Source of the DNA: an uncultured delta proteobacterium | Lineage (GTDB): Bacteria > Desulfobacterota > Binatia > Binatales > Binataceae | DNA length: 64,000 nt | Assembly: GCA_963724395.1 (NCBI GenBank) | Contig: CAVRUK010000006.1 | Span: 2,379,125-2,443,124 of the forward strand | Direction: 5' to 3' | In this document: positions 1 through 64,000 of the stretch, in pieces | Numbering within the stretch: position 1 is the first letter of the stretch | How the letters are laid out: each line of letters starts with the position of its first letter | Made by a program: the position numbers and the translations under genes | The notes under the pieces: model-generated | Seen by the model: the letters and a program-made list of their open reading frames with translations, nothing else | The model's database searches: none | What the model was told of the DNA's origin: nothing

Positions 1-247
1 CCTTCGCGCCGCCACCATTATATGTCCGTTGTTGTAGGGATACTTGTTGAGCATCACGAGCACCTCGCGATTCTCAAACAGGACCAGCATTTCCCGGCGC
101 TCGGCCTCGGTAAGTTTGCCGAAACAGAAGATGCACGCCTTGGGGTCAGAACGGATGCCGCGCAGATACTCGTATCGCCACGGCGCCCATAGCCGGCTGC
201 CTTCGGCGGGAACGGACCCGTTCCCGTCGCGCCGCTCGAGTGACGGC

Positions 248-544
248 TTAGCGGGCCGCTTCTTCGGCGCCATTAACTTCGATTCGGAGTTCCTTGCCCG
301 CCCGGAAGAACGGGATCTTCTTGGCATCGACGCTGACCAGTTGCCCCGTCTTGGGATTGCGCCCTTGCCGCGCGCGGCGCTTCTTCACCGCGAAACTGCC
401 GAAGCCGCGGATTTCGATCCGCTCGCCGCGCGTCAGCGAGCTGGCCATTGCGTCGAACATCGCATTGACGATCGTCTCCGACTCGCGATGCGTAAACTTC
501 TGCCGGCGCGCCAGTAATTCTTCGATGATTTCCCGCTTGGTCAT
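248..544 (-). CDS. ihfB: HU/IHF family DNA-binding protein, likely integration host factor beta subunit
   Basis: 98 aa; HU/IHF fold motifs (GFGSF, arm RNPKTG); sits immediately downstream of rpsA as in the E. coli cmk-rpsA-ihfB order. Confidence 0.75.
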   Translation of the reverse strand: MTKREIIEELLARRQKFTHRESETIVNAMFDAMASSLTRGERIEIRGFGSFAVKKRRARQGRNPKTGQLVSVDAKKIPFFRAGKELRIEVNGAEEAAR

Positions 545-593
545 CGATCTCGCCGCCGTCCGCGCTCCGCATGGACCGAAGCGGCGCCCCCGT

Positions 594-2336
<1,743 letters not shown>

Positions 2337-2395
2337 TTAGTGGGACCTTCCGGGAACTCCGGGACTTCGGGGCTGCTGCAATCCTTACAACCGGG

Positions 2396-3094
2396 CTAGG
2401 CTCGTTTCAAGTCCTTGCCGGCGTTGATTCGAGCGTTAATCTTCGCTTTCATCGCCGCGAGAACCGCTTCGATCGAAAGTTTCGTTGAATCTATCTCCGT
2501 CGCATCCTCCGCGCGCCTGAGCGGCGCCAGCTCGCGGCCGCTGTCACGGCGGTCGCGCTCGACCAGTTGCGCGAGCACTTCAGGCTCCGTGATCGACGCG
2601 CCCTTGCGTTTCAGTTCCTCGAATCTGCGGCGCGCGCGTGTCTTCACGTCGGCATCGAGAAAGAACTTGAACTCGGCGTCGGGAAAGATCGCGGTGCCGA
2701 TGTCGCGTCCTTCCATCACGACGCCGCCGTCCGCGCCCGCCGCGCGCTGCAACTCGCGCATCCGCGCGCGCACCGAAGCGAGCGCCGAGAACTGCGACGC
2801 GAGCTCGCCGATTTCCGGCGCGCTTACCATCGCGGTCACATCCCGTCCGTTGAGGAATATATTTTCGCCATCGAACTTGATCTCGATCTTCGCCAACACC
2901 GGCTTGAGCCGTTCTTCGACCTTCGCATCGTCCCGGCTCACGCCCGCCTCGCGCGCCGCGATCGCCACCGCGCGATACATCGCGCCCGTGTTCAGATACG
3001 AGTACCCCAGCTCGCGCGCCAGCTCGCGCGCCGCCACGGACTTCCCCGCTCCGACCGGTCCGTCGATCGCGATTATTGGACGCGCACGGCTCAT
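2396..3094 (-). CDS. cmk: cytidylate kinase
   Basis: P-loop 'IAIDGPVGAGKS' and CMP kinase motifs; 232 aa; synteny with rpsA. Confidence 0.9.
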   Translation of the reverse strand: MSRARPIIAIDGPVGAGKSVAARELARELGYSYLNTGAMYRAVAIAAREAGVSRDDAKVEERLKPVLAKIEIKFDGENIFLNGRDVTAMVSAPEIGELASQFSALASVRARMRELQRAAGADGGVVMEGRDIGTAIFPDAEFKFFLDADVKTRARRRFEELKRKGASITEPEVLAQLVERDRRDSGRELAPLRRAEDATEIDSTKLSIEAVLAAMKAKINARINAGKDLKRA

Positions 3095-3954
3095 CTGATT
3101 TGTTCCCGCATCGCCCTGCCGCGATTAAAAATTTTCTCGACGCCTTCGATGTCGCCGGCTTCGACCATCCGCTGAAATTCCGCGAACGTCCGGCTGTAGA
3201 GCTTCAGCGCCGCCGCGATCGCCTCCCGATTCGTCGCAAAAATGTCGCGCCACATCTCCCACGACGACGCCGCCAGCCGTGTCGTATCGCGCAGTCCGCC
3301 CGCGCCATACTCCGCCGCGAGCTTGTCGCCGACTTTCTCGCCTTCAAGCGCCGCCGCCAGCACGCTCGACACCGCCTGCGGCAGATGACTCGAGCGCGCA
3401 AGCACAGCGTCATGCGTCGCCGCGTCCATCATCTCGACGCACGCACCAGTCTCGTCCCATAGCTGCTCGATCTTGTTGATCGCCGCGGGCGTGCTCTTCG
3501 CCGACGGCGTGATAATCACGCGCCGGTCCCGAAACAGCGCCGGGTCCGCAGCCGCCGCGCCAGTCGTCTCCTTGCCGGCCACCGGATGCGCCGCGACAAG
3601 TGATCTTTTCCCCGTAATCAGCGGCTCCAGCTCGCGGACGACGTATTCCTTCACGCTGCCGACGTCGGTGATCACCGCGTCCGGCGCCGTGTGCTCGAGC
3701 ATTTTTTCCAGCGTCGCGCGCATCGTCAGTATCGGCACCGCCAGCACGATCAGATCCGCGTCGCGCGCGGCCTCGAGCGGGTCCCGCGTCGCGAGGTCGA
3801 TCATGCCGCGCTCGACCGCAACGTCCAGGTTCGCCTGCGACCGTCCCAGGCCGACCACTTTGCCGACGACGCCCGCGCGCCGCGCGATCAACGCGAGCGA
3901 GCCTCCGATCAGGCCCACTCCGCACACCGTCATTTGCCGAAATAGCTGCGCCAT
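3091..3954 (-). CDS. tyrA: prephenate/arogenate dehydrogenase
   Basis: N-terminal Rossmann 'VGLIGGSLA', TyrA-like core; 4 nt overlap with cmk start. Confidence 0.8.
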   Translation of the reverse strand: MAQLFRQMTVCGVGLIGGSLALIARRAGVVGKVVGLGRSQANLDVAVERGMIDLATRDPLEAARDADLIVLAVPILTMRATLEKMLEHTAPDAVITDVGSVKEYVVRELEPLITGKRSLVAAHPVAGKETTGAAAADPALFRDRRVIITPSAKSTPAAINKIEQLWDETGACVEMMDAATHDAVLARSSHLPQAVSSVLAAALEGEKVGDKLAAEYGAGGLRDTTRLAASSWEMWRDIFATNREAIAAALKLYSRTFAEFQRMVEAGDIEGVEKIFNRGRAMREQIR

Positions 3955-3967
3955 CTGTGTCCCGCGC

Positions 3968-5068
3968 CTACGCGCCGATAACCTCGCCGAGCGCCGCGAC
4001 CAGCCGCCGATTCTCCTCCGGCAGCCCGACGCTGATTCGTACGTGCCGCGGATATCCGTAACCGTTCATCGCGCGCACGATCACGCCCTTGCGGAGCAGC
4101 TTGTCGTATATCGCGCGCCCGTCGCCGACGTCGACGAGACAAAAATTTGCATGACTCGGCACGAACGCGAGCTTCATGCGCGCGAACTCGCGCTCGAGGT
4201 AATCCATCCCCTCCGTATTGACTTGCAGCGTCCTCGCGATATGCGCCCTGTCCTCCATCCCCGCAATCGCCGCGACCTGCGCCAGCGAAGTCACGTTGAA
4301 CGGTTGCCGCACGTTATGCAGCATCTGGATCATGTCCGGCCGCGCCACCGCGTATCCGACGCGAATTCCGGCCAGCCCGAAAATTTTCGAAAACGTCCTG
4401 AGCGTGATTATCAGCCGGCGATCGTCGTGGTCTTCCATCGAGTCCGGATAGTCGGGGTCGCGTACGAATTCGAAGTACGCCTCGTCGGCAACTATCACGA
4501 CCTGCTCCGGCACCCGCTCGAGGAACCGCTTCCATTCGGCGCGCCGGTAGATCGTCCCGGTCGGATTGTTCGGATTGCCGAGAAAAACGATCCGCGTATT
4601 CGCGTCGCAAGCCGCCGCCATCGCGTCGAGGTCGTGCGAGAATCCATCGGCGGTCTTGACCACGCGATGCGCCCCACCGGCCGCCGCCGTCGCCAGCGGA
4701 TAAATCGCGAATGAATGCTCCGAGTAGACCGAGTTCAGCCCCGGCCGCAGGTAAAGAAACGCAAGCAGGTTGAGCACCTCGACCGAGCCCGACGCCGCGA
4801 ACACCCGCTCCACTCCAATCTTGTGATGCGCCGCGATTTTCGCCCGCAGCTCGTAGCTCGCGCCGTCGGGATACCGATTCAACTCGGGCAGCGCCGCCTT
4901 GATCGCCTCGATCGCGCGCGGCGACGGCCCAAGAGGATTCTCGTTCGACGCCAGCTTCACCGGCTCGACGACGCCGAGTTCGCGTTGCAGCTCCTCGATC
5001 GGCTTGCCCGGCTCGTAGGGAGCAAGCGCGGCGACGGAAGGGAGTACGAGATCTTGTGCTTTGATCAA
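3968..5068 (-). CDS. hisC: histidinol-phosphate / aromatic aminotransferase (class II PLP-dependent)
   Basis: HisC-like motifs ('KLASNENPLGPSP', 'RYPD'); 366 aa; embedded in an aromatic amino acid gene block. Confidence 0.8.
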   Translation of the reverse strand: MIKAQDLVLPSVAALAPYEPGKPIEELQRELGVVEPVKLASNENPLGPSPRAIEAIKAALPELNRYPDGASYELRAKIAAHHKIGVERVFAASGSVEVLNLLAFLYLRPGLNSVYSEHSFAIYPLATAAAGGAHRVVKTADGFSHDLDAMAAACDANTRIVFLGNPNNPTGTIYRRAEWKRFLERVPEQVVIVADEAYFEFVRDPDYPDSMEDHDDRRLIITLRTFSKIFGLAGIRVGYAVARPDMIQMLHNVRQPFNVTSLAQVAAIAGMEDRAHIARTLQVNTEGMDYLEREFARMKLAFVPSHANFCLVDVGDGRAIYDKLLRKGVIVRAMNGYGYPRHVRISVGLPEENRRLVAALGEVIGA

Positions 5069-5121
5069 AACGGGTGACGGCCAGTAAAAGAAAAGTGAGA
5101 AATCTTTTTCGGCTGCCCGGC

Positions 5122-6237
5122 TCAGGCAGCGGCCGACCTTCCTTCAGGATACGATCCTAAGACCTTCAAGAATAGAGCCTTGCTCGACAACGATTTGAGG
5201 GCGCGGGCCAGCTTGGGGTCGTCACGATGCCCCATAACGTCAACAAAGAACAGGTATTCCCACGGCCGCGCGCGCAGCGGACGCGATTCGATCTTCGAAA
5301 TATTTATCGCGTTGCGCGCAAACAGGTTCAGCGCCTGGTTGAGCGTGCCCACCCGGTCCGCCACCGCGAACAGCAGTGTAGTCTTGTCCTTGCCCGACCG
5401 CTCCACCGGCCGCGTCCCCATCACGAGGAATCGCGTCATGTTGGTCGCGAGGTCCTGCACGTTGGTCGCGATCGGCTTGAGCCCATACGCCTCGGCCGCC
5501 GCCAACGACGCGATCGCCGCCAACGACCCGTCCGCCGCCGCGCGCTGAGCAGCCAGCGCGTTCGACGCTACCGCCTCGACCTCCGTCTGCGGAAAGTTCG
5601 CCACGAGGTAGCCGCGGCACTGCGCCAGCAACTGCTGATGCGCAACTATCCTCGTCACCTCGTCGCGCTTGCCGCTGAGCGACATTATCGCGGGCCGAAC
5701 CGGCAGCAGCACTTCGCCGACTATCACCAGCGCCGTGTCGATCAGCAGGTCGAGCACCAGGTTGATCGATCCTTCGGTCGAGTTCTCGACCGGCACCACG
5801 CCGAAATCCGCGCGCGCGTTCTCGATCGCCTGGAAGACCGCGGCGAACGACTCCAGCGGCATCATCTCGACGCTCGAGCCGAACCGCATCCGCGCCGCCT
5901 CATGCGAATACGTATGCACCGGGCCGAGGAATGCGACGCGCGCCTCATGCTCGAGCGCGCGGCAGGCCGAAATTATCTCGACGTAAATCCGCTTAACCTG
6001 CTCGTCGGTGAGCGGCCCCTGGTTCTCGGCGATCATCTTTTCGATAATCGCGCGTTCGCGCACCGGCTGATAAACTTCGCCGCCCTCATGATGCTTCAGT
6101 CTGCCAATCTCGGTGGCCACGCTGGCCCGCGCCGATATCAGCCGCAGAATTTTGAGATTGAGCTCGTCCATCCGCGCCCGCAGCGTCTCTATTGATGGCG
6201 GTTCTGGTACCGGCTTCCTGGCAACTCGAGATGACAT
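5122..6237 (-). CDS. pheA: bifunctional chorismate mutase / prephenate dehydratase (P-protein)
   Basis: N-terminal chorismate mutase helix region, prephenate dehydratase ('ENSTEGSIN') and C-terminal ACT domain. Confidence 0.85.
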   Translation of the reverse strand: MSSRVARKPVPEPPSIETLRARMDELNLKILRLISARASVATEIGRLKHHEGGEVYQPVRERAIIEKMIAENQGPLTDEQVKRIYVEIISACRALEHEARVAFLGPVHTYSHEAARMRFGSSVEMMPLESFAAVFQAIENARADFGVVPVENSTEGSINLVLDLLIDTALVIVGEVLLPVRPAIMSLSGKRDEVTRIVAHQQLLAQCRGYLVANFPQTEVEAVASNALAAQRAAADGSLAAIASLAAAEAYGLKPIATNVQDLATNMTRFLVMGTRPVERSGKDKTTLLFAVADRVGTLNQALNLFARNAINISKIESRPLRARPWEYLFFVDVMGHRDDPKLARALKSLSSKALFLKVLGSYPEGRSAAA

Positions 6238-6312
6238 CGAACCAGAATGGCTACCCGATCAACCGCCCCTTTTCAACGCACGCCGCCGGCGCCTGATCCT
6301 AACCTTAACCTT

Positions 6313-6415
6313 CTAACAGGGACGAAGTCCCGCATCTTTCCTGTCACTGGGTGCAGGGGTCACCCCTGCCGAAGGAAGTGTGAAACCCACCGCGGGTTTC
6401 ACATTAAATAAAGTG
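6313..6415. repeat. REP/MITE-like intergenic repeat, family A, copy 1
   Basis: About 100 bp element 'aacagggacgaagtcccgcatc...ctgggtgcaggggtcacccctgcc..gtgaaacccaccgcgggtttcacattaaataaagtg' with two perfect hairpins (GCAGGGG-TCA-CCCCTGC and GTGAAACCC-N5-GGGTTTCAC). Recurs at 8522, 59950(rc), 60174 and 62051. Confidence 0.8.
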
Positions 6416-6482
6416 TCTTGACTAGTAGTTAATACTTGCAAACTACCTGCTAACACTGCCATTATGCCCACTAACCCCGACC

Positions 6483-7715
6483 GTGAAAATCTATCCCCTA
6501 ATCCCTCTCCTTGCACTCGCGATACTGCTCGCCAGCTGTAACGGCGGCGGCGGAGGCTCGCAGTCTTCGCCGGCGACCTCCGGCATCGTTCACTTCGTTC
6601 CCAACTCGCACGCGTTCTGGAGCGATCCGTCGAACTGGACGACCAGCTTCGGCCCCGCCTATGCCGACATCACGCTCGCGTCGAGCAACTTCGTGCCGTG
6701 CCGGGGCGGACCCTACGCGCTCTGCTATTACTCCGGCCCTGGCTCTGGCGCCGAAGACCTCTCATGCACGATGACCGCGGACGGCAATTACGCCAACTGC
6801 CAATGCTTCGACATTCCGTACGGCGTCTACTTCGTCGACATCAACGCCATTCTCAACCACGACATCTACGAAAAGACCATCGCGCAATGCGGCGCCGACG
6901 GCAGCCTCTGCGCGACGCTCAACTCGGCCCCGGTATGCGCCAACGTCAACGCAGGAAATCTGATTCCCGGCACGAGCGTCTACTCGACCTTCAGCTTCGA
7001 TTGCGTCCCCGAAAACGGACTCGGCCTGACCAACTGCGCGACCGCGCCGTACGCCGGATGCATGACCGCGCCGTGTTTCAAAACCACGCAAGCCGGCATC
7101 GTCAATTGTTCGTGCCCGGTCTTCAACGGTCCCTACCAGGTCGGCCAGAACGACCAGGCATGCATGCTCGGCAGCGACCTCGTATGGTCGGCGGCCTACG
7201 CTCCCGCCGCAACGCCTACGGCCACGCCCCTGCCACCCAGCTTCTCAGCAATGCCCGCTAACTCGCGCGCCGCCGCGCCCGGCGCCGTTCCCAGCCCGGG
7301 AACCTGCCTGCCCGACGCGCCCGGCGGCTTCGGATGCTCGCTCTACGTCCCCGGCGTCACGATGCTGCCGGCCGACAGCGGCGTCGATTGCGCCAAGGTC
7401 TGCGACGAATACCATACCTGCCTTCAACCGAAAGGCGCGCAGGCCGGCTTCACCTGCGATGCCACGCTATGCACCGACGAATGCAACGATCGCGACCTGG
7501 TGAGCGTCGCATGCGACGGACTCGCCGGATGCGACATTTCCGAAATCGTCAAAGCCGAAACCGCCGCCGAATGCAGTTGCTGCGCAAGCCAGCTATGCGG
7601 CTGCGACCCCAGCCCGGAAACCAACCAGGCGATCAGCGCCCTGAATCAACAGCAACGCGAGCGCGGCATCAAGCCGCAATGCGACATCAACGGCACCTTG
7701 TGCGGCTCCCCGTGA
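6483..7715 (+). CDS. cysteine-rich secreted lipoprotein, function unknown
   Basis: Signal peptide plus lipobox (LLASC); about 40 Cys in 410 aa with CxC/CxxC spacing; no recognisable enzymatic motif. Confidence 0.6.
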   Translation: MKIYPLIPLLALAILLASCNGGGGGSQSSPATSGIVHFVPNSHAFWSDPSNWTTSFGPAYADITLASSNFVPCRGGPYALCYYSGPGSGAEDLSCTMTADGNYANCQCFDIPYGVYFVDINAILNHDIYEKTIAQCGADGSLCATLNSAPVCANVNAGNLIPGTSVYSTFSFDCVPENGLGLTNCATAPYAGCMTAPCFKTTQAGIVNCSCPVFNGPYQVGQNDQACMLGSDLVWSAAYAPAATPTATPLPPSFSAMPANSRAAAPGAVPSPGTCLPDAPGGFGCSLYVPGVTMLPADSGVDCAKVCDEYHTCLQPKGAQAGFTCDATLCTDECNDRDLVSVACDGLAGCDISEIVKAETAAECSCCASQLCGCDPSPETNQAISALNQQQRERGIKPQCDINGTLCGSP

Positions 7716-7732
7716 ACGTCTCCGCGATTGTT

Positions 7733-7770
7733 CCCCTTCCCTCGAGGGAAGGGGTTAGGGGTTAGGTTGG
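7733..7770. repeat. short palindromic hairpin repeat, family B (inverted repeat + GGTTAGG)
   Basis: 'ccccttccc tcga gggaagggg ttaggggttagg'. Lies between convergent genes, so likely also acts as a bidirectional terminator. Confidence 0.6.
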
Positions 7771-7779
7771 CCCGATCGC

Positions 7780-8199
7780 TCAGGTCGCCCAGGGATCATA
7801 ACTCCCAAAACTCCAGATATGACCCTCCAGATCGCGACAGGTATAGCCCCTGCCGCCGTAGTCCTCATCCTGGACGTCTCTCAGCATCGTCGCGCCGGCG
7901 GCCTTGGCGCGCGCGTAATGCGCGTCGCAATCGGCGACGATTACGTAGGCGCTCTGCGTCTCAGCGCCTCCGATTTCATCCGGATGCTTCATCAGGCGGC
8001 CGAACATACCGCCGCCCACGGACGACAGCATGATCATCCCGTTGTCAAAAGTAAGCTGCGCGTGAGCGATCCCGCCGTCCTTATCGGGCACCACCAGATG
8101 TTTCTCGAAGCCGAAAGCCTTGCACAGCCATTCGATAGCCGCCGGCGCATTTCGATAGCGCATAGACGGAATAATTCTCGCGTGCGTGTTGGTGTCCAT
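7780..8199 (-). CDS. VOC (glyoxalase/bleomycin-resistance fold) family protein
   Basis: 139 aa, PhnB/glyoxalase-like pattern. Confidence 0.65.
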   Translation of the reverse strand: MDTNTHARIIPSMRYRNAPAAIEWLCKAFGFEKHLVVPDKDGGIAHAQLTFDNGMIMLSSVGGGMFGRLMKHPDEIGGAETQSAYVIVADCDAHYARAKAAGATMLRDVQDEDYGGRGYTCRDLEGHIWSFGSYDPWAT

Positions 8200-8254
8200 C
8201 GAAGCGACCTCCTGCGATTGCTAACTGAACAGATAACCCACCGCGCCGCGAAAA

Positions 8255-8312
8255 GGTTACGGTTACGGATCCCCATCTTAACCTCTCCTTGTCCGAGGAG
8301 AGGTCGGCGTAA
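8255..8312. repeat. short palindromic hairpin repeat, family B
   Basis: 'ggttacggttacgg..aacctctcct tgtccg aggagaggt'. Near-identical hairpin at 60085-60122. Confidence 0.6.
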
Positions 8313-8481
8313 GCCGCGCAGCGGTGTCGCCGGGTGAGGTGCAATGCTCGACACCGCACCGAACGTCAACTCGTTCGCAATGCAGAGACACCGAGTTCGG
8401 CGCGCGACAGCAGCGCAACTACGCACAACTACGATGGCCAGCGTTGCACTTCTCCCGGCGCTTACCTTCGGCGCGCGCCGA

Positions 8482-8508
8482 CCTCCCCTCGGATAAGGGG
8501 AGGTTAGG
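8482..8508. repeat. short palindromic hairpin repeat, family B
   Basis: 'cctcccctc ggat aagggg aggttagg'. Confidence 0.5.
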
Positions 8509-8521
8509 ATCGGGCGCGATG

Positions 8522-8608
8522 CCCCGCATCGTTCTTAGTACCGGGTGCAGGGGTCACCCCTGCCGAAGGAAGCGTGAAACCCACGCGGGTTTCACATTAA
8601 ATAAAGTG
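8522..8608. repeat. REP/MITE-like intergenic repeat, family A, copy 2
   Basis: Same two-hairpin element as 6313-6415 ('ccccgcatcgttcttagtaccgggtgcaggggtcacccctgccgaaggaagcgtgaaacccacgcgggtttcacattaaataaagtg'). Confidence 0.8.
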
Positions 8609-8615
8609 AATTTGC

Positions 8616-9542
8616 CTACTCGACCGACCTATCACTCTCGACGCGGCTGCGGGTCAGGTACACCGAGCCCATAGCGGCGAACTTCCGTTCGCGCGCGCGG
8701 CGCAACTCCTGCGGTTTCAGCTTGAGCAGGCGCTCAAGATGCCGCGCCAGGGCCGCGCCGATCAGATGAGCCGCTTCGGCGGGTGCCGTATGGGCTCCGC
8801 CGACGGGCTCCGGCACGATCTCGTCGATCAATCCAAGCTCCAGCAAGTCGGGCGCCGACAACTTCAGCGCCGACGCCGCCGCGGCGACGTTCTCCTCTCC
8901 GCCCGCGCGCCACAAAATCGCCGCGCATCCTTCGGGCGTGATCACCGAGTAGCACGCGTTCTCCTGCATCAGCACCACGTTCGCCACTCCGAGCGCCAAC
9001 GCGCCGCCGGAGCCGCCCTCGCCGATCACGCATGCGACGATTGGCACCGTCAGCCGCGCCATCAGTTCGAGGTTGCGCGCGATCGCCTCGATCTGCCCGC
9101 GCTCTTCCGCGCCGACTCCCGACTCCGCGCCTTGAGTGTCGATCAGCGTGATAATTGGTAGCCCAAACCGCTCTGCCAGTTCGTAAACGCGCGTTGCCTT
9201 CCGATAGCCCTCGGGCAGCGGCTTCCCGAAATTGCGCTTGATTCTCTCATTGGTGGAGCGGCCCCGCTGATGCCCAACCACGGCGACCGCGCGGCGCCCG
9301 AAATATGCGAGCCCCGCCACGATCGCACCGTCGTCGGCGAAGCGGCGGTCACCGTGTATCTCGACAAAGTCGCGCATGAGCAGGTCGATATAGTCGAGCG
9401 TCTGCGGCCGATTGGCATGGCGCGCCAGGCGCACGCGCTCGATTGCGCTGCGCGGCTCGGCCGCCGGACCCTCGACCGTCGCGACATCGTGGCCGCGATT
9501 TTTGCCGCCGCGCGCCCTATGTCCGTTCGAATTGTTTTTCAA
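8616..9542 (-). CDS. accA: acetyl-CoA carboxylase carboxyltransferase alpha subunit
   Basis: AccA signature region ('LDYIDLLMRDFVEIHGDRRFADD', 'GFGLPIITLIDTQGA'). Confidence 0.9.
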   Translation of the reverse strand: MKNNSNGHRARGGKNRGHDVATVEGPAAEPRSAIERVRLARHANRPQTLDYIDLLMRDFVEIHGDRRFADDGAIVAGLAYFGRRAVAVVGHQRGRSTNERIKRNFGKPLPEGYRKATRVYELAERFGLPIITLIDTQGAESGVGAEERGQIEAIARNLELMARLTVPIVACVIGEGGSGGALALGVANVVLMQENACYSVITPEGCAAILWRAGGEENVAAAASALKLSAPDLLELGLIDEIVPEPVGGAHTAPAEAAHLIGAALARHLERLLKLKPQELRRARERKFAAMGSVYLTRSRVESDRSVE

Positions 9543-10534
9543 TCCGCTTCACGCCTGCCTGTCGCAAACAATTTCTCGAACAACGCAAGAGCATCCTGAG
9601 CGCCGCGCTCGGGGTCAAGCCACACGACGTCCCGCTCGCGGCGAAACCAGGTGAGTTGACGCTTCGCCAGCCGCCGCGATTCCTGCTTCGCTTGCGCAAT
9701 CGCATCGTCAAGCGCCATCTCGCCGCGCAGATACGCCGCGATCTGCTTGTACCCAATCGTACTAAGCGGCGGCTTCTCGGGCGAGTATGCCGCCTCGATC
9801 AGCACCCGCGTCTCCGCGACCAGCCCGGCCGCGACCATCGCGTCGAAGCGCCGGTCGATAGCCTCGTAGAGCGTTTTCCGTTCGACTTCGACGCCGACAG
9901 TTAAGGTGTCGTAGCCGATATCGGCAAATCGATGCCGCCGCTGATGCGCCGAGATCGTTTCACCGGTCAGCTCGAAGACTTCGAGCGCGCGCACGACGCG
10001 GTACAAGTCGTTGACACCGATTCGATTCGCCGCCTCGGGATCGACCTCACGCAACCGCTGATGCAGATGCGCGACGCCGTGCTCCGCCGCGATTGTCGCC
10101 AGTCGGTCGCGAATCTCGCTCGAAGCGGCCGGCCCGCGAAAGATTCCGCCGCGGATCACGCGCAGATAAAGCCCGCTGCCGCCGACCACCAGCGGATTTC
10201 GCCCGCGCGCCGCGATTTCCTCGATACCGGCGCGCGCGAGTTGCGCGAACTCCGCCACGTCGAGCGACTGGTCGGGATTGCGCACGTCTATAAGATGATG
10301 CGGCACGCGCGCCCGGTCGGCAGCGGACGGTTTCGCCGTACCGAGATCCATCCCGCGGTAGAACTGCCGCGAGTCGGCGTTGACTATCTCGCAGTTCGAG
10401 CGCTCCGCCACCGCCATCGCGAGCGCAGACTTGCCCGCCCCGGTCGGCCCGACGATAAACCCGACGGCGATTCCCGCCGGACGCGTCCGCGCCGCGATTC
10501 CCGCCGCCTCTTCCGATGCCGGCAGGGCGCTCAT
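9539..10534 (-). CDS. miaA: tRNA dimethylallyltransferase
   Basis: P-loop 'GPTGAGKS' and MiaA motifs. The ORF-track N-terminal extension (to 10711) lies inside mutL. The likely start at 10534 gives the ATGA-type 4 nt overlap with the mutL stop. Confidence 0.85.
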   Translation of the reverse strand: MSALPASEEAAGIAARTRPAGIAVGFIVGPTGAGKSALAMAVAERSNCEIVNADSRQFYRGMDLGTAKPSAADRARVPHHLIDVRNPDQSLDVAEFAQLARAGIEEIAARGRNPLVVGGSGLYLRVIRGGIFRGPAASSEIRDRLATIAAEHGVAHLHQRLREVDPEAANRIGVNDLYRVVRALEVFELTGETISAHQRRHRFADIGYDTLTVGVEVERKTLYEAIDRRFDAMVAAGLVAETRVLIEAAYSPEKPPLSTIGYKQIAAYLRGEMALDDAIAQAKQESRRLAKRQLTWFRRERDVVWLDPERGAQDALALFEKLFATGRREAD

Positions 10535-12357
10535 CGGCGAAACATTCGCTCGATTTGCCCGCGTCCGAACTGAATATGCACCGGGCGTCCGTGCGGGCAG
10601 TTGGTCTTGAACTCGGTGCGATCCAGTTCGGCGAGCAGCGAATGGATTTCGGCCAGTTCCAGCACGCGCCCGACGCGAACCGAGCCGTGACACGCGAGTT
10701 GCTTCAGCCAATTCTCGAACGCGGCCTCACCGCCGCCGCGAAAGCCCGCATCGCCCATGCTCTCGATCATGTCGCCCAGCAGCTTCGCGCCGCCTTCCGG
10801 CCCGAACACCGCCGGCGCGCCCTTGAGCAGCAGAGTAGTCGGCCCGAACGGCTCGACCTCGAAGCCCATCGCGCGCAGCTCGCTGAGCGCGCCATGCACC
10901 TGCGACGCGCGCGCGGGACTCAGCTCGACCGGCACGGGAGTGAGCATCGCCTGCGTGCGAATCCCGCCGTCGCGAAGCTCGCGGCGCAATTTTTCGAACG
11001 TGACACGCTCGTGCGCCGCGTGCTGATCGATCAGCAGCAGACCCTCCTCGGTTTCGAGCGCGATATAGCCGGCGAAGATTTGTCCAATCACGCGGAGCTT
11101 CGAGTACATTGGTATTGGCGCTGCAGTCGCTGCGGGGCGTGCGTCGCGATCGTAAGCAAGGGTCAGCGGGCGCTGAAACGTCGTATGCGTGGGGGCGTCG
11201 GGCACCAGCCGCAGCGGAGCGTCGACGCGTGGACTCGGAGCCGAATCGTCGGCGCGATCGCGCTCGCCCGGCGACGACATTGTGATGAGTCCCATCGCGG
11301 CGTCATCGGCGGATCGCGCCGGCGTGTCAACTAAAGTTGCGACGGGCGCATTTTCGGTTTGATCCGCCAAGCGGTCGCGGAGCGCGTGATAGACCACGTC
11401 AAAAACCGCGCCGCCGTTGCGAAAGCGGACCTCGGTTTTCATCGGATGCACGTTGACGTCAACATCTTCGGGCCGCATATCGACGAACAGCAGCGTCGCC
11501 GGATGACGCCCGCGCGGGATCAGTGTCTGGTAGGCCTGCTCGATTGCGCGAATCAACATGCGGTCGCGCACTGAGCGGCCGTTGACGAAGGTGAAGATCA
11601 TCCTGCCGGTGGCGAACGACTCCTGACTGGTCGCCGCGAGCCCTTGCGCGCGAATGCCGGGCCGACCGAGGTCGAAGGCAAGCATCCGCGATGCGATCTT
11701 CGGACCGAACACCTGGCGGAATCGTTCGAGCGCCGAGTTGGCGCGCGCCAAATCGAAGATGGTACGGCCGTCGGCGGACAGGCGGAACGCGATCTGGTGA
11801 TTGGCGAGCGCGACGCGCTGGAACGACTCGGCGATAGCGCCCTGCTCGGTCGCCAGCGTCTTCAGAAACTTGAGCCGGGCAGGAGTGTTGAAGAAGAGCT
11901 GGCGGACTTCGATGCGGGTCCCGGCCGCAATCGCGCAGGTGCGCGTATCTTCGATATTGCCGGCTTCGGCTGCGATCTCGACGCCGTGCTCGTCTGCGGC
12001 GCGACGCGTCTGCATCCGAAGATGCGATACGCTGGCGATCGAGGCGAGCGCCTCGCCGCGAAACCCGAGCGTGCGAATCGCGGTCAGGTCGGCGGCGCTG
12101 CGAATCTTCGAGGTTGCATGACGCCGGAGCGAAAGGATCGCGTCGGCGCGCGTCATGCCGGAGCCGTCGTCGGCGACCGCGATGAGCGCCGAGCCGCCAC
12201 CCAGAATTTCGACGCTGACTGAGTGCGCGCCCGCGTCGAGCGAGTTCTCGACGAGCTCCTTGACGGCGGAGGCCGGCCGCTCGACGACCTCGCCCGCCGC
12301 AATCTGGCTCGCGACCTGCTCGGGCAGGATGTGGACAATGTGGTCGGACATGTTCAA
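10531..12357 (-). CDS. mutL: DNA mismatch repair protein MutL
   Basis: GHKL ATPase N-terminus ('ASAVKELVENSLDAGA', 'DDGSGM'), C-terminal dimerisation domain; mutL-miaA synteny. Confidence 0.9.
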   Translation of the reverse strand: MNMSDHIVHILPEQVASQIAAGEVVERPASAVKELVENSLDAGAHSVSVEILGGGSALIAVADDGSGMTRADAILSLRRHATSKIRSAADLTAIRTLGFRGEALASIASVSHLRMQTRRAADEHGVEIAAEAGNIEDTRTCAIAAGTRIEVRQLFFNTPARLKFLKTLATEQGAIAESFQRVALANHQIAFRLSADGRTIFDLARANSALERFRQVFGPKIASRMLAFDLGRPGIRAQGLAATSQESFATGRMIFTFVNGRSVRDRMLIRAIEQAYQTLIPRGRHPATLLFVDMRPEDVDVNVHPMKTEVRFRNGGAVFDVVYHALRDRLADQTENAPVATLVDTPARSADDAAMGLITMSSPGERDRADDSAPSPRVDAPLRLVPDAPTHTTFQRPLTLAYDRDARPAATAAPIPMYSKLRVIGQIFAGYIALETEEGLLLIDQHAAHERVTFEKLRRELRDGGIRTQAMLTPVPVELSPARASQVHGALSELRAMGFEVEPFGPTTLLLKGAPAVFGPEGGAKLLGDMIESMGDAGFRGGGEAAFENWLKQLACHGSVRVGRVLELAEIHSLLAELDRTEFKTNCPHGRPVHIQFGRGQIERMFRR

Positions 12358-12533
12358 CTAGACATTGTAGCTTTCGGACTGTTTAACTGGATACTCAAGC
12401 AACTCGCCGCCGCGGCGTCAAAACCGGGGAATTGCTGCTGCATGGGTTGAAGATCGGGGCGGGTTTTGAAAAGCTCTCGGCGCGGCGAATTCGCTTTTGC
12501 GCTTTATCACTTTATTACTGCATCGCTCAAACG

Positions 12534-13778
12534 ATGAAAAAAATCATGGCAATGCTGCTCGGCGCGGCAATGATTGTGGCCGCAGCCGCGGCGGGTGCGC
12601 ATGCGGAGGCGGAACGGCTCAGGATCGGGGTCGGCGTGATCGGACCGATCTCACCGCAGACCGAGGCCGATATCGACACGCTGGTCGGCAAGCTGCCGAA
12701 CGTGACGGCGGTGCCGATTCAGCCGCCGGGCGGGGTCGACGCATGCGTCAAGCGATTCGTCGCGGGCGAGGCGGACGATCGGCTCGACGCGGTGATGGTC
12801 GTGAGCCTGCCGACCGAGTCATTTCAATCGCAGCGCGACTCGAACGAGGCGCGATTCACCGGCGCTTACGAAATCTGGACGCTCAATCTTTCGACGCTGG
12901 TCGAAGACCGCCATCGCTTCACCTTTACCGACAGCGAGGCGGTGATCGGCGGCTTGTCCGCGTTCCTGGCGCTGCCGGCACAGGCGTTCGCCGAGCGCGC
13001 CACGGGTAAAAAGCTCATCTCGAGCGATCAGTGGCAGGCGTTCGAGGCGGTGCAGACGCGCGTCGAGGCCAAGCTGGTCGCGGCGACCAAGCTCTACCTG
13101 GAAACGGCGTCGATCCGCGACACCGGTCCGCTGAATCCGCTCGAGACGGCGAAAGCGCTGCTCGATCGCGGCGATGGCGAGGACGCGATGGCGGTCTTCA
13201 AGTCGGCGGGCGGCGTCAACAATCCCGAGGTTCAGCGAATGATCGCGAACGCGCAGGGCCAGTTGCGGCGCAGTGCGGCGAATGCGCTGCTGGGACGCAC
13301 GCTCGGGGCGATGGCGGGCGGGAACGCGGGCGCGGCGCGCGTCATGCTGGCCGACTATGAGAAGGCCCCGTCGGCCGAGAGCTCGCGTGCGGATTCGATT
13401 CGCCGGGTGCTGGCGGATGTGCCCGACCATCGCGCGGAATCGATTTATGACGGCGTCATGAGGAGCGACGTGCCCGCGCTCGACCATCAGGCGTTCATCG
13501 CAATGATCAAGCAGGTCTTCATCGAGCAGACCGGCTCGGCGCCGAACGACGTGATCGTCAGCGGCAAAGACCTCGTGATCGAAGACAAGGACGCGCCGCA
13601 GGGGCTCAAGCAGCAGCTTGACAGTTACGCGGCCGCGCTCGGACGCAGCGCGTGGCTGATGAGCCTCAAGTGCGGATGCGACGCGGGCGCGGTGCTCGAG
13701 AGCGAAGCGGTCGGCGAGGCGCTGCTCAAGGCGAAGTATTCACCCTCTTTCAAGCGGCCGCAGGTCGGGCTACCCTAG
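12534..13778 (+). CDS. secreted hypothetical protein
   Basis: Start moved to MKKIMAMLLGAAMIVAAAAAGAHA (signal peptide). Coding-like composition; no family recognised. Confidence 0.5.
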   Translation: MKKIMAMLLGAAMIVAAAAAGAHAEAERLRIGVGVIGPISPQTEADIDTLVGKLPNVTAVPIQPPGGVDACVKRFVAGEADDRLDAVMVVSLPTESFQSQRDSNEARFTGAYEIWTLNLSTLVEDRHRFTFTDSEAVIGGLSAFLALPAQAFAERATGKKLISSDQWQAFEAVQTRVEAKLVAATKLYLETASIRDTGPLNPLETAKALLDRGDGEDAMAVFKSAGGVNNPEVQRMIANAQGQLRRSAANALLGRTLGAMAGGNAGAARVMLADYEKAPSAESSRADSIRRVLADVPDHRAESIYDGVMRSDVPALDHQAFIAMIKQVFIEQTGSAPNDVIVSGKDLVIEDKDAPQGLKQQLDSYAAALGRSAWLMSLKCGCDAGAVLESEAVGEALLKAKYSPSFKRPQVGLP

Positions 13779-13808
13779 CAGGATCATCCAGGTCCGAACG
13801 GAAGACTC

Positions 13809-13997
13809 ATGAGACATTGCGCATACTGCAAGAAGCAGCCGTCAGTCGGCAACAACGTCAGTCACGCGAACAACAAGACCAAGCGCCGGTGGAATCCCAA
13901 CCTCCAGGAAGTGCGCGCCGAGATAAACGGCAACGTGCGGCGAATCCTGGTCTGCACGCGATGTATCCGCTCGGGCAAGGTCAGGAAGAGCGCCTGA
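13809..13997 (+). CDS. rpmB: 50S ribosomal protein L28
   Basis: 62 aa; bL28 motifs ('C.YC.K....[19 protein letters not shown]'). Confidence 0.85.
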
Positions 13998-14018
13998 CGG
14001 ACGCCGGTCGACCCGGAC

Positions 14019-14369
14019 TCATAACAACGCTTCGAGCTTTTCCGGGGGACGCGCTATGATTGCGCGCTTGCCGCGAATGACGATTGGGCGCTGCATCAGC
14101 TCGGGATGCTCGAGCAGGAGCGCGATGACCGCCTGCTTGTCGACGTAGTCGGCGGGATTCAGCTTTAGCTCCTTGAAGCGCTTGTCCTTGCGGACCAGGT
14201 CGGCGACAGGATCGTCGAGCATGTCGATAATTTTACCTAGCGTCTCGCGACTCGGATGATCTTTCAGATATTCGATGATGTCGAACTCGACATCGCGCGC
14301 GCGGAGCATCTCGACGGCGCCGCGCGAGTTGCCTCAGCCAGGGTTGTGATACAGCGTTATGCGTTCCAT
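14019..14369 (-). CDS. arsC: arsenate reductase ArsC (glutaredoxin-coupled, E. coli R773 type) with in-frame TGA at the catalytic Cys position; putative selenoprotein
   Basis: Extending ORF 14019..14309 upstream in frame gives GAGGAAAACG-ATG at 14369 and the product 'MERITLYHNPG-U-GNSRGAVEMLRARDV...'. This aligns with E. coli ArsC 'ITIYHNPACGTSRNTLEMIR...PPSRDEL...LQHPILINRPIVV', with Cys12 replaced by TGA at 14334-14336. A GC-rich hairpin starts 3-4 nt after the TGA. Confidence 0.6.
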
Positions 14370-14460
14370 CGTTTTCCTCATTTTTCGAAGGCTGCGGTGA
14401 CCTCTCCACGCTAGAATAACGGGCGAGAGACCAGAGAGTACAGGCTTTGATGGAAATGCC

Positions 14461-15111
14461 GTGAGCGGCTACAATTCATCCGGTCGCGAAACCAATTGCC
14501 ATGGAGTCCTTGTGAAGAACATTTCTAATCGCGGGTCCAGCCGCCCTCTTCGTTTCGCGGCGGTTGCTCTATCGGTTGCGGTCGCCGCGGGTCTCGCTGC
14601 TGGAGCGCGGATTGCGGGCGCGGCGAATGTGAGCGGCTTGATGTCGTATCGCGATGGCAGGCCGGCGGACAAGCGCGAGCTTCATTATGAGAACCGTGCC
14701 ACGAGCGATATCTACGTCGCACCGACCAAGCCCGACGGCTCGTTCACGGCGGATCTGCCGCCAGGCGTCTACGATCTGCGCGCCGAACGCGGAGTAGTTC
14801 TCGCCAGCGGGATTCGCGTCGATGCCGCCGACGTCAATATCGGTCATGTCGTCGAGCCGGCGCCGCTGGACGTACGCCGCCCGTTCGAGCGTGAAGGCAT
14901 AGCGGAGGCGCTCGTCGAGAGCCCGGCGCCCGCGACTGCGAACTTGACTTCGGGACGTGCTATCGCGGCGATGAGATACGGGCACGAGGCGATTGCTCCA
15001 ATGGGAGCGCCGGGGACGCCGGCGCCGCAATCCACTCCGCTCGGCGAGCTGATGCCCGAAGCGGGCGCCTCACCTTCGACGATGGAAGTACCTGGTTACG
15101 TCGGACACTGA
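14461..15111 (+). CDS. secreted carboxypeptidase-regulatory-domain-like (beta-sandwich) protein
   Basis: Signal-peptide-like hydrophobic segment; 'DG.F.....PPGVYDLRAE..G' pattern typical of the CarboxypepD_reg fold. Exact start uncertain. Confidence 0.45.
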   Translation: MSGYNSSGRETNCHGVLVKNISNRGSSRPLRFAAVALSVAVAAGLAAGARIAGAANVSGLMSYRDGRPADKRELHYENRATSDIYVAPTKPDGSFTADLPPGVYDLRAERGVVLASGIRVDAADVNIGHVVEPAPLDVRRPFEREGIAEALVESPAPATANLTSGRAIAAMRYGHEAIAPMGAPGTPAPQSTPLGELMPEAGASPSTMEVPGYVGH

Positions 15112-15131
15112 GCGGGTCAGCGCACCACCGG

Positions 15132-15521
15132 TTAGCCGGCGGAGCGTTCGACGAATTCGAGCCGGTTACCCCATGGGTCGCGCACGAAGAAGCGCTGCTG
15201 GCCGGGGAATCTATTGCCCGCGATTATTTCGACACCGGCGGCCTCGAGGCGCCGGCGCATCGCTTCCAGATTAGCAACGCGAAAGGCGGGGTGGCGGCGC
15301 GAGGCCTTGTTCACCGCCGACGCGTCCTTCTCGGTGGTCAGATGGAGCTGTTGGCTGCCGCATTGGTACCATGCGCCGGGCCGGCCGCTGTCGGTGTTGG
15401 CGGGACGTTGGAGCGGTTCGAGGCCGAGCAGGTCCTGGTAGAATGCGCGGGCGCTGGCGAGCGCGTCGTCGCCGGCGTCGATCAGAAGGTTTACGTGATC
15501 GAGTCCGATAATCAGGCCCAT
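15132..15521 (-). CDS. VOC (glyoxalase/dioxygenase fold) family protein
   Basis: 'GLDHVNL...FYQDLLGLE' N-terminal VOC motif. Start moved to MGLIIGLDH. Confidence 0.6.
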   Translation of the reverse strand: MGLIIGLDHVNLLIDAGDDALASARAFYQDLLGLEPLQRPANTDSGRPGAWYQCGSQQLHLTTEKDASAVNKASRRHPAFRVANLEAMRRRLEAAGVEIIAGNRFPGQQRFFVRDPWGNRLEFVERSAG

Positions 15522-15630
15522 CGGCAATCCTCTTCGCGTTGGCTCGGCCGATTCGATTTTTTTCCAGCGAGTGCTGCGAGTCAATCGCCTTAAGCGCGCG
15601 CGGTGCGCGTGATATACGGATGCGACACTC

Positions 15631-17540
15631 GTGAATTTCCGGTTGCTGCAAAAGCTCGCGACCGCGGCCTGCGCGATTGCCGCGATTTACCTGCTCTCGA
15701 TTCTCGTCACGGGCGGCTACGCGGTGAATTTTGCCGGCGCCAGCTTCGACGCCGACAAGCTATGGCCCGCGATCGTGGCGATGCTGGGCTTCGCACTGCT
15801 GCGAACGTTCTTTCGGCATAGATCGATCGAAGGCGCGCTGCGGTCGAGTCCTGGATTTATCGTTTTCTCGGTTGCGCTGATCGTATTTCTCGCCAATGGC
15901 CGCACGATTTCCGGCGGCGACTCGGTGCCCGCGAAATATCTGCCGCTGAGCATCCTCGGCCACGGCAACTTCTACCTCGATCAACTGGCAACTTCAGGCG
16001 AGAAAAAAATCCCCTACTATCTATATGAGAGCGGCGGCCATTACGTGTCCGACTTTCCGGTCGGCGCCGCGCTGATGGCGCTGCCATTCTACGTGCCGTC
16101 AGTAGTGTGCGGCGTCAGCCCCAGCAGCAGGATTTTCTCCGAGCTCGAAAAAGTTTCCGCGGCGACTTTGGTGGCGCTCTCCGCCCTGCTGCTCTACCTG
16201 GCCGCCGTGCGCGTGACCGCCAACTGGATGGCGATGCTGCTGACGCTGCTCTACGCGTTGGGAACCACCAGTCTCAGCGTAAGCAGCCAGGCGCTGTGGC
16301 AGCATGCTCCCGCGCAGCTCGCGCTAGCCGCGGCGATCTATTGCCTGGTACGCGCACGCGACGATCCGCGCTGGGCGGGATACGCCGGGCTGCCGCTCGC
16401 CTTCGAGGTGATCACGCGTCCGGCCGATGCGCTGATCGCGGCGCCGCTCGGACTGTACGTGCTCGTCAGCTATCGTCGCGAGATCTGGGTGTTCATCGCA
16501 ACCGCGACCCCGCCGCTGCTTTTTCAACTGTGGTACAGCGCCGCCTACTTCGGCACGCCGTTTCGAATACAATTTCTCGCGCATCCGCAGTCGGCGGGCG
16601 GCCAGACCGCCGGCGTGGACGACACCGCTCGCGAAGGGATTGGCGGTAGTGTTATTCAGTCCCGGCCGCGGACTGCTTTTTCTACTCGCCGATTTTCATT
16701 CTCTCAATCGTCGGATTGGCGCTGGCGTGGCGGAGAAATGGCGACCTGCTGCTGCGCTACCTCAGCGTCGGCGCGATTTTGAGCATATTGGTGGTCGCCA
16801 AATGGCGTACGTCCTCCGGTGGCGAGTCCTTCGGCCCGCGACTGCTCGCGGATCTGTCACCGATAATGGCGTTCGCGCTGTTTCCGCTCAAGGATTCCAT
16901 CCGCAATCGACGCGCGCTCGCGGTCGCCTTCGCATTGCTTGGCGCATGGTCGATAACCGCCAACGGTTTTGGCGCGTTTATCAGTTATCGGGGATGGAAC
17001 CGCTGGGCGCTCAACGATGCCGACACGCGACTGTGGTTGTGGGGCGACAATCCGGTCGTCGATCCGTTTCGCTCGCTTCTCGACTCGATCAGAATTGCGC
17101 TGGCTCATCGTCCAACCAGCCGAAGCTCGCCCGACCTGCTCGATGCCCGCTTCATCGTGCTCGATCCGCCTCGACCCGATGCCGCGCCGGGAGCGCACGT
17201 CCGCGTTGCCCTGCGCGCAACCAACACCGGCAAGGCGGTCTGGCTCACGGGGCGTTCACCGGATGAACCCGGTGTGGTCAGCCTGGGATGGGAGTGGAAG
17301 CGCGAGGGTAAGGCGGTCGGCGAGAGCGAAGCGCGGCGCGAGCTTCACCTGAACGTATTTCCGGACGACTCGATGGATGTACAGGCATCCGCGCTGGCGC
17401 CCGATGCGCCCGGCCAGTACGAGCTGGAAGTTTCGCTCGCGGCGGGAACCGGAAACCATGCGCCTCGTACAATTGGGCTGCCCTTGACGGTTCCGATAAC
17501 GGTCGTCGGCGCCGACGCGGCATCCGGCAGCGCGCCGTAA
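15631..17540 (+). pseudogene. polytopic membrane GT-C-like glycosyltransferase with C-terminal periplasmic beta-sandwich domain; reading frame interrupted by an apparent single-nucleotide frameshift near 16650-16700
   Basis: The membrane-protein signal is continuous in frame 1 up to about 16660 and then continues in frame 0 ('...YSPIFILSIVGLALAWRRNG...'). The third overlapping ORF is Arg-rich nonsense. This is either a genuine disruption or a sequencing indel. Confidence 0.45.
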
Positions 17541-17577
17541 CCGGCAAATCAGATCAGAGGTTGCGGCCGAGCGGTAA

Positions 17578-18348
17578 TCATTTGCTGCCGCTGGCGGGAG
17601 TCGGCTGGCCGCCGGGGCCACCGCCACCGCTAAACCCTCCGGCTCCAGCCGCGGCCCCTACGCCAACGCCAGCCGCCAGGCCTACTCCGAGCGCGGTCGC
17701 ACCAAGCGCGCCCAAACCTGCACTTCCTTCCCAGAATGCGCCGCATCTGATCTCGCTATGCTTTCCCTGGTGAACGTCCCGGCATTGCGGAGGATTGTCA
17801 GTATTGCAGAACAGCACCGTGCCGTCCTCGACGTCGACGCGGGTCCGTTTGCGGCATCCCTTCGAGCCTTCGTGCTCGTCTTCGTCGTAGTCGGTATCCC
17901 ACTCGGTCCCGCGAACGGCTCCGACGGCGTTGGGGGTGTTCACCTGGAAGTTCGTCGAACTCCCGCGCATCGCACCTACGATCAAGGAGTGCAGATGGCC
18001 GCCCAGCAGTCCGACCTTGCTCGGTGCGCCTACTCCGTTGACCAGCACGCTTTCGTCAAATGTCAGGGTCGATGAGGGCCCCAATTTCAGAGAGCTATTG
18101 TCCACCAGCGCGATGGTCATTGCGGTGTTCGCGTCGGTCGCTACCTTGTCGTGCAGCATGATCGGCAGATTCGGCGCAGCCGCGATGGTCGCGCCGTTGC
18201 GTTGAATGTTCGCCGTACCTTGCAGTTGAGAGATCGTGCCGACCGTATTTTGTGCGCGCGCGGCTGGAACCGCTGTCACAAACGCAAGCATTGCCAGCAC
18301 GAACAGCGAAGCGATTCTAGAACATCTCATCTGCTTTTGCCTCTGCAT
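17578..18348 (-). CDS. secreted FecR-domain protein with Gly/Ala-rich C-terminal module
   Basis: Signal peptide; FecR-like beta-sandwich region ('ISQLQGTANIQRNG...IMLHDKVATDANTAMTIALVDNSSLKLGPSSTLTF'); C-terminus 'CGAFWEGSAGLGALGATALGVGLAAGVGVGAAAGAGGFSGGGGPGGQPTPASGSK'. Confidence 0.6.
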   Translation of the reverse strand: MQRQKQMRCSRIASLFVLAMLAFVTAVPAARAQNTVGTISQLQGTANIQRNGATIAAAPNLPIMLHDKVATDANTAMTIALVDNSSLKLGPSSTLTFDESVLVNGVGAPSKVGLLGGHLHSLIVGAMRGSSTNFQVNTPNAVGAVRGTEWDTDYDEDEHEGSKGCRKRTRVDVEDGTVLFCNTDNPPQCRDVHQGKHSEIRCGAFWEGSAGLGALGATALGVGLAAGVGVGAAAGAGGFSGGGGPGGQPTPASGSK

Positions 18349-18534
18349 TATGGCCTGCGTTATTCAATCCCCTCTATTCAAAAACTGACCGCGCTCAGTA
18401 TTGCAAAATGCCTAGATTGACGAAAAGGGGGTGAATTTGGCGCCAATACGTATACCCTTTAACCGGTAGCAGTGGCTAGAGCCATTACGACCCGCATCTT
18501 TGACAATTTCATGAAGGTTATGCTTGAGCATTTT

Positions 18535-19731
18535 TCAGTTGATGGCGGCCTCTGAGCGATCGCTCAAGATACCCACCGCGTCATCCTGAAGACTGACGCG
18601 ATGATCTCTCGCCAACACGGTCGTGTAGAGATTCAGCGTCCGAGCACCCATTTTACGGATTCCGAATTCGTTGACGACCCTATCGCGCGCGGCACGTCCC
18701 ATCCTCATCCGCAGCTCGGAGTCGAGTAACAGCCGGTTGAGCGCGTCCGCCATCGCATCGGAACTCCTGGGCTCGACCGTAAAGCCGGTAACGCCGTCCA
18801 GCGACGCGTAAGGAACGCCGGAATCGATCCGGGTGTTTACCACCGGCCTGCCACACGCCATCGCCTCCAATTGAACCAATCCAAAGGCCTCGCTGCGCTC
18901 ACACGACGGCAGCGCGAAAATATCGCAGGCGTGATAGTAGCTGGCGAGCTCGTCGTGGACCTCGCCGAGAAAAATTACCCGCTCGGAGGTCCCGTTGCTT
19001 GCGGCTTCGCGCTCGAGTTCGGCGCGCAGCGGGCCTTCGCCAATAATCACCAGCTTGGCGTCGACCTTGGACATCGCCTGGATGAGAAACTTCATTCCCT
19101 TGTAATAAACCAGCCGCCCAACCGCCAGAATCACCCTCGGCCCGAAACGCTGGCGCAGCCTGTCGGTGAGCGACCGGTCAACGCGGTCGTTATCGAATTG
19201 CCGCGCGTCGATTCCATAGGGAATCAAATGGCAGCGGCCGGCGTGCTCGCGGAGCACCGGTGAGCTAGCGATATAAGCGGGCGAGGTGGCGACAATCGCG
19301 GCGCATCGGTTAAGCAGCAGGCGTTCGAACGGCTGATAGAGGCGGGCCAGCCGCCGTTGGCGCACGACGTCGCTGTGCCAGGTCACGACCAGCGCTCCGG
19401 CAGGCCGTCCGATCAGGCAGGCGATTACTGCGGCCGGGTTTGGCAGATGCAGATGCACGATATCCGCGCGTTCGCGCCGGAGACTGTTGATCATAGCCGG
19501 GCATATCGGCGCCGCAGCCAGCGTCATCACCCGTCCGAGCCGGACCAGGTCGATGCCCTCGACGCTGCAACGGTCCTGACGCAAACGATCGTTGGCGACG
19601 ATCACTTTCAGATCGACCGACTTGCGCAACTCTGAACACAGGTCCAGGAGATGCGACTCGATACCGCCATGATGGGGCGCAAAGTACTTGCCGATCTGCA
19701 ATACGCGCAGCCGGCCTCCGTTGGAGGTCAT
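18535..19731 (-). CDS. glycosyltransferase family 4
   Basis: GT-B fold GT4 motifs ('EAFGLVQLEAMACGRPVV'). Confidence 0.85.
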   Translation of the reverse strand: MTSNGGRLRVLQIGKYFAPHHGGIESHLLDLCSELRKSVDLKVIVANDRLRQDRCSVEGIDLVRLGRVMTLAAAPICPAMINSLRRERADIVHLHLPNPAAVIACLIGRPAGALVVTWHSDVVRQRRLARLYQPFERLLLNRCAAIVATSPAYIASSPVLREHAGRCHLIPYGIDARQFDNDRVDRSLTDRLRQRFGPRVILAVGRLVYYKGMKFLIQAMSKVDAKLVIIGEGPLRAELEREAASNGTSERVIFLGEVHDELASYYHACDIFALPSCERSEAFGLVQLEAMACGRPVVNTRIDSGVPYASLDGVTGFTVEPRSSDAMADALNRLLLDSELRMRMGRAARDRVVNEFGIRKMGARTLNLYTTVLARDHRVSLQDDAVGILSDRSEAAIN

Positions 19732-19884
19732 CGACGCAACCCTGGCACTTGGACGCCCGCGCTTTGAACTGATTTGTACAAACTCGGAACAGCACGATAC
19801 CTTCGGTTCGTCCGCAGCTAATCACGCCACTCCCGTTAAGCATGACCCGCCGGACGAACCGGGAAATCGAAACCAGGAGTCGAT

Positions 19885-20391
19885 CTAATGGGACGGCGTA
19901 CTCGGTCCCGAGCTGCCACCGCCACCGCTGAAACAGCCCGCGGCCGCGCAAGCTCCCAGTCCTGCCCCCGTCGCGACGAACAGTGCGGCGGCACCGATGA
20001 CCGCGCCGCCTCCAAGCCACGCCGCGCCGCAAGCACCCGGCGGATTTTGAGACGAAGACGCGACTACAGTGGGTGATAGTGACCAGTCTTCTGTCAGACC
20101 TTCCGCCGGGATCGAGCTGTTGGTCGCCCCTGGCTGGAAACCTCCGGGCGGATTCACCGAGGTCTTGTAAGTGCCTGGGTCGATTCCTGTGATGCAATAT
20201 CTACCGGCATCGTTGGTCGTCCCTTGCCCAACTACCTTTCCGCTCGCGTCTGTGACGGTAACTTGTGCTCCGCCTACTGGACCGCCGGGTCCGCCCACTT
20301 GACCGGTGAGGTCAGAACAGAAAGCAACCGGCGTAAAAGAAAGGCACAGAGAAACCAGCGAACAAACCGCCACATATGATCTATTTTTCAA
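19885..20391 (-). CDS. secreted carboxypeptidase-regulatory-domain-like protein with Gly/Ala-rich C-terminal module
   Basis: Signal peptide; 'VTVTDASGKVVGQGTTNDAGRYCITGIDPGTY' CarboxypepD_reg-like; C-terminus 'CGAAWLGGGAVIGAAALFVATGAGLGACAAAGCFSGGGGSSGPSTPSH', similar to the tail of 17578..18348. Confidence 0.55.
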   Translation of the reverse strand: MKNRSYVAVCSLVSLCLSFTPVAFCSDLTGQVGGPGGPVGGAQVTVTDASGKVVGQGTTNDAGRYCITGIDPGTYKTSVNPPGGFQPGATNSSIPAEGLTEDWSLSPTVVASSSQNPPGACGAAWLGGGAVIGAAALFVATGAGLGACAAAGCFSGGGGSSGPSTPSH

Positions 20392-20691
20392 GTCGGGGAC
20401 CCTCCCGTGAACTGCTACTTCCGTTTTAACTGTCGAATTCCAACTGCCCTACAAATCGAACCGACTTCCCCGCTTGCGTCGAACCCTTCAGGTTTACGGT
20501 GTTTCCGGCGGCACCGGAAACATATACCGGTGTCGCAACTGTTTCTCCCTGCGTCGCCAACGTCTTCATTTAATGATTCAGAATTGGTACTCGCCGCTTA
20601 TCGCCAGTGGCGGCCCGGACTTCGTTTGTTGTCAGTATGCTACCAGAAAACGTCTCATAAGGTAACAATTCACCACGTTAGCTGTCAAGCC

Positions 20692-20721
20692 GCGTCAGTT
20701 TCGGCTGATGCCGCTTTTTTT
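20692..20721 (+). terminator. candidate intrinsic terminator on + strand with no annotated upstream + gene
   Basis: 'gcgtcag-tttcgg-ctgatgc' 7 bp stem (one G.U) followed by cgcTTTTTTT. Confidence 0.4.
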
Positions 20722-20755
20722 ATCATTAAATCAAGGTAATGGAAAACAGTCAGAA

Positions 20756-22009
20756 TCAGGCGGCGAGGCGTCGGCGATCCGCAAGCTCCCGATAATAGGC
20801 GCTATATTGCCGCGCGACTGTGGCAACCGAATAGGCTTGCACGCGCTCGAATCCACGCCGCGCCATCTCGGCGCGCAACTCCGCGCTGCCAATCGCTTCG
20901 CGTATCGCTTCGGCCCAAATCCGGGCGTCATTCTCGGGCAGGACCTTGCCGGCATCTCCGATGACGTAGGGTATTTCTCCAGAGTCGCTGCCAAGCACCG
21001 GTACGCCGCACGCAAAAGCCTCTATCGTCATGCGTCCGAACTGTTCTCGCCATCGCTGCCCAGTCTGACTGGGGGCGAGAAGAAGATCGGCGGCGCCGAG
21101 ATAGGCCGGTACGTCGCGATGCGGCACCAGGCGGATCTGCACACGATTGCTCCAATCGCGAGCTGCGGCCCAATTGCGAAGATTGGCTTCCATCGGACCA
21201 GCACCCAATACCAGCAAGCTCCATGGAGTTGAGCTGCCGACTAACTCCATCGCGCCCATTATTAGATCGATTCCCTTCTCATGGGTCAGTCTGCCGACAT
21301 AGGCGACAATTGGGGGAAGCAAACCGAGATCGCGCGCGACCGCCTGCTTGCGATCCGGCGTGAAGGGCCTGAAGGCGTCGAGATCTACGGCGAAGGCTAT
21401 GATTTGGCCCCGCTCTTTCGGATAACCACGCTTGGTCATCGTTTCGAATACCAGATTGCCGCCGGTAATCCACCCTTGTGCGCGTTCGCGAACGGAGCGT
21501 TCGAAGTAAGAAAACGGATACGGGTACCGCTTCTCTATATTTTGATTGGTGCGAAAGCAGAACGTTGCGTTCGACTTCTCTATCGCCCTCGCGATTTGAT
21601 AGCCCGCGTAGGTGTACGGCTCCTCCCAGCCGTCAACGACGTCAAAGGCGCCGTTTTCGATTAGCGCCGCAAGACCGCGGCGATCATAGGCGAATATTTG
21701 CGGCCAATTCGTAAACCGCGCCGCGAGAGCTCGCAGCTCGAGGTTGGATTCCGGCGGTTCCGGTTGCAATTCGATCAGGCCGAGTCCGCTGCGGAAGGCG
21801 ATTGGCGCGGCCACGGTCACATCAAGCTGAGGGTCGCGCGCGACCTCTCGACTCACCGCACGGTTTTCCGCGACCACGCAGGAGTGGCCAATCGTGAGGA
21901 CGCGAATGCGATGATTCAACGGTTTTCCACCATTGGCGTCGAAAGGGCCGCGAGGCATTCGTTCAAATCCGCGCGTTCCGCGGGTGTCGCGATCACATAG
22001 GAGTCCCAA
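20756..22009 (-). CDS. glycosyltransferase family 4
   Basis: GT4 C-terminal motifs ('EAFACGVPVLGSDSGEIPYVI'). N-terminus may start later, near MPRGPF. Confidence 0.8.
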   Translation of the reverse strand: MGLLCDRDTRGTRGFERMPRGPFDANGGKPLNHRIRVLTIGHSCVVAENRAVSREVARDPQLDVTVAAPIAFRSGLGLIELQPEPPESNLELRALAARFTNWPQIFAYDRRGLAALIENGAFDVVDGWEEPYTYAGYQIARAIEKSNATFCFRTNQNIEKRYPYPFSYFERSVRERAQGWITGGNLVFETMTKRGYPKERGQIIAFAVDLDAFRPFTPDRKQAVARDLGLLPPIVAYVGRLTHEKGIDLIMGAMELVGSSTPWSLLVLGAGPMEANLRNWAAARDWSNRVQIRLVPHRDVPAYLGAADLLLAPSQTGQRWREQFGRMTIEAFACGVPVLGSDSGEIPYVIGDAGKVLPENDARIWAEAIREAIGSAELRAEMARRGFERVQAYSVATVARQYSAYYRELADRRRLAA

Positions 22010-22797
22010 GGCACTTCGAAAATCGTTCCGCCACTGCCCAGTACGTTTGCGCGATAACCAATCGCTTCGAGCGCCGATGCGATTTCCACGTTGGTGCCGT
22101 GCAGCTCGATAAACAGCAGTGGCCTGTGGCGCATCAGGGTTTCATGCCCTCCAGCCAGCACGTCGGCCTCCGCGCCTTCGACATCTATTTTCATCACGTC
22201 GGGAGCAGGCAGGTGCGCTTCACTCATGAGCGTGTCCAGGCGCCGAATCTGTACCGTCTCGGTGCCGGCAGGTTTGGTGGGAACCCGGCCGACCGTCGCA
22301 AGCATGCCGTGGGTTGAGATTTCGGACCGCAGAAAACTGGCTTCGCCGTCGTGATTGCCGAGCGCGACCCGGATCACGCGAATCGAATCGAAATGGTTCA
22401 GCCTGGCGTTGACTTCGATTTGATCGGCGTTTCCAGCCATTGGCTCAAAACTGATCACATGACCTCGCGACGGATCGATCAACCGGCATGCCACCGTGGA
22501 GTGGAAACCGACATTGGCGCCCACGTCGAAGAAGGTCATGCCGGGCTTGAGCAACGCGAGCATCGCGCGCTGCACTCCCGGTTCGGACGTGCCCAGCAGA
22601 TAGCCCGCGTTGGAGCGGCCGGGATTGAAGAGCAGTCCCTTGCCGACTCCCTTGCGAATTTTTCCCTCCTGCCCCTGGATGCGTTTGGTGGACCATTCAA
22701 ACACCCGTCGAACCGCCGGATGCTTCCACGAAGCGTTCGACACCGCCCCGATCCATGAGCGCGGCAACATTCCGACCATCGAAGTGAAAACGCTCAT
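21916..22797 (-). CDS. FkbM-family SAM-dependent methyltransferase
   Basis: 'FFDVGANVGFHS...IRVALGNHDGEASF...MKIDVEGAE' FkbM signature. Confidence 0.8.
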   Translation of the reverse strand: MSVFTSMVGMLPRSWIGAVSNASWKHPAVRRVFEWSTKRIQGQEGKIRKGVGKGLLFNPGRSNAGYLLGTSEPGVQRAMLALLKPGMTFFDVGANVGFHSTVACRLIDPSRGHVISFEPMAGNADQIEVNARLNHFDSIRVIRVALGNHDGEASFLRSEISTHGMLATVGRVPTKPAGTETVQIRRLDTLMSEAHLPAPDVMKIDVEGAEADVLAGGHETLMRHRPLLFIELHGTNVEIASALEAIGYRANVLGSGGTIFEVPWDSYVIATPAERADLNECLAALSTPMVENR

Positions 22798-22809
22798 AAC
22801 TCTAGGTAT

Positions 22810-23949
22810 TCAACTGCGCGACGATGTGTCGTCCAGCACGCACTTGATTCTGGAACAGATGAACTCGACGTCCTGACGGGTGAGTTTCACGCCACACGGC
22901 AGACTGAGGCCGCGGCGCGACAGGTCTTCGGCGACTGGGAACCGGCCGCCTGAATCGTACTTCCGCGTCGGCGGCAGCGTATGCAACGGTTTGAAGAATG
23001 GACGAGAATCAATTCCGCTCGCGCGTAGCTCGGCCATCACTGTATCCGCCTCGAGACGATTGGGAAGAACCGCGCAAACCATCCAGAAGGAACTTTCGGC
23101 CCACGACATCGAAGGGTTGAGTTTCAAATCCTCACGATCGCCCAGAAATTCCCGATACCACTGCATGATCTGCCGCTTGCGCGCGATCAACTCAGGCGCG
23201 CGCCTGAGCTGCGCGAGTCCCAGCGCGGCTTGCAGATTTGTGATGCGGTAATTGTAGCCGATCTCGGAATGGTAGTAGCGCGTCTCGGGACGCATCGCGT
23301 GATCGTGCAGAAAGTTAGCGCGCGCGGCCAGCGCGGAATCGTTCGTCACCAGCATCCCGCCTTCGCCGCTCGTGATCAGCTTGTTGCCGTAGAAGGAAAA
23401 AATGCCGGCGTTACCCAGACCGCCGGTTATGCGACCCTTGTACAGCGCGCCGTGGGATTCGGCAGCGTCTTCGATCACAGTCAGCTTGTGACGCGCAGCC
23501 GAATCCAGGATCGGATCCATGTCGGCCGGATGACCATAGAGATGAACCGGAATGATCGCGCGCGTGCGCGGCGTGATGGCCCGCTCGACGGCGGCCGGAT
23601 CGAGGCACCAGGTATCCGGCTCCGAGTCCACGAACACGGGCACGGCGCCGGCATAGATGACCGCGCTCGCAGTCGCGATAAAGGTCAGGGTCGGCACGAT
23701 AACTTCGTCACCCGGCCCGATTCCAAGCGCGGCGATAGTGAGATGCAGCGCGACAGTACCGTTGGCGGTGCTGACGCCATGACGCGTATGGCAGAAATCG
23801 GCGAACCCCCGCTCGAACTCCTCGACGTAGCGTCCCAGGGAGGAAACCCATCCCGAGCGCACCGCGTCGGTCACATACTCGATCTCGAGTTCACCGATGT
23901 CCGGTTCGGCGATTGGATAAAATTTTCGCGCGTCCGTTTTCTCAGCCAA
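22810..23949 (-). CDS. DegT/DnrJ/EryC1/StrS-family PLP-dependent sugar aminotransferase
   Basis: Characteristic motifs ('GDEVIVPTLTFIATA', 'DAAESHGA', 'SFYGNKLITSGEGG'). Confidence 0.9.
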   Translation of the reverse strand: MAEKTDARKFYPIAEPDIGELEIEYVTDAVRSGWVSSLGRYVEEFERGFADFCHTRHGVSTANGTVALHLTIAALGIGPGDEVIVPTLTFIATASAVIYAGAVPVFVDSEPDTWCLDPAAVERAITPRTRAIIPVHLYGHPADMDPILDSAARHKLTVIEDAAESHGALYKGRITGGLGNAGIFSFYGNKLITSGEGGMLVTNDSALAARANFLHDHAMRPETRYYHSEIGYNYRITNLQAALGLAQLRRAPELIARKRQIMQWYREFLGDREDLKLNPSMSWAESSFWMVCAVLPNRLEADTVMAELRASGIDSRPFFKPLHTLPPTRKYDSGGRFPVAEDLSRRGLSLPCGVKLTRQDVEFICSRIKCVLDDTSSRS

Positions 23950-25112
23950 TCTTTTCGACCCCTGTCTGCTGACCTCGTTTCATCAAGTCGTCCAGCAGGC
24001 GCCCGGTCTTGTTGCGAAAGCCCTCATAACTGAATTCCGCCTCGATTCGGGCGTGCGCCGCAAGACCCATCCGTCGCCGATTTTCGTCATCGAGCAGGAT
24101 TGTCGCGATGGCATCGCGCATCGCGCCCTGATCGCGGGGCGAAATGATTCGGCCGTTTTCGCCGTCGATTACCGCTTCCTGCGAACCGTCTTCATTGCCG
24201 ACCACAATCGGTTTGCCGCAAGCCGCCGCCTCGAGCGGTGTCAGCGGCACGCCTTCGCCCTTGCCGTGCCCGCGTTCGCTCACGAGCGAAAACATGTCGC
24301 CGAGATTATACACGTCGGGAAGCGTTGCCTCCTGCACGGAGCCGATGAAAAAGGCCTTGCGCTCAAGCCCCATTTCCCGCGCGCGGCGCTGGAGCCTTTC
24401 GCGATCGCCGCCGTCGCCGGCGAAGATGCCGATCACGTTTGGATTTTCCTTGAACGTCGCGAGCGCATCGAGCAACCGGTCATATCCTTTGTATCTCGTC
24501 GCCTCTTCCATCCTCCCGAGCGTCAGCACATAGCGGAAGTCAGGACCGCGCGGGATTCCGAAGTGCTCCAGCAGGTCGGTGCGCCGCGGCTGCGGATGGA
24601 AGCGCGACAAATCGACGCAATCCCAAATCACCCGTACGCGCTCCGGTTTGATTCCGTAATCATCCACGACAAAGTCGCGCGAGAAGTGACAGTCCGAAAC
24701 CACCGCATCGGCTCCCGATAGCAACCGTCGATAAGCCCATTGCCATCGGCTCCACAATTCCCGCCCGTAGACATTGGCCACCAATCGCCCGCCAATCGCA
24801 GCCATTCGGGCAGCCCACGCCGCCGGCAGCAGACGCACATGACTCGACCATACGATCGCGGGACGCGTCGCGAAGGCACGATTCGCACCTTGAGCAAGAT
24901 ATGAGCCCTCGCTGCTCAAGCCGATCCCACGTCCATGGTAGTCGACTTGAAACGGCTCCTCGAAGTCGTTCGGTCGTGGCGGAATCAGGGACATGACATT
25001 GACGTTTTCGGCGCCAGCGAGTTCGCGCAGCGCGCGAATCTGGTAGCGGCAGTATCGCGAGATTCCGCCTTTGTCGAAAACTCCGATCCCGAGAAATAGA
25101 ATCCTCAAATAT
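23942..25112 (-). CDS. glycosyltransferase family 4
   Basis: GT4 motifs ('TPLEAAACGKPIVV'). Probable TTG start overlapping the stop of the upstream FkbM gene (ATATTTGA); the ORF-track N-terminal extension to 25357 is unlikely. Confidence 0.75.
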
Positions 25113-25941
25113 TTTTCCCGACGAGCTGTGCTTCCGGCAAAGTCATGATGCAATTCTGCAGCCGGACGGGATCTCGCACCGTGGGCCGCCGCCGGACGTA
25201 ACCCGACGATTCGAGCAGTGTCACCGGATCGCCTCCCGAAACGCCGCGCCATCCCGGGTTGTCTTCGATGATCAAAAAGCGCGGGTACAACTCGTGCGCA
25301 ACATTCGCCAAGTACCGCTTGAGCACCCGGTATTCGGCGCCGCAGATGCCGATCCATGCGCCGTCAACTTTCCGAATCTGCTGATCGTGAACGACCGCTT
25401 CCAAAGGACGGCCATTGATGCTCACGCCGTCGCTCGAATCCGATAACAGCGAGCTGGTCGCCCTGGTGCCTCGTGGAGGAAGTCCTAGATGCATCGCGCC
25501 TTCATGATCCGACACGCCCAGGTTGAGCGCGGTCACGTTGCGGGCGTCGTTGAGTCGCAAGTTGTATTCGAGCCACTCGAAGCTGACAGGATTCGCTTCG
25601 ATCGCTAAGACCGATCCGCGGGCACGCACGATCCTCGACGCGATCAGAGATGAAAACCCGACGTGCGCGCCGATATCCAGGAATACATTGCCTGGGCGAA
25701 GGTTGCGAACCATGAAGCCAACGTCGGCGGAGTCCCAAAGTTGCGGTGCGAACAGCAGGCCCCCCTCCACCCAATCTTCGGGGTCCAGGCACATCTTGAA
25801 ATCGCGAACCCAAACCGTCGCCCTGGAGCGGGCCTTGCGCAAATAAATGCGCTGTGCGAGGCGCGCGAAGCGAATCGTGCCTTTTACCGTAGGCAGCCTT
25901 CGGGTTAACAGCAGCCAGCTGCGCAATTCGCGATCGAGCAT
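25105..25941 (-). CDS. FkbM-family SAM-dependent methyltransferase
   Basis: 'FLDIGAHVGFSS...NLGVSDHEGAMHL' FkbM signature. Start chosen at MLDRELRS to avoid running into the upstream GT4. Confidence 0.7.
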   Translation of the reverse strand: MLDRELRSWLLLTRRLPTVKGTIRFARLAQRIYLRKARSRATVWVRDFKMCLDPEDWVEGGLLFAPQLWDSADVGFMVRNLRPGNVFLDIGAHVGFSSLIASRIVRARGSVLAIEANPVSFEWLEYNLRLNDARNVTALNLGVSDHEGAMHLGLPPRGTRATSSLLSDSSDGVSINGRPLEAVVHDQQIRKVDGAWIGICGAEYRVLKRYLANVAHELYPRFLIIEDNPGWRGVSGGDPVTLLESSGYVRRRPTVRDPVRLQNCIMTLPEAQLVGKNI

Positions 25942-25960
25942 CGGCGGTCGTCCTGCAGCG

Positions 25961-27106
25961 CTACTGCGCTCCGTTGACCGATGCGCGCAGAGCCGCAACC
26001 GTGTGCCTGATGTCGAAGCGGCGATCGTAAAGTTCGCGCGCTGCCATTGCCAGCCGCCGCCGTTCATCCCCGTCGTTAGTCAATTGCCGCACCAACCCTG
26101 CCACCGCCGGCAAATCGTTCACCGGCGCAATCGCCACCGCGCGCGACTCCTGCCACAGCGGTTCGGTCAGCGGACCTGAGGTGGTCACCACGGGACATCC
26201 ATGTTCCAGCGTCGCCATGCAACTGCCGCGCCGTGTAGTAACGCCGTCGGGATAGTACTGGATCATCAGGTCGCAGGCGGCGATCGAGCGCGACAAATCC
26301 GCAGGCGCGAGCGCACCGGTAGCGTGCACTCGATTCGCGAACGAACGATGCCGATCGATCATTCGGTCACGAAACTCCACTCCGCCGTTTCCGATCAGGA
26401 GCACGGAGAGAGCCGCGTCCTGCGCCAAACCAGCCGCAAGCAACGCCGTAGTCCCAGCCGCGTAAACCGATCCGTAAGCGCCGAAGTGTCCCGCAATCTT
26501 GCCGCCATTCGGCGCGAAGCGCCGACGTATCGCATTAGCACCAGCTTCGTCTTCGACCAATGGAACATTGCTGAATATTGGAAGCCATTGAATAGTCCGT
26601 CGCATCCCGGTCATCGACCGCAACAACGGTTCCCACGCCGGCGTCGTCACGAAGAGGCGCTGCGCCGAGCGCGCCAGTATCAGCGCCATCGTACGCGTGA
26701 CCACGCCGAGAAAATTGTGCCGCATCGATTGGCTGCGGGCGATCGGGAACGCGACTTCATGGAACATCACACCGAGCCGCTCGCGTTGCCGCGACGCGAG
26801 CCAGACGCACAGCGGCAGGTTCATCGCCTTCCATCCGAAAGCGTGCGGCACATATTGGAGGAGGACTTGGGACTTCGACCTTCGATCGATTCCACGCTCC
26901 ATCGCCGCGATCGATCGCGGGCCGAAATCATCGGGCAAGCGATGGACCCGAATGGGCCCATTCTCTATTGCTGGATTGGAATTCCCCGGCGTCCAGACAT
27001 GAACCTCATCACCACATCGGGACAGGGCTTCGCCGACCAGATGCGTGTAGTCGCCGACGCCGCCGATGTCGGGAGGATACTCACCGGTTATGAGATGCCA
27101 TATCAA
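25961..27106 (-). CDS. glycosyltransferase family 4
   Basis: GT-B fold, 'GEYPPDIGGVGDYT' N-terminus typical of GT4. Confidence 0.8.
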   Translation of the reverse strand: MIWHLITGEYPPDIGGVGDYTHLVGEALSRCGDEVHVWTPGNSNPAIENGPIRVHRLPDDFGPRSIAAMERGIDRRSKSQVLLQYVPHAFGWKAMNLPLCVWLASRQRERLGVMFHEVAFPIARSQSMRHNFLGVVTRTMALILARSAQRLFVTTPAWEPLLRSMTGMRRTIQWLPIFSNVPLVEDEAGANAIRRRFAPNGGKIAGHFGAYGSVYAAGTTALLAAGLAQDAALSVLLIGNGGVEFRDRMIDRHRSFANRVHATGALAPADLSRSIAACDLMIQYYPDGVTTRRGSCMATLEHGCPVVTTSGPLTEPLWQESRAVAIAPVNDLPAVAGLVRQLTNDGDERRRLAMAARELYDRRFDIRHTVAALRASVNGAQ

Positions 27107-27145
27107 AACGTATCCTTCCTTTGATTCGAGGCCTTTTTTCTTTTT

Positions 27146-28405
27146 TCAACATGCCGAGCGTTCCGCAAGAAAACCGTTTGCAGAGTCATGATGCGAGCCA
27201 GCTGCCGCCTCCGAAAGAATCGGAAGCAGGAGGCGCATATGCCGCTCGAGGGTGAATCGACGGGCGACTTCGACCGCGCCTTCGCACAGGCGCGCATGGT
27301 GCATTGGATCGGCGAGGCACTTTACGATGGCGTCGGCAAGACCGGCGGCGGTCGGCGGGTCGCCCGGCGCGAGATGACCGTTGACGGCGTCAAGCAGCCA
27401 CTCGGGGTTGCCGCCGACGGCGAACGCCGCCTGCGGTACCCCATAAAGACCAGCCTCGCGACCTACCAGCGCTGAAGGCTCGGGCCAGAGGCTTGGTACC
27501 ACTAACAGATCGGACGCCCGGTATAGCCGTTCGAGCGCCTCGCCGCTGAGCCAGCCCACAAATTCGAAATGGATGTTTGGGTTTGCCGCATGGATGGAAT
27601 CCGCTTTACGCTGCCATATTGAGCTGTCCGCTCCGTCGCCCGCCAGCGCCAGGTGCAGCGTGCGTCCGAGCATGCGTGCCGCACGCGCCACCGCCTCGAG
27701 TAACCGCATCCCACCCTTGAGCTTCACCATCCTTCCGACGAAGAGCAGCCGGTGCGGTTGCTCGTCAGCAGGTTGAAGATTTGATGCGGCAAGGGGGAAT
27801 TCGTTTCGTCCAACGGGAACCACACGAACCTCTTCGGGCTTGAATGCGTGTCGCAGATACTCGGCACGGATGTATTCGGAAGGCGCCAGGATAGCCGAAT
27901 ACTTCCGAAGGAGCGTCGAGCGCTCCGATTGGGCGCAGTACTGGCGCCACATGGTGAGCGGATTGAGGCCGCCGCATCGATGCGGATAATAGTGAACAAG
28001 ACATCCCGCCCCGAAGCGCCGCGTACATGGACGCACCACCGGAAACTTGAAGCTCTTCGCACCGCTGATGCAGGTGCCGTAGTAGCCGTGCGCGTAGAAT
28101 ACGGCGGGCGCCACTTGCAGCAGGCCACGCATCAGTTCGAGCCCGAGATGCCCGTGGGCGTAAACGACATCCGGCTTCCATGCGCGAAGTTTTTCCAACG
28201 CTCGTTCGATTCCGGATTCCTGAACGCTCCAAGCCGCTACACTCCCGGCCAGTTTGATCGGTGTCGCCCCCTGATGCAGGCCCGATTCAGTCAGGAACGC
28301 CACGTCGCATCGATTTTCCGCCAAGGCGGGAACCAACATTTCGAGATAGGACTCGATCCCACCCACGCGGTCACGATTCTGATTGACGATTACGATGCGC
28401 ATCAT
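27146..28405 (-). CDS. glycosyltransferase family 4
   Basis: GT4 pattern ('RIVIVNQNRDRVGGIESY', 'LLFVGRMVKLKGG'). Confidence 0.8.
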   Translation of the reverse strand: MMRIVIVNQNRDRVGGIESYLEMLVPALAENRCDVAFLTESGLHQGATPIKLAGSVAAWSVQESGIERALEKLRAWKPDVVYAHGHLGLELMRGLLQVAPAVFYAHGYYGTCISGAKSFKFPVVRPCTRRFGAGCLVHYYPHRCGGLNPLTMWRQYCAQSERSTLLRKYSAILAPSEYIRAEYLRHAFKPEEVRVVPVGRNEFPLAASNLQPADEQPHRLLFVGRMVKLKGGMRLLEAVARAARMLGRTLHLALAGDGADSSIWQRKADSIHAANPNIHFEFVGWLSGEALERLYRASDLLVVPSLWPEPSALVGREAGLYGVPQAAFAVGGNPEWLLDAVNGHLAPGDPPTAAGLADAIVKCLADPMHHARLCEGAVEVARRFTLERHMRLLLPILSEAAAGSHHDSANGFLAERSAC

Positions 28406-28442
28406 TCGGCCGTGCGCCGATTACGAAATGTCACGTTCCGAT

Positions 28443-29609
28443 TCATGTCGAGAGGACGTCGCCGTAAACCTTTTCAAGCCGATCGATCACACACTCCCAA
28501 TCGTAGTGCTCGAGCGCGAAGCGGCGATTGTGCCGCCCCATCGACTCCGCCAAACCCGGATCGCAGAGGATCTCGATGAGACCCGAGGCCAGGGCATCGG
28601 CATCGCCGACAGGCACCTTGCGTCCGCCGCGCGGCGCGTCCACGACGTAGGCCAGGCCGCCAGCGTCGGTCGCAACCACCGGCTTGCCACACGCCATCGC
28701 CTCGAGCGCGGTTAAGCCGAACGGCTCGCCATGCGAAGGAAGGCAATAGACCGTGCACGAGCGCATAACCTCTGCCACGCGATCGCGTGAAACCGGACCG
28801 ATCATCCGGATTCGCGCTCGCGAAGGCATCGCCGCGATTTTGTGCCGCACACCGCCGGCCTCCGGTCCGTCGCCTGCGATGTCGAGCCGGCATTGCGGAA
28901 TCGCAGCGGCTACCGTCTCGAAAGCCTCCAGAAGCGTATAGATCCCTTTGCTAGCGTACAGGTTCGCCAGGAACAGGACTGACGGACCATCCGACAGTGC
29001 TCCCTCAGGTGCTGGTGCAAAGCGCTGGGTATCCACGCCGTAGGGGACGACGAACATGCGCGGGCCGCAGCGTTCGGGCTCGCGCAAGGCCGAAGCTGCG
29101 GCCTGCGTGCTCAGGATAAGCGCCGCTGCCGCGCGCTCCTGCGCCAGGTTCGCGCGCTCAACGATGCGGTCGAAGGCCCATCGCCATCCGCTACGCATGC
29201 TACCACCGGGAGCCGAGTCGGATCCGGGCCACGCCGGTACGAACGGGCCGAGTACCAGCGGCACTCCTGTGCGAAGCAATCCCGCACTCAGGCCCGGATA
29301 AACGGGATTGAGTTGTTGGATCAAATCGAACGGTGCGCCGCGCGCGAGCCGCTTGAAGATTGCGCGAATCTTCATCATCGCTTCAAGTGGCCGCATCGCA
29401 GCCAAAGGTGCGCGCAAACGATATGGATGGATTGCCAAGCCGGGCGGAAGATCTCGGCGGACATCGAAGGCAGCCGCGGCGACATGAACCTTGTGACCGC
29501 GCCGGGCGAGACGGCTTACAAATTCCCAGGCCGCAAGCCCATCGCCATTGGGATGGTGGTCCGTCAGGAAGGGCGAGGGGTGTGAGATGAAGACTTTCAG
29601 CGCGGGCAA
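28443..29609 (-). CDS. glycosyltransferase family 4 (paralog of 37671..38927)
   Basis: GT4 motifs. 'HQLNPV' and 'LEAMACGKPVVATDAGGLAYVVDAPRGGRKVPVGDADALA' are shared with the 37671 gene. The ORF-track N-terminal extension is Arg-rich and probably untranslated; a TTG start is proposed. Confidence 0.7.
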   Translation of the reverse strand: MPALKVFISHPSPFLTDHHPNGDGLAAWEFVSRLARRGHKVHVAAAAFDVRRDLPPGLAIHPYRLRAPLAAMRPLEAMMKIRAIFKRLARGAPFDLIQQLNPVYPGLSAGLLRTGVPLVLGPFVPAWPGSDSAPGGSMRSGWRWAFDRIVERANLAQERAAAALILSTQAAASALREPERCGPRMFVVPYGVDTQRFAPAPEGALSDGPSVLFLANLYASKGIYTLLEAFETVAAAIPQCRLDIAGDGPEAGGVRHKIAAMPSRARIRMIGPVSRDRVAEVMRSCTVYCLPSHGEPFGLTALEAMACGKPVVATDAGGLAYVVDAPRGGRKVPVGDADALASGLIEILCDPGLAESMGRHNRRFALEHYDWECVIDRLEKVYGDVLST

Positions 29610-29754
29610 GCGAGCCTCGTTTCTTCGTCTGCGAGCGGCGCTTTGCCGCTGACAGATCGGTTCTGGACGCTCGAATCGGACTGCCGCTGCAGCACAACGG
29701 TCAGGCCGCACCACATCGCAGGGTCGCGTAGCAGGCGCGCGCTGATCCAGATTC

Positions 29755-30888
29755 TCATCGATGGACCGGCTCAGCGACTGCGAACGTTTGACTTCGCCGG
29801 ATCTGAAACCTGGCGGACAACGAATGCCCGACGGCGACCAGCGGCCGCTCGAGCAGGTAGTAACTGGCCGAGGCGCAGACGAATAGAGCAACGATGTTCA
29901 GAGGCCATTCCTGCAGCCGGCCGAACGGGAGCGGTCGCGGAACTTTCCATGTCACAAGGAATAGCTGCTGCCATAGGTAAAGGCTGTACGAAATCCTCCC
30001 GATCCAGCGCATTGGCGAGGTTTCGAGAATCCGGCTGAAAAAAAGCCCGGGATTGAGAACCGTGCCAACCAGTATGACGGGAACCAGGAAGCTCTCCCAC
30101 GTCATCTGCATCGGCGGGTTCAGAGCGATGCATGCGATCAGCGCCAGCAGCAGGCTGCCTATCACAGTTGCCGACAGGCGCCGGGCCAAAGTCGCTCGGT
30201 AAGCCGGCACGCTGGCGATCACCGCAATCCAGCATCCCCATAGCAAGCCGTCGAATCGCGTGTCCGTTCTCTCGTAAATGTCGTCGGACAGGACGCCGGG
30301 CCAGATTTGTCCATGGAACCAATGAAAGTCCGCTATCCGCCACAGCGCGACGGCGACCGCTATCCCCGGCAAGTAGTGCCTTGCACGACTGGACCCGAGC
30401 GTCAGCAGCGCGGCGGGCCAGATCAGGTAGAAGTGTTCCTCGACCGCGAGCGACCAGAAGTGCCCGGTGTACCATCCGGATCCCTCGGGCATCACGATGT
30501 AATTGCGGGAAAAAAACACACTGCTCAGCCATTCGCGCGGGCTGACGACGACCACGCCGGCTATCGCGAGCAGGCCAACTATCGCCAGATATGCAAACGC
30601 CGGCGGCAGGATCCTGAACACTCGCCGTATATAGAAGCTGCCGAGACTTATCTCCCCGGTTTTCTCATTCTCGTCGAGCAATCGCCCGCAGATCAGTAGT
30701 CCGCTGATACCAAAAAACAGGTCAACGCCGAATACTCCGCGCTGGCTCGCTGTGTACCATACCGAACTAGCGTATTGACCTCCCGGGTAGAACAATGCGC
30801 TGCCGCCGTGCGCGAATATCACCAGCAGGATCGCGATCGCGCGCCATCCGTCGAGAGTCGGGCGGTAGTCTTTCGAAGGACGGCTCAC
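29755..30888 (-). CDS. acyltransferase family 3 (OafA-like membrane O-acyltransferase)
   Basis: N-terminal 'LDGWRAIAILLVIFAHG' plus multi-TM acyl_transf_3 pattern. Confidence 0.85.
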   Translation of the reverse strand: MSRPSKDYRPTLDGWRAIAILLVIFAHGGSALFYPGGQYASSVWYTASQRGVFGVDLFFGISGLLICGRLLDENEKTGEISLGSFYIRRVFRILPPAFAYLAIVGLLAIAGVVVVSPREWLSSVFFSRNYIVMPEGSGWYTGHFWSLAVEEHFYLIWPAALLTLGSSRARHYLPGIAVAVALWRIADFHWFHGQIWPGVLSDDIYERTDTRFDGLLWGCWIAVIASVPAYRATLARRLSATVIGSLLLALIACIALNPPMQMTWESFLVPVILVGTVLNPGLFFSRILETSPMRWIGRISYSLYLWQQLFLVTWKVPRPLPFGRLQEWPLNIVALFVCASASYYLLERPLVAVGHSLSARFQIRRSQTFAVAEPVHR

Positions 30889-30962
30889 GGAGCGAGCGAG
30901 GTTAAGCTTACGAGCATCATGCTACCGGGAAAGGTGTTGATGTTAATTCCGCGCCGGAAGGC

Positions 30963-32558
30963 TTATGAGCGGCTATCTGAAAGTCGGAGCGCCAGGTAGT
31001 GACCGATCCGCTGACGCCAGAGATTCCTGTCACCTGCCCGCAATACCAGCGCGCCGGCGTATATGACTGCGGCAACGTTTGCCGCCAGGAATTCGAGTGT
31101 GAATGGAATCCAGCCGGCCGCGACTCCTCTGCGATGCGCCACGTACCAGATAAGTGCCGTCCAGGGCAGGGCTATCAGCGTCGCGCGGGCCGTCTCGCGG
31201 GCGACTGCGGGCGCTTCCACCCCGAAACGTCGGCAATAGACCCGAACGTCGTACCACGCATCGGTCGCGCAAAATGCGATCACTGTGGCGAGCGTCACTC
31301 CATATAGCCCCAGCCATTCCCCTAACAGGAAGCTAAGGCTGAGGTTCATTATTGAACCGGTGGTACTCACCCAGACGCGGTCGCGCGTGTGACCTTGCAT
31401 GTCGATCAAGAACGAGAACAGCGCCAGGAAACCAAACAGGACGCCCTGTATAGATGTGAGCAACGCAAGGCGATCCCCAGCGTAATGCTCGGCGCCTACC
31501 CATAAACTCACAAAGCGTGCGTCATAGGCGGCCGCGGTGAGACCTACAGCCATCCCAAAGCCCACCACGAAGCGGACCAGTTCCAGCGTCCGCTCCTGAA
31601 GCAATGCGGGTCTTTCGCTTGCGAGAATTTCAGACAGTCCCGCCCAACTCGCGCCGGCTACCGCGGCGAAGCTCTGAGACACCGAAGCGACCAGCCTCTG
31701 TGTCACGATGAAGGACGTCACTGCTGCCGGGGCCGCAACCAGCGCCACGACGATGTAGTCCGTCATCAGGTTGATTTGGTTGCCAGTCCCGACCACCGTG
31801 AAGGACCGCCGCAATCTGTTCAAGCGCGCGCGATCTACCTCGGCAGGTGGAGCCCGCAGGAAACCCGGCACGTAACGCAAGGCGAACAACGCGAGCACGA
31901 TCGCGGAAACTCCGCTCGCCGCGACGAATGCGATCGACTGGCCCACCAGTCCGTAACCCAGCCACGCGAGCCCTACCCCAAGCGCCATCCAGGCCAGAGA
32001 TTGTAAAAGAGACGCTATCGTCTGTAAGTAGCTTCGCTGCAAGCAGCCCAACACTGAGCCTAGGAACTGCGGTGCGCCAAGCGGAACCGCCGCCACACCT
32101 ACCAAGCTCGCGATTCGAAGCTCATTACGCATACCTGGCGTAACCGGCACCACTACTGGCATGAGCCACGCCAGCAACACAGATGCTGGAAGAACTACGA
32201 CCAGCGATTGCCGCAAGATTAGCTTGAGGGCCGTCCGGGTCAGTCCTGCTAATCGGAGAAGTTGTCCGCGGCCCGCCCACTCTAATGCGAGTACGCATAG
32301 CGCTGAGTCGAGACCGAAATACAAGTAACCCGCGTAGCCACTCCATTGCTGCGAAGCCCGCAGTGCGCCGAAGCGCTCGCTACCGAGGTAACGGATCAGT
32401 AGCGGCGTCGCGACGAACCCCGCGAGCATCACCGCCGCAGTCCGGATCATGGTGGCCAGCATCGCGAGCGCGGCCAGCGCCGTGCGACCCGAGCCGTGTG
32501 ACGGCGGGGTGCCGGCGTCTTCGTTAGAAGGCGTTTCTATATTGCTGTGGACTTCCAA
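30963..32558 (-). CDS. wzx: polysaccharide flippase (Wzx-like, MOP superfamily)
   Basis: About 12-14 predicted TM helices with polysaccharide biosynthesis protein (MOP) pattern. Start uncertain; an internal M at residue 33-37 is possible. Confidence 0.7.
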   Translation of the reverse strand: MEVHSNIETPSNEDAGTPPSHGSGRTALAALAMLATMIRTAAVMLAGFVATPLLIRYLGSERFGALRASQQWSGYAGYLYFGLDSALCVLALEWAGRGQLLRLAGLTRTALKLILRQSLVVVLPASVLLAWLMPVVVPVTPGMRNELRIASLVGVAAVPLGAPQFLGSVLGCLQRSYLQTIASLLQSLAWMALGVGLAWLGYGLVGQSIAFVAASGVSAIVLALFALRYVPGFLRAPPAEVDRARLNRLRRSFTVVGTGNQINLMTDYIVVALVAAPAAVTSFIVTQRLVASVSQSFAAVAGASWAGLSEILASERPALLQERTLELVRFVVGFGMAVGLTAAAYDARFVSLWVGAEHYAGDRLALLTSIQGVLFGFLALFSFLIDMQGHTRDRVWVSTTGSIMNLSLSFLLGEWLGLYGVTLATVIAFCATDAWYDVRVYCRRFGVEAPAVARETARATLIALPWTALIWYVAHRRGVAAGWIPFTLEFLAANVAAVIYAGALVLRAGDRNLWRQRIGHYLALRLSDSRS

Positions 32559-32570
32559 GCTGGCAGACCC

Positions 32571-33707
32571 TCAAGCCGGCTCGCAGCTCGAGGCGAGAAT
32601 CTCGCGCGCCATGTCATCCCACGTGTACTGCCGCAACTGACGGGACAAGGGGATCACGCGCTGCTTCCATAGTTCGAGTTGCGAACGCCACAAAAGCAGC
32701 TTCTCAACCAACTCTTCCACCCGTTCCGGATCGTCAAGAAGGTGGTTCCCGAGTTCGGCCGGATAACGTTCCGCGACCCCGGCGCCGGCGCTCACGATCG
32801 CGGGGATCCCGCAGCATAGGGCTTCGTGGACGTTGAGCCCATACGCCTCGTAGCGCACCGGCGAGACCAGCAGGTCGCAGGCACGCAACAGTAGCGGCAC
32901 GTCACGGCGAAAGCCGAGAAAATGAATGCGCCGCTCCATCCCTGATCGGTCGGTCCTCTCTCGCCATATAGGAGCTTCCGCCCCCGTGCCGATAACGACT
33001 AATTCTGCGTCCCACCGGAGATCGCCGCAGAGAATCTTCCACGCCTCGAAAAGTGTGTCGAACCCCTTCCGCCGGTCCCCGATAGCCCCGACGAACGCTA
33101 CCATCGGCGTCCCGTCATTCCATCCGAGTCCGCGCCGAATCGCCGCGCGCTCGTCAGGCGATGCGGGCCGGAACAGCTCCGGATCTGTGCCGTAGTAAAT
33201 TGTGCGCACTTTGGAGCGAGGGATGCCCGGCCGCCCTTCCAGATCCTCGCGCGTGCGGTTCGAGTTGGTAATCACGATATGGGCGCGACTCAGCGCGCGG
33301 CGTTCGCCGGTGCGTGCCATCCGGTTTGAAAGCGCAAGCTTGATTCGATGTACCAGCCCGGCGCTCGTTTCGCGTCGATAAGCAGCGTGCACATAATGCA
33401 CCCAGTTGACATCATCCCAGATACAATTCCCGCCGTTGGCGATTACCTTACCGCCGCGTTGAGAGATCCGACGTGCCCACCTGCGCCCGATTCGATCGAG
33501 CAGCGGCGCCGCCAACATGTATGAACGAGCCAGCTTGGGCACGCGATGCACTATCACGTTGGGGCGCATAGCGAGTTCCGGATCTACTCTGTACGCAACC
33601 AGATGCGTCTCGGCGCCGCGTTCGGCCACGTATCGCGCCAGCGCGTAGTTGGCGCGGTCCATCCCTCCCGTCTTGACGAAGTCTCCGGTGACAATGAGGT
33701 ACGGCTT
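32571..33707 (-). CDS. glycosyltransferase family 4
   Basis: GT4 motifs ('MKPYLIVTGDF..GGMDRANY', 'EAYGLNVHEALCCGIPAIV'). Start at MKPYL gives a TGATG overlap with the upstream gene's stop. Confidence 0.8.
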   Translation of the reverse strand, partial: KPYLIVTGDFVKTGGMDRANYALARYVAERGAETHLVAYRVDPELAMRPNVIVHRVPKLARSYMLAAPLLDRIGRRWARRISQRGGKVIANGGNCIWDDVNWVHYVHAAYRRETSAGLVHRIKLALSNRMARTGERRALSRAHIVITNSNRTREDLEGRPGIPRSKVRTIYYGTDPELFRPASPDERAAIRRGLGWNDGTPMVAFVGAIGDRRKGFDTLFEAWKILCGDLRWDAELVVIGTGAEAPIWRERTDRSGMERRIHFLGFRRDVPLLLRACDLLVSPVRYEAYGLNVHEALCCGIPAIVSAGAGVAERYPAELGNHLLDDPERVEELVEKLLLWRSQLELWKQRVIPLSRQLRQYTWDDMAREILASSCEPA

Positions 33708-35134
33708 CATCGACCCCGCATTTGATTGGAACTTTCCTGGGCGTTCGAAAGAGCCACCGCAAACAGGATCGCGTTCAACATCCAGAACTCCATTCCCATC
33801 TGGCTGCCGAAAAAAGGATAGCCAAGAGAAGTACCCACCGCCCCGACGTCGTATGCGCAAATCACCGCCGCCAGGATAGCCATTTCCGGATCGATTCGCG
33901 CCAGCGACAGCCTGAAGGCAAACAGGGTCGTCACCGCGATTGCGTAGAGGTAAACAAGGATCAGGGGAATGCCCCCGTCCACCAACCAGGCGGTGAACTG
34001 CTCTTCCGCCCAGATGCTGGCGGTGTTGGGATCGGAATTGTCGCCGAAGTAATGATTCATCATCCCCCAGCGCCCCAGTCCTGCGCCGAGCGGATACTGG
34101 GGCAGGAGTTCCTCGATCGAGTACTCGATGAAATGACCGCGATTCTCATGATAGACGGTTCCGGGGTCGGCCGCCGTAAGTGTGGCGAATCGGTCGGCGA
34201 CCTCATTGCCCCCGACCGCGATTGCCCAGGTGAAGCCGAAAAACGCGACCACGCCGAGCACCGCGAGCAGCCGGGTCAAGGTTCCGGCTTCGTACCTGCG
34301 CCAGGCAGGCAGGGTCGCGCGAACCCTCGCGCGCCTGATGGCCAGGATGATGGTCAGCACGGCGGCGCAGATAACCAACATCACCAAACACGACCGCACG
34401 TGAGAGAGAAAAATAGCGGCCAGGCCCACCAGCATCGTTCCGATCGCAACCATTCTGCTCGACCACTTCCTCCATGTCAGCATGAAGCCCGCGCCGAACA
34501 GCACCGCGTAAATGCCCGCCGTTCCGGATCCGCCGGGGGAGTCCGTCAGCCCCATCGCGCGGAACACCTGTTCCCCGTACGCGTTCCGGAACTGCAGGCC
34601 TCTCATATAGGCTCTGCCCTGGTTGAGGATGACCGTGGAAATAGCAGGTTCGAATCGCCCCGGGTAGTAAACCTGCACGATACCGAGCAGGGCGCTCAAC
34701 GATTGGAATATCCAAATCAGAAGCAGCACGCGGCGCAGACTCGTCACATCGACCGACAGGCGCGGAACCCAGAACACCGGACCCAGTATCGCCAGGTACA
34801 TCGCGATTTGTGCCGCGCCGGCAGCCAACGTGTTGGTGGTCGGATTGAAAAACTCCAGCGCAACAATAGCCATTACGAACTTTGCCGGCTTGACTGCGGG
34901 CGAAGGCGTCCCCTTGCCACGCAGCCCGAATAGAAGCGCGATGCTGGTGCCAAATACCGCCATTCGTACAACCACCCGGACCTGTCCGATTGAGCCCGAG
35001 AGCAACGCGACCTGGCACACGAATCCCAGCGCGAACATCAGTTCTACCGCGTGCGTGCGGAGGAAGGTCACTGAAGCGCGCCGGCGTTCCTGCGCGTATC
35101 GGTTCTCGGTATATGAGGCCGCTCCGGAGGTCAT
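33707..35134 (-). CDS. O-antigen ligase/polymerase-like membrane protein (Wzy_C-type)
   Basis: Polytopic with a large loop; resembles Wzy/O-antigen ligase family proteins. Confidence 0.6.
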   Translation of the reverse strand: MTSGAASYTENRYAQERRRASVTFLRTHAVELMFALGFVCQVALLSGSIGQVRVVVRMAVFGTSIALLFGLRGKGTPSPAVKPAKFVMAIVALEFFNPTTNTLAAGAAQIAMYLAILGPVFWVPRLSVDVTSLRRVLLLIWIFQSLSALLGIVQVYYPGRFEPAISTVILNQGRAYMRGLQFRNAYGEQVFRAMGLTDSPGGSGTAGIYAVLFGAGFMLTWRKWSSRMVAIGTMLVGLAAIFLSHVRSCLVMLVICAAVLTIILAIRRARVRATLPAWRRYEAGTLTRLLAVLGVVAFFGFTWAIAVGGNEVADRFATLTAADPGTVYHENRGHFIEYSIEELLPQYPLGAGLGRWGMMNHYFGDNSDPNTASIWAEEQFTAWLVDGGIPLILVYLYAIAVTTLFAFRLSLARIDPEMAILAAVICAYDVGAVGTSLGYPFFGSQMGMEFWMLNAILFAVALSNAQESSNQMRGR

Positions 35135-35228
35135 CTCAAGTCACTGATTGTCGTGTACCCTCGCTGAATAGCCATTGCGTATCGGCTGTTAAGGCGCTGA
35201 CAATAAAGCATCCCTGACATCTGACGGT

Positions 35229-36833
35229 TCAATCGCCGTGCACGGCGCCGGTAGGCGACGGTCGATCGAAACCCCGGCCATCTACCGCCATCTCAGGCTG
35301 CGGTTGGCCTCGCGCGTAAACGTCAAAATACACCCCTCGAAATACAATCGGAGCGTCGCGAACTGATTGTTGGAACGCGGGATTGCGCCACTGGGACAAC
35401 TGGTCTCCTGGTTGCTGAAGTGTAGGCGCTATAATGAAGCGCGCTGACGACATTTGCGCCAGCTCTCGACTGGATTCGGCCGCGACGCCGACGCCCATAT
35501 CCATGAATACTTTCACGGGCCTGCGGAGCCACGGAAACAGAGCCTCTCCGCCGCCGTCCCAGGTGAACAACACCGCGTTGGCGCCCACCAATCCCTGAAT
35601 CTTATGCCACTCCGCAGCTTCCTGCGGCGGGGCAAATAGTCCGGCGGTGGCGCTATCGTGAACCATCGTTTGCCAGGCGCGCAGACCGCTTTTGACGGCA
35701 CTGAAATTCGCGACGGCAGCCACTACACTGAGAATCCAGACCATTCTCGCGCTCAAGGCGTTCCATGTTTCGGTCGTCAGAATTGCGAAAAACAGAATAT
35801 ACACATAGTACCGCCAGGCATTGTACGGACCAAAAAACAGTCCAACGAACGCGAAGTGCAGGACTGCGCAACTAAGTGCGATTTCCCAATTTCGTGGCAA
35901 CTTGCTTTTATGAACCAGACAGGTCCAGAGCGTGGCGGCGAGCGTCCCTAAAATATAGAGGCTACCCAGGCACCATACGGTAACGGGAGTGCCCAGGTAG
36001 TACCCAAGTCTCACTCCGGGAAAGTGGAAAAACTGGGTCGCACCGCCACGCCATCCCCAGTGCATCGCCGTATAGATTTGTGCTCCGTCAAAGGGCAACA
36101 GAGTCTTTAGCGCTACAGAAGGGCCGTAAACCGCCGCCGAGAGCGACAACAGCGCCAGACCGGTGAAGGCAGCCGGAGCCATCGCACGGGCAAGTTCTAC
36201 GGGCTTGACTCCGCCGTCCCGCGCTAACGAGCGCACTATCAATACCAGTAGTAAGAACCCATAGACGTAACCCATGCTTGGCTTCGCGAAACAAGCAGCC
36301 GTTGCGAAGGCTAGCGCGCCGCTACGCTGGCCGCGTCCGTGAAGCACCAGCGCGGCGGCGAGGAGCACCGGCTCGGTCGCATGCACAACATCCCAAGTGA
36401 GAACGTCGCAAATGAACGGCATGCTCACTGCCATCAGCACCCACCCGGCGGCGCGGCTTTGGTCGCCTGCAAAGCACGCAACCAGGACTGCGAACACCGC
36501 GATTAAGAGGGCCGATAGGGCGAGTTGCGCGGCCGGGCCAACGCCCCAGAGAAGGAACCAAAGATGCTGTCCGAGGAGCGGCAGAACGCCGTACGGCCAG
36601 CCAAAATCTACCGCGACTACGAAGTTGTGCCTTAGCAGGTAGTCAGCAGTCAGAAAGCCCCCGGGGGTGAGAAATGCATACGATTCGAAATTGTAGAGAA
36701 GCGGCCACTCCACGACCCAAACGGCGCACAACTCTAAAATCAGCACCAGCGCGAATAGCCACGGCACGCGCCCAGACCGAGGGCGTTCCAGCGTGTATCG
36801 GTTCTCGGCGTAGGCTGCCGCTGCAGAGGTCAT
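35229..36833 (-). CDS. polytopic membrane protein, possible GT-C-like glycosyltransferase or polymerase
   Basis: More than 10 TM helices. Start placed at MTSAAAAY, paralogous to the start of 33707..35134. Confidence 0.5.
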   Translation of the reverse strand: MTSAAAAYAENRYTLERPRSGRVPWLFALVLILELCAVWVVEWPLLYNFESYAFLTPGGFLTADYLLRHNFVVAVDFGWPYGVLPLLGQHLWFLLWGVGPAAQLALSALLIAVFAVLVACFAGDQSRAAGWVLMAVSMPFICDVLTWDVVHATEPVLLAAALVLHGRGQRSGALAFATAACFAKPSMGYVYGFLLLVLIVRSLARDGGVKPVELARAMAPAAFTGLALLSLSAAVYGPSVALKTLLPFDGAQIYTAMHWGWRGGATQFFHFPGVRLGYYLGTPVTVWCLGSLYILGTLAATLWTCLVHKSKLPRNWEIALSCAVLHFAFVGLFFGPYNAWRYYVYILFFAILTTETWNALSARMVWILSVVAAVANFSAVKSGLRAWQTMVHDSATAGLFAPPQEAAEWHKIQGLVGANAVLFTWDGGGEALFPWLRRPVKVFMDMGVGVAAESSRELAQMSSARFIIAPTLQQPGDQLSQWRNPAFQQSVRDAPIVFRGVYFDVYARGQPQPEMAVDGRGFDRPSPTGAVHGD

Positions 36834-36900
36834 CTCAAGGCCCTGATCGGCGATGTCATTCACCCGGTGACCGGCCTCGGCTTCGCATTGCTTAGCCTCG

Positions 36901-37647
36901 TCAGCTTCTTCGACACCACATCAGACCAGCGCGGACGAGGCCGGAAAGTGGCGGATCGAAGCTGAATTCCTGTCCCAACTGAACGTGCCAGCCGAGTTCG
37001 AGGAGGCGACGATGCAATATGTCTCGGGTGCCGCTCCGCCGTTCGTTGTCGTGCCATTCCATAACCAGCGTCTTGACCGGAAGATGCGAGAAGCGCTCAT
37101 CCATCAGTATGTCGTATTCCGCGCCTTCACAGTCGAGCTTCAGGAAGTCTACGGGCTGATCGCCAACCAGGTCAAAAAAATCCTCGATTCGGACCGGTAT
37201 CGTTCCATCGTCGCCGGAAACCGACGAGCACGATCCTGCGTCGCTCATGAACCCCGGCGCCGACAACACGCCGACTCCGAACGGATGGAGTTTCACGCGG
37301 TCCTCCAGGTGATTCAACGCAAGATGACCGCGGATCATCTCGATGTGAACGGGATGCGGCTCGAACGCCTCGATCGTGGCGGTGGGAAAGATGCGCGCGA
37401 AGTAGAGCGATGCATATCCCACGTTCGCGCCCACGTCGAGCGCCCGCGAGACGCTCTCGATTTCAAATTCCGGCGGAGGCAGGTAGCAGTTAGCAACGAA
37501 AATCTCGTGAGCGACGCTGAGATCATAAATCTTGCCGCGGGCCGGACGGAGGATGAGCCTTTCGCCGGTCCTGAGCCTCACGCGAACCGGGGAATCTGTG
37601 GAAATTATGCGCCATCCGAGGTAGCGAAGCCGGCTGGCCGGCGTCAT
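36901..37647 (-). CDS. FkbM-family SAM-dependent methyltransferase
   Basis: 'LDVGANVGYASLYFA...FLKLDCEGAEYD' FkbM signature. Start set at MTPASRLRYL. Confidence 0.75.
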   Translation of the reverse strand: MTPASRLRYLGWRIISTDSPVRVRLRTGERLILRPARGKIYDLSVAHEIFVANCYLPPPEFEIESVSRALDVGANVGYASLYFARIFPTATIEAFEPHPVHIEMIRGHLALNHLEDRVKLHPFGVGVLSAPGFMSDAGSCSSVSGDDGTIPVRIEDFFDLVGDQPVDFLKLDCEGAEYDILMDERFSHLPVKTLVMEWHDNERRSGTRDILHRRLLELGWHVQLGQEFSFDPPLSGLVRAGLMWCRRS

Positions 37648-37670
37648 CAGGTCTCTTAGCCTCCTCACTA

Positions 37671-38927
37671 TCAACCATCTACGCGGCGGGGACCCGCTCC
37701 GGTCATCGATGAACGCGGCGCTACGCGGTCTTGGACGAGCGACTCGCCCGGACTGCGCCGAACGGCCTGCGCATAGACGCGCTCGAGGCTGCCGACGACG
37801 ATCTCCCAATCGTATCTGCCAACCGCAAGTTCCCGGTTGTAACTTCCCATCGAGGCGCGCACTTCGGGGGTGGCAGCGAGTATTTCAACCAGCGCGCGGG
37901 CGAGCGCATCTGCATCGCCAGCCGCGACCCTGCGGCCTCCGCGCGGCGCATCAACCATGTAACCGAGGCCGCCCGCGTCGGTCGCGACGAGCGGTTTGCC
38001 ACACGCCATCGCCTCGAGCGCGCTGAGTGGGAACGGGTCGCCATGCGACGGCAAGCAATACACCGTGCAATCCCGCATCACTTCGGGTACTCGATCACGC
38101 GTGACATCGCCCAGCATCGAGGCCCGATTCGCCCACGCAGAGCCGAGTACGCGGCGACGCACAGCCTCAACCTCAGGGCCGTCACCGGCAATCTTGAGTT
38201 GGGCCTCGGGGATAGCCTCCGCCACCCGATCAAACGCGTCGAGCAGCGTGTGAATTCCCTTTTCCTCGCGCAGCACACCGAGAAAGAGCACCGTAGGGAG
38301 GCGAGGCATCTCGGCATCGGCCGCGGGCCTGAACACTTTGGTATCAACGCCGAACGGCAGGTAGACGAGGCGTTCAGGCGGGATGCCCTTGTGACGCATA
38401 CCGGCCATTGCGGCGGGACTCGTGAGCAATATCGTCGAGGCCATTCGCTCCTGCCTCGCCAGGCACGCGTTGACGAGCGCTCGCGGCAGGAGCCTAAGCG
38501 CCTTGCGAACGGGGCCCGGTGCTTTACGAACCGGCCAGCGTGGCGTACACGGCCCCAAGATGAGCGGAACTCGGTCTGTCGGCAGCATGGCACTGTGCGG
38601 ATCGGTAACCGGGTTCAGTTGATGGATCAGGTCGAAGCGCGTCCGCCGCGAAAGCCGACGGTAGAGAGCCGCTACCTTAAGCATTCCCTGGAGCGAGCGG
38701 CCCGCCGTAGTGGGGGCGTTCACCTTGAACGGGTGGACGCGCATTCCAGATGGGGAATCGCCTTTGAGGCTAACCGCGTAGGCGGTGACGTCTACCTCGA
38801 TTCCTCGGCGCACGAGCCGATTCAGGTATTGCCATGCAATGAGTCCGTCGCCGTGCGGCAAATGGTTGGTCAGCACATTAGTGATGGCGAAAACTCGCGC
38901 GCCGCCAGAGGATTGAAAGTGTGTATC
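37671..38927 (-). CDS. glycosyltransferase family 4 (paralog of 28443..29609)
   Basis: Shared motifs with the 28443 gene; start at MDTHFQ. Confidence 0.75.
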   Translation of the reverse strand, partial: DTHFQSSGGARVFAITNVLTNHLPHGDGLIAWQYLNRLVRRGIEVDVTAYAVSLKGDSPSGMRVHPFKVNAPTTAGRSLQGMLKVAALYRRLSRRTRFDLIHQLNPVTDPHSAMLPTDRVPLILGPCTPRWPVRKAPGPVRKALRLLPRALVNACLARQERMASTILLTSPAAMAGMRHKGIPPERLVYLPFGVDTKVFRPAADAEMPRLPTVLFLGVLREEKGIHTLLDAFDRVAEAIPEAQLKIAGDGPEVEAVRRRVLGSAWANRASMLGDVTRDRVPEVMRDCTVYCLPSHGDPFPLSALEAMACGKPLVATDAGGLGYMVDAPRGGRRVAAGDADALARALVEILAATPEVRASMGSYNRELAVGRYDWEIVVGSLERVYAQAVRRSPGESLVQDRVAPRSSMTGAGPRRVDG

Positions 38928-38971
38928 CATGCTTCCGAACGAGACCGGGCCATGACCTGCGTTTCCCGCGT

Positions 38972-40123
38972 TCATTGCGCGTGGCTCGCCTCCGATCGGC
39001 GCGAGTCGCAGAGATCGAGCAGGAGCTTGCGCAACAAGTCCATCTGTTGCGATGGGTCGCACAGCTCACGCGCCCGCGCCGGTCCTGCCCTGCCCAGCGC
39101 GCGGCGAGCTTCGCCGTCGGCGATGAGCTTCTCGAGCGCCGCTGCCAATGCGTTCGGATCGTCCGACGGCACCATCACGCCGCATGAATCATTCACGATT
39201 TCGATTGCGCCGCCGATTTGGGTCGTGACCACCGGGATACCGGCATAGAGCGCCTCGATGAAGGCAATCCCGAACGGCTCCGGAGAAATATTCGGCTGGC
39301 AATGAAGGTCAGACGCGGCGAGCAGCCGCTCAACGTCGTCGCGCTGGCCCGCAAATCGCACCCGATCTTCAATTCCGAGCTCTGCCGCACTGGCACGGAG
39401 ACCGGCAAGGTAACGATGCTCGGGACCGCGCTGGGCGCCGCCGACGAACCAGATAATCCACTGGCTATTCGACTTGATAATTGATGCGGCCTGCATCAGC
39501 AATCGATGACCCTTCCATTCCTGCATGCGGGCGGCATGAACGATGACGACGGCCTCAGTTGGAGTAGTCAGTTCAGATCGCGCCGCGTCACGATCGCCGC
39601 GCGAATAGCTAATCGATGGCGCCGCGACCGGGCAATACACCACCTCAACGGGTATCGACGGGAAGGCCCCGCGAAATTCCCGCGCCGCGAACTGGCTATT
39701 GCAGATCACCAGGTCGGGACCCGCCATTTGCGCCCACTGCTCCAGCCAATCGTGTCCATTCGACGCCATATGCTGCCACATCGCGGCGGGCACGCGCGCC
39801 GTCTTCGACACCGAGCCGAACAGCGCCTGGGTCCACGCCATGTGGCATATGACGGCGTCGTAACGGCGCGACGCGAGGATTTCGCGCAGGCGCCGGCGCG
39901 CACGCATCAGGGTCAGAGGACGGCGGACGCGGACCTCGCCAAGCACGTGGAGTGGAACTCCGGCGGCGTCGAGCTCCCGGCTTAAGCGTCCCTCGAAGCA
40001 TACGGCGAACTCGGGCTCGACTTCGGGTGTGAGTCCGCGGCTTCGCGCCAGTGTCGTCAGCAGGGTCTCGACGCCGCCGAACAGGTTGCCGCTATTGATA
40101 TGCAGCACGCGCATCAGTTTCAA
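38972..40123 (-). CDS. glycosyltransferase family 4
   Basis: 'MKLMRVLHINSGNLFGGVE', 'EPFGIAFIEALYAGIPVV'. Confidence 0.85.
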   Translation of the reverse strand: MKLMRVLHINSGNLFGGVETLLTTLARSRGLTPEVEPEFAVCFEGRLSRELDAAGVPLHVLGEVRVRRPLTLMRARRRLREILASRRYDAVICHMAWTQALFGSVSKTARVPAAMWQHMASNGHDWLEQWAQMAGPDLVICNSQFAAREFRGAFPSIPVEVVYCPVAAPSISYSRGDRDAARSELTTPTEAVVIVHAARMQEWKGHRLLMQAASIIKSNSQWIIWFVGGAQRGPEHRYLAGLRASAAELGIEDRVRFAGQRDDVERLLAASDLHCQPNISPEPFGIAFIEALYAGIPVVTTQIGGAIEIVNDSCGVMVPSDDPNALAAALEKLIADGEARRALGRAGPARARELCDPSQQMDLLRKLLLDLCDSRRSEASHAQ

Positions 40124-41346
40124 AGCCGACTTTCGAGCAGTTGTTCGTAAATCGGTATCAGCTCGCGCGTCATGCGCGCGCGATCGAAGCGCTGTTCCGC
40201 GGTCTTGCGCGCGGCTTTACCGAGTTGCGATCTGAGTGGAGCGGCAGACGCGAGTTGACGGATAGAATCGGCAAGCGCCGCGGCGTCACCCGGTGCGATC
40301 GCGATAGCGTCCTCGCCGGATGTCACGATTTCCAGCGCGCCGCCCGCGGCGGCCACGATCACAACCTTGCCGCACGCCATCGATTCCGCGATCACGCGCC
40401 CGAACGGCTCCGGACGCGTGCTGGCGTGGACGACGATATCGAGCGAGCGAATTGCCGCAGCCGGATCATCGACAAAGCCGGTGAAGCCGACGTTGCCGTT
40501 AAGCGAAAGACCGCCGGCGATCCGCCGCAATTCGGCGAGACTCTTTTCACTTCCGCGAGTGCTGTAAACGCTGCCGCCAATTATGTATCCGCGCACCGGC
40601 AAGTCCCGCGGCAGCATCGCAAGCGCGCGCAGAAAAATCTCGTGCCCCTTCCATTGCGCCATGGTCGCGACCAACCCCACTCGCACCACCGCGCTCTGCG
40701 GCGGTGTCAGCGCGGCCAGCATGTCGAGATCGGCGGACGCACCAACCGGGTTAAACTTCCCGAGGTCGATTCCGTTGTACAGCGCCACCGTTCTGGAAAT
40801 TCCTGGACAGGCAACCCTCAGGTCGTCCGCGACGCTGCGCGAATTCGTCAGCGCGAGCGTGCATCGCCGTGAATGCATCGCGAGCAGGCGCGACATTGCC
40901 GGCCGCTGTCCCACATAGTCGCGTACGTGCCAGATAATTGGCACCGAAGCGGGCGCCGCCCAGGCGGCCAGGATGTGCGCCTTGAAGCCGTTGGAATGTA
41001 CAAGGCCCGGACGCTCCGCTCTAATCGCCGAGCGCAGCGCCGGCAGATGCCGAAGCGCGGCGATTCCCGCGCGGGAAAGTCCCGCGACCAACCTCGCCGT
41101 CTGCATTGCACCGCCGGGCGAGTTTGCGGAAGCCGAATCGCCGAATCGCGCCAACCCCGATCGATACTCGATGGCGCTGGCCGCGACGCCGATTTCGCGG
41201 GCCGCTTCGAGCAACGGGCCATACTCTCCCGCTATCAGCGACAATTTCCAATGGGGACGGAGCGCACGCAGCTCGGCCATGATGTCGAGCAGGCTGCGCT
41301 CGGCGCCGCCCAACTGCGCGGCAGGATTGAGGTAAAGTATCTTCAC
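40120..41346 (-). CDS. glycosyltransferase family 4
   Basis: 'MKILYLNPAAQLGGAERS', 'EPFGRVIAESMACGKVVI'; 4 nt overlap with the next gene. Confidence 0.85.
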   Translation of the reverse strand: MKILYLNPAAQLGGAERSLLDIMAELRALRPHWKLSLIAGEYGPLLEAAREIGVAASAIEYRSGLARFGDSASANSPGGAMQTARLVAGLSRAGIAALRHLPALRSAIRAERPGLVHSNGFKAHILAAWAAPASVPIIWHVRDYVGQRPAMSRLLAMHSRRCTLALTNSRSVADDLRVACPGISRTVALYNGIDLGKFNPVGASADLDMLAALTPPQSAVVRVGLVATMAQWKGHEIFLRALAMLPRDLPVRGYIIGGSVYSTRGSEKSLAELRRIAGGLSLNGNVGFTGFVDDPAAAIRSLDIVVHASTRPEPFGRVIAESMACGKVVIVAAAGGALEIVTSGEDAIAIAPGDAAALADSIRQLASAAPLRSQLGKAARKTAEQRFDRARMTRELIPIYEQLLESRL

Positions 41347-41367
41347 GCATCGACGCCGGAGTATGCG

Positions 41368-44238
41368 CTAGGGGGTTTGCGCTCCGGCCTGTGCGGGACC
41401 GGCGTTGGCAAACTTTTTGTGGAAAGAGTCGAAGCTCGATTTGTAATTCTCGTTATCCGGCGCTAGTTGGACCGCACGCGCATAGGCCTTGTCGGCGTCG
41501 GCGTAGTTGTATGCTTGCTCGTCCGCCTGCGCCAGTGAGTAGTAGGCCGGCGCCGAATCCGGGTCTAACTGGATCGCCCTGCCGAGCGTGATCACGGCCT
41601 GGTTGAAATCGCGATTGTGAGCGTAGAGGGTGCCGAGCCGGAGCATCACGTCGAACGAGTCCGGGCGCTCAGCGGCAATTTGCTTGATCGCGTCGATCGC
41701 CGACGGAAGGTCGCCCATCTCCTCCGCGGCATCCGCCTGCAGCAACTCCATCGCGTAACGGTCGACTCCGTTGTCGATGGCCTGGGCGATCGTGCTCTTG
41801 ATCCCTGCCATGTCCTTCTGCCGCGCGTATACGTCCCTTGCCAGCCCGTAATACGCGTTCGGATTGTCGGGCTCGATTGCGATCGCTTTTTCCAGCAAAG
41901 ACCGCGCGCGTTTGAAGTCGCGCCCTCGCGACGCAGCGTCAGCAGCGTTCATCAGGTCCAGGTACTGGGTATGAGAATCGCGTGCGTGTTGCGCGCCGTC
42001 GGCGTAAAGCGACGCTTCGTCGGAATATTTTCCGACCCCGTCATCCAGGGTGGCCGCCGCCGTGAGTGCGCCGGGGATCTGCTCGGCACTCGCGCGCGCG
42101 ATTCCGCGTTCGATCGCGCTGCGTTCATCCTGCGATAGCCAGCCGATGATCCGATCCGACATATAAGGATGCGTCCGCGGCCACGGCGAGTTGAATACTG
42201 AAAGTTCGATCTGCTTGAGCGCGTCCGCATTTCTGCCGGCCGCCGCAAGTTCCCGCATGTATGCGTCGCGCGTGTAAGGATTCATGGGATCGAGTGCGAC
42301 CGCGATCTCCCACTCGCGGATACGGTCTGGAAGCCGCATGCGAGCGCCGAGAAAATCGACCGTCGCTACATGCGAAAATGCGTTGGCCGGGTACAGCAGC
42401 AGCATCCACTTTGCCTGCGCGACGGAACTGGGCGGCTCCAGATTGTACGGATACGCAATCGCGGGTTGCGCGAACGTCGCCGCGAGCAGCGCGACGGCCG
42501 ATATCGGCACCCAGATTCGCGCAAACACGCCGCGCGGTACTTCGAACGCGTCAGCATCCCCGTCGACGGTCCACGACCACGAGACCCTGACCGCGAGGCC
42601 GAGAATCATCGCAAAGAAAAAAGCGATCGCTGGAATCTGCAGATCGAAATCAAAAAACTCAACCACGCACATGATCGCCAGCGCCCCCACCAGCGCTGCC
42701 TGGACCGGCACGATCTTCCCGGGCAACTGCGCGAACCTGCGATAGATGAAGCTGCCGGCACGCAGGATGAACCACGCCGCCAGCACCAGCCCGGCCACTC
42801 CGGTCTCCGCGATCAGTTGCAGATAGTCGTTGTGCGCCTCTGAAAGGTACAGTTCCGACCACGGCCGTGCGCGGTATCGCGTGAACAGCTCGGGCCACGT
42901 CCGAAGGCCCATTCCCACCGCGGGAAAATCCTCGACTATCTTGAGTCCGTTGGCCCATCCACTTGTCCGGTCCGGCAAAGCGGCGTCGACCTCCAGAGAA
43001 TACTGCACGCGCGCAGTCACCTGGGTCCTGCCGCTCGCTCCGATGAACGACATCGCCAGCACCAGCATGCACGACGCTCCCACCAGCGCGATTCGGCGCG
43101 AACGCACGGTACCTTTGCTGCCTTCCTCCTGGCGGGAGGTCAGAACCATCACCAGCAACACGCCGAGCGCGAGACCCGTCCAGCCGGCCCGCGACTGGCT
43201 CATCAGAATCGCGGCCATCAGTACGAACGACGTCACGCCGCATGCTATGCGGTACCCATTCGACCACCGCGAAGAAATCAACGGGCTGCCAAAGAACGTT
43301 CCCGAAATCGCGAGCGGGAAAATCATCGAGAGGAAGCCGGCGAAATGATCGGGGTCAACAAACGGACCGCTGGCCCGCGGCATGATACCCGATTGCGGAG
43401 CGCCCCAATCGAGCGGCACGAAAAACCACAGAATCCTGCCGTTCCAGGTCGCTTGCTGAACCAGCCCAAGCGTCGCGATCCCCAGCCCCACCGCAAGAAA
43501 GACCGTCATCACGGTGCCGACAAACCAATCACGCTCTACCGTGGAAGCGATTGCACCAACGGGAACGAACGCCACCAGCATGAACAGCGCACCGCATGCC
43601 GCAAACAAAACCAATCCCGACCACGACAGCACCGGCGCGATCGAAAGAGGCCGCCACGTCGTCGAGTAGATTTTCGAAAGCCTCCGCAAGCTTCGATCTG
43701 AGGAACCGCTGCCTGCTTCGCTGGCGCCGTTACCCGCGTCGCTTCTTGCCGCCTGCGATCTCGGTGCAAATGGAATCGGCGCACCCGCCTTCACCTCGTC
43801 GACCGTCGGCAGCACCACGGTCCGAGCCTCTGTCCCCGAGGACGCCGGATGCTCCGGATTGAGAGAACCTTCCAGGCCCGCGTATGGAGATTGCGCGGGC
43901 CACCCGGGAAATACCTGCTGGTAAAGCGTGTAGGTGGATGGCGACAGGAAATGAACCGCCGCCGGTGGCAGCGGTATCAATTGCAGCAAAGCAAACGAGA
44001 GAAACGCTACGATCGGCATCGCGAAAGTTCGAATCTGGATTCGAAGTTCCGCAGGCTGCCCGTCACGCGCCGCGCGGCCGAAGGGCCACAGCAGCAGGAG
44101 CGCGAACGCCGATGCTTCGCCGATCTTGTAGGCCCACGGATGGACCGCCCCGAACGCCAGCGGCATGAACACGGCCAGAAAAACAATTCCAGCCATCAGC
44201 AGCGCCCGGCGCTTGCGGTTATCGTGCATGCGACTCAA
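41368..44238 (-). CDS. O-antigen ligase (Wzy_C) domain membrane protein fused to C-terminal TPR repeats
   Basis: Wzy_C-like core ('MSQSRAGWTGLALGVLLVMVL'); about 300 aa C-terminal TPR-like repeats ('AYYGLARDVYARQ', 'APAYYSLAQADEQ'). Confidence 0.75.
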   Translation of the reverse strand: MSRMHDNRKRRALLMAGIVFLAVFMPLAFGAVHPWAYKIGEASAFALLLLWPFGRAARDGQPAELRIQIRTFAMPIVAFLSFALLQLIPLPPAAVHFLSPSTYTLYQQVFPGWPAQSPYAGLEGSLNPEHPASSGTEARTVVLPTVDEVKAGAPIPFAPRSQAARSDAGNGASEAGSGSSDRSLRRLSKIYSTTWRPLSIAPVLSWSGLVLFAACGALFMLVAFVPVGAIASTVERDWFVGTVMTVFLAVGLGIATLGLVQQATWNGRILWFFVPLDWGAPQSGIMPRASGPFVDPDHFAGFLSMIFPLAISGTFFGSPLISSRWSNGYRIACGVTSFVLMAAILMSQSRAGWTGLALGVLLVMVLTSRQEEGSKGTVRSRRIALVGASCMLVLAMSFIGASGRTQVTARVQYSLEVDAALPDRTSGWANGLKIVEDFPAVGMGLRTWPELFTRYRARPWSELYLSEAHNDYLQLIAETGVAGLVLAAWFILRAGSFIYRRFAQLPGKIVPVQAALVGALAIMCVVEFFDFDLQIPAIAFFFAMILGLAVRVSWSWTVDGDADAFEVPRGVFARIWVPISAVALLAATFAQPAIAYPYNLEPPSSVAQAKWMLLLYPANAFSHVATVDFLGARMRLPDRIREWEIAVALDPMNPYTRDAYMRELAAAGRNADALKQIELSVFNSPWPRTHPYMSDRIIGWLSQDERSAIERGIARASAEQIPGALTAAATLDDGVGKYSDEASLYADGAQHARDSHTQYLDLMNAADAASRGRDFKRARSLLEKAIAIEPDNPNAYYGLARDVYARQKDMAGIKSTIAQAIDNGVDRYAMELLQADAAEEMGDLPSAIDAIKQIAAERPDSFDVMLRLGTLYAHNRDFNQAVITLGRAIQLDPDSAPAYYSLAQADEQAYNYADADKAYARAVQLAPDNENYKSSFDSFHKKFANAGPAQAGAQTP

Positions 44239-44304
44239 ATCGGCTGTGGATTTCGCGGGGGAGGCTCGATCCGATCTACCGACTACGGCTCAACAAAATC
44301 CCTG

Positions 44305-46680
44305 CTATGCGTTGTCAGGACCACTGGAATCTTTGTAGAGCATTTCGAACGTGGCATCGGGTTTCGTGTAATGATTGTAGTAGTGTGAGTAGTGCCCGTA
44401 GCCAGGATGCTTCACGTCTATCTCGTTCAGCAGCACGCCAAAGACTTTTGCGCGCGCGTATTCGAGCTTGGCGCACGCCATCTTCACGTGATGCTTCGAG
44501 GTCTTGAGGCTGTTCACGACCAGCACCACTCCATCGACGACCGTTGCCAGCAGCAGCGCGTCGCTTACCGGCATCACCGGCGGCGAGTCGATGATCACCA
44601 CATCATGCTCATGAGCAACCATGCTGAGCACCTGGTTCATTCGCTCTGATCCCAGCAGTTCGGTGGGATTGGGCGGCAGCGAGCCCGCGCTCATGAACGA
44701 AAGGCCGTCAACGAGGGTCGTTCTGATCACATCCTGCACTTCGCAGGTTCCGGTCAGCACTTCGGTCAAGCCCGACGAGTTCTCCACCGCTAGCACGCGA
44801 TGGCAGCGCGGTTTTCTGAGATCGGCGTCGATTAGGAGTACACGCGCACCGGTCTGCGCGAACATCGCCGCCGTGTTAGTCGCCGACACGGTCTTGCCCT
44901 CCGCGCTGTGCGCGCTGGTGAACAGGATCGTCTTGGGCGGCGCTCCCGCCCTCGACAGCATCAGCGCGGTCCTGAAACTGCGATAGGCCTCGCCGACCAG
45001 CGAATACGGATTTGCCACTCCGAGCAATTCGCGCCCGTAGCCGATCTTCTTGACGCCGTTTTCTTCCGGCAGCAGTGTCGTGTCTTTCGCCTTGAGGCGA
45101 ATGCCGGCGAACGACGGAATCGCACCGATATTCGGCACGCGCAGGTATCGTTCCACCTGTTCCGGTGTCTTGAGCGTGGTGTCCAGGTATTCCAGCCCAA
45201 AGACCAGCCCGATCACGGCGAACAGCGCCAGCGCGGTGTTGCGCACAATCATGCTGAATTTTTTCGGACTGGAGGGCCCGCCCGGCGTTTCCGCCGGATC
45301 CACGATTATGATGTTCGAGGTCTGCGACTCTGCCGCCAGCGCGATGCCCTTCATCCGCTGCAGTACGCTCTCATAGAGTTCGCGGTTGGTATCGACTTCG
45401 CGCTGAAGAATCGCGTATTCAACCGCCGCATCGTTCAGCCCCAGCGCCTGCTGGCGCTCCTTGTCCATCTCGACCTGAAGCTTTTTTTCCTTGTCGGATG
45501 CGGCCTGGAAAGAGCCCTGGATCCCCTCGATGACCCGCGAAATCTCCGCGTCGAGGCGCCGTTCCAGTTCCTGTCGCTTGGCCGCCATCTGCGCCATCGG
45601 CGGGTAGTCGGGCTTAAATTTTTTCCCCATGCTGGCGTAGTCGGCGTCAAGCGTATTCAACTGCGATTGCACGGCTTGAACCGCCGCATCGCTCATCACC
45701 GCCGGCATCGAATCGTATTTGCGGCTGTTGATCAGCTGCACCTGCGCCTCGAGCCCGATCCGCTCCACCTGCGCGGTCGTGAGGTCCTTGCTCAATTCCG
45801 AAATTCGGTCGAGAACGACTGTCTCCTTGCCATCCAGCGACATCAGGCCGGGGACGATTCCTTTCGCGCGGCGATAGTCATTCACCGCGATCTCGGACTT
45901 CTCCAGGCTGTCCTTCAGTTCACTGAGCCGCTGCTTGAGGAAACTTTCCGCTTCCTCGTTGGCCTGGCTGCGAAGTTGGATTCCCAGCGCGATATATCCG
46001 TGCGCGTGCGCGTTGGCGAGTTTGGCCGCGAGATTCCGATCGGTCGAAACGTATGCGATCCTCACCAGATCGGTGTCGGGTACCGGCGATATCCGCAGAC
46101 CACCCAGGTAGGCACCGACCAGTCCTGCGGAAACTCCGTTGTGCGCCGTCCCGGTGTCCTCAGGTTGCGGTCGGGGCTTGCGCCCGCTGGTCTGATTCAG
46201 CCAACGGCTGACAGACGACAGCGCGGTCGAAATCAAGCCCGGTTGCGGCTTTGGTCCGATGAACGCTTTATTCTGTTCCAGGTTCTCTGCGCGAACTACG
46301 TATGCGGCCAGACTTCGGCTGCGTAGAATTTCGTACTGCGTCTTCTGGAAGTTCTCGTACATATCCGAGTCGTACCAGGGCTCCTGATCCCCCTGCACAT
46401 CCTTGCCTTCCATGATCTGCGGAGTTCCCGGTTTCAGCAGTATCGTCGCCTCCGCCGTGTAGAGCGGCGTCTGCATGAATTCGTAGATGGTGGTCAATAC
46501 CAGGGCCGCGAACACGACCCCGATAACCAACGCCAGGCGCTTGCGGATTACGTGCCAGTAGCCAAGCAGATCGATACGGCCTTCTTCTTCGTCGAAGCTT
46601 CCCGCGCCGAAGCCGGCCCCGCGCACGGGTTCCTCGAGATGGCTCGTGCGACGAATGAAATATGGTGACGGTTGGGTCAT
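44305..46680 (-). CDS. wzc: polysaccharide co-polymerase / BY-kinase (Wzc/GumC-like)
   Basis: Wzz-like chain-length-determinant N-terminus; coiled-coil periplasmic region; Walker A 'SAHSAEGKTVSATN'; C-terminal Tyr cluster 'YGHYSHYYNHY'. Confidence 0.85.
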   Translation of the reverse strand: MTQPSPYFIRRTSHLEEPVRGAGFGAGSFDEEEGRIDLLGYWHVIRKRLALVIGVVFAALVLTTIYEFMQTPLYTAEATILLKPGTPQIMEGKDVQGDQEPWYDSDMYENFQKTQYEILRSRSLAAYVVRAENLEQNKAFIGPKPQPGLISTALSSVSRWLNQTSGRKPRPQPEDTGTAHNGVSAGLVGAYLGGLRISPVPDTDLVRIAYVSTDRNLAAKLANAHAHGYIALGIQLRSQANEEAESFLKQRLSELKDSLEKSEIAVNDYRRAKGIVPGLMSLDGKETVVLDRISELSKDLTTAQVERIGLEAQVQLINSRKYDSMPAVMSDAAVQAVQSQLNTLDADYASMGKKFKPDYPPMAQMAAKRQELERRLDAEISRVIEGIQGSFQAASDKEKKLQVEMDKERQQALGLNDAAVEYAILQREVDTNRELYESVLQRMKGIALAAESQTSNIIIVDPAETPGGPSSPKKFSMIVRNTALALFAVIGLVFGLEYLDTTLKTPEQVERYLRVPNIGAIPSFAGIRLKAKDTTLLPEENGVKKIGYGRELLGVANPYSLVGEAYRSFRTALMLSRAGAPPKTILFTSAHSAEGKTVSATNTAAMFAQTGARVLLIDADLRKPRCHRVLAVENSSGLTEVLTGTCEVQDVIRTTLVDGLSFMSAGSLPPNPTELLGSERMNQVLSMVAHEHDVVIIDSPPVMPVSDALLLATVVDGVVLVVNSLKTSKHHVKMACAKLEYARAKVFGVLLNEIDVKHPGYGHYSHYYNHYTKPDATFEMLYKDSSGPDNA

Positions 46681-46696
46681 ATCACTAGATTCACCT

Positions 46697-47992
46697 TTAG
46701 AAAGTCGGCAACGGGATCGCCATCCGGGTCAGCACGTTGTACACGACATACGGTCCAATCTTGGCGTCGGAGTATGGAACGTCGATTACGTCGTTCGCCC
46801 GGACCGGGATGTCAGGCGCCGCGCCCTTGGCAATTTTGTCCAGATCGATGGGTATCGCAACCTTGTTGCCATTGCCGTCGCTGCGCATCAACGTCGCACT
46901 CCCGGGAGCGGCTGCATACATCGCTCCGCCCGCCGAGCCGACCGCGCCCAGCACCGTCAGCCCCGAACCGACCTGGAAGTAGCCCGGCCGGTAGACCCAG
47001 CCGGTTACCATGACATTGCCCCCGCCGGGAACCACGACTATATCGCCAGGTTCCACAGGCATGTTCATGAAGTGCGCGCTCCCGGTCATGGCGGTAGCCT
47101 TCAAGGGAATAACCACTGCGGGTCCGTTGGTTACGCTCTGCTGCAGATCCTGCAGGGTGGGCGCGCCTTTCGGCGGCGGCACGGTTAGAACGTTGGCTGG
47201 AGGGCCGGCATGCGGATCCCCGTTGTCCGCGACGCTGACTGGACGACCGGCTTCCGCCGGCGACGCCATGGATTGCGCGACGCGTTGCAGTTGTATCCCT
47301 CCGCTGGTGTTCTGCGGCATGATGACGACTTCGTCGGCCGCTTCGGGGGTCGTGCCGCCCGCCTGCGTTATCACGTCAAGAATCGATTCGCCCGCTCCGC
47401 TGAGTGTAACCAACCCCGGCGCGCGGACGGCGCCCACCACGGCGACCTGCCGGCTCTTGTATTCCTTGACGAACAGGTCCACCTGCGGGTCGTACATGTA
47501 TTTTTCCAATGCAGTCGTGAGCTTGTCCCGCAGCTCGGATTCCGGAATGCCCGCAGCGTGGATTGAGCCGACCAGCGGCAAATCGATGTTGCCTTCGCTG
47601 CCAACCCTTACCGTGCGCTCCTTGAAATCATCCACTCCCGGCACCGAGATCTGAAGCACGTCGCCGACGCCGATCGGATAGTCGGTCGAGGTGGCTTTCG
47701 ATCGCACCGCCCACAGCGCGGCCAGCCGCTCGAGGTTCTTCGGCGAGTTCGCAACGCTTGGTATGCTTGCCGCCGCTGACGGCGACGAAACTGCCTCCGG
47801 CGATGCTGCCGCCGCCGATGAGGGTGAATCCGCCGCAGATGGCGACGCAGCAGCCGCCGCGGGCGGTGCATCCGCCGCATCTCCCTGAGGTGGCGCATCT
47901 CCGGGAGGTGGCGCGCTCGCGCAACCAATCAGCGCCGCGGCCGCAAATGCGGCAACTATGTACAGAACCCAACGTGTCGCGTGTTTGATCAT
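46697..47992 (-). CDS. wza: polysaccharide export outer-membrane protein (Wza-like OPX)
   Basis: Lipoprotein signal 'AALIGCAS'; Poly_export motif 'YPIGVGDVLQISV...GNIDLPLVGSIHAAG'; SLBB-like repeats. Start moved to MIKHATRW. Confidence 0.8.
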   Translation of the reverse strand: MIKHATRWVLYIVAAFAAAALIGCASAPPPGDAPPQGDAADAPPAAAAASPSAADSPSSAAAASPEAVSSPSAAASIPSVANSPKNLERLAALWAVRSKATSTDYPIGVGDVLQISVPGVDDFKERTVRVGSEGNIDLPLVGSIHAAGIPESELRDKLTTALEKYMYDPQVDLFVKEYKSRQVAVVGAVRAPGLVTLSGAGESILDVITQAGGTTPEAADEVVIMPQNTSGGIQLQRVAQSMASPAEAGRPVSVADNGDPHAGPPANVLTVPPPKGAPTLQDLQQSVTNGPAVVIPLKATAMTGSAHFMNMPVEPGDIVVVPGGGNVMVTGWVYRPGYFQVGSGLTVLGAVGSAGGAMYAAAPGSATLMRSDGNGNKVAIPIDLDKIAKGAAPDIPVRANDVIDVPYSDAKIGPYVVYNVLTRMAIPLPTF

Positions 47993-48438
47993 TTCGATTT
48001 CGAGACCCCTGCATCCGTTGCCGAGGCTCCCGCCTTTGCGATCGCCAGCGGCTGAGCCGTCGGCGACAACCCCCAATTTACGGTCAACCCTTCTGCGGGC
48101 ACATATGACATCACTGGCAGATATGACGTCACTGACTGACCCTTAAGCACCAGCGTGTAAGGACCCGGCTTGAGACCGCGTACTCGGTACGATCCTTCGC
48201 CATCGGTGACGACCGAACCTGCGCTTGCGCCGGATGAATCGAGCACCGAAACTTGAATCCCCACTGCGGGTTGTCCGGTCTCATTTGCGACGTGGCCGAC
48301 GACGTCCGCGCTCCATGCCGCCGCCGTCAGTATTATCGCGAACGCTCCAGTCATGGCCAATGTCGCGAGCGGTTTTCTCCGGGCACGCGTCCGCCCTCCC
48401 ATCGAGCGGGCCTTCCGATAAACGCCGTTAGAACTCAT
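47989..48438 (-). CDS. secreted carboxypeptidase-regulatory-domain-like protein
   Basis: Signal peptide; 'VSVLDSSGASAGSVVTDGEGSYRVRGLKPGPYTL' fold motif. Shares 'PAEGLT..W.LSPT' with 19885..20391. Confidence 0.5.
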   Translation of the reverse strand: MSSNGVYRKARSMGGRTRARRKPLATLAMTGAFAIILTAAAWSADVVGHVANETGQPAVGIQVSVLDSSGASAGSVVTDGEGSYRVRGLKPGPYTLVLKGQSVTSYLPVMSYVPAEGLTVNWGLSPTAQPLAIAKAGASATDAGVSKSK

Positions 48439-49034
48439 GTCTCCCCCAGCCGTTCGCTTCCCCGGACGTGAACAAAACTCAGCGCCGGCGCACTGTCTGA
48501 GCGTTTGGGCAGCCGTCAGCCGCGACCTGATAGAAACTCATCGATTGATCGCGCATCTAGTTTGGCTTCTGATTTCCGAAGGTAAATACCGTTAAACTAT
48601 AGTGAAACGTGAAAAGCGAGTCCGGTTCGCACGAGCTTGCATCCCACCCGAAACGATCTCTGGGCGACAAAAATATCACCCAAATCCCTCCGGTACGAAA
48701 AAGTGTCCGGTCCAGAATCAAGGCTGGATGCTAGCAAGTTCGCTGATGTTAAAGCAAGTAACGAATGCCTAAGAAAAGATGAGACGACGTACGACGCGTG
48801 AACGCTCGCAATTCGTCGCGCTCGCGTCCGCAAACACACCCGGGATAGGAATCGGGGCCCTATCGCGACTCAATTACAGACCACTTCGGTTCCGGTGCCG
48901 GTGAATGCGACGCTGCCGTTCGCCTGGCGCAGCGATCGGTCGCAGTCGCGTAGGCTATACTGGATTTCGGTTCAGGGAACGGCCACACCAACCTCCCAGC
49001 GGGTTGCAGTCCATGATAGCGAACTTCTCACGCT

Positions 49035-52019
49035 TCATGGGCTTATGATACACATCGCGTTGCGGCTTGTGACGCTCGTCGTCACGTCCTTAATAACTAT
49101 CGAGTCGCCTAGCGTTACCGGACAACTCAGCCCCGCCGCCGCACAGCCGACCGTGTTCGACGCGGTGCAAGTCACCGGCGTCGCGCTGCATGCTGTCGTC
49201 GCATCGAGCAGCGTGAAAATATCGCTGTCGCCCGACCCGCTCGCCGCAGTCATGCTGCATGAAATCCGCGTGTAGGTCACCGTAGCCGGCGCCGCGATTT
49301 CCTCCGTCGCTTCTGTCGTCGATTCTCCCGCGCCTACCGGACTCAAATAGTAGGTCGCCGCCGTAGTGGGTATCGCGACGGGCTGGCTGAATAGCTGTCC
49401 CGGCCCCCGTCCTCCGCCTTGGCAACTCACATTGACAGTATCGGTCCCCGTCCCGGCTAGTGCCGCGCTGCCCCCTCCCGCCGTCGCGGTACAGCTATCG
49501 CCGTTTGTCGCTACACACGCGCATGCGCTCTCCGATTGGATACAAGACGCGGTGAAAGTGCCGGTACCGCTCGCTAATGTCACCGATCCCATGCACGGCG
49601 AGAGTAGATAGGTTGAATCTGCGGGGAGCAACCCAGGTGGCAACATCACCCCCGAGAAGACCGGCGCTATCCCGGAATGACCGAATGAGTCCGCATACAC
49701 ATGCACCGCCTCGCTCGGCGTGCTGCCCGAGCCGTTGAAAAATCCGCCGCCATTGAAGACTAATCCGCCCGGCGTCGTGTACCCGCTCTCGTAATAAACA
49801 TCCGCATTGTTATTGAGCGATGCGAACTGACTGTTGACAAAAACGACTGGCGCCCACGGCTGGTAAATCAGGTCTGAAGTCAGATAGTTCGCGTTCGCGC
49901 TCTCGATATCCAGCACTTGGCCGTCAATCTTGCCCGCAAAGCCGTTGAGCAAGACCGGCAACCGAATGTCGCCGCGGTCGGTCATTTCAAAATTGACAAT
50001 CGATCCGTTCGAGCCGCCACTGTAAAGCCCCACCTTGGCATCGTCGGCGAGCAGGTTATTCAGCGTAAAATCATGCGCCGAGTTGCCCATGTCGAACCCA
50101 ACGCGCTCTCCGTCATTCTCGACGTGCAGATGGTCCCACGTTGTCTGAAAGCAGTTGTTAAAGCACTCAAAGCCCTCAGTCGGCGAACTCACGTCGATAT
50201 TTCGCCAGATAGAGTTGATGTTCCAATTGCCCCACAATGGGCCGCCCACTAGGTTCAGGTCGTGGATACTGTTGCCATCGAGTGCGTTGCCCTCGTTGCC
50301 GCCGTCGACCGGCAGGTAAACATTCACACCCCTGGTGCCGCTGACTGCTTCAACCATATTGTCCGGCGAACAACTCGCCTGTCCTATCGAGGCACACGCC
50401 GCCGGAAAGTTCAGCAGCAGGCTCGTGCTCGAATCGTTCGCCAGGTTCGCACTGGGCGCAGTCGTCGCGTTCGTATAACCGCGTGACGAGTTCGAGAATC
50501 GCCAGCTCTCTAAAAAAGCATTTGGCGAGTAACCACTAACGCCACCGCCATGAAAGGCCTGTGAGGTGCCCGGCATCCCAATGTCTTCATACAGACTCTG
50601 CGTCAGCGTGCCCGTCGCCGCCTGCGTTACGGCTGGCGTCCCGAGTGCGGTGCCCGGCGCAACCATCCAGAGCTTGATATTCGAGCCATCGTATTGGAGT
50701 ACGACGTAAAAGACCGTGTTCACGGTCGGGACCGTGCTCGAAACCAGATGATAGGTCGTGCCGCCTATCGTCGCGATTGCAGCTATGTCACCGGCCGATC
50801 CCGCGACGCCGATCGCGTAGGCCGAGGCACCGCCGCTGAAACTGTTAGACAGCCACTGGAATGTGTAGCTCCCCGGATTTGAAGTTGGTTTGGCGGACGT
50901 TCCGCCTACACTTGCGACAAACATTGCGTCTTGGCCGGGAGCCGAGCTGATCTTGAAGAAGCCCTCGATGGTGAAGCTTGCGAGACCGTTCCATTCCATC
51001 GCCGGCGTGTCGCGCAGGTTGAGCATGATACCGTTGTTGGTGCCACTTGCCGCGGCGCTGACCTGGTAGCTGTTGCCAGCGCTTCCCACTATCGGCGCCG
51101 CCAATGTGATGTTGTTCGACGCTGGCGCTTCCATGATAATCGAAGGCCCGTCGTAGTTCTGTGTCAGGCGAGTTGCCGGCGCGCCGGGCGTCCCGCCATA
51201 GGTACCCGAGAACAGCGCGCCGCCCAAATCTCCGTTCGGGCAGTTATACGCCAGCGGAATCGTATGATAGTAAACGCCGCTCGGAAGATAGACGTTTGGA
51301 TTTGGGCTGGTAGAGCCACTTGTGCACGGGCTGAAAGCAGTTTGCAGCGCAACTGTGTCATCGGTCGTTCCGTCACCCGTCGCGCCGAAAGCCTTGGCGT
51401 TGAGACTCCCGTTGACACTAAACCGAGTGAGCGCATTTGATCCGTCGCTCTTCGCCCCAACCAGCGTGTTGATCAGCGCGCCAGTCTGCCCCGAATAAAT
51501 CGGCGCCTGGCCGCCCAGCACTGTGGCGACCCTAGGATTCGGTAGCGAACCTGCCAGATCGCCGCCCGAGGTCTGCCCGAACGAGAGCGCATCCCCCGCG
51601 ACCGTCCCATTCGCCAGCGAGGTTATCTTGTTGCCGTTCGCGTTGAGGCTCGCCTCGAGCGCGCCCGTCGAGCACGACCATTGCCCTCGGGTTCCCACTG
51701 CCCATGCGCCGCCGCCTCCGTTGACGCATGGCGTCGCTCGTTTGCAGTCCTGGCAGTACACCAGCAACCCGTCCTGCTCTGCCGGCAGATTTGCGAAGCT
51801 CGGACCCACCAGCAGCGGAAATATGGGCTGCGCGCCCGAGAAGCGATCGTTGATCGACTCGCGGAACTGAAGTCCCGCGCCAACCCCGGTGAAATTTGGA
51901 ATCGGCTGATAGGCTCCTGGCGGCGGCAAATTTTGAGCGCGGACGCTTGAGAGGGAAATCGTTACTAGCGCAAATACAGATACTGAAAAAACCTGCCACC
52001 AAGTCCGTTTCGAGTGCAT
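49035..52019 (-). CDS. large secreted right-handed beta-helix protein (pectate-lyase superfamily), putative polysaccharide hydrolase/lyase
   Basis: Signal peptide (start moved to MHSKRTWWQVFSV...); 'NAKAFGATGDGTTDDTVALQTAF' motif typical of Pectate_lyase_3/GH28-like beta-helix proteins; about 990 aa, Gly/Thr/Ser-rich repeats. Confidence 0.65.
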   Translation of the reverse strand: MHSKRTWWQVFSVSVFALVTISLSSVRAQNLPPPGAYQPIPNFTGVGAGLQFRESINDRFSGAQPIFPLLVGPSFANLPAEQDGLLVYCQDCKRATPCVNGGGGAWAVGTRGQWSCSTGALEASLNANGNKITSLANGTVAGDALSFGQTSGGDLAGSLPNPRVATVLGGQAPIYSGQTGALINTLVGAKSDGSNALTRFSVNGSLNAKAFGATGDGTTDDTVALQTAFSPCTSGSTSPNPNVYLPSGVYYHTIPLAYNCPNGDLGGALFSGTYGGTPGAPATRLTQNYDGPSIIMEAPASNNITLAAPIVGSAGNSYQVSAAASGTNNGIMLNLRDTPAMEWNGLASFTIEGFFKISSAPGQDAMFVASVGGTSAKPTSNPGSYTFQWLSNSFSGGASAYAIGVAGSAGDIAAIATIGGTTYHLVSSTVPTVNTVFYVVLQYDGSNIKLWMVAPGTALGTPAVTQAATGTLTQSLYEDIGMPGTSQAFHGGGVSGYSPNAFLESWRFSNSSRGYTNATTAPSANLANDSSTSLLLNFPAACASIGQASCSPDNMVEAVSGTRGVNVYLPVDGGNEGNALDGNSIHDLNLVGGPLWGNWNINSIWRNIDVSSPTEGFECFNNCFQTTWDHLHVENDGERVGFDMGNSAHDFTLNNLLADDAKVGLYSGGSNGSIVNFEMTDRGDIRLPVLLNGFAGKIDGQVLDIESANANYLTSDLIYQPWAPVVFVNSQFASLNNNADVYYESGYTTPGGLVFNGGGFFNGSGSTPSEAVHVYADSFGHSGIAPVFSGVMLPPGLLPADSTYLLSPCMGSVTLASGTGTFTASCIQSESACACVATNGDSCTATAGGGSAALAGTGTDTVNVSCQGGGRGPGQLFSQPVAIPTTAATYYLSPVGAGESTTEATEEIAAPATVTYTRISCSMTAASGSGDSDIFTLLDATTACSATPVTCTASNTVGCAAAGLSCPVTLGDSIVIKDVTTSVTSRNAMCIISP

Positions 52020-52486
52020 TCCTGATACCTTGCCGCGGACTCTCGGGCGATTGTCGTGCGTACTCAAACTCAAATCGTGATCGCGAATGACGCGGGCGGT
52101 GATCGAAAACATTCGAACATCACCTACAGTCTGCCATCATAATTCGGAAAGCGTAAGGCGGAAAAGTTCAGGGGGTAGGAAAAGCGAAAATTAAGCGGGA
52201 GACCAGCCGCACGGGCGGACCTTCAGGCAGACCAGGCGCGGCATAGAACGCCGCCGCTATCGGTCTTTCGGAAAGCGTCATGCGGAAAACGTCGAAACCG
52301 CTATCGTAAAATCGCAACCGGTGCCGAGGATAACCGGCGATATTCCCTGCTCACACCGTCCGGCAGCGCGGAAGCCGCGCGGAAGCCGCAAGGAAAAAGC
52401 CTGACCGGACTTTCAATTCCCGGAACGACCAGCCCCCGCCACCCATTTCTCCAAGCGCCGCCGCGATAGTCTCGACCGACTGAGAC

Positions 52487-53254
52487 TCATTCGCCTCGAT
52501 GCATTACGCCGGGAACGGTTTGTAATTGCGTCCAGAAGCCCGGCGGCTGGGAGTTAACGAAGCTTTGCAACGACCCTATGGCGGGTACGATGCCGTCGTG
52601 GAACATCTGCGGATAGCCGAAGTCTTCCGCATAGTTGTAGTAGAACCCTTCAGTCTTCTCGTAGCTCTGAGTTATTTCATGAGTCCACAGGACTTGCCCA
52701 TTTGCGTTGTTGACCAGTTCCAGCTTCAAGCTGAGCGAATCCTGAACCGTACCGATCGGCAGGCCAAGCAAATAGAACAGACCGGCGTAAGGACCGATCA
52801 GATAACTGTAAGTCGTGCCGTCCCAATCGGTGTTGATGATAGTTCCGCGGAGCAGCAGATTCGCATTCGGATCGGCAGGGCGATTGGTCACGTATACTTC
52901 GTGGAACAATCCGGCCTGCTGCAACTCGGCCGCAGTCGCCTCCGCCAGGTCATCGCTCGGACGGAAATTGTAAGCGGCCTCGGTCAGAAAGCCGTTGGCG
53001 TTTTCGGGCCGCTTGTAGCTCGAAGTACAGTAAGGGACGAGCGGAATTATGCAAAGGTAGATGTATCTCGAGTTTTCAGTGCCACGCTGATCTTGAAAAT
53101 GCTCGACGGCGACTACCGCCGGCACCGGCGTTGTCGCTATCCTAGTCGCGCCGGGTTGATACTCCCATCCGGCCTTGGTCGAGCATCCGGACATTAGCAC
53201 TACAAAGGATAACGCGAAAAGAAAACTCGCCTTATAGTTTGCAAAGTTCACCAT
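52487..53254 (-). CDS. lipoprotein, function unknown
   Basis: MVNFANYKASFLFALSFVVLMSGCS lipobox; lower GC than surroundings. Confidence 0.5.
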   Translation of the reverse strand: MVNFANYKASFLFALSFVVLMSGCSTKAGWEYQPGATRIATTPVPAVVAVEHFQDQRGTENSRYIYLCIIPLVPYCTSSYKRPENANGFLTEAAYNFRPSDDLAEATAAELQQAGLFHEVYVTNRPADPNANLLLRGTIINTDWDGTTYSYLIGPYAGLFYLLGLPIGTVQDSLSLKLELVNNANGQVLWTHEITQSYEKTEGFYYNYAEDFGYPQMFHDGIVPAIGSLQSFVNSQPPGFWTQLQTVPGVMHRGE

Positions 53255-54007
53255 CCTCTCCTTTTTCGCTAATCGCCCGCGGGCACTCCTGCGGCTCATC
53301 CGAAGTTCAAGGTACTGAAATATGTATACTCCGAGTTAACGTGGCGGCGCGAGCAGCACCAGCCCCGCGAAACGCCGCCGACACGCCATTCGCAAAAAAT
53401 ATTTTCACGTATGCCATAAAGTGATGACGCCGCTCCTCGCTGCGTTCTCTAGTTTGGCGCGTTCGACAAGTACGGCGCAGCTGGGCGCGGCAAGACAAGG
53501 CAAAGCAAGGGCGGGCGCGGGTCACCTTGTTCGTTAGCGCGCCGTTGGCTTTCGACGCGTTAATTGCGATGCAGCAGGCAACACCCTTACGTCTTTCACT
53601 GCGTTGTAAATCCAATTATGGCTTCGTCCGTTCCAGTACCTTCAGGTACCTCCCCTGATAAACGGCGTGGTCATCACTGACAGCCGGTCCAAGGGATGGA
53701 CAGTCGTCCAAAACGGTCCGCTTTTCGTCCGGATAGAAGTAAAACAAAAATACAACCTGTGCTGAGGATAACTGGTCGTATTCCCTCCTTAGGTCGCCTG
53801 GGACCGTACAAGGACGAACGAGATATGCTGCAGCCGGGGGGTCTATACCGGAAACCACGAGTCCTGCCCCGCCCTGTTCGCCAAGCGCCGCTGTCTTCTT
53901 ACCAGCCGAAATCGCCATTGCCCGCTCCCACTCTGATTTCAACTCGGGGCTGTCCATAACCAGGCAGTCACCGCGTCTCTTCTCGCGTTTTTTGTGAAAG
54001 TGATTTC

Positions 54008-55100
54008 CTATCTCGCTCGGTTGAAAAACGCAGGAATGGCTATCAGACAGAGGCATATCGCCAAAGGTCGCTGCCAGCGGCCTCCAGAGGCGCATGCTAT
54101 GACGCCGATCGGTACTACTATGTACTGATAGCGGCCGTCGAACAGCAGAAAGTTGGCAATTGCCAACAGCCCCATCGTCAATACGAATCTTCCAAGGCCG
54201 GTCTCGTACCCCCTAATCCACTGAACAAAGTTAGCGATCCCCTCGGTTACCAGCCATAGTGCGCCAATCAGCCAAAATGTGACGTATGTACCAACATAAC
54301 AGTGCCAATTGACACCTGGAGGCCGCAGGAATATCGCTTGGTCCAACTGCAAGCCAAGCTGGCCTCTGGCTTGATAGTCCGAGAGTCCGCGCACCGGTAT
54401 GATTGTCCAAAATAGGGATCCGGGGCCAAAGAGGGCTGCCAGCAATAACGCGAGTGCCATCCCGGTGACAAGTAGTACCCTGAGTGCCCCGATGCACCGG
54501 CCCGGTCATTTCGGCCTCTTGCTACGTCGCTCAACAGGAAGAAAAGCAGGACCGCAGCATTAAACGTAGCCGATAGCGGGCTTGCAGAGCGCCAGTGCGA
54601 TCGCCCGATCGAATCTGCCGCGCAGTTGCTCAGCGAACGCGTTGGTCAAGAACGCCGCCTCCAGCGCGTAGGCTAAATTGTCATACCGCGAGATTAGAAG
54701 CGGGAGAGTCAGGAGCACCAAAAGCAGACCGCCGACCTTCAGCTCCAATGCGGCGGCGATTCGTGCAACACCCACGGCGATGAAAACTTCGATCGCCGTA
54801 GCGGCAACCGCGTATGTCAGCGGCGAGTATCCGTACGCTCCGAATAGGATCTTGCCGATGAGCAACGGGAGCAGACCGTACTGGTAACGAAAGTCAAGTT
54901 ATGGACGCAGGCCGTGGCCCAAGAGATCTTGAGCGGCAAGGTACGAGCCTTGATCTCCCGGCGGAGAGACGTATTCCTCAAAACGAAAATAGTCGTGCCA
55001 CTGTAGGAGTAGCGCCACGACTAGCTCAATAGCGAAAGCCCAGCGCAGGCCGCGAGCCAGGTTAGTCCAGTCGGCGTGGCCGTCGATTCCGCCCGCACCT
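54008..55100 (-). pseudogene. remnants of a GT-C (ArnT/PMT-like) membrane glycosyltransferase gene broken by frameshifts/stops
   Basis: Several short minus-strand ORFs in different frames (54008..54460, 54560..54865, plus an upstream fragment) all encode TM-helix-like peptides. Low-GC context. Confidence 0.35.
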
Positions 55101-55150
55101 CGAATTCGGGTTCTGTCCTTGAGCGCAAGTCGGTGCGCAGAATCAACTAC

Positions 55151-56983
55151 TCAGGCAATCGTGAGTTGCCGATCCGCAATCGTGGGCGCGCTGCTCATGT
55201 CGGTCACGCCCAGCCAGAAGCGCCGCAGCGTTATCCGGTGAGCGATCGTGAATGACTCGAGCGCCGCCAGTTGCGCGGCCGACAGCGTCTCCTGCGCGAT
55301 CACTATTTCGTCGAAGGGCGTGCGCGCGATTATCCCGTCGAGGTCGTCGAGCGATCCCAGCACCGGGTAGCCATGGAAGAGCTTGCCATGCTTGAAGCTG
55401 TCGTCGTCCAACACGCCCAGCAGTTCCGCGCTGGCTCCGACCGTCAACTGCAGATGTTGTACGGCTGCCGCTCCGCGCGCGTCGGCGCCCACGATGACCA
55501 TCCGCCGGGCCGAAGACGCCAGGAACCGTCCGATCCGCTGGAAAAGATGGAACGACCAGCGCGTCGCGACCAGGAAATTGAACATCAGCAGCACGAACAT
55601 CACCACCGTCGCGCGCGAGATGGTTATCGGCGCTATCGACGACGCCAGCTCGACCGCCAGTCCCGCGATTATCGCCGCCAGCATGAAGCGCACGGCCTCC
55701 GCCAGTCCCGTGTATCGCCATATCCCGCGATAAACGCCGGCTACCATGAACGCGCCGCAGCCGATCAGCACGATCCACGGCAGTCCCGCCAGCATCTGGT
55801 CCACCTGCGCGTTGGTCAAATCGAAATCGAAGCGCAGCATCGTCGCGCCAAAGTACGCCGCCGCCACCAGCGCGACATCCAGCACCAACTCGACCAGCCG
55901 GCGCTTGTACCCGAAGCTCAGGATGACGCGCGCTATCGCCGGCAGGTCTTCGATTTGACCGGGTGCTTCCGTCTCGAACGATCGATCCATCAGGAACAAC
56001 GCCACCAGCGCGAAGAACAGCGCCATGAACGGAATCAGCAGGACCGCGTCGTAACCCGGCACCAGGCTGAGCGCGATCGCGCATCCGCCCGCCATCGCCT
56101 GCAGGCCTATCAACGTCGCCGCCGCGGTCGCACTCGACATGCCAAGGCGGGTCAGCCGATGATGCGAATGGTCGAGGCCGCGCTTCGATATCGGATTTCC
56201 CGTCGCCAGCCGCGTCACCGTCACGGTCGCCATGTCGAGCAGCGGAACCATCAGCGCCAGCAACGGCATCGCGAGGCGCGCCGGCAGCGAACCCTCGCCC
56301 CAGTGGCTAGCTTGAATCGACAGGACTCCCAGCACCAGTCCGACCGCGAGCGCCCCTTCGTCGCCCATGAAAACCGACGCGGGCGGAAAGTTGAACACCA
56401 TGAATCCCGCCAGCGCTCCTGCTATCGCAAGCGCCGCGACCATCGTCACATAGTGCACATGCAGCCCTGCCACCGTCGCGATACTCAGCGCCGCGACAAT
56501 TCCCACTCCCGCCGCAAGGCCGTCCACCCCGTCGATTAAGTTGAACGCGTTGGTCGCGGTGACCAGCCAGAAAATCGTCAGCGCAAGGTTGGCGGCGCGG
56601 TAGGGGAAGAAGTCGAGATGCGGCCCCCACCACACGAGGACCGAGATTGCGGCCAGCTCCAGCATGAGTTTATGCCGCGGCGGCAGATCGACGATGTCGT
56701 CGAGCAATCCAACCAGGCACATCGCGACCGCGAACGCCGCCAGCCACGGCATAGTGTGGTGCGGAAGTCCCGCCAGAATTCCAACCAATCCGATCGCAAC
56801 GACGAAACCCGCCATCACCGCCAGGCCGCCGAGCAGCGCGGTCGGTTTTTCGTGCGGGCGATCGATCGAAGGCTGTGCGACGATCCCAAAGTGGACTGAC
56901 GCCGCCTTCGCCAACGGCATCGCCGCCAAGGCGACCAGAAACGACGACACTAAAGTGAGCGCGATTTCAAATCCGGTGGTCAT
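55151..56983 (-). CDS. initiating phosphoglycosyltransferase (WecA/MraY family, Glycos_transf_4) with C-terminal CapD/WbaP-N-like nucleotide-binding domain
   Basis: 'NAFNLIDGVDGLAAG' and other MraY/WecA motifs in the N-terminal 330 aa; C-terminal half has extra TM helices and 'MVIVGADARGAAAVQHL'. Confidence 0.8.
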   Translation of the reverse strand: MTTGFEIALTLVSSFLVALAAMPLAKAASVHFGIVAQPSIDRPHEKPTALLGGLAVMAGFVVAIGLVGILAGLPHHTMPWLAAFAVAMCLVGLLDDIVDLPPRHKLMLELAAISVLVWWGPHLDFFPYRAANLALTIFWLVTATNAFNLIDGVDGLAAGVGIVAALSIATVAGLHVHYVTMVAALAIAGALAGFMVFNFPPASVFMGDEGALAVGLVLGVLSIQASHWGEGSLPARLAMPLLALMVPLLDMATVTVTRLATGNPISKRGLDHSHHRLTRLGMSSATAAATLIGLQAMAGGCAIALSLVPGYDAVLLIPFMALFFALVALFLMDRSFETEAPGQIEDLPAIARVILSFGYKRRLVELVLDVALVAAAYFGATMLRFDFDLTNAQVDQMLAGLPWIVLIGCGAFMVAGVYRGIWRYTGLAEAVRFMLAAIIAGLAVELASSIAPITISRATVVMFVLLMFNFLVATRWSFHLFQRIGRFLASSARRMVIVGADARGAAAVQHLQLTVGASAELLGVLDDDSFKHGKLFHGYPVLGSLDDLDGIIARTPFDEIVIAQETLSAAQLAALESFTIAHRITLRRFWLGVTDMSSAPTIADRQLTIA

Positions 56984-57321
56984 TGTTGCTTTCCCGGTCC
57001 GGTCGGTTCGTAAAGCGAAAACTTAAGATGCCCACCGTGGAGCAGCATTTCCGCCGTCAGCACACTATCGCCGTTCAATGGTTAACGCCAAGCCACATTT
57101 CAGTCGACCGGGCGCGGTCGGCGCCCGAGATGCGACTCGCTGCCAATCATGGCGAGTCAAAGCCGTCCCAAACCTCGGCTAAGACACCATGGCAGAGGAT
57201 CGATGCTACGTCAAGACGCGCTATGTCGATTTATGAAGTGCGTACACGAGTCCACCATCGCCGCAACCTGCCGCCAGCAGCTTACTTACTCCCTGTCTTA
57301 AAATGCTACTTTCAGACGAGC

Positions 57322-57615
57322 CTACTGCTTCTGCACGATCACGTTGCCGTCTTTGTCCAGGGCAATGCAATCAACCTGCTGCCCGGCATAAAACGCCCCA
57401 CAAATCGACTTGTCCACGCTCGGACATTTGTAGAGATTCGGTGCCGTCTGCTGGCATTGCGAAACGTCGAAATGCATTTGCGTCTGCAGTTTGTTCTCGG
57501 ACGCCTGCGACGGCGAAAAAAGATAGCACCCCGACAGCGCGAGCGTCGCCGCCGACACCATCATCGCAATCCTCGCCGCACGCATCCTGGTCACACTTGC
57601 CACATTCACCTTCAT
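57322..57615 (-). CDS. small lipoprotein, function unknown
   Basis: 97 aa; signal peptide plus lipobox 'LALSGC'; four further Cys. Confidence 0.45.
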   Translation of the reverse strand: MKVNVASVTRMRAARIAMMVSAATLALSGCYLFSPSQASENKLQTQMHFDVSQCQQTAPNLYKCPSVDKSICGAFYAGQQVDCIALDKDGNVIVQKQ

Positions 57616-57711
57616 CGTTGGTACCCTCGTGGTGACAACGACTTACAACGATTTCGCGCGCATCACAACCGCGGAAATCGTGATTATCTTTACCTTCCAG
57701 GAGTATAGACA

Positions 57712-58755
57712 ATGCGGTCATCGCTGAAACTCGTTTCGGATGGCGCCGCGCTTGGCAGCAGCCGTCCGTTCTCTCACGATTCGTCCGAAGATCATCTGTT
57801 CGACGCCTATTCGCGCGCCGTCACGGGCGCTGCCGAGTCCATCAGCCCGGCCGTGGTGAATATCGAGGTGGCGCACGCCACCGGACCTCGGGCCAACTCC
57901 CGAAATCCTGACGCGCCCGCCGGCAGTGGCTCAGGCTTCATCGTGGCGCCCGACGGCTACATCGTTACCAACAGCCACGTCGTTCACCGCGCGTCGCGAA
58001 TCTCGGTCACGCTCTCGGACGGGCGCAAGTGGGAGGCGGAACTGATCGGTGACGATCCCGAGACCGACCTCGCCGTGATTCGAATCAGCGCCTCGAACCT
58101 GGCCGCCGTCCCGCTCGGCGACTCGCAGGCGATTCGCGTCGGACAACTCGCGATCGCGATCGGAAATCCCTACGGCTTCCAATGCACCGTGACGGCCGGC
58201 GTGGTCAGCGCGCTTGGCCGATCGCTGCGCGCTGGATCGGGCCGCCTGATCGACAACGTCATCCAGACCGACGCCGCGCTCAATCCCGGGAACTCCGGCG
58301 GACCACTGGTCAACTCGCGCGGCGAGGTTATCGGCGTCAACACGGCGATCATCCTGCCCGCGCAGGGAATCTGCTTCGCCATCGCGATCAACAGCGCCAA
58401 GCTGGTCGCAGGTCATCTCATCAAGGACGGCAAAATAAGCCGCGGCTATATCGGAATCGCCGGCCACAACGTCGAGATGCCGCGCCGTTTCGTTCGCTTC
58501 TACCGCCTGCCTGCCGAAACCGCCGTCCGCGTCGCGTCGGTCGAGGCCAACAGTCCGGCCGCGCTCGCCGGTATCAAGGAAGGCGACCTCGTGGTCCGTC
58601 TCGGCGAATCGCCGATCGCCGGCATCGACGACCTGCAGCGTCACCTCACGATGAGCCAGGTCGGGATGCGCACGCCGGTCACGCTAATCCGCGGCACCGA
58701 ACAACTAACCCTGGAAATAATCCCAGCCGAAGCCGCCCATAGGCCGCGCGAATAA
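57712..58755 (+). CDS. S1C (HtrA/DegP-like) trypsin-fold serine protease with PDZ domain
   Basis: Catalytic triad context 'TNSHVV', 'DLAVIRI', 'GNSGGPLVN'; C-terminal PDZ ('GDLVVRLGESPIAGIDDL'). Confidence 0.85.
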   Translation: MRSSLKLVSDGAALGSSRPFSHDSSEDHLFDAYSRAVTGAAESISPAVVNIEVAHATGPRANSRNPDAPAGSGSGFIVAPDGYIVTNSHVVHRASRISVTLSDGRKWEAELIGDDPETDLAVIRISASNLAAVPLGDSQAIRVGQLAIAIGNPYGFQCTVTAGVVSALGRSLRAGSGRLIDNVIQTDAALNPGNSGGPLVNSRGEVIGVNTAIILPAQGICFAIAINSAKLVAGHLIKDGKISRGYIGIAGHNVEMPRRFVRFYRLPAETAVRVASVEANSPAALAGIKEGDLVVRLGESPIAGIDDLQRHLTMSQVGMRTPVTLIRGTEQLTLEIIPAEAAHRPRE

Positions 58756-58776
58756 GCTCCGCGGCCATCTCTGGTT

Positions 58777-58806
58777 CCCCTTCCCGCGCGGGAAGGGGTT
58801 AGGTTC
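58777..58806. repeat. short palindromic hairpin repeat, family B; terminator-like after the protease gene
   Basis: 'ccccttccc gcgc gggaagggg ttaggttc'. Confidence 0.55.
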
Positions 58807-58885
58807 TTCTGACCCAAGCTGCGCGCTTGCGCTCTATCGGATCGAGGGTTACAACGAAAATCTCTGCCCCAAAGAGGTTTCTCCG

Positions 58886-59944
58886 ATGACCACAAAACAG
58901 CGCTATGCGACCCCCGTGGACGCAACCGAATGGGCAATTCCCGGCACCTTCGACACCCTCTTCAAATGGGAATACCAGGAGAGCAGCGACGCGCTGCGCA
59001 AGCTTTACGAGAAGGGCAAGAATCTCCAGTGGAACACCACCACGCGCATCGACTGGTCGCAGGACCTCGATCCTGAAAATCCGCAGGAGCTTCCCGACGA
59101 GACCATCTCGATTTACGGCTCGAACCTCTGGAACCGCCTGACGCGGCAGGAGCGCGCGAACCTGCGCCGCCATATTCAGGCGTGGCAGATCTCGCAATTT
59201 TTGCACGGCGAGCAGGGCGCGCTGATCTGCACCGCGAAAATCGTCCAGCAGGTACCCAACGTCGACGCCAAGTTTTACGCAGCCACTCAAGTGATGGACG
59301 AGGCGCGTCACGTCGAGACCTACTCCCGCCTGCTGCACGAGAAGTTCGACCTCGCCTATCCGATCACTCCGCCGCTGAAGCGCCTGCTCAACGACGTGCT
59401 CAGCGATTCGCGATGGGACATGACTTATCTCGGGATGCAGGTGCTGGTCGAGGGGCTCGCGCTGGCCGCGTTTGCTGGTATCCGCGACACCGCGAAAAAT
59501 TCGCTCGCCGCATCCGTCAACGCATACGTGATGCAGGATGAAGCGCGGCACGTCGCCTTCGGGCGCCTGGCATTGCGCGACTACTATCCCAACCTCACCC
59601 AGCCCGAGCGCGACGAGCGCGAAGAATTCGCCGTCGAGGCCTGCTATCTGATGCGCGACCGCTTCCGCTCCGAGGAAGTGTGGGAAACTCTCGACCTGCC
59701 GGTCGAGCAATGCGTCGAATATGTGGATTCGTCGCCCGACATGCGCGAGTTCCAGGGGCGCCTGTTCTCGCGAATCGTTCCGACCATCAAAAATATCGGG
59801 CTATGGGGCCCCAAGATCCGCCGCGCTTTCGCCAACATGGGCGTGATGGCCTTCGCCCAGCTCGACAGCCAGGAACTGGCAGATAACGACGAGAAGGCAG
59901 CACAAGAGTTCGACGCGCAAATGGGCCGCCGCGAAGACGCCTAG
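58886..59944 (+). CDS. ferritin-like diiron-carboxylate protein (AurF-like oxygenase family)
   Basis: Two E-x-x-H iron-ligand motifs ('DEARHVETY', 'DEARHVAFG') on a four-helix scaffold. Confidence 0.6.
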   Translation: MTTKQRYATPVDATEWAIPGTFDTLFKWEYQESSDALRKLYEKGKNLQWNTTTRIDWSQDLDPENPQELPDETISIYGSNLWNRLTRQERANLRRHIQAWQISQFLHGEQGALICTAKIVQQVPNVDAKFYAATQVMDEARHVETYSRLLHEKFDLAYPITPPLKRLLNDVLSDSRWDMTYLGMQVLVEGLALAAFAGIRDTAKNSLAASVNAYVMQDEARHVAFGRLALRDYYPNLTQPERDEREEFAVEACYLMRDRFRSEEVWETLDLPVEQCVEYVDSSPDMREFQGRLFSRIVPTIKNIGLWGPKIRRAFANMGVMAFAQLDSQELADNDEKAAQEFDAQMGRREDA

Positions 59945-59949
59945 CATCT

Positions 59950-60035
59950 TAGTTTAATGCGGAACCCACCGCGGGTTCCGCACCTCCTTGGGCAGGGGTG
60001 ACCCCTGCACCCAGTGCTAAGAAAGGATGCGGGCG
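59950..60035. repeat. REP/MITE-like intergenic repeat, family A, copy 3 (reverse orientation)
   Basis: Reverse complement of the family A element ('gcggaacccaccgcgggttccgcacctccttgggcaggggtgacccctgcacccagtgctaagaaaggatgcggg'). Confidence 0.8.
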
Positions 60036-60063
60036 GAGCTTACCCTCAGTATTCGTAGGGTCC

Positions 60064-60122
60064 CGGTTAGGAAGTTGTTAGGGGATCCAAACCTCTCCTC
60101 GGACGAGGAGAGGTTCGGATCC
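60064..60122. repeat. short palindromic hairpin repeat, family B
   Basis: 'ggttaggaagttgttagggg..aacctctcct cggacg aggagaggtt cggatcc'. Confidence 0.6.
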
Positions 60123-60173
60123 AGAAAAAAAAAGGATTCTTCACTTCGCTCGAGAATGACACAAAAAAAGTTT

Positions 60174-60268
60174 TAACAGGGACGAAGTCCCGCATCTTTT
60201 TTCTTGGTACTGGGTGCAGGGGTCACCCCTGCCCAAGGAGGTGCGGAACCCACGGTGGGTTCCGCATT
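60174..60268. repeat. REP/MITE-like intergenic repeat, family A, copy 4
   Basis: 'aacagggacgaagtcccgcatc...ctgggtgcaggggtcacccctgcccaaggaggtgcggaacccacggtgggttccgcattaaattaagtg'. Confidence 0.8.
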
Positions 60269-60289
60269 AAATTAAGTGAGCTCCCGTCG

Positions 60290-61996
60290 TCAGCCCATCG
60301 GGCCCTGGTACACCTCTCCGAAGCGGAGGCCGAGCTCTCCCGGAATTGCAAGGTTCGCGTCGCGATTCGTCTTCAGGCAGATGACCGCCGGCCCCTCCGA
60401 TCCCTTCGCACCCTTCAGCGCCGCTTCGAGATCTTCCATCTGCTCGACGTAGAACGCTTTGCACCCCAGACCCTCGGCGACCTTGTCCCATCGCACGGTT
60501 CCCATCTCGGTGCCGAAGGTCTTGCCCCATAGCCGCCGCTCATTCGGCTCCTCCATCGTCCACGAGCCTTCCGCGAACACGATAACTCTGATCTTCAGCC
60601 CTTCACGCGCCGCCGTTTGCATCTCCATGAAATTGAATCCCGCCGCGCCGTCGCCGCTCACGCAGACCACCTCGCGCGCCGGGTTGCCCAGCTTCGCTCC
60701 AATCGCCGACGGAATTCCGGTGCCGAGCATCCCCAGCTCCAGAATGTTCAGGTACGACCGCGGCTTCGTCGATGGGAGGAACCAGAGCGACCACAGTGAA
60801 GTGTTGCCGCCGTCGGCGACGTAGATACTGTCGCCGCCGAAGAACTTGCCGATCGTTTCGATCGCATGCGCCGGATGTATCCCCGGTCCTTTCCACTTCG
60901 CGACCGCGGCAAATCGCTTCTCGCGCCACGTATTCGCCGCGTCTCGATAGCGCGCCATATCTTCGCCGCTTTTGCGCGTGGCGCGCTTCGATTTGAGCAC
61001 TCGCACCAGGCCCTCGAGCGCTGCCTTCGCGTCGGCAACGATTCCGAGCGCCAGCGGCCGCGTGACGCCCATATTGCGCTCATCGATATCCACCTGGATG
61101 AGCTTCTGATTGGCGGGATCGCCCCAGTACTTGTCGTAGGGGATATCGAGGTTGCCCATCCGCGAGCCGGCCACAAGGATCACGTCGGACTCGCGGCGCG
61201 CGAGGTCCGCGCCGGCACCGTAGCCGTAAAGAAAGTTCGGATGGTCGAGCGGCACCGACGATCGCCCGGCGATCGTACCCACCACCGGACAGTTGAGCAG
61301 CTCGACTATCGCCAGCAGAGCTTCGTTCGCGCCGGCGCGATCGACTCCCGCGCCCGAGATCACCAGCGGCCGTTTCGCGCTCGCAAGCATCGCCGCCGCT
61401 TCTTCGAGCTGCGCTTCCGACGGCCGCGGACCCGACGCGCGATACTCCTCCGGCTTCAGCACCCGGACCTTCGAGTCATCACCGGTCGCGTACATCACTG
61501 GCGCCGGTATCTCGATATGTACCGGCCCCGGCCGCCCCGTCCACATCTCGCGAAAGGCAATTCGCATCACTTCGGGAATTCGATCCCACGACAAGATCGG
61601 CCCGCTCCATTTGACCACCGGCTTGAAGATTTCGAGTTGATCCTGCCCCTGGAACGTCGACGGCGGCGACGGATAAACGATCGCCATCCGATGCTGCGCG
61701 GTGATAACCACCACCGGCACCCCTTCATGGCGCGCAGTGATCACGCCGGGTAAAAGATTCGCGGACCCGGGCCCGGGATTGCCGAGCACCGCCGCCACTT
61801 GGCCGGTAGTCTTGTAAAGCCCTTCCGCCATATGGACGGCGGCAGCCTCATGACGCACCGGCACGAATCGCACCTCGTACTGCTCCAGCTTGGCGAGCAG
61901 CGGATCGACCTCGGGACAAGGAATCCCAAACACGAACCGCACACCCTCGCCCACCAGGCACCGCAGCAAAAGCTCAGCACCAGTAATTTCGCTCAT
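60290..61996 (-). CDS. thiamine diphosphate-dependent enzyme (acetolactate synthase / benzoylformate decarboxylase family)
   Basis: TPP_enzyme N/M/C domain order; 'GDGAAGFNFMEMQTA' TPP-binding motif. Start at MSEITGAELL. Confidence 0.8.
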   Translation of the reverse strand: MSEITGAELLLRCLVGEGVRFVFGIPCPEVDPLLAKLEQYEVRFVPVRHEAAAVHMAEGLYKTTGQVAAVLGNPGPGSANLLPGVITARHEGVPVVVITAQHRMAIVYPSPPSTFQGQDQLEIFKPVVKWSGPILSWDRIPEVMRIAFREMWTGRPGPVHIEIPAPVMYATGDDSKVRVLKPEEYRASGPRPSEAQLEEAAAMLASAKRPLVISGAGVDRAGANEALLAIVELLNCPVVGTIAGRSSVPLDHPNFLYGYGAGADLARRESDVILVAGSRMGNLDIPYDKYWGDPANQKLIQVDIDERNMGVTRPLALGIVADAKAALEGLVRVLKSKRATRKSGEDMARYRDAANTWREKRFAAVAKWKGPGIHPAHAIETIGKFFGGDSIYVADGGNTSLWSLWFLPSTKPRSYLNILELGMLGTGIPSAIGAKLGNPAREVVCVSGDGAAGFNFMEMQTAAREGLKIRVIVFAEGSWTMEEPNERRLWGKTFGTEMGTVRWDKVAEGLGCKAFYVEQMEDLEAALKGAKGSEGPAVICLKTNRDANLAIPGELGLRFGEVYQGPMG

Positions 61997-62050
61997 AAAG
62001 ATCCCTCTAAATTCGGACACTACTCGCAATTAAACTTAGAGCAACCCGCC

Positions 62051-62131
62051 AGTTTCCTTAGTACTGGGTGCAGGGGTCACCCCTGCCCAAGGAGGTGCGG
62101 AACCCACGGTGGGTTCCGCATTAAATTGAGT
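62051..62131. repeat. REP/MITE-like intergenic repeat, family A, copy 5
   Basis: 'cagtttccttagtactgggtgcaggggtcacccctgcccaaggaggtgcggaacccacggtgggttccgcattaaattgagtg'. Confidence 0.8.
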
Positions 62132-62179
62132 GAATTACCCTTCCCCAAGTAGCGGCCCCGCCCTGCTATAATCTTCTTC

Positions 62180-63229
62180 GTGCCGGCCCTCGACGTAATC
62201 CTCGCGCCCGCGCTCGCCCCCGACGACCTCCTCGGCTTAGAGCTGCACTTTCTCGACGCCGTCGCCACGCGCCAGACACCGCCAGTCCTGCTGATCTACG
62301 CGTCGCGCGGCCGCTTCATCTCGATCGGCCGCTATCATCTATATTGCGGACCGCCCGAGCGCGACGGCATCAACGTCACGCGGCGTCTGACCGGCGGTCG
62401 TGTCGTCGGCGCGGGCCAGGGATGGCTCGGCATCGCGCTCATCCTCCCGAAGCGCACCGCGCTGCTCAAGGAGAACACAACTCTGCTGAAACCCGATCAG
62501 ATCATGAATCGCTACGCGCGCGGCCTCCTGACCACGATGCGCGCGCTGGGCGTCGATTGTTTCTACCCCGGCCGCGACGCGATAACCTTCGAGCGGCGCG
62601 AGATTGCGATGTGCACGTTCGAGACTGACGCGTCGGGCGCGATGCTGTTCGAGGCGTCCGTCGCGCACAATCGCGGGATGGAAGAATTGGTCCACGATTT
62701 GGAACGTATCGACCCCGACGGCGCGCTCTCGTGCCGCATGTACGACGCCGCGTCCGCCACCAAGATAGTGCGCGAGCTCGCCCGCGACGTCTCTTTCGAC
62801 GAGCTCGCCGGCGCGATCGCGTCGGGCTATCAGAGTTCGCTTGGTGACACTCGACACCGCGATCTGACCGCGCTCGAATCCGCGCAAGCGCAACACCGTG
62901 GTCGCGCCTTGGCCGCTTCGATTTGGCTGCGCGGGCCAGCCGCGCAACGACCACTGAACTTGAAGAATCGAATCGCATCGCAACTCGGCGCAATCGAGGC
63001 CGCAGTCTCGCTCAGCGCCGACAAGACTATCGAGGCCGTGCGCTTGAGCGGGGATTTCATCGCCAACTCTCCGGCAATCGCCGAACTCGAAAGCGAACTT
63101 CGCGGCCGCCCGCTCGACCTGCCGTCGATCTCGCAAGCGGTCACGAAGACCTTCGGACGCAACGAAAATTTCTTTCTCGGCGCGGGCGAGCTCTCCAATC
63201 TCGTGCGCCTAATCGCGGGTGTGAATTGA
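62180..63229 (+). CDS. lipoate-protein ligase A family protein (BPL/LplA/LipB fold)
   Basis: 'RRLTGGRVV' and surrounding pattern of the LplA/LipB catalytic domain. Confidence 0.6.
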   Translation: MPALDVILAPALAPDDLLGLELHFLDAVATRQTPPVLLIYASRGRFISIGRYHLYCGPPERDGINVTRRLTGGRVVGAGQGWLGIALILPKRTALLKENTTLLKPDQIMNRYARGLLTTMRALGVDCFYPGRDAITFERREIAMCTFETDASGAMLFEASVAHNRGMEELVHDLERIDPDGALSCRMYDAASATKIVRELARDVSFDELAGAIASGYQSSLGDTRHRDLTALESAQAQHRGRALAASIWLRGPAAQRPLNLKNRIASQLGAIEAAVSLSADKTIEAVRLSGDFIANSPAIAELESELRGRPLDLPSISQAVTKTFGRNENFFLGAGELSNLVRLIAGVN

Positions 63230-63960
63230 AAGCTTCCGAACAAGACGCCGCGAAGGTCGTCGAGGACCTCATTCGCGAACTCGGCGACGCGTACAAAACC
63301 GTTCAGCGCCGCGCGATCGATGAACTCGTCGCGATGGCCGCGTCCGGCAACCCCTTCGTGATTAAAAAACTCCGCAGCTCGATCGCAAGCGCCGATCGCC
63401 GCGTCCGATGGGCTTCCGCGTACGCACTCGGCCAGATCGGCGGTGGCGCGTTCGCGATGGATTCCGCGGACGCGCTGTGCGAAGCGATGGCCGACGACGA
63501 CGGCGATATTCGATGGGCGGCGACCAACCTGATGGTCCGGCTCGGGCGCGAAAATCTCCCGGCGATTAGCGCGCGCCTGCTGAAGCTCGCCGCCGACACC
63601 GATCGCAACGCGCGCAAGATGGCGCTGTACTGCATTCGCGATCTCGAGATCGCCGGCCCCGAACTGCTCGACGTTGTCGCGGGCGCCGTGCGCGACCCGG
63701 ATGTTCACGTGCGCCTTGCGGCGCTGGCAGTGCTGTCGCGAATGCGCGACGCGTCCGGCGAAGCAGTGAGGATCATGCTCGAATGCCTGAAATCCGATCC
63801 GGATGCGGGCGTGCGGCGCGCCGCCGCTTCCGCTCTCGGCAATATCCACAGCGCGAGCGCTGACGCGACGGCTGCACTCGCCGCCGCCGCCGCCGACCTC
63901 GACGACGAATCGCTCGCACGAGCCGCGCGCGGCTCCCTGAACCGACTGGAGAAACGCTGA
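63226..63960 (+). CDS. HEAT-repeat (PBS-lyase-like) protein
   Basis: Repeated 'D.D..VR..A..AL..I' HEAT-like units. TTG start overlaps the preceding stop (TTGA). Confidence 0.55.
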   Translation: MKASEQDAAKVVEDLIRELGDAYKTVQRRAIDELVAMAASGNPFVIKKLRSSIASADRRVRWASAYALGQIGGGAFAMDSADALCEAMADDDGDIRWAATNLMVRLGRENLPAISARLLKLAADTDRNARKMALYCIRDLEIAGPELLDVVAGAVRDPDVHVRLAALAVLSRMRDASGEAVRIMLECLKSDPDAGVRRAAASALGNIHSASADATAALAAAAADLDDESLARAARGSLNRLEKR

Positions 63961-64000
63961 TGGCAACGACAACGAAAATGAATCAGACCGCGGCGGCGAA

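What the first reader, a model, noticed from the sequence alone, without database searches (positions are those of the whole stretch)
14019..14369. Arsenate reductase ArsC with in-frame TGA at the catalytic cysteine: a putative selenoprotein the ORF track misses
The annotated ORF 14019..14309 starts at an internal Met. Reading upstream in the same frame crosses one TGA at 14334-14336 and then reaches an ATG at 14367-14369. That ATG is preceded by a strong Shine-Dalgarno (GAGGAAAACG) and an upstream stop.

The assembled product is 'MERITLYHNPG-U-GNSRGAVEMLRARDVEFDIIEYLKDHPSRETL...LEHPELMQRPIVI...'. It aligns along its length with E. coli R773 ArsC ('ITIYHNPAC12GTSRNTLEMIR...PPSRDEL...LQHPILINRPIVV'). 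The TGA sits exactly at the nucleophilic Cys12.

Immediately 3' of the TGA the mRNA can form a GC-rich stem-loop (AACUCGCGCGG...CCGCGCG..CGAGUU), as a bacterial SECIS would. Together the conserved 5' extension, a genuine RBS only at the upstream ATG, and the TGA at the catalytic residue argue for Sec read-through rather than a truncated gene.
Basis: partly seen in the sequence, partly recalled or inferred. Interest (0 to 1): 0.65.

Follow-up and report, generated by a model that had tools for sequence, protein, structure and literature searches.

The report
Selenocysteine ArsC gene, mis-called as truncated
This is a real gene for a small arsenate-reductase-type enzyme whose catalytic cysteine is replaced by selenocysteine (encoded by an in-frame TGA); the enzyme family is already known, but the RNA hairpin that appears to direct the recoding is not the one first proposed and sits unusually far downstream.

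Summary
On the minus strand, a 116-codon ArsC-family ORF (14369..14019) carries TGA at codon 12 (14336..14334), aligned residue-for-residue with the catalytic Cys12 of R773 ArsC. Gene callers report only the 96-aa tail.

Across 80 orthologous loci (mostly Binatia MAGs), 44 have TGA and 36 have TGC/TGT at this codon, at the same chromosomal locus. The 11 codons before the TGA are under protein-level selection, and the internal Met is not conserved. TGA is also the normal stop of this gene. Pseudogene, sequencing error and internal start are excluded.

The conserved element is an 18-nt hairpin, GAUGUCG-AGUU-CGACAUC (14294..14277). It has compensatory changes in 4 of 7 pairs and a GU-containing loop, and it is present in 44/45 Sec forms and mostly lost in Cys forms. 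It lies 46 nt from the UGA, outside the 16–37 nt bSECIS consensus, and a GC-rich spacer hairpin bridges the gap.

"Arsenate reductase, UxxS" has been a catalogued selenoprotein family since 2005, so this is a new member of a known kind with a non-canonical SECIS layout. The Sec machinery (selA/B/C/D) could not be checked.

The parts
14019..14369 (-). Full coding sequence of the ArsC-family selenoprotein: 116 codons plus stop, with Sec at codon 12
   Evidence: Translation. TIGR00014 arsC match over residues 4-116, 101.3 bits. Pfam PF03960. Alignment of residues 1-111 to R773 ArsC structures. 80 orthologous loci of the same length.
14375..14379 (-). Shine-Dalgarno-like GAGGA, 5 nt upstream of the start codon
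   Evidence: Sequence. An SD-like motif lies within -16..-4 of codon 1 in 42/45 Sec-type genes, against 6/45 before codon 21.
14367..14369 (-). True start codon ATG
   Evidence: ATG at this aligned position in 42/45 Sec-type orthologues. Protein conservation begins here and the upstream sequence is unconstrained.
14334..14336 (-). In-frame TGA = selenocysteine codon 12 (motif U-G-N-S)
   Evidence: TGA in 44/80 loci and TGC/TGT in 36/80 at the same aligned codon. Aligns with catalytic Cys12 of R773 ArsC.
14307..14309 (-). Internal ATG (Met21) wrongly used as the start by ORF callers
   Evidence: ORF list. Public collections hold the 96-aa product. Codon 21 is ATG in only 12/45 Sec-type genes.
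14295..14320 (-). GC-rich spacer hairpin between the UGA and the SECIS hairpin. Its base abuts the SECIS hairpin and its register varies among orthologues.
   Evidence: MFE fold of the window sequence. Per-sequence folds: mean -14.5 kcal/mol in Sec forms vs -10.3 in Cys forms. Synonymous-resampling z = -1.33 vs -0.42. Its role in function is inferred.
14277..14294 (-). Candidate SECIS core: 7-bp stem with AGUU tetraloop (GAUGUCG-AGUU-CGACAUC), encoded by codons D-V-E-F-D-I; loop at 14287..14284
   Evidence: At least 6 contiguous pairs in 44/45 Sec forms vs 8/36 Cys forms, and the loop always contains GU. It is the only consensus helix found by RNAalifold. 96.1% of cells paired, 4/7 pairs with compensatory changes, 0/500 shuffles as good. 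Synonymous sites of codons +15..+17 are 100% fixed in Sec forms. z = -2.32 vs synonymous resampling.
14190..14192 (-). Arg60 codon (anion-site arginine of Grx-type ArsC)
   Evidence: Alignment to 1I9D/1JZW; sequence.
14088..14090 (-). Arg94 codon
   Evidence: Alignment to 1I9D/1JZW; sequence.
14049..14051 (-). Arg107 codon
   Evidence: Alignment to 1I9D/1JZW; sequence.
14019..14021 (-). Terminal TGA stop codon of the same gene
   Evidence: Sequence and translation. 28/45 Sec-type orthologues also end in TGA, so UGA is an ordinary stop in these genomes and recoding at codon 12 must depend on context.

Best explanation
The locus encodes a 116-residue glutaredoxin-type ArsC-family reductase in which the nucleophile is selenocysteine (Sec12, motif U-G-N-S), not Cys12.

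Translation starts at ATG 14369 behind a GAGGA Shine-Dalgarno. UGA at codon 12 is decoded as Sec, and the gene ends at an ordinary UGA stop.

Recoding is directed by a coding-region bacterial SECIS. Its SelB-binding core is most likely the 7-bp AGUU-tetraloop hairpin at 14294..14277, 46 nt after the UGA. The intervening 39 nt fold into a GC-rich hairpin whose base abuts the SECIS hairpin. This would bring the SECIS hairpin to roughly the canonical position at the ribosome's mRNA entrance when the UGA is in the A site.

The enzyme is expected to act like R773 ArsC. An oxyanion is bound by Arg60/Arg94/Arg107, attacked by the selenolate, and resolved by glutathione and glutaredoxin.

Shown here: gene structure, orthologous TGA/Cys alternation, coding constraint across the TGA, and hairpin covariation specific to the TGA forms. 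Inferred: that Sec (rather than another residue) is inserted, SelB binding, the role of the spacer hairpin, and arsenate as substrate.
For: Family and active site:
- TIGR00014 arsC hit over the full length, 101.3 bits; Pfam ArsC.
- Alignment to R773 ArsC structures puts the TGA on Cys12, with Arg60/94/107 kept.

Comparative evidence for recoding:
- 44 TGA vs 36 TGC/TGT at the same codon in 80 loci.
- The loci are syntenic: rpmB is convergent downstream in 32/44 Sec and 21/36 Cys loci.
- Sec and Cys forms are interleaved on the tree, with at least 12 switches.
- N-terminal 11 codons have syn:nonsyn 3150:3143, against 708:9381 for the upstream control. The start ATG and an SD-like motif occur in 42/45. 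The internal Met occurs in 12/45. 28/45 genes end in TGA.

SECIS hairpin:
- At least 6 bp in 44/45 Sec forms vs 8/36 Cys forms; GU in every loop.
- It is the only RNAalifold consensus helix.
- 4/7 pairs have compensatory changes, 96.1% of cells are paired, and 0/500 shuffles reach this.
- Synonymous sites are frozen only in Sec forms.
- P(hairpin) is 0.80 in Sec forms vs 0.13 in Cys forms.
- Synonymous-resampling z for Sec forms: hairpin -2.32, spacer -1.33, control region +0.15.

Literature: the family is already catalogued as a selenoprotein with a UxxS motif (PMC1088965; PMC13188914).
Against: - No Sec machinery was seen. There is no tRNA in the window, and no selA/B/D homologue or tRNA-Sec in the 532 kb held. 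The window's larger ORFs are housekeeping and exopolysaccharide genes. This is uninformative, because only 64 kb of a multi-megabase genome is available.
- The hairpin's spacing (46 nt to the loop) lies outside the 16-37 nt of the consensus bSECIS model (PMC13188914).
- Single-sequence folding is not significant (z = -0.15).
- The TIGR00014 score is just under the curated cutoff (101.3 vs 106.05), and no ars operon is nearby, so arsenate as substrate is uncertain.
- The Sec-vs-Cys statistics are not corrected for phylogeny.
Confidence: 0.88

Rival explanations
1. UGA12 is read through without the Sec system. A near-cognate or suppressor tRNA inserts Trp, Cys or Arg, with the downstream hairpins acting as a generic read-through stimulator rather than a SelB-binding SECIS.
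For: No Sec machinery could be demonstrated. The hairpin spacing is outside the canonical bSECIS range (coordinates vs PMC13188914).
Against: - The recoded position is precisely the catalytic nucleophile, and it alternates only with Cys codons. This is the signature of Sec/Cys pairs.
- The loop carries the conserved G-U of bSECIS loops in all 45 Sec forms.
- The same protein family is an established selenoprotein family (PMC1088965, PMC13188914).
- Trp or Arg at the nucleophile would inactivate the enzyme.
Confidence: 0.05
2. The SECIS is the stem-loop proposed by the first reader (AACUCGCGCGG...CCGCGCG..CGAGUU, immediately 3' of the UGA), or another hairpin at the canonical 16-37 nt spacing such as the spacer hairpin itself.
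For: The complementary segments exist. In 3 of 35 non-redundant Sec sequences (L005, L008, L013) the MFE fold uses the AACUCG/CGAGUU pairing. The spacer hairpin's loop lies about 24 nt from the UGA, inside the canonical range.
Against:
- An exhaustive helix scan finds no conserved helix at canonical spacing.
- The spacer hairpin's register and loop sequence vary, and the loop usually lacks a G in its first two positions.
Confidence: 0.04
3. The gene is a pseudogene or carries a sequencing or assembly error at codon 12. Alternatively, the functional product is the 96-aa protein starting at the internal Met.
For: Gene callers and public databases report the 96-aa ORF.
Against: - The same TGA is found in 44 independent genomes down to about 55-60% identity.
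- There is purifying selection on the 11 codons before it, and the ATG and SD are conserved.
- Met21 is present in only 12/45 Sec forms, with an SD-like motif in 6/45.
- The 96-aa product would lack the first 20 residues, including the HNPxC/U-G-x-S-R active-site stretch that aligns with R773 ArsC.
Confidence: 0.01

Closest known systems
Sec-containing arsenate reductase selenoprotein family (UxxS motif; COG1393/TIGR00014), first reported from the Sargasso Sea metagenome (PMC1088965), listed in the 2026 selenoproteome review (PMC13188914) and mentioned in the BSepDB paper (PMC13326102)
   Same: ArsC fold family. Sec replaces the catalytic Cys. The motif is U-x-x-S (here U-G-N-S). Cys-containing orthologues are widespread. 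There is a coding-region stem-loop downstream of the UGA with a G in a small apical loop.
   Different: The host lineage is soil Binatia (Candidatus Binatus/Binataceae MAGs) rather than marine plankton. The covariation-supported hairpin lies 46 nt from the UGA behind a spacer hairpin, outside the 16-37 nt consensus used to predict SECIS elements in that family. Whether the published members share this layout could not be checked, because figures are not held.
E. coli plasmid R773 ArsC, glutaredoxin-coupled arsenate reductase (PDB 1I9D, 1JZW)
   Same: Collinear alignment over residues 1-111 (E = 6e-18). The nucleophile is at position 12. The Arg60/Arg94/Arg107 anion-binding triad is retained.
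   Different: Sec replaces Cys12. The protein is about 25 residues shorter at the C-terminus (116 vs 141 aa). It is not in an ars operon; it sits between rpmB and an unknown ORF in a housekeeping region. The TIGR00014 score is slightly below the equivalog cutoff, so the substrate is unproven.
Consensus bacterial SECIS model (bSECISearch; summarised in PMC13188914) and the E. coli fdhF SECIS
   Same: Located in the coding region 3' of the UGA. The upper stem is 7 bp (allowed 4-16). The apical loop is 4 nt (allowed 3-9), with G in position 2 followed by U. The hairpin energy is -8.5 kcal/mol (threshold -7.5).
   Different: The spacing from the UGA to the apical loop is 46 nt, against 16-37 nt. 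An additional selected hairpin occupies the spacer. No bulged U like that of fdhF is present (from memory of the E. coli element).
Spx/MgsR and YffB-type ArsC-family proteins
   Same: Same Pfam family PF03960 and the same thioredoxin-like fold.
   Different: These score much lower here (TIGR01617 61 bits, cutoff 75; YffB NF008107 19.7 bits). The Spx CxxC motif is absent and the ArsC arginine triad is present.

Membership tests
Sec-containing arsenate reductase (UxxS) selenoprotein family | Homology to ArsC (COG1393 / PF03960 / TIGR00014) | tested here: met
   PF03960 53.7 bits (cutoff 24). TIGR00014 is the best NCBIfam hit, full length, 101.3 bits.
Sec-containing arsenate reductase (UxxS) selenoprotein family | In-frame UGA aligned with the catalytic Cys of Cys-containing homologues, with conservation on both sides | tested here: met
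   44 TGA and 36 TGY at the same codon in 80 loci. Aligned to Cys12 of R773 ArsC. Coding constraint upstream of the TGA.
Sec-containing arsenate reductase (UxxS) selenoprotein family | UxxS redox motif | tested here: met
   U12-G13-N14-S15. The motif is as given in PMC1088965 Table 3.
Sec-containing arsenate reductase (UxxS) selenoprotein family | Sec-decoding machinery in the same genome (selA, selB, selC/tRNA-Sec, selD) | not testable with these tools
   Only 64 kb of the genome is available. There is no tRNA in the window, and no sel homologue or tRNA in the 532 kb held.
Consensus bacterial SECIS (bSECISearch model) | Stem-loop 3' of the UGA with a 4-16 bp upper stem, a 3-9 nt apical loop, G in the first two loop positions followed by G/U, and MFE <= -7.5 kcal/mol | tested here: met
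   7-bp stem, AGUU loop, -8.5 kcal/mol. Covariation in 4/7 pairs.
Consensus bacterial SECIS (bSECISearch model) | [quoted passage not shown] | tested here: not met
   46 nt (14333..14288) separate the UGA and the loop. No conserved helix exists at canonical spacing.
Glutaredoxin-coupled arsenate reductase (TIGR00014 equivalog, R773 ArsC type) | Score at or above the curated equivalog cutoff | tested here: not met
   101.3 bits vs cutoff 106.05, with U replaced by C. It is marginally below.
Glutaredoxin-coupled arsenate reductase (TIGR00014 equivalog, R773 ArsC type) | Catalytic nucleophile at position 12 plus the Arg60/Arg94/Arg107 triad | tested here: met
   Alignment to 1I9D/1JZW. The nucleophile is Sec instead of Cys.
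Glutaredoxin-coupled arsenate reductase (TIGR00014 equivalog, R773 ArsC type) | ars operon context (arsR, arsB/acr3, arsA/D). This is typical of the family but not strictly defining. | tested here: not met
   Neighbours are rpmB, two unknown ORFs, a VOC/glyoxalase protein, mutL, miaA and accA. No ars genes are among the window's larger ORFs.
Glutaredoxin-coupled arsenate reductase (TIGR00014 equivalog, R773 ArsC type) | Arsenate reductase activity dependent on GSH/Grx | not testable with these tools
   Requires an enzyme assay.
Arsenate reductase-like UxxC selenoprotein (NF041106) | Match to NF041106 and a UxxC motif | tested here: not met
   No NF041106 hit at E <= 1e-3. The motif is UxxS.
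Spx/MgsR regulators | CxxC motif and a score above the TIGR01617 cutoff | tested here: not met
   61.3 bits vs cutoff 75.05. There is no second Cys in the motif.

The most novel reading that the evidence does not exclude
The Sec-ArsC genes of Binatia and their relatives use a distinct two-hairpin class of bacterial SECIS. The SelB-binding GU-tetraloop hairpin lies 46 nt from the UGA, and a selected spacer hairpin folds away the extra distance. RNA pairing visibly dictates protein sequence, with the flanking residues changing in pairs (D..I, G..T, G..A, K..L, S..T). Gly at position 11 is obligatory in the Sec forms. If this is general, it would explain part of the roughly 13% of bacterial selenoprotein entries that lack a canonical SECIS, and it would provide a covariation-validated model to extend SECIS predictors.
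Probability: 0.5. Interest if true: 0.45.

Novelty: new member of a known kind. Interest (0 to 1): 0.35.

Why it matters
- **Annotation.** The gene is recorded in public collections as a 96-aa fragment lacking its active site. Dozens of Binatia genomes carry the same mis-call.
- **Sec use in Binatia.** The gene suggests that members of this uncultured soil lineage use selenocysteine. I found no paper linking the two.
- **Testing the SECIS model.** The 44 Sec and 36 Cys orthologues at one locus form a natural experiment. They isolate the RNA element that accompanies the UGA. That element is a covariation-supported hairpin at a spacing the standard bSECIS model does not allow, which is useful for improving selenoprotein gene finders.
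- **Limits.** It does not change the picture of selenoprotein biology. The family and the Sec/Cys exchange dynamics are already known.

Tried and rejected
- **Single-sequence folding of the 71 nt after the TGA.** z = -0.15 against dinucleotide shuffles. Uninformative in GC-rich coding sequence.
- **Rfam, gathering threshold on the window and permissive E-value scan on 14150..14450.** No SECIS family, only weak chance hits. Rfam appears to lack a general bacterial SECIS model (from memory), so this is uninformative.
No covariation. Rejected.
- **Exhaustive scan for any conserved helix at canonical spacing.** None found.
- **Alternative helix UUCGA-CAUCA-UCGAA (offsets +51..+65) overlapping the 3' arm.** Conserved, but only through one-sided changes and conserved I-E-Y codons. 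Not favoured.
- **Search for Sec machinery.** No tRNA in the window. No sel genes among the window's ORFs. ARAGORN and tblastn with E. coli SelA/SelB/SelD (sequences recalled from memory, used as probes only) on all 532 kb held found nothing.
- **Screen for other in-frame-TGA genes in the window.** Only artefacts of antisense frames. The striking 30963..34145 (-) case is two adjacent same-frame genes.
- **Other copies of the hairpin core in the window.** Two 1-mismatch matches, neither downstream of an in-frame TGA, and at chance level.
- **Exact-product contig look-up for provenance.** Nothing on record.
- **Database look-up of the U-containing sequence.** The tool does not accept U.
- **Literature on Binatia/Binatota and selenocysteine.** None found. 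No BSepDB supplements are held.

Full report
**What is in the sequence.** On the minus strand an ORF runs from ATG 14369..14367 to a TGA stop at 14021..14019. It is interrupted only by TGA at 14336..14334, which is codon 12. The mechanical ORF list reports just the 96-aa tail, starting at the internal ATG 14309. GAGGA (14379..14375) lies 5 nt upstream of the upstream ATG. With U replaced by C, the 116-aa product matches NCBIfam TIGR00014 (arsenate reductase, glutaredoxin type) over residues 4-116 at 101.3 bits, just below the curated cutoff of 106.05. It also matches Pfam ArsC. It aligns collinearly with the solved R773 ArsC structures (1I9D, 1JZW; E = 6e-18). The TGA falls on catalytic Cys12, and Arg60, Arg94 and Arg107 are retained. 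The "upstream stop" is 34 codons away, and a second in-frame ATG lies 4 codons upstream, so that detail carries little weight.

**Is the TGA real and translated?** A protein search returned close relatives from Candidatus Binatus/Binataceae. They are a mix of 116-aa Cys proteins and 96-aa "truncated" proteins. A scan of one genome per species returned 80 orthologous loci. At the aligned codon, 44 carry TGA and 36 carry TGC or TGT.

- **Same locus.** The Sec-type and Cys-type genes share a chromosomal site. rpmB is convergent downstream in 32/44 Sec and 21/36 Cys loci, and the same unknown ORF lies upstream.
- **Repeated switching.** The two types are interleaved on a neighbour-joining tree, with at least 12 switches by parsimony.
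- **True start.** In the Sec-type genes codon 1 is ATG in 42/45 and has an SD-like motif in 42/45. Codon 21 is ATG in only 12/45 and has an SD-like motif in 6/45.
- **Coding constraint before the TGA.** The 11 codons before the TGA show synonymous:nonsynonymous differences of 3150:3143. The 11 triplets upstream of the ATG show 708:9381.
- **UGA is an ordinary stop here.** 28/45 Sec-type genes, including this one, end in a TGA stop.

Together these exclude a pseudogene, a sequencing error, an internal start and genome-wide UGA reassignment. What remains is context-dependent recoding of a catalytic Cys position, which is the signature of selenocysteine.

**The recoding signal.** The 71 nt after the TGA fold no better than shuffles (z = -0.15). 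It is rejected.

Inspection of the aligned genes showed a different element. The 18 nt GAUGUCG-AGUU-CGACAUC (14294..14277, codons D-V-E-F-D-I) form a 7-bp hairpin.

| Measure | Sec-type genes | Cys-type genes |
|---|---|---|
| Genes with at least 6 contiguous pairs | 44/45 | 8/36 |
| Loop sequence | AGUU, CGUG or AGGU; always contains GU | GU mostly absent |
| Synonymous-site identity, V-E-F codons | 100% | 61-82% |
| Hairpin energy (kcal/mol) | -9.0 | -3.5 |
| Ensemble probability of the hairpin | 0.80 | 0.13 |
| z vs synonymous-codon resampling, hairpin | -2.32 | -0.70 |
| z vs synonymous-codon resampling, control region | +0.15 | -0.33 |

- RNAalifold returns this hairpin as the only consensus structure.
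- 96.1% of cells are paired and 4 of 7 pairs show compensatory changes. No shuffle out of 500 matches this, and slid controls pair at 9-66%.
- The compensatory changes alter the protein. The flanking residues change in pairs (D..I, G..T, G..A, K..L, S..T), so the RNA structure constrains the amino-acid sequence.
- The Sec-vs-Cys statistics are not phylogenetically corrected. The covariation counts and the repeated Sec/Cys switches make the conclusion robust all the same.

**Layout.** The hairpin meets the consensus bSECIS criteria for stem length, loop size, a G followed by U in the loop, and stability. Its loop, however, is 46 nt from the UGA, and the model allows 16-37 nt (PMC13188914). A scan of all possible helices found no conserved helix at canonical spacing. 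Instead, the 39-nt spacer folds in nearly every Sec-type sequence into a GC-rich hairpin whose base abuts the SECIS hairpin. In the window this spacer hairpin is 14320..14295. It is more stable in Sec than in Cys forms (-14.5 vs -10.3 kcal/mol; synonymous-resampling z = -1.33 vs -0.42). Lineages with a different peptide maintain it with different sequence, for example CCUUGA...UCAAGG in L048 and L057. Its register and loop are not conserved. I therefore infer that it acts as a structural spacer placing the SelB-binding hairpin near the mRNA entrance when the UGA is in the A site. That inference is not tested.

**Comparison with what is known.** Sec-containing "arsenate reductase" (COG1393/TIGR00014, motif UxxS) was reported among new selenoprotein families in the Sargasso Sea metagenome (PMC1088965). 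It is listed in the 2026 review (PMC13188914), and the BSepDB paper mentions the family (PMC13326102). The window's motif U-G-N-S fits. Frequent Sec/Cys exchange is also a known pattern. BSepDB reports canonical SECIS elements in 87.4% of entries, and this gene would belong to the remainder.

The finding is a new member of a known family in an uncultured soil lineage, with a non-canonical but well-supported SECIS layout. I found no paper connecting Binatia/Binatota with selenocysteine.

**Function.** The catalytic architecture of Grx-type ArsC is intact. The gene nevertheless stands alone among housekeeping genes (cmk, rpsA, tyrA, an aminotransferase, pheA, accA, miaA, mutL, rpmB) and next to a large exopolysaccharide cluster, with no ars operon. 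It also scores just under the equivalog cutoff. Arsenate reduction is the best guess but is unproven.

**What could not be done.** The Sec machinery of the genome could not be examined. The window has no tRNA.

**Verdict.** The proposed SECIS is replaced by a different, covarying hairpin. Novelty is a new member of a known kind, and interest is modest (0.35). That interest rests mainly on the clean natural experiment, which defines a long-spacing, two-hairpin bSECIS.

Noticed in passing
window 14337-14339 (codon 11) and the same codon in L001-L080: Residue 11, just before the Sec/Cys position, is Gly in all 44 Sec-type loci and in the window's gene (GGC/GGA/GGT). It is Gly in only 4/36 Cys-type genes (Ala 22, Ser 5, Val 5). 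The third codon base varies, so the constraint looks amino-acid-level or GG-level. The cause is unknown; possibilities are Sec insertion efficiency or active-site geometry.
   Followed up: partly
L072, L079, L044 (also L016, L039, L042): Sec-type arsC genes with the same hairpin occur in MAGs labelled Pseudomonadales (L072), Acidimicrobiia (L079) and Actinomycetes (L044, whose arsC segment is identical to that of L043). Other close relatives are labelled Acidiferrales or Gammaproteobacteria. This points to horizontal transfer or mis-binning.
   Followed up: no
window 30963-34145 (-): Two ORFs of more than 500 codons lie in the same frame, separated by a single TGA at 32571-32573, and look like a read-through candidate. 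Translation shows an ordinary glycosyltransferase end followed by a separate multi-pass membrane (Wzx-like) protein with its own start.
   Followed up: yes
window about 17500-57000: A roughly 40-kb exopolysaccharide/O-antigen-type cluster, almost all on the minus strand. It has many GT4 glycosyltransferases, three FkbM-type methyltransferases, a DegT aminotransferase, an acyltransferase, a Wzy-like ligase fused to TPR repeats (41368-44238), a Wzz/GNVR tyrosine-kinase-type protein (44305-46680), a polysaccharide export protein (46697-48076), a 1025-aa pectate-lyase-like protein (49035-52112) and a WecA-like/sugar-transferase fusion (55151-56983).
   Followed up: partly
window 14270-14285 (offsets +51..+65 from the TGA): An alternative 5-6 bp helix, UUCGA-CAUCA-UCGAA, overlaps the 3' arm of the SECIS hairpin and is mutually exclusive with it. 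It is highly conserved in the Sec forms but shows only one-sided changes, and the I-E-Y codons are conserved in Cys forms too. It could be an alternative conformer or a by-product of coding conservation.
   Followed up: partly
window 14379-14381: A second in-frame ATG lies four codons upstream of the conserved start (MRKT-MERI...) and overlaps the SD. It is present only in the closest relatives (L001, L002, L015), so it is unlikely to be the start.
   Followed up: partly
window 12432-13778 (+), 14461-15111 (+), 15631-16782 (+), 6483-7715 (+), 33707-35134 (-), 35229-36863 (-), 52487-53299 (-): Sizeable ORFs with no Pfam or NCBIfam match. The two that flank arsC (the 448-aa and 216-aa ORFs) are conserved next to arsC in most Binatia loci.
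   Followed up: no
P0124, P0001, L075, L012: Cys-type genes that still carry Gly11 (NPG-C-G) and/or an intact AGUU hairpin look like very recent TGA-to-TGY conversions. More diverged Cys forms have lost the hairpin, which gives a visible decay series after loss of Sec.
   Followed up: partly

Follow-up and report, generated by a model that had tools for sequence, protein, structure and literature searches.

Two secreted proteins at a polysaccharide locus

The DNA analysed here, a stretch of 64,000 nucleotides (the window), comes from an uncultured soil bacterium of the Candidatus Binatus group (Binataceae). It contains two genes for secreted proteins with similar C-termini, referred to below as the tails, which flank a glycosyltransferase gene. 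The preliminary description had located both open reading frames, with their C-terminal sequences, at a polysaccharide locus, and this placement is confirmed. The genes discussed are:

15631..17540, plus strand: putative glycosyltransferase, polytopic and GT-C-like, with an Ig-like domain at the C-terminus; convergent with the FecR gene
17578..18348, minus strand: FecR-fold secreted protein, tail carrier (protein 1; open reading frame of 256 aa)
18535..19731, minus strand: GT4-family glycosyltransferase, between the two tail genes
19885..20391, minus strand: transthyretin-like (CarboxypepD_reg/SdrD_B) secreted protein, tail carrier (protein 2; 168 aa; Carbo for short)
41371..48537, minus strand: core export genes of the same locus
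41371-44289, minus strand: Wzy_C+TPR protein
44308-46728, minus strand: Wzc-type PCP kinase
46700-48142, minus strand: Wza/Poly_export protein
47992-48537, minus strand: tail-less CarboxypepD_reg paralogue

The folded domains of the two tail carriers are unrelated, as had been proposed, and Pfam matches and Foldseek folds agree on this point. Protein 1 matches FecR (PF04773; E 2e-9, 38.1 bits, cut-off 24) and resembles the PupR/anti-sigma FecR fold (6ovk, 4m0h; E about 1e-4), while protein 2 matches CarboxypepD_reg (PF13620; E 3e-9, 37.5 bits, cut-off 32.3) and adopts a transthyretin/CnaB fold. Both carry a signal peptide, which in protein 1 ends at AARA, directly before QN. Protein 1 probably starts at 18330 and is then 250 aa long, like the 100% identical database protein P0001, which begins 6 codons further downstream than the open reading frame.

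The two tail genes are always linked, in one of two orders. The order Carbo-GT4-FecR is found in the window and, in several other Binataceae genomes, at loci L013, L014, L016, L017 and L063/64, and the order FecR-Carbo-Wza-Wzc-Wzy at L011 and L081/82. In other genomes the tail-bearing genes lie immediately upstream of the Wza-Wzc-Wzy export block, and a Wzy_C+TPR protein is present in every export block. A 640-aa protein of L011 was considered as a GT-C-like neighbour and rejected for lack of homology by BLAST. A Radical-SAM/SPASM-PqqD-ScmC cluster upstream of the FecR gene at L007-L010 was likewise discarded as a possible tail modifier, since neither the window nor the L011-L017 arrangements contain it. 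Scanning positions 17300-20900 for promoters and terminators gave nothing exceeding shuffle expectation.

A homologous C-terminal module

The tails occupy roughly the last 50-60 residues of both proteins and comprise the following features:

17581..17745, minus strand: tail of protein 1, with CGAFW, Gly-rich linker, 21-aa core and distal SGGGGPGGQPTPASGSK (tail HMM 71.8 bits)
17632..17694, minus strand: 21-aa glycine-zipper hydrophobic core of protein 1, ALGVGLAAGVGVGAAAGAGGF, gap-free in the family alignment
19888..20031, minus strand: tail of protein 2, with CGAAW, linker, core and distal SGGGGSSGPSTPSH (tail HMM 65.2 bits)
19930..19992, minus strand: 21-aa hydrophobic core of protein 2, AALFVATGAGLGACAAAGCF region, with a C-x6-C pair
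17617..17631 and 19915..19929, minus strand: identical 15-nt stretch AGCGGTGGCGGTGGC, encoding SGGGG, in the same register in both tails

At the level of the family (more than 150 orthologues from about 30 Binataceae genomes) the tail can be divided into four parts. First come an invariant Cys and an aromatic residue, which close the folded domain; a Gly-rich linker of variable length then leads to the 21-residue core, which is free of gaps and in which the pattern G.G.G..A..G.F.G is nearly invariant. The final part is a Gly/Pro/Ser stretch, again variable in length, that usually ends in Lys or Arg. When 55 diverse tails were aligned, the Cys was the sole invariant column, and the near-invariant columns G31, G33, G35, A38 and G41 formed i/i+4 ladders of Gly and Gly/Ala. 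The core contains the (G/A/S)xxxGxxxG pattern, which in a hydrophobic helix constitutes the transmembrane glycine-zipper motif; a GxxxGxxxGxxxG ladder of Gly is accompanied by a second ladder of Gly/Ala, offset by two residues. The C-x6-C pair within the core is typical of Carbo-type tails. Lys or Arg occurs among the last three residues of 99 of the 116 FecR-type and 25 of the 33 Carbo-type tails, and some relatives' tails finish in Lys clusters of the KKKKHSDKD type. The distal segment of the FecR tails (G 27%, P 19%, S 16%) is net positive in 105 of 116 cases.

The module is real and conserved, with the tripartite shape attributed to it in the preliminary description, and its Gly-rich polar part does lie after the hydrophobic core. 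Two details need adjustment. The 'FSGGGG..TP' core holds for this genome and its close relatives, but only F-x-G is conserved across the family; and the supposed lack of a basic tail is correct for an Arg cluster directly after the hydrophobic segment, but not for the chain end with its frequent Lys/Arg.

The two tails share 49% identity, with a local alignment score of 118. In the shuffled-sequence control that had been suggested against a low-complexity explanation, this score was reached by none of 3000 shuffles, whether whole tails were shuffled (47±8) or their zones preserved (61±9). The combination of CGA[AF]W, SGGGG and TP is confined to the two carrier reading frames in a six-frame pattern search of the whole window. 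With the tail HMM, 1.24 Mb of six-frame-translated Binataceae DNA yielded the two carrier families only (17-78 bits), with no other reading frame at E<=0.01, and an independent architecture pattern returned 39 HMM matches, one divergent FecR tail and nothing further. These comparisons show the two C-termini to be homologous, beyond compositional likeness. That their resemblance arose by chance from Gly/Ala-rich low complexity in a GC-rich genome has a negligible probability: the tails are compositionally biased and a two-sequence tail profile gave no matches in a word-indexed protein database, but this profile missed even its own protein, which points to low information and bias correction rather than absence, and low complexity as the sole explanation is ruled out by the shuffles, the specificity of the HMM, the architecture pattern and the in-register DNA identity of the tails, while the Cys and the near-invariant positions keep their register in more than 150 orthologues.

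Searches of Pfam and NCBIfam with the full proteins and the isolated tails returned no tail model even at E<=10, among them the CTERM sorting-domain models and the Pfam glycine-zipper domains (Gly-zipper_Omp, YMGG, Rick_17kDa_Anti). The tail is undescribed and matches no CTERM model, as had been supposed. When 1.84 billion representative proteins were searched exhaustively with a profile, 15 clusters were obtained, nearly all of which are variants or fragments belonging to these two families; the many unrelated clients of housekeeping sorting systems were not found among these representatives. Two further small secreted proteins, P0177 and P0179, bear the module; P0180 was rejected as a carrier, since its motif is internal and probably unrelated. 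The tail is best explained as a conserved homologous C-terminal module particular to the Binataceae lineage.

Within genomes the tails co-vary (the observed sum was reached by 3 of 720 permutations), and the likeness extends to the DNA. In the tail pair of L081, 94 of 108 nt are identical, with identical codons at 24 of the 26 identical residues, and in that of L011 the identity covers 37 of the first 38 nt. The 15-nt stretch shared in the window was missed by a general repeat search and recovered by a direct pattern search, with 2 matches in the window and 0 expected. As judged from the sequences, this identity is a footprint of common DNA ancestry or gene conversion, and the tail pairs show that gene conversion homogenises FecR and Carbo tails within a genome.

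Possible roles of the tail

Our leading hypothesis, with about even confidence for and against, is that the tail is a membrane anchor and helix-helix assembly element of two partner periplasmic proteins at a Wza/Wzc/Wzy polysaccharide locus. Both proteins would be exported by Sec via their N-terminal signal peptides. The Cys-aromatic motif would close the folded beta-sandwich domain, probably by a disulfide, and the variable Gly-rich linker would lead to a 21-residue Gly/Ala/Val core, with the i/i+4 ladders of Gly and Gly/Ala serving as glycine-zipper faces. This core would reside in, or on, the inner membrane, packed against identical or near-identical helices, which would give homo- or hetero-oligomers of FecR-type and transthyretin-type proteins, or an assembly with a common partner. 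Phe-x-Gly would mark the inner interface, and the Gly/Pro/Ser stretch with its terminal Lys/Arg would remain cytoplasmic.

The argument for an anchor and assembly element starts from the homology, which exceeds composition, and from a core that is gap-free and strongly conserved while the linker and distal segment vary in length. There are only two main carrier families, always genetically linked, and their tails co-vary and undergo gene conversion at the DNA level; no candidate sorting protease is nearby. The positive charge of the distal FecR segments and the terminal Lys/Arg of both families fit an N-out/C-in orientation. In the AlphaFold2 model CGAFW is the final beta-strand of the FecR fold, within the confidently modelled part, and the conserved periplasmic Cys residues are even in number (four in 108 of 116 FecR proteins, two in 24 of 32 Carbo proteins). 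A disulfide is therefore probable, and the signature Cys is probably unavailable for modification.

Several properties of the tail fit an anchor less well. The hydrophobicity of the core is marginal (mean Kyte-Doolittle about 1.65), and its summed Hessa-scale dG of about +3 to +3.6 kcal/mol is unfavourable to autonomous insertion. Both tails have AlphaFold2 pLDDT values <50 and are modelled as coil (FecR) or with short helices only (Carbo), and the Carbo distal tails have a net charge near zero. Gene conversion requires merely nearby homologous DNA, so that alone it is no proof of helix-helix interaction. Conserved residues within a transmembrane segment are also known from JDVT-CTERM, a proposed cleaved signal.

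It is rather unlikely that the tail is itself a cleaved, Cys-containing tripartite sorting signal resembling MYXO-CTERM or JDVT-CTERM. A putative intramembrane protease would then read the core and cut near the Cys, which may be modified first, and the mature protein would be delivered to the surface of the cell or into the polysaccharide layer. The tripartite shape with an invariant Cys at its start and the basic residue at the C-terminal end of most members are consistent with such a signal, as is the occurrence of the module on unrelated domains and on P0177 and P0179. So is the setting, a polysaccharide locus whose Wza has its best score with the XrtA/PEP-CTERM export protein model, yet below the curated cut-off. 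Gly/Ala-rich, helix-destabilising segments like this core suit intramembrane proteolysis. The conserved residues within the core also recall JDVT-CTERM, where Haft (2023) reports such positions in the hydrophobic stretch and reads them as a mark by which an intramembrane protease recognises its substrate.

On the other hand, the tail matches no CTERM model and has no Arg cluster beside the hydrophobic segment, its Cys lies within a folded domain as part of an even-numbered set, and the distal F-x-G is nearly invariant, which would be needless in a discarded remnant. In sorting systems with few clients the protease gene is usually adjacent (Haft, 2023). Here there are about two client families worldwide, yet no exosortase, rhomboid or CPBP protein was found among the multi-TM proteins of the 64-kb window, and in 31 loci the conserved gene clusters lying within ±10 kb included none of these, nor any other intramembrane protease. 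The surroundings of P0177, P0178 and P0179 (short contigs or unrelated housekeeping genes) also held no protease candidate. The preliminary description had likened the tail to sortase/exosortase-type signals and suggested looking for a co-occurring membrane protease; the few client families, the neighbouring genes and the position of the Cys weaken the reading as a sorting signal, without refuting it.

It is also unlikely that the tail represents a new, Binataceae-restricted Cys-type sorting/attachment signal ('CGAFW-CTERM'), processed by a putative membrane enzyme and tethering both proteins. Such a signal would be made up of the Cys-aromatic motif, the glycine-zipper core, F-x-G, the Gly/Pro/Ser spacer and the terminal Lys. 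A protease that has escaped recognition could be responsible, or even one of the neighbouring proteins (GT-C-like or Wzy_C/TPR), and processing would fix the two proteins at the cell surface or join them by a covalent bond to the exported polysaccharide.

We regard it as distinctly improbable that the tail is not membrane-embedded at all, and is wholly exported to act in the periplasm or at the surface. In that case its Gly/Ala-rich segment might self-associate (in a beta or amyloid-like form), or it might serve as a peripheral anchor of the in-plane type, or its Ser/Thr/Pro-rich end could be a putative O-glycosylation/polysaccharide acceptor for the GT-C-like or Wzy_C/TPR enzymes. The unfavourable insertion energy and the coil in the AlphaFold2 model would fit, the alternating G-x-G-x-G is also compatible with beta structure, and the distal part is rich in Gly/Pro/Ser/Thr. 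Candidate enzymes would be the Wzy_C+TPR protein present in each export block and the GT-C-like putative glycosyltransferase adjoining the FecR gene, convergently, in 17 of 31 loci. However, the GT-C-like gene is missing from several loci (L010, L011) and apparently frameshifted in the window, its reading frame being interrupted near 16716-16782; the homologue elsewhere is unbroken, at 639 aa. The family assignment of the GT-C-like protein is weak (51.7 bits, with the cut-off at 200; PMT_2 E 6.5e-4). A wholly exported tail would also leave the conserved terminal Lys/Arg and the positive distal charge unexplained.

C-terminal tripartite domains have been the chief clue in the discovery of bacterial protein-sorting machineries, and the present one is new to Pfam and NCBIfam and comes from an abundant, uncultured soil lineage. 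If it is an anchor and assembly helix, the FecR and transthyretin folds would form a two-protein periplasmic module that is apparently a standard accessory of Binataceae polysaccharide export loci, and the tails would clearly exemplify how gene conversion can drive the concerted evolution of a membrane segment common to genes that are otherwise unrelated. Should it instead be a signal that is cleaved off, it would point to a sorting enzyme so far unrecognised. Under either reading the tail HMM is a specific annotation marker for both protein families.

Comparison with known systems

Protein 1 has the same periplasmic FecR fold as canonical FecR/PupR anti-sigma regulators. Its topology is inverted, with a signal peptide before the FecR domain and the hydrophobic tail at the C-terminus, and it has neither an N-terminal cytoplasmic anti-sigma domain nor an adjacent gene for an ECF sigma factor or TonB receptor.

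The PEP-CTERM/exosortase systems (XrtA-EpsH) found at exopolysaccharide loci (Haft et al., 2006; PMC1569441) are similar in that genes within or next to a Wza/Wzc-type polysaccharide locus encode secreted proteins ending in a hydrophobic tail. In contrast to these systems, where the exosortase gene often lies in the EPS locus, and as the preliminary description had observed for the two tails, the signature Pro-Glu-Pro ahead of the TM segment is absent from both and also from the more than 150 orthologous tails; TIGR02595 does not match, the multi-TM proteins of the window include no exosortase, and the clients are not many or diverse. GlyGly-CTERM/rhombosortase signals have Gly-Gly immediately ahead of a Leu-rich TM segment and an Arg cluster; the tail differs from them in that NCBIfam gives no match, the Gly-rich polar part follows the core, and no rhomboid is found among the scanned membrane proteins.

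The Cys-type CTERM signals (MYXO-, JDVT-, Synerg- and CGP-CTERM) share with the tail the C-terminal position, the length of about 50 aa, the invariant Cys at the start, the hydrophobic segment and the basic end. With JDVT-CTERM the tail also has in common that some positions of the hydrophobic segment are conserved and that each genome has very few carriers. Unlike these signals, the tail matches no model, its core is a marginally hydrophobic Gly/Ala zipper, and its Cys lies within a folded domain. Instead of an Arg cluster there is a single terminal Lys/Arg after a Gly/Pro/Ser spacer of 5-30 aa; the carriers are two mutually linked families, and a CPBP protease is neither adjacent to the tail genes nor in their neighbourhood.

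Transmembrane glycine zippers (GxxxGxxxG, GxGxGxG) mediate helix packing, as in the c-rings of ATP synthase or in helices that form channels. The tail differs from them in being a single C-terminal segment on otherwise soluble periplasmic beta-sandwich proteins, for which we infer insertion and oligomerisation. What the core has in common with them is the four-step i/i+4 ladder of Gly together with the offset Gly/Ala ladder, the pattern of tight helix-helix packing.

Two secreted proteins with one homologous tail

The two open reading frames and the C-termini quoted in the preliminary description were confirmed:

17578..18348, minus strand: protein 1, FecR gene
19885..20391, minus strand: protein 2, Carbo gene

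A Pfam scan assigned FecR (PF04773, 38.1 bits) to protein 1 and CarboxypepD_reg/SdrD_B (PF13620, 37.5 bits) to protein 2, and each has a signal-peptide-like segment at its N-terminus. For protein 1 there is a 100%-identical database protein whose start lies 6 codons inside the longest ORF. AlphaFold2, supplied with 66 homologues for protein 1 and 43 for protein 2, modelled beta-sandwich domains confidently in both; in Foldseek these resemble PupR/anti-sigma FecR domains and transthyretin/CnaB folds, respectively. Homologues bear the names Candidatus Binatus or Binataceae, with numerous MAGs labelled 'uncultured delta proteobacterium'. The genomes of six related loci (L041-L046), which carry the FecR-tail gene, have a second, short FecR paralogue (about 10001-10440 in each; ~150 aa mature) that ends in ...GTDF.ISYEGPH and has neither the tail nor the Cys-rich subdomain at the C-terminus.

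The tails of proteins 1 and 2 are 49% identical, with a local alignment score of 118. In the shuffled-sequence check proposed earlier, shuffling the whole tail gave 47±8, and shuffling within its three compositional zones gave 61±9; none of 3000 shuffles reached 118 in either control. Chance low-complexity resemblance is excluded. Outside the two ORFs, no tail motifs occur elsewhere in the 64-kb window.

Among six genomes with FecR and Carbo genes on one contig, same-genome tail pairs outscore cross-genome pairs (observed sum reached by 3/720 permutations), a result that is not phylogenetically independent because two clades largely drive it. The tail pair of locus L081 is identical at 94/108 nt and uses the same codons at 24/26 identical residues. 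At L011 the 21-aa hydrophobic core is identical, as are 37 of its first 38 nt, and the window pair shares a 15-nt in-register identical stretch of which the 64 kb contain no further copy. By these nucleotide and codon identities, the two tails are one homologous DNA module, which gene conversion between the adjacent genes has homogenised repeatedly.

Anatomy and distribution of the tail

Database searches returned 284 clusters for the FecR query, of which the best 120 were examined, and 47 for the Carbo query; bar a few entries that are truncated or frameshifted, the listed members of both have the tail. Four parts can be told apart in A2, an alignment of 55 diverse tails: an invariant Cys with an aromatic residue after it (RCGAFW in FecR, PGAC[GAE]x[WYF] in Carbo), a Gly-rich linker whose length varies, a gap-free core with near-invariant G.G.G..A..G.F.G, and a distal segment of 5-30 aa rich in Gly/Pro/Ser/Thr. 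The core Gly ladder has four steps at i/i+4, with a second Gly/Ala ladder shifted by two residues; this is a glycine-zipper pattern. Most Carbo tails (25/32) have a C-x6-C pair inside the core (GACAAAGC; window 19930-19992, minus strand), which is lost in the sublineage (P0155, P0161, L081) with a Carbo tail converted to the FecR-like 'GGVIGGYAAAGGF' type.

The 'FSGGGG..TP' ending holds for this genome and close relatives but is not a family-wide feature. The 'no basic tail' of the preliminary description is right only insofar as the core is not followed directly by an Arg cluster: 99/116 FecR tails and 25/33 Carbo tails have Lys or Arg among their final three residues, 105/116 FecR tails have a distal segment of net positive charge, and Lys clusters terminate the tails of some relatives.

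An A2 HMM was run with all filters off on every six-frame ORF from the window and from 91 further loci, together 1.24 Mb and for the most part Binataceae. FecR-type and Carbo-type ORFs scored 17-78 bits, and no other ORF passed E<=0.01. In permissive runs (E<=1, E<=10) the top non-carrier stayed below 12 bits. An HMM-independent composition/architecture regex found 40 ORFs, comprising 39 HMM matches and a divergent FecR-type tail in L052. This FecR homologue (L052:1428-2306, plus strand; ~35% identical) has a much more Ala-rich tail (C-ALLPTAAAAIAAAAGG...GGVVGGVAASGGFSSSSSNASPSR). It missed the E<=0.01 cut-off of the final run, so profile searches understate how old and how divergent the tail is.

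An exhaustive profile search of 1.84 billion representative proteins (E<=1e-3) gave 15 matches, mostly fragments or variants of the two carrier families, a lower bound because ~35 bits were needed and L052-type tails were missed. The few extra matches are small secreted proteins with different N-termini (P0177, P0178, P0179); in P0180, a doubtful match, the profile aligns internally. No Pfam or NCBIfam (June 2026) model matches the tails at a threshold as loose as E<=10, also when they are scanned alone; these libraries do not describe the module. Even as a lower bound, the small carrier count argues against a sorting signal serving many diverse clients.

The polysaccharide locus and its neighbours

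The window contains a Wzx/Wzy-type polysaccharide locus, at which the tail genes lie, as described earlier. Its genes include:

46700-48142, minus strand: Wza (Poly_export/SLBB)
Other export/assembly genes: Wzc-type PCP kinase, Wzy_C+TPR, Polysacc_synt
Further genes: Acyl_transf_3, several GT4, Glycos_transf_4 initiating transferase
Pectate-lyase-like protein, 1033 aa

The window order Carbo-GT4-FecR recurs in L013, L014, L016 (also L063/L064) and L017; L011 and L081/L082 have FecR-Carbo-Wza-Wzc-Wzy_C/TPR, and in Ca. Binatus soli a Carbo gene heads the Wza-Wzc-Wzy block. Two adjacent polytopic proteins of the window (33710-35140 and 35232-36920, both minus strand), with ~9 and ~8 TM segments predicted, resemble each other at the N-terminus (..YTENRYAQERRRAS.. 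and ..YAENRYTLERPRSG..). Wzy_C matches one of them weakly, and no family matches the other; the two are probably paralogues with a polymerase- or ligase-like role.

ORFs lying up to 10 kb either side of the FecR gene were clustered at 31 loci; the conserved neighbours are glyoxalase, MutL, MiaA, GT4 genes and a secreted CarboxypepD-like protein (200 aa). A convergent polytopic 639-aa protein adjoins the FecR gene in 17/31 loci, with weak matches to a Leptospira putative glycosyltransferase family (51.7 bits, cut-off 200) and PMT_2 (E 6.5e-4). In the window this GT-C-like gene (15631-17540, plus strand) lies in two overlapping frames (15631-16782 and 16716-17540), whereas its homologue L007:11621-13540 (minus strand; 639 aa) is intact, with 80% identity over residues 1-325 and 61% over 366-639; the split gene is either a pseudogene or an assembly indel error.

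In several Binatus genomes (L007-L010, bases about 1600-9800) a cluster lies directly upstream of the FecR-tail gene, with radical-SAM/SPASM, PqqD, ScmC, NTP_transf_5 and a pair of proteins (~620-680 aa) that lack annotation. In L010 a lasso-peptide-like set (Asn_synthase, PqqD, Hpr_kinase_C, Transglut_core3) lies close to the gene as well. Both sets are absent from the window.

Physical state and possible roles of the tail

The FecR model has CGAFW as the final beta-strand of its confident fold, and pLDDT is <50 throughout past residue 203; for the Carbo tail, AlphaFold2 gives short helices of low confidence. Conserved periplasmic Cys counts are even (four in 108/116 FecR proteins, two in 24/32 Carbo), which suggests that the tail Cys is disulfide-bonded. 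The 21-aa core has a mean Kyte-Doolittle value of ~1.65, and its Hessa-scale dG sums to +3 to +3.6 kcal/mol, so it is a marginal transmembrane segment. We infer that it inserts into the membrane, and the charge distribution of the tail fits an N-out/C-in helix.

The reading we rank first, with roughly even confidence, is a lineage-specific C-terminal glycine-zipper anchor/assembly helix on two periplasmic proteins of a polysaccharide export locus. The FecR-type and Carbo-type proteins would be partners sharing this helix.

A cleaved Cys-type sorting signal, processed by a putative partner enzyme, ranks second and is less likely. Conservation within the core cannot be used against it, because an intramembrane protease is compatible with conserved residues in such a hydrophobic stretch (Haft, JDVT-CTERM analysis). 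Few diverse clients were found, however, and few-client systems usually keep the protease adjacent to its clients (Haft), which disfavours a sorting signal here. The co-occurring membrane protease envisaged earlier did not appear: exosortase, rhomboid and CPBP proteases are absent from the window's multi-TM proteins and from the conserved neighbours at the 31 loci. The Wza-type exporter (46700-48142, minus strand) has as best model the XrtA/PEP-CTERM-system export protein TIGR03027 (98.7 bits, below the cut-off of 180) and also scores best against EpsE, yet no exosortase turned up among the window's membrane proteins.

A non-membrane Gly/Ala segment for self-association or glycosylation comes third and seems unlikely; low-complexity coincidence drops out of the ranking.

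A conserved secreted CarboxypepD-like protein of ~200 aa (window 14401-15108, plus strand) ends in ...TPLGELMPEAGASPSTMEVPGYVGH, and tail-less FecR-like proteins of other Binataceae (L050:9872-10633 and L051:9914-10567) in ...PAPLGMEEMGAPGYH and ...PGPLGMGELGAHPGYR. These ends may be a second C-terminal motif common to both protein kinds, so that this clade may have more than one kind of C-terminal tag common to its FecR-type and transthyretin-type proteins.

Tail homology and the gene-conversion pattern are the clean points, within two carrier families of one uncultured lineage; the function is inferred. We count the tail as a variant of the tripartite C-terminal anchoring/sorting domains.

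Follow-up and report, generated by a model that had tools for sequence, protein, structure and literature searches.

The 64,000-nucleotide stretch of DNA analysed here (the window) is placed by its sequence in Candidatus Binatus (Binatota), an uncultured soil bacterium. Between positions 18,535 and 56,983, all credible genes found by ORF listing and Pfam searches lie on the minus strand, forming a 38 kb region (Table 1). A preliminary description had listed the same genes at the same coordinates, and all of its domain calls were recovered in the Pfam search that it had recommended. A second gene for a small CarboxypepD_reg protein (19885 to 20391) is an addition to that list. Within the region, the long ORFs of the plus strand have GC1 above GC3, the pattern of antisense shadows, and are fully covered by opposite minus-strand genes with Pfam support.

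Table 1. Features of the polysaccharide locus and its downstream flank, in order of position in the window.
Feature	Coordinates	Strand	Evidence
FecR-domain secreted protein, conserved downstream flank	17578..18348	-	PF04773 E 2e-9
GT4_j, separate short unit	18535..19731	-	PF00534 E 2.6e-41
CarboxypepD_reg-domain protein 2, small, secreted	19885..20391	-	PF13620 E 3e-9
GT4_i, last gene of packed block, start uncertain	20756..22009	-	PF00534 E 3.8e-27
FkbM3, RfbT-like	21916..22797	-	PF05050 E 1.7e-21, PF05575 E 6e-8; TIGR01444 110.8 bits
DegT/LegC/PseC-like PLP aminotransferase	22810..23949	-	PF01041 E 1.4e-124
GT4_h, framework	23942..25108	-	PF00534 E 4e-32
FkbM2, framework	25105..25941	-	PF05050 E 2e-9; TIGR01444 70.9 bits
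GT4_g, framework, weakest GT call	25961..27106	-	PF13579, PF13524
GT4_f, variable among close relatives	27146..28405	-	PF00534 E 7e-21
GT4_e, variable	28443..29891	-	PF00534 E 4.7e-35
Acyltransferase-3 membrane O-acyltransferase, framework	29755..30888	-	PF01757 (Acyl_transf_3) E 8e-30
531-aa polytopic membrane protein, candidate Wzx (MOP) flippase	30963..32558	-	sub-threshold PF01943
GT4_d, diverged framework gene	32571..33710	-	PF00534 E 4e-25
Second Wzy_C/WaaL-fold membrane protein (Wzy2), framework	33707..35134	-	fold
71-nt direct repeat, copy 1	35083..35153	.	repeat search and alignment
GT-C-fold membrane glycosyltransferase, cassette gene	35229..36833	-	fold
71-nt direct repeat, copy 2 (82% identical)	36782..36852	.	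repeat search
FkbM1, cassette gene	36901..37647	-	PF05050 E 1e-13
GT4_c, first gene of window-specific cassette	37671..38975	-	PF00534 E 1.2e-32
GT4_b, framework	38972..40123	-	PF00534 E 1.8e-33
GT4_a, framework	40120..41346	-	PF00534 E 2e-30, PF13439
Wzy_C membrane domain with C-terminal TPR fusion	41368..44238	-	PF04932 E 5.4e-19, several TPR families
Wzc, PCP-2a co-polymerase fused to BY tyrosine autokinase	44305..46680	-	Wzz, GNVR, AAA_31
Wza-type OPX lipoprotein	46697..47992	-	PF02563 (Poly_export) E 5.5e-19, two SLBB stretches
CarboxypepD_reg-domain protein 1, small, secreted	47989..48438	-	PF13620 E 1.9e-12
1025-aa secreted pectate-lyase-type beta-helix protein	49035..52112	-	PF12708 E 1.6e-10
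270-aa predicted lipoprotein	52487..53299	-	lipobox-like LMSGC in translation
Pseudogene, paralogue of the GT-C gene (35229-36863)	53616..55040	-	tblastn
WecA/MraY-type priming phosphoglycosyl transferase	55151..56983	-	PF00953 E 2e-33, PF13727 E 6e-10

A core block running from 48438 to 20756 contains 24 genes within 27.7 kb. Gaps in the block are at most 154 nt (at GT4_e, where the true start is probably well within the longest ORF) and otherwise 94 nt or less, and six gene pairs overlap by 2–8 nt, the wza start having been taken anew from the translation. Bigger gaps of 596, 374, 316, 364, 153 and 186 nt split the region, setting several short units at the flanks apart from this long core block. 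The short gaps described previously are found in the core block but not between the flanking units. Scans of the locus for promoters and terminators performed no better than on shuffled sequence, so operon structure is deduced from spacing only; transcription probably yields a single ~28 kb core operon and short flanking units.

Genes for priming, polymerisation and export

The N-terminal part of the priming transferase is a WecA/MraY (PNPT) catalytic domain, and DDxxD, NxxNxxDGxDGL and VFMGDxG motifs are legible in the translation. Residues 368–574 are similar to the N-terminal part of WbaP/WcaJ-type transferases, a non-catalytic membrane and CoA_binding_3 region, and align with positions 2–206 of 445 in TIGR03025. 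This architecture is kept across the best 120 homologues, and the protein is 95% identical to one from a Candidatus Binatus sp.

Wzc exceeds the TIGR01007 cut-off (189 versus 108 bits) and includes a Walker A motif and a C-terminal tyrosine cluster, GYGHYSHYYNHY, legible in the translation. Wza has a legible lipobox (LIGC) and matches the EpsE and PEP-CTERM export models of NCBIfam below their cut-offs. It may span the outer membrane by a C-terminal helix or need a beta-barrel partner (compare PMC9601211).

Two proteins belong to the Wzy_C family of O-antigen polymerases and ligases. In one, the membrane domain is fused to a C-terminal TPR domain of ~350 aa, and the fusion is retained in orthologues from four related contigs (L024, L025, L027 and L028; 73–91% identical). 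The other, previously guessed to be Wzy-like, does adopt a WaaL/Wzy fold; its top structural match is a ligase, and a 78% homologue bears the NCBI name O-antigen ligase family protein. The pairing of two Wzy-type proteins, one with TPR repeats, had been considered atypical, but is the conserved norm among Candidatus Binatus relatives.

The candidate Wzx has about 10 hydrophobic segments and aligns with almost the full length of PF01943 (positions 8–264 of 274, E 5.6e-5), consistent with the earlier wzx call, but the score of 23.1 bits is below the Pfam cut-off of 28.2. A PDB sequence search with it gave no match. Two relatives have no PF01943 match at all; relatives are only 30–32% identical and are placed elsewhere in the locus. 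With the flippase excepted, the components of the Wzx/Wzy-dependent heteropolysaccharide pathway proposed before, namely a primer, two Wzy_C proteins, Wzc and an OPX protein, are all present. Among the scanned ORFs, no ABC-transporter or synthase component was found.

Genes for glycosyl transfer and modification

Each of the ten GT4-like proteins scores above the Pfam gathering threshold of one or more GT-B domain families, as had been assigned, with GT4_g the weakest (PF13579, 34.6 versus 29.7 bits; PF13524, 25.8 versus 25). Their pairwise identity is only 25–35%, except for the paralogues GT4_c and GT4_e (51%), and they are therefore distinct enzymes rather than recent duplicates. Their number had been described as unusual, but a high transferase count is normal in Candidatus Binatus relatives.

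All three FkbM methyltransferases predicted earlier pass both PF05050 and TIGR01444 (70 bits for FkbM1, cut-off 37.7). The aminotransferase and acyltransferase-3 assignments were likewise upheld. LegC (370 bits, cut-off 420) and PseC are the closest models for the DegT protein, and its predicted product, judged by family, is an amino-sugar nucleotide; no dehydratase or N-acetyltransferase accompanies it.

The match of the beta-helix protein to PF12708 is confined to residues 237–287. In PDB sequence searches it weakly matches a putative pectin lyase and a GH55 beta-1,3-glucanase, and that same stretch of ~60 residues is also hit by families of phage tail and tail-spike proteins. A pectate-lyase-type beta-helix is thus present as described, but the name glycosidase would rest on ~50 residues; the protein is a candidate enzyme for cleaving or modifying polysaccharide. 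The two CarboxypepD_reg proteins are 35% identical. The stop codon of the first gene overlaps the wza start codon, and its product has an 84% ortholog in L027 and no match in L028; the second protein ends in a hydrophobic Gly-rich tail.

The GT-C gene has its longest ORF from 36863 and a likely ATG at 36833. Its 544-aa product is polytopic with a soluble C-terminal domain, and the fold, with a protein O-mannosyltransferase as top structural match, bears out the earlier GT-C-like guess. No Pfam or NCBIfam model matched. Of 22 family members found in genomes, most are among housekeeping genes (neighbours are DAHP synthase, NAPRTase, a Lon-like protease and Usp), but others occupy three different positions of the locus across strains or lie in the distant GT4-rich loci L005, L009 and L021. 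The family, unmodelled by Pfam and NCBIfam and lineage-restricted, is mildly new and is the sole new element here.

A paralogue of this gene accounts for most of what had been called a low-GC insert. Family members match it by tblastn in two frames, with in-frame stops legible in the translation. In the close relative L027 the ortholog is intact (472 aa; 87.8% nucleotide identity); compared with it, the pseudogene is interrupted by 2 nonsense codons and 3 single-base indels and lacks sequence at 2 in-frame deletions. Only the remainder, a ~1.4 kb segment missing in L027, is an insertion; it carries the lipoprotein gene (GC 0.545), for which there was no Pfam, NCBIfam or PHROG match. The actual order is WecA, low-GC stretch, beta-helix, CarboxypepD_reg and wza; hence, the beta-helix gene is not beyond the low-GC stretch, as had been stated.

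Conserved framework and variable cassettes

Related contigs carry the locus at the identical chromosomal place. Relatives compared were L024, L025, L027, L028, L029 and L030, and the three distant loci. The framework consists of the genes for WecA, Wza, Wzc, both Wzy_C proteins, GT4_a, GT4_b, GT4_g, GT4_h, acyltransferase-3, FkbM2 and DegT, which are 73–93% identical, as compared with 30–32% for Wzx, 55–57% for GT4_d (L024 and L025) and 44–62% for the beta-helix protein. Identity to the L024 and L025 copies is 81–83% for GT4_a, 76–83% for GT4_g, 74–78% for FkbM2 and 81–86% for acyltransferase-3, and to the L025 copies 84% for GT4_b, 88% for GT4_h and 90% for DegT. WecA, beta-helix, wza, wzc and Wzy_C-TPR are contiguous and retain their order in L027 and L028, where the beta-helix orthologues, at the same position, are only 62% and 44% identical, respectively.

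The strain-specific parts include other transferases, flippases and the beta-helix enzyme and, in the window, a GT4_c-FkbM1-GT-C cassette. This cassette, including GT4_c itself, is missing in L024 and L025, with FkbM1 missing at the corresponding L025 position. L025 has another gene in place of GT4_e. Orthologues of GT4_f (48–49%) are found in L005, L009 and L021, and one of GT4_i (42%) in L005. GT4_j is 81–83% identical to the L029 and L030 copies, and its 49–51% orthologues adjoin the GT block in L005 and L021; the region upstream of it differs in L030, and a 63% ortholog of the FecR gene adjoins it in L029.

In the second Wzy gene, copy 1 of the 71-nt direct repeat spans the ribosome-binding region and first ~17 codons, whereas copy 2 makes up the beginning of the GT-C gene. 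The GT-C protein has ~30 N-terminal residues that are foreign to its family and match the Wzy2 N-terminus. Copy 2 marks a cassette junction, and the repeat is the recombination footprint there. Given the conserved framework and strain-specific cassettes, the strains should make different decorated variants of a polysaccharide with a shared backbone.

Proposed pathway and alternatives

The locus is very probably the main Wzx/Wzy-dependent, Wza/Wzc-exported polysaccharide locus of the host, for a capsule, EPS or O-antigen-like polymer, and such a system is of a known kind. From what is known of the families, the WecA-type enzyme would transfer a HexNAc-type sugar-1-phosphate to undecaprenyl phosphate, and the lipid-linked unit would be lengthened in the cytoplasm by as many as ten GT4-like GT-B enzymes. 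The LegC/PseC-like aminotransferase would help to supply one of its sugars, an amino sugar, and the FkbM enzymes would O-methylate the unit. The 531-aa membrane protein would then flip it, and a Wzy_C-fold protein would polymerise it. In the periplasm, the chain may be O-acylated by the acyltransferase-3 protein, and the GT-C enzyme may attach a side sugar, with a polyprenyl-phosphate-sugar as its donor. Neither a polyprenyl-phosphate-sugar synthase (GtrB-like GT2) nor a GtrA-like flippase is encoded in the window; hence, this donor must be made elsewhere in the genome. Wzc and Wza would control chain length and export, and the secreted beta-helix protein may trim or modify the polymer.

A single very large repeat unit is plausible. 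To our knowledge, ten GT4 enzymes, one GT-C and one primer exceed the needs of known repeat units, and two Wzy_C proteins with twelve transferases would fit two products. It is conceivable, though tentative, that one Wzy_C protein is the polymerase and the other a WaaL- or PglL-like ligase that attaches glycan to lipid core or proteins, the transferases possibly being split between products. The ligase match and homologue name of the second protein point that way, as does the conservation of both proteins (73–91% identity), unusual for a serotype-specific polymerase, in a locus whose flippase and several of whose transferases vary. However, the Wzy_C family and WaaL fold, common to polymerases and ligases, cannot tell the two apart, and nothing positive backs a split: there is a single priming transferase, a single candidate flippase and a single Wza/Wzc pair, and both Wzy_C genes lie within one tightly packed block.

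It is unlikely that the 38 kb is not one functional unit and that the flanking units (WecA with the pseudogene, lipoprotein, beta-helix, CarboxypepD_reg 2, GT4_j and FecR) serve other envelope functions beside a ~28 kb core EPS operon. The six larger gaps set these units off, the lipoprotein segment is an insertion, WecA-type enzymes often prime more than one glycan, and L030 differs upstream of GT4_j. Nevertheless, no priming transferase is encoded within the core block itself, the order from WecA to Wzy_C-TPR is contiguous in L027 and L028, and GT4_j adjoins the GT block in L005 and L021. We also doubt that the GT-C enzyme is a passenger with some other acceptor in the periplasm (a protein, a lipid or a glycan linked to peptidoglycan), which would suit its mostly housekeeping relatives, O-mannosyltransferase match and lack of nearby donor-synthesis genes, since the family recurs at three positions of the locus and in the three distant GT4-rich loci, and the gene lies in a cassette with GT4 and FkbM genes, its start fused to the Wzy translation-start region.

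Comparison with known systems

XrtA/PEP-CTERM EPS loci (EpsB-EpsL) provide the best NCBIfam matches for several window proteins (export protein, chain-length determinant, tyrosine kinase, stp2-type GT4, PrsT with TPR, and O-ligase-like models). However, every match is far below its cut-off, and the window yielded neither an exosortase nor a PEP-CTERM protein.

The three-component extracytoplasmic glycosylation systems (GtrA/GtrB/Gtr of Shigella and Salmonella; GT136 pentofuranose, PMC11127046) likewise include, alongside a surface-polysaccharide locus, a polytopic GT-C enzyme that has a soluble C-terminal domain and varies from strain to strain, which fits side-chain addition after polymerisation. 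They differ in having a polyprenyl-phosphate-sugar synthase and donor flippase, whereas those are not in the window, and the GT-C protein here matches no model.

Group 1 capsule/colanic acid-type loci (E. coli cps/wca; Myxococcus xanthus EPS, BPS and spore-coat) share with the window a primer, GT-B enzymes, Wzy_C, Wzc and Wza on one strand, and a secreted or periplasmic glycan-processing enzyme beside the export genes. Model loci of this type have about five to eight transferases, whereas twelve are present here, with two Wzy_C-fold proteins, one of them with TPR, a WecA-type primer bearing a WbaP-like accessory domain, and a small CarboxypepD_reg protein translationally coupled to wza; a Wzb phosphatase and nearly all nucleotide-sugar synthesis genes are lacking.

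Like the O- and K-antigen loci of Enterobacteria, the locus occupies a fixed chromosomal site, with conserved flanks and framework, variable transferase, flippase and modification cassettes, and a recombination footprint at a cassette junction. In enterobacterial loci, wzx and wzy usually both vary with serotype. Here, in contrast, both Wzy_C proteins are conserved, whereas the candidate flippase varies and moves.

Gene content and organisation of the locus

The minus-strand gene cluster in the window was correctly read in the preliminary description as a locus for polysaccharide biosynthesis and export, and its gene list was reproduced by an ORF map and three Pfam scans. Long plus-strand ORFs within the locus are antisense shadows. 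Between 48438 and 20756 lie 24 genes, none separated from the next by more than 154 nt and with overlaps of 2-8 nt in six pairs, after gene starts were adjusted to those of orthologues and the wza start was re-derived from the translation.

Features of the polysaccharide locus in the window, with amino-acid identity of the products in relatives to those of the window
Feature	Position	Strand	Match or description	Identity in relatives
WecA/MraY-type transferase	55151-56983	-	PF00953, E 2e-33; CoA_binding_3	83-93%
Low-GC stretch	53.6-55.1 kb	-	GT-C paralogue pseudogene	
270-aa lipoprotein-like ORF	52487-53299	-	no family match	
1025-aa beta-helix protein	49035-52112	-	PF12708, residues 237-287 only	62% and 44%
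CarboxypepD_reg1 protein	47989-48438	-	PF13620	
Wza	46697-47992	-	Poly_export, SLBB	82-85%
Wzc	44305-46680	-	Wzz, GNVR, AAA_31	86-93%
Wzy_C-TPR	41368-44238	-	PF04932, E 5e-19	73-91%
GT4_a, GT4_b, GT4_c	three genes between Wzy_C-TPR and FkbM1	-	PF00534	a 81-83%; b 84%
FkbM1	36901-37647	-	PF05050	
544-aa membrane protein (GT-C)	35229-36863	-	no Pfam match	
Second Wzy	33707-35134	-	weak Wzy_C, E 3e-4	79%
GT4_d	32571-33710	-	PF00534	55-57%
Candidate flippase	30963-32558	-	weak Polysacc_synt, E 5.6e-5	30-32%, other position
AT3 (Acyl_transf_3)	29755-30888	-	PF01757	81-86%
GT4_e, GT4_f, GT4_g	three genes between AT3 and FkbM2	-	PF00534 (g: PF13579/PF13524)	g 76-83%
FkbM2	25105-25941	-	PF05050	74-78%
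GT4_h	23942-25108	-	PF00534	88%
DegT	22810-23949	-	E 1e-124	90%
FkbM3	21916-22797	-	PF05050	
GT4_i	20756-22009	-	PF00534	
CarboxypepD_reg2 protein	19885-20391	-	PF13620	
GT4_j	18535-19731	-	PF00534	
FecR-domain protein	17578-18348	-	PF04773	

Housekeeping genes adjoin the locus on the left (MutL, MiaA, AccA) and on the right (HtrA-like protease, TPP enzyme, LplA). Rfam (gathering thresholds) and tRNA scans of the window found none. The CarboxypepD_reg1 gene is preceded by a conserved stretch of ~390 nt; its conservation is about equal to that of flanking coding DNA, and it was not counted as a sign of a special regulatory RNA. The stop codon of this gene overlaps the start codon of wza (ATGA, 47989-47992); translational coupling of the small secreted CarboxypepD_reg1 protein to the exporter Wza is suggested. 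A copy of the gene that is 84% identical is present in L027, a same-site locus on a related contig; a search of L028, another such locus, gave no match.

The CarboxypepD_reg2 and FecR-domain proteins have an unusual C-terminus in common, in which FSGGGG..GP.TP.S comes after a hydrophobic segment rich in Gly and Ala, and no other C-terminus of this type was found when the window was translated in all six frames. Its role may be that of a lineage-specific signal for anchoring or sorting. A gene for a PMT_2-like membrane protein of the GT-C type (15631-17540, plus strand) is directed towards the locus, and its coding sequence is broken into three reading frames. As one of the shifts falls in a stretch of five T at about 16677-16681, which is part of the motif LFSPGRGLLFYSP, this frameshift may reflect an error of sequencing and not a pseudogene. 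No relatives of the gene were found among the loci compared.

Glycosyltransferases and methyltransferases

The ten GT4-like genes and three FkbM genes claimed previously are both real. A GT-B C-terminal (Glycos_transf_1-type) and N-terminal (Glyco_transf_4-type) domain arrangement was found by Pfam for the ten GT4-like genes, GT4 here meaning Pfam families of the GT-B clan, which do not map uniquely to CAZy GT4. PF00534 was passed by nine of the ten, and the tenth (25961-27106) matched PF13579 and PF13524 only. The FkbM proteins scored 70.1, 70.9 and 110.8 bits with TIGR01444 (cut-off 37.7) and were above the cut-off for PF05050. Given their low mutual identities (25-35% for the GT4 genes, except for 51% between GT4_c and GT4_e, and about 27% for the FkbM genes), they are distinct enzymes. 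Recent tandem duplication as the source of the many GT4 and FkbM genes was rejected on the same identities.

Framework and cassettes in related contigs

The locus recurs at the same site on contigs from related Binatus genomes. Comparison with L024, L025, L027, L028, L029 and L030 revealed conserved flanks and a conserved framework of genes, between which lie non-homologous cassettes. In relatives, other genes are found in place of GT4_e and GT4_f. The GT4_c-FkbM1-GT-C cassette is missing from both L024 and L025; its site is occupied in L025 by a class-I methyltransferase gene, and in L024 by genes for an epimerase, unknown proteins and an FkbM protein. The variable positions include a TPP-dependent enzyme and a class-I methyltransferase at L025:5244-6905, and an NAD-dependent epimerase/dehydratase with several unknown proteins at L024:4359-5378. 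The different cassette genes at these positions point to a different sugar chemistry in the L024 and L025 strains. As relatives have at least seven GT4 genes in 21 kb, both the abundance of GT4 genes and the fusion of Wzy_C to TPR are norms of the lineage.

A 1.4 kb segment (~52176-53612) that includes the lipoprotein-like ORF is missing from the close relative L027. Its GC content is 0.545, and the ORF has no match in Pfam, NCBIfam or PHROG, nor was one found in L028.

Priming, export and polymerisation

An initiating polyprenyl-phosphate phosphoglycosyl transferase is encoded at the upstream end of the locus. Its translation shows the PNPT motifs LLDDIVD, NAFNLIDGVDGL, VFMGDEG and HSHH, the last of which resembles the HIHH sugar-recognition motif of WecA. 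The protein is 95% identical to one from Candidatus Binatus sp. Residues 368-574 form a C-terminal extension with four predicted hydrophobic segments and the CoA_binding_3 domain; the match of this extension in WbaP/WcaJ-type transferases is their N-terminal half, which is non-catalytic. This architecture of WecA plus a WbaP-like domain is kept in the best 120 of 1829 homologues.

Wzc is a PCP-2a co-polymerase with a BY-kinase domain (TIGR01007, 189 bits; cut-off 108) and a Tyr-rich C-terminus; an exact look-up of the window's protein returned no entry on record. Wza is an OPX outer-membrane export protein (PF02563, E 5.5e-19). It may have a C-terminal helix that spans the outer membrane, or may depend on a beta-barrel partner as composite translocons do (PMC9601211). 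No Wzb phosphatase was found in the window, and no Wzm/Wzt ABC transporter or processive synthase was found among the scanned ORFs of the locus and flanks.

A candidate Wzy polymerase with the Wzy_C/WaaL-like fold is encoded in the locus. The second Wzy protein (475 aa) has 477 relatives, about 45 of them at 75-81% identity, including a 78% homologue named from Candidatus Binatus sp., and PF04932 is present in some more distant relatives. Based on these relatives, both Wzy_C-type assignments stand, each of which would fit a polymerase as well as a ligase. By a crude hydropathy count, four hydrophobic segments follow the catalytic periplasmic loop of Wzy_C-TPR, and this weakly suggests a periplasmic location of the TPR domain.

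The candidate Wzx flippase gave a single sub-threshold match (PF01943, 23.1 bits; cut-off 28.2). It has no NCBIfam match and, singly or as a profile, no PDB sequence match; two relatives with 30% identity have no Polysacc_synt match in Pfam.

The GT-C family

The 544-aa protein has the polytopic membrane fold of the GT-C superfamily, which bears out at the fold level the earlier guess that it is GT-C-like. It has no Pfam or NCBIfam match. A word-indexed search of 5.8 billion proteins gave only 10 relatives; with a profile, 664 were found among 1.84 billion cluster representatives (340 at E <= 1e-30). The family is unannotated, comprises about 660 clusters (50% identity) and merits a family model. 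Residue D86 does not vary among the 10 aligned members and comes after the first transmembrane helix and two short helices; the protein model is poor at residues 86-89. GT-C enzymes have a catalytic acidic residue at such a place, in the first extracytoplasmic loop, and D86 may be its equivalent. No synthase gene for a polyprenyl-phosphate-linked sugar donor was found in the window.

In GTDB genomes, nearly all relatives are from Candidatus Binataceae or older "Deltaproteobacteria" MAGs. Together with the homologues of the WecA-type and second Wzy proteins named from Candidatus Binatus sp., this assigns the window to a Candidatus Binatus species (Binatota). Within the locus, genes of the family occupy three positions that differ by strain. 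In the window the gene is upstream of the second Wzy gene. In L027, an intact 472-aa gene (11967-13385) lies directly downstream of the WecA gene. In L029, from a close relative, a gene at 1244-2698 (minus strand) lies between GT4_j and the FecR gene on the opposite strand; its product is 36% identical to the 544-aa protein, and GT4_j of L029 is 81% identical to that of the window. GT4-rich surroundings were also found around the GT-C homologue in the distant Binatia loci L005, L009 and L021.

The two copies of a 71-nt direct repeat (35083-35153 and 36782-36852, 82% identical) lie over the starts of the second Wzy gene and the GT-C gene, each copy taking in the ribosome-binding region and ~17 initial codons. 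At its N-terminus, the GT-C protein has ~30 residues without a counterpart in the rest of its family. Hence, on this sequence evidence, the GT-C gene carries a copy of the Wzy gene start region, and this copy is the mark of a cassette junction. The repeat is probably the recombination footprint of cassette insertion, and it suggests that the GT-C gene starts at ATG 36833 rather than at GTG 36863.

The low-GC region at the upstream end had been described as an insert. Its larger part (53616-55040, minus strand) is the window's copy of the 472-aa GT-C paralogue gene of L027, with 87.8% nucleotide identity. As compared with the L027 orthologue, it has two nonsense substitutions (GAA>TAA and TCG>TAG), three single-base indels causing frameshifts outside long homopolymer runs, and two in-frame deletions. 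Judged by these changes, it is a genuine pseudogene. A foreign origin was therefore rejected for this part, which is a decayed resident gene, and the term insertion holds for the ~1.4 kb lipoprotein segment.

Proposed biosynthesis of the polysaccharide

The families and folds of the components, the gene arrangement and the framework-and-cassette variation are established here, and the steps of the pathway are drawn from the roles of these families elsewhere. The WecA-type enzyme would prime synthesis and the GT4-like enzymes would extend the unit in the cytoplasm. A LegC/PseC-like transaminase route would provide an amino sugar; no dehydratase or acetyltransferase for it was found in the window. 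O-methylation would be catalysed by the FkbM enzymes. The unit would then be flipped and polymerised by a Wzy_C protein. In the periplasm, AT3 would O-acylate and the GT-C enzyme would add a side-chain sugar, as in Gtr and GT136 three-component systems of extracytoplasmic glycosylation (PMC11127046). Wzc and Wza would export the polymer, and the beta-helix protein would process it. The name glycosidase given earlier to the latter is a reasonable guess, its family matches being limited to ~50-60 residues with an N-terminal pectate-lyase-type motif; its divergence among strains fits an enzyme that tracks polymer structure.

The GT-C enzyme could instead act on another acceptor. In most Binataceae genomes the family gene is located in a conserved housekeeping neighbourhood (L007, L008, L010, L014-L017, L019, L020), which favours this alternative. 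The neighbourhood was defined by Pfam in L016 only (DAHP synthase, NAPRTase, LonC-like protease, Usp and enoyl-CoA hydratase), and the other loci were judged by their ORF sizes and order, which are the same. There, the gene adjoins an ORF of ~720-850 aa, which in L016 has no Pfam match. Another alternative would be a ligase role for one Wzy_C protein, or two products from this one locus. In a profile comparison, the two Wzy_C proteins matched weakly and over the Wzy_C core only (E 0.007). The flanking units, set apart by gaps of 596, 374, 316, 364, 153 and 186 nt, could be functionally apart from the core, and promoter and terminator scans were uninformative on operon boundaries, since counts were not above those in shuffled sequence. 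An XrtA/PEP-CTERM exosortase EPS system was rejected, as all TIGR030xx system models were far below their cut-offs; no exosortase was found among the scanned ORFs.

A broader reading, which we regard as doubtful, extends the proposed side-chain role of the GT-C enzyme. The Binatia-specific family would consist of periplasmic post-polymerisation side-chain transferases, encoded in cassettes that move among at least three sites in the locus, with gain, loss or decay differing by strain; Wzy_C-TPR would polymerise the chain and provide, as part of the same protein, a periplasmic scaffold linking polymerisation to Wzc/Wza export. If true, strains would differ in a serotype-like manner through their GT-C cassettes, and the two conserved Wzy_C proteins would keep the backbone fixed.

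Significance

Binatota are abundant, uncultured bacteria of soil and peat, and no description of their surface polysaccharides was found in the literature searched. As seen from this locus and its relatives, Candidatus Binatus has a large polysaccharide locus that varies from strain to strain, which bears on soil aggregation, interactions with phages and predators, and how metagenome-assembled genomes may be typed. In practical terms the gain is modest and consists of a defined map of framework and cassettes, the unannotated GT-C family and the conserved architecture of WecA plus a WbaP-like domain. The understanding of how such pathways work is unchanged by this locus. It goes slightly beyond the routine in its unmodelled GT-C family, which moves as a cassette and is decayed in one copy, in its conserved Wzy_C pair beside a variable candidate flippase, and in its conserved primer combining WecA with a WbaP-like domain.
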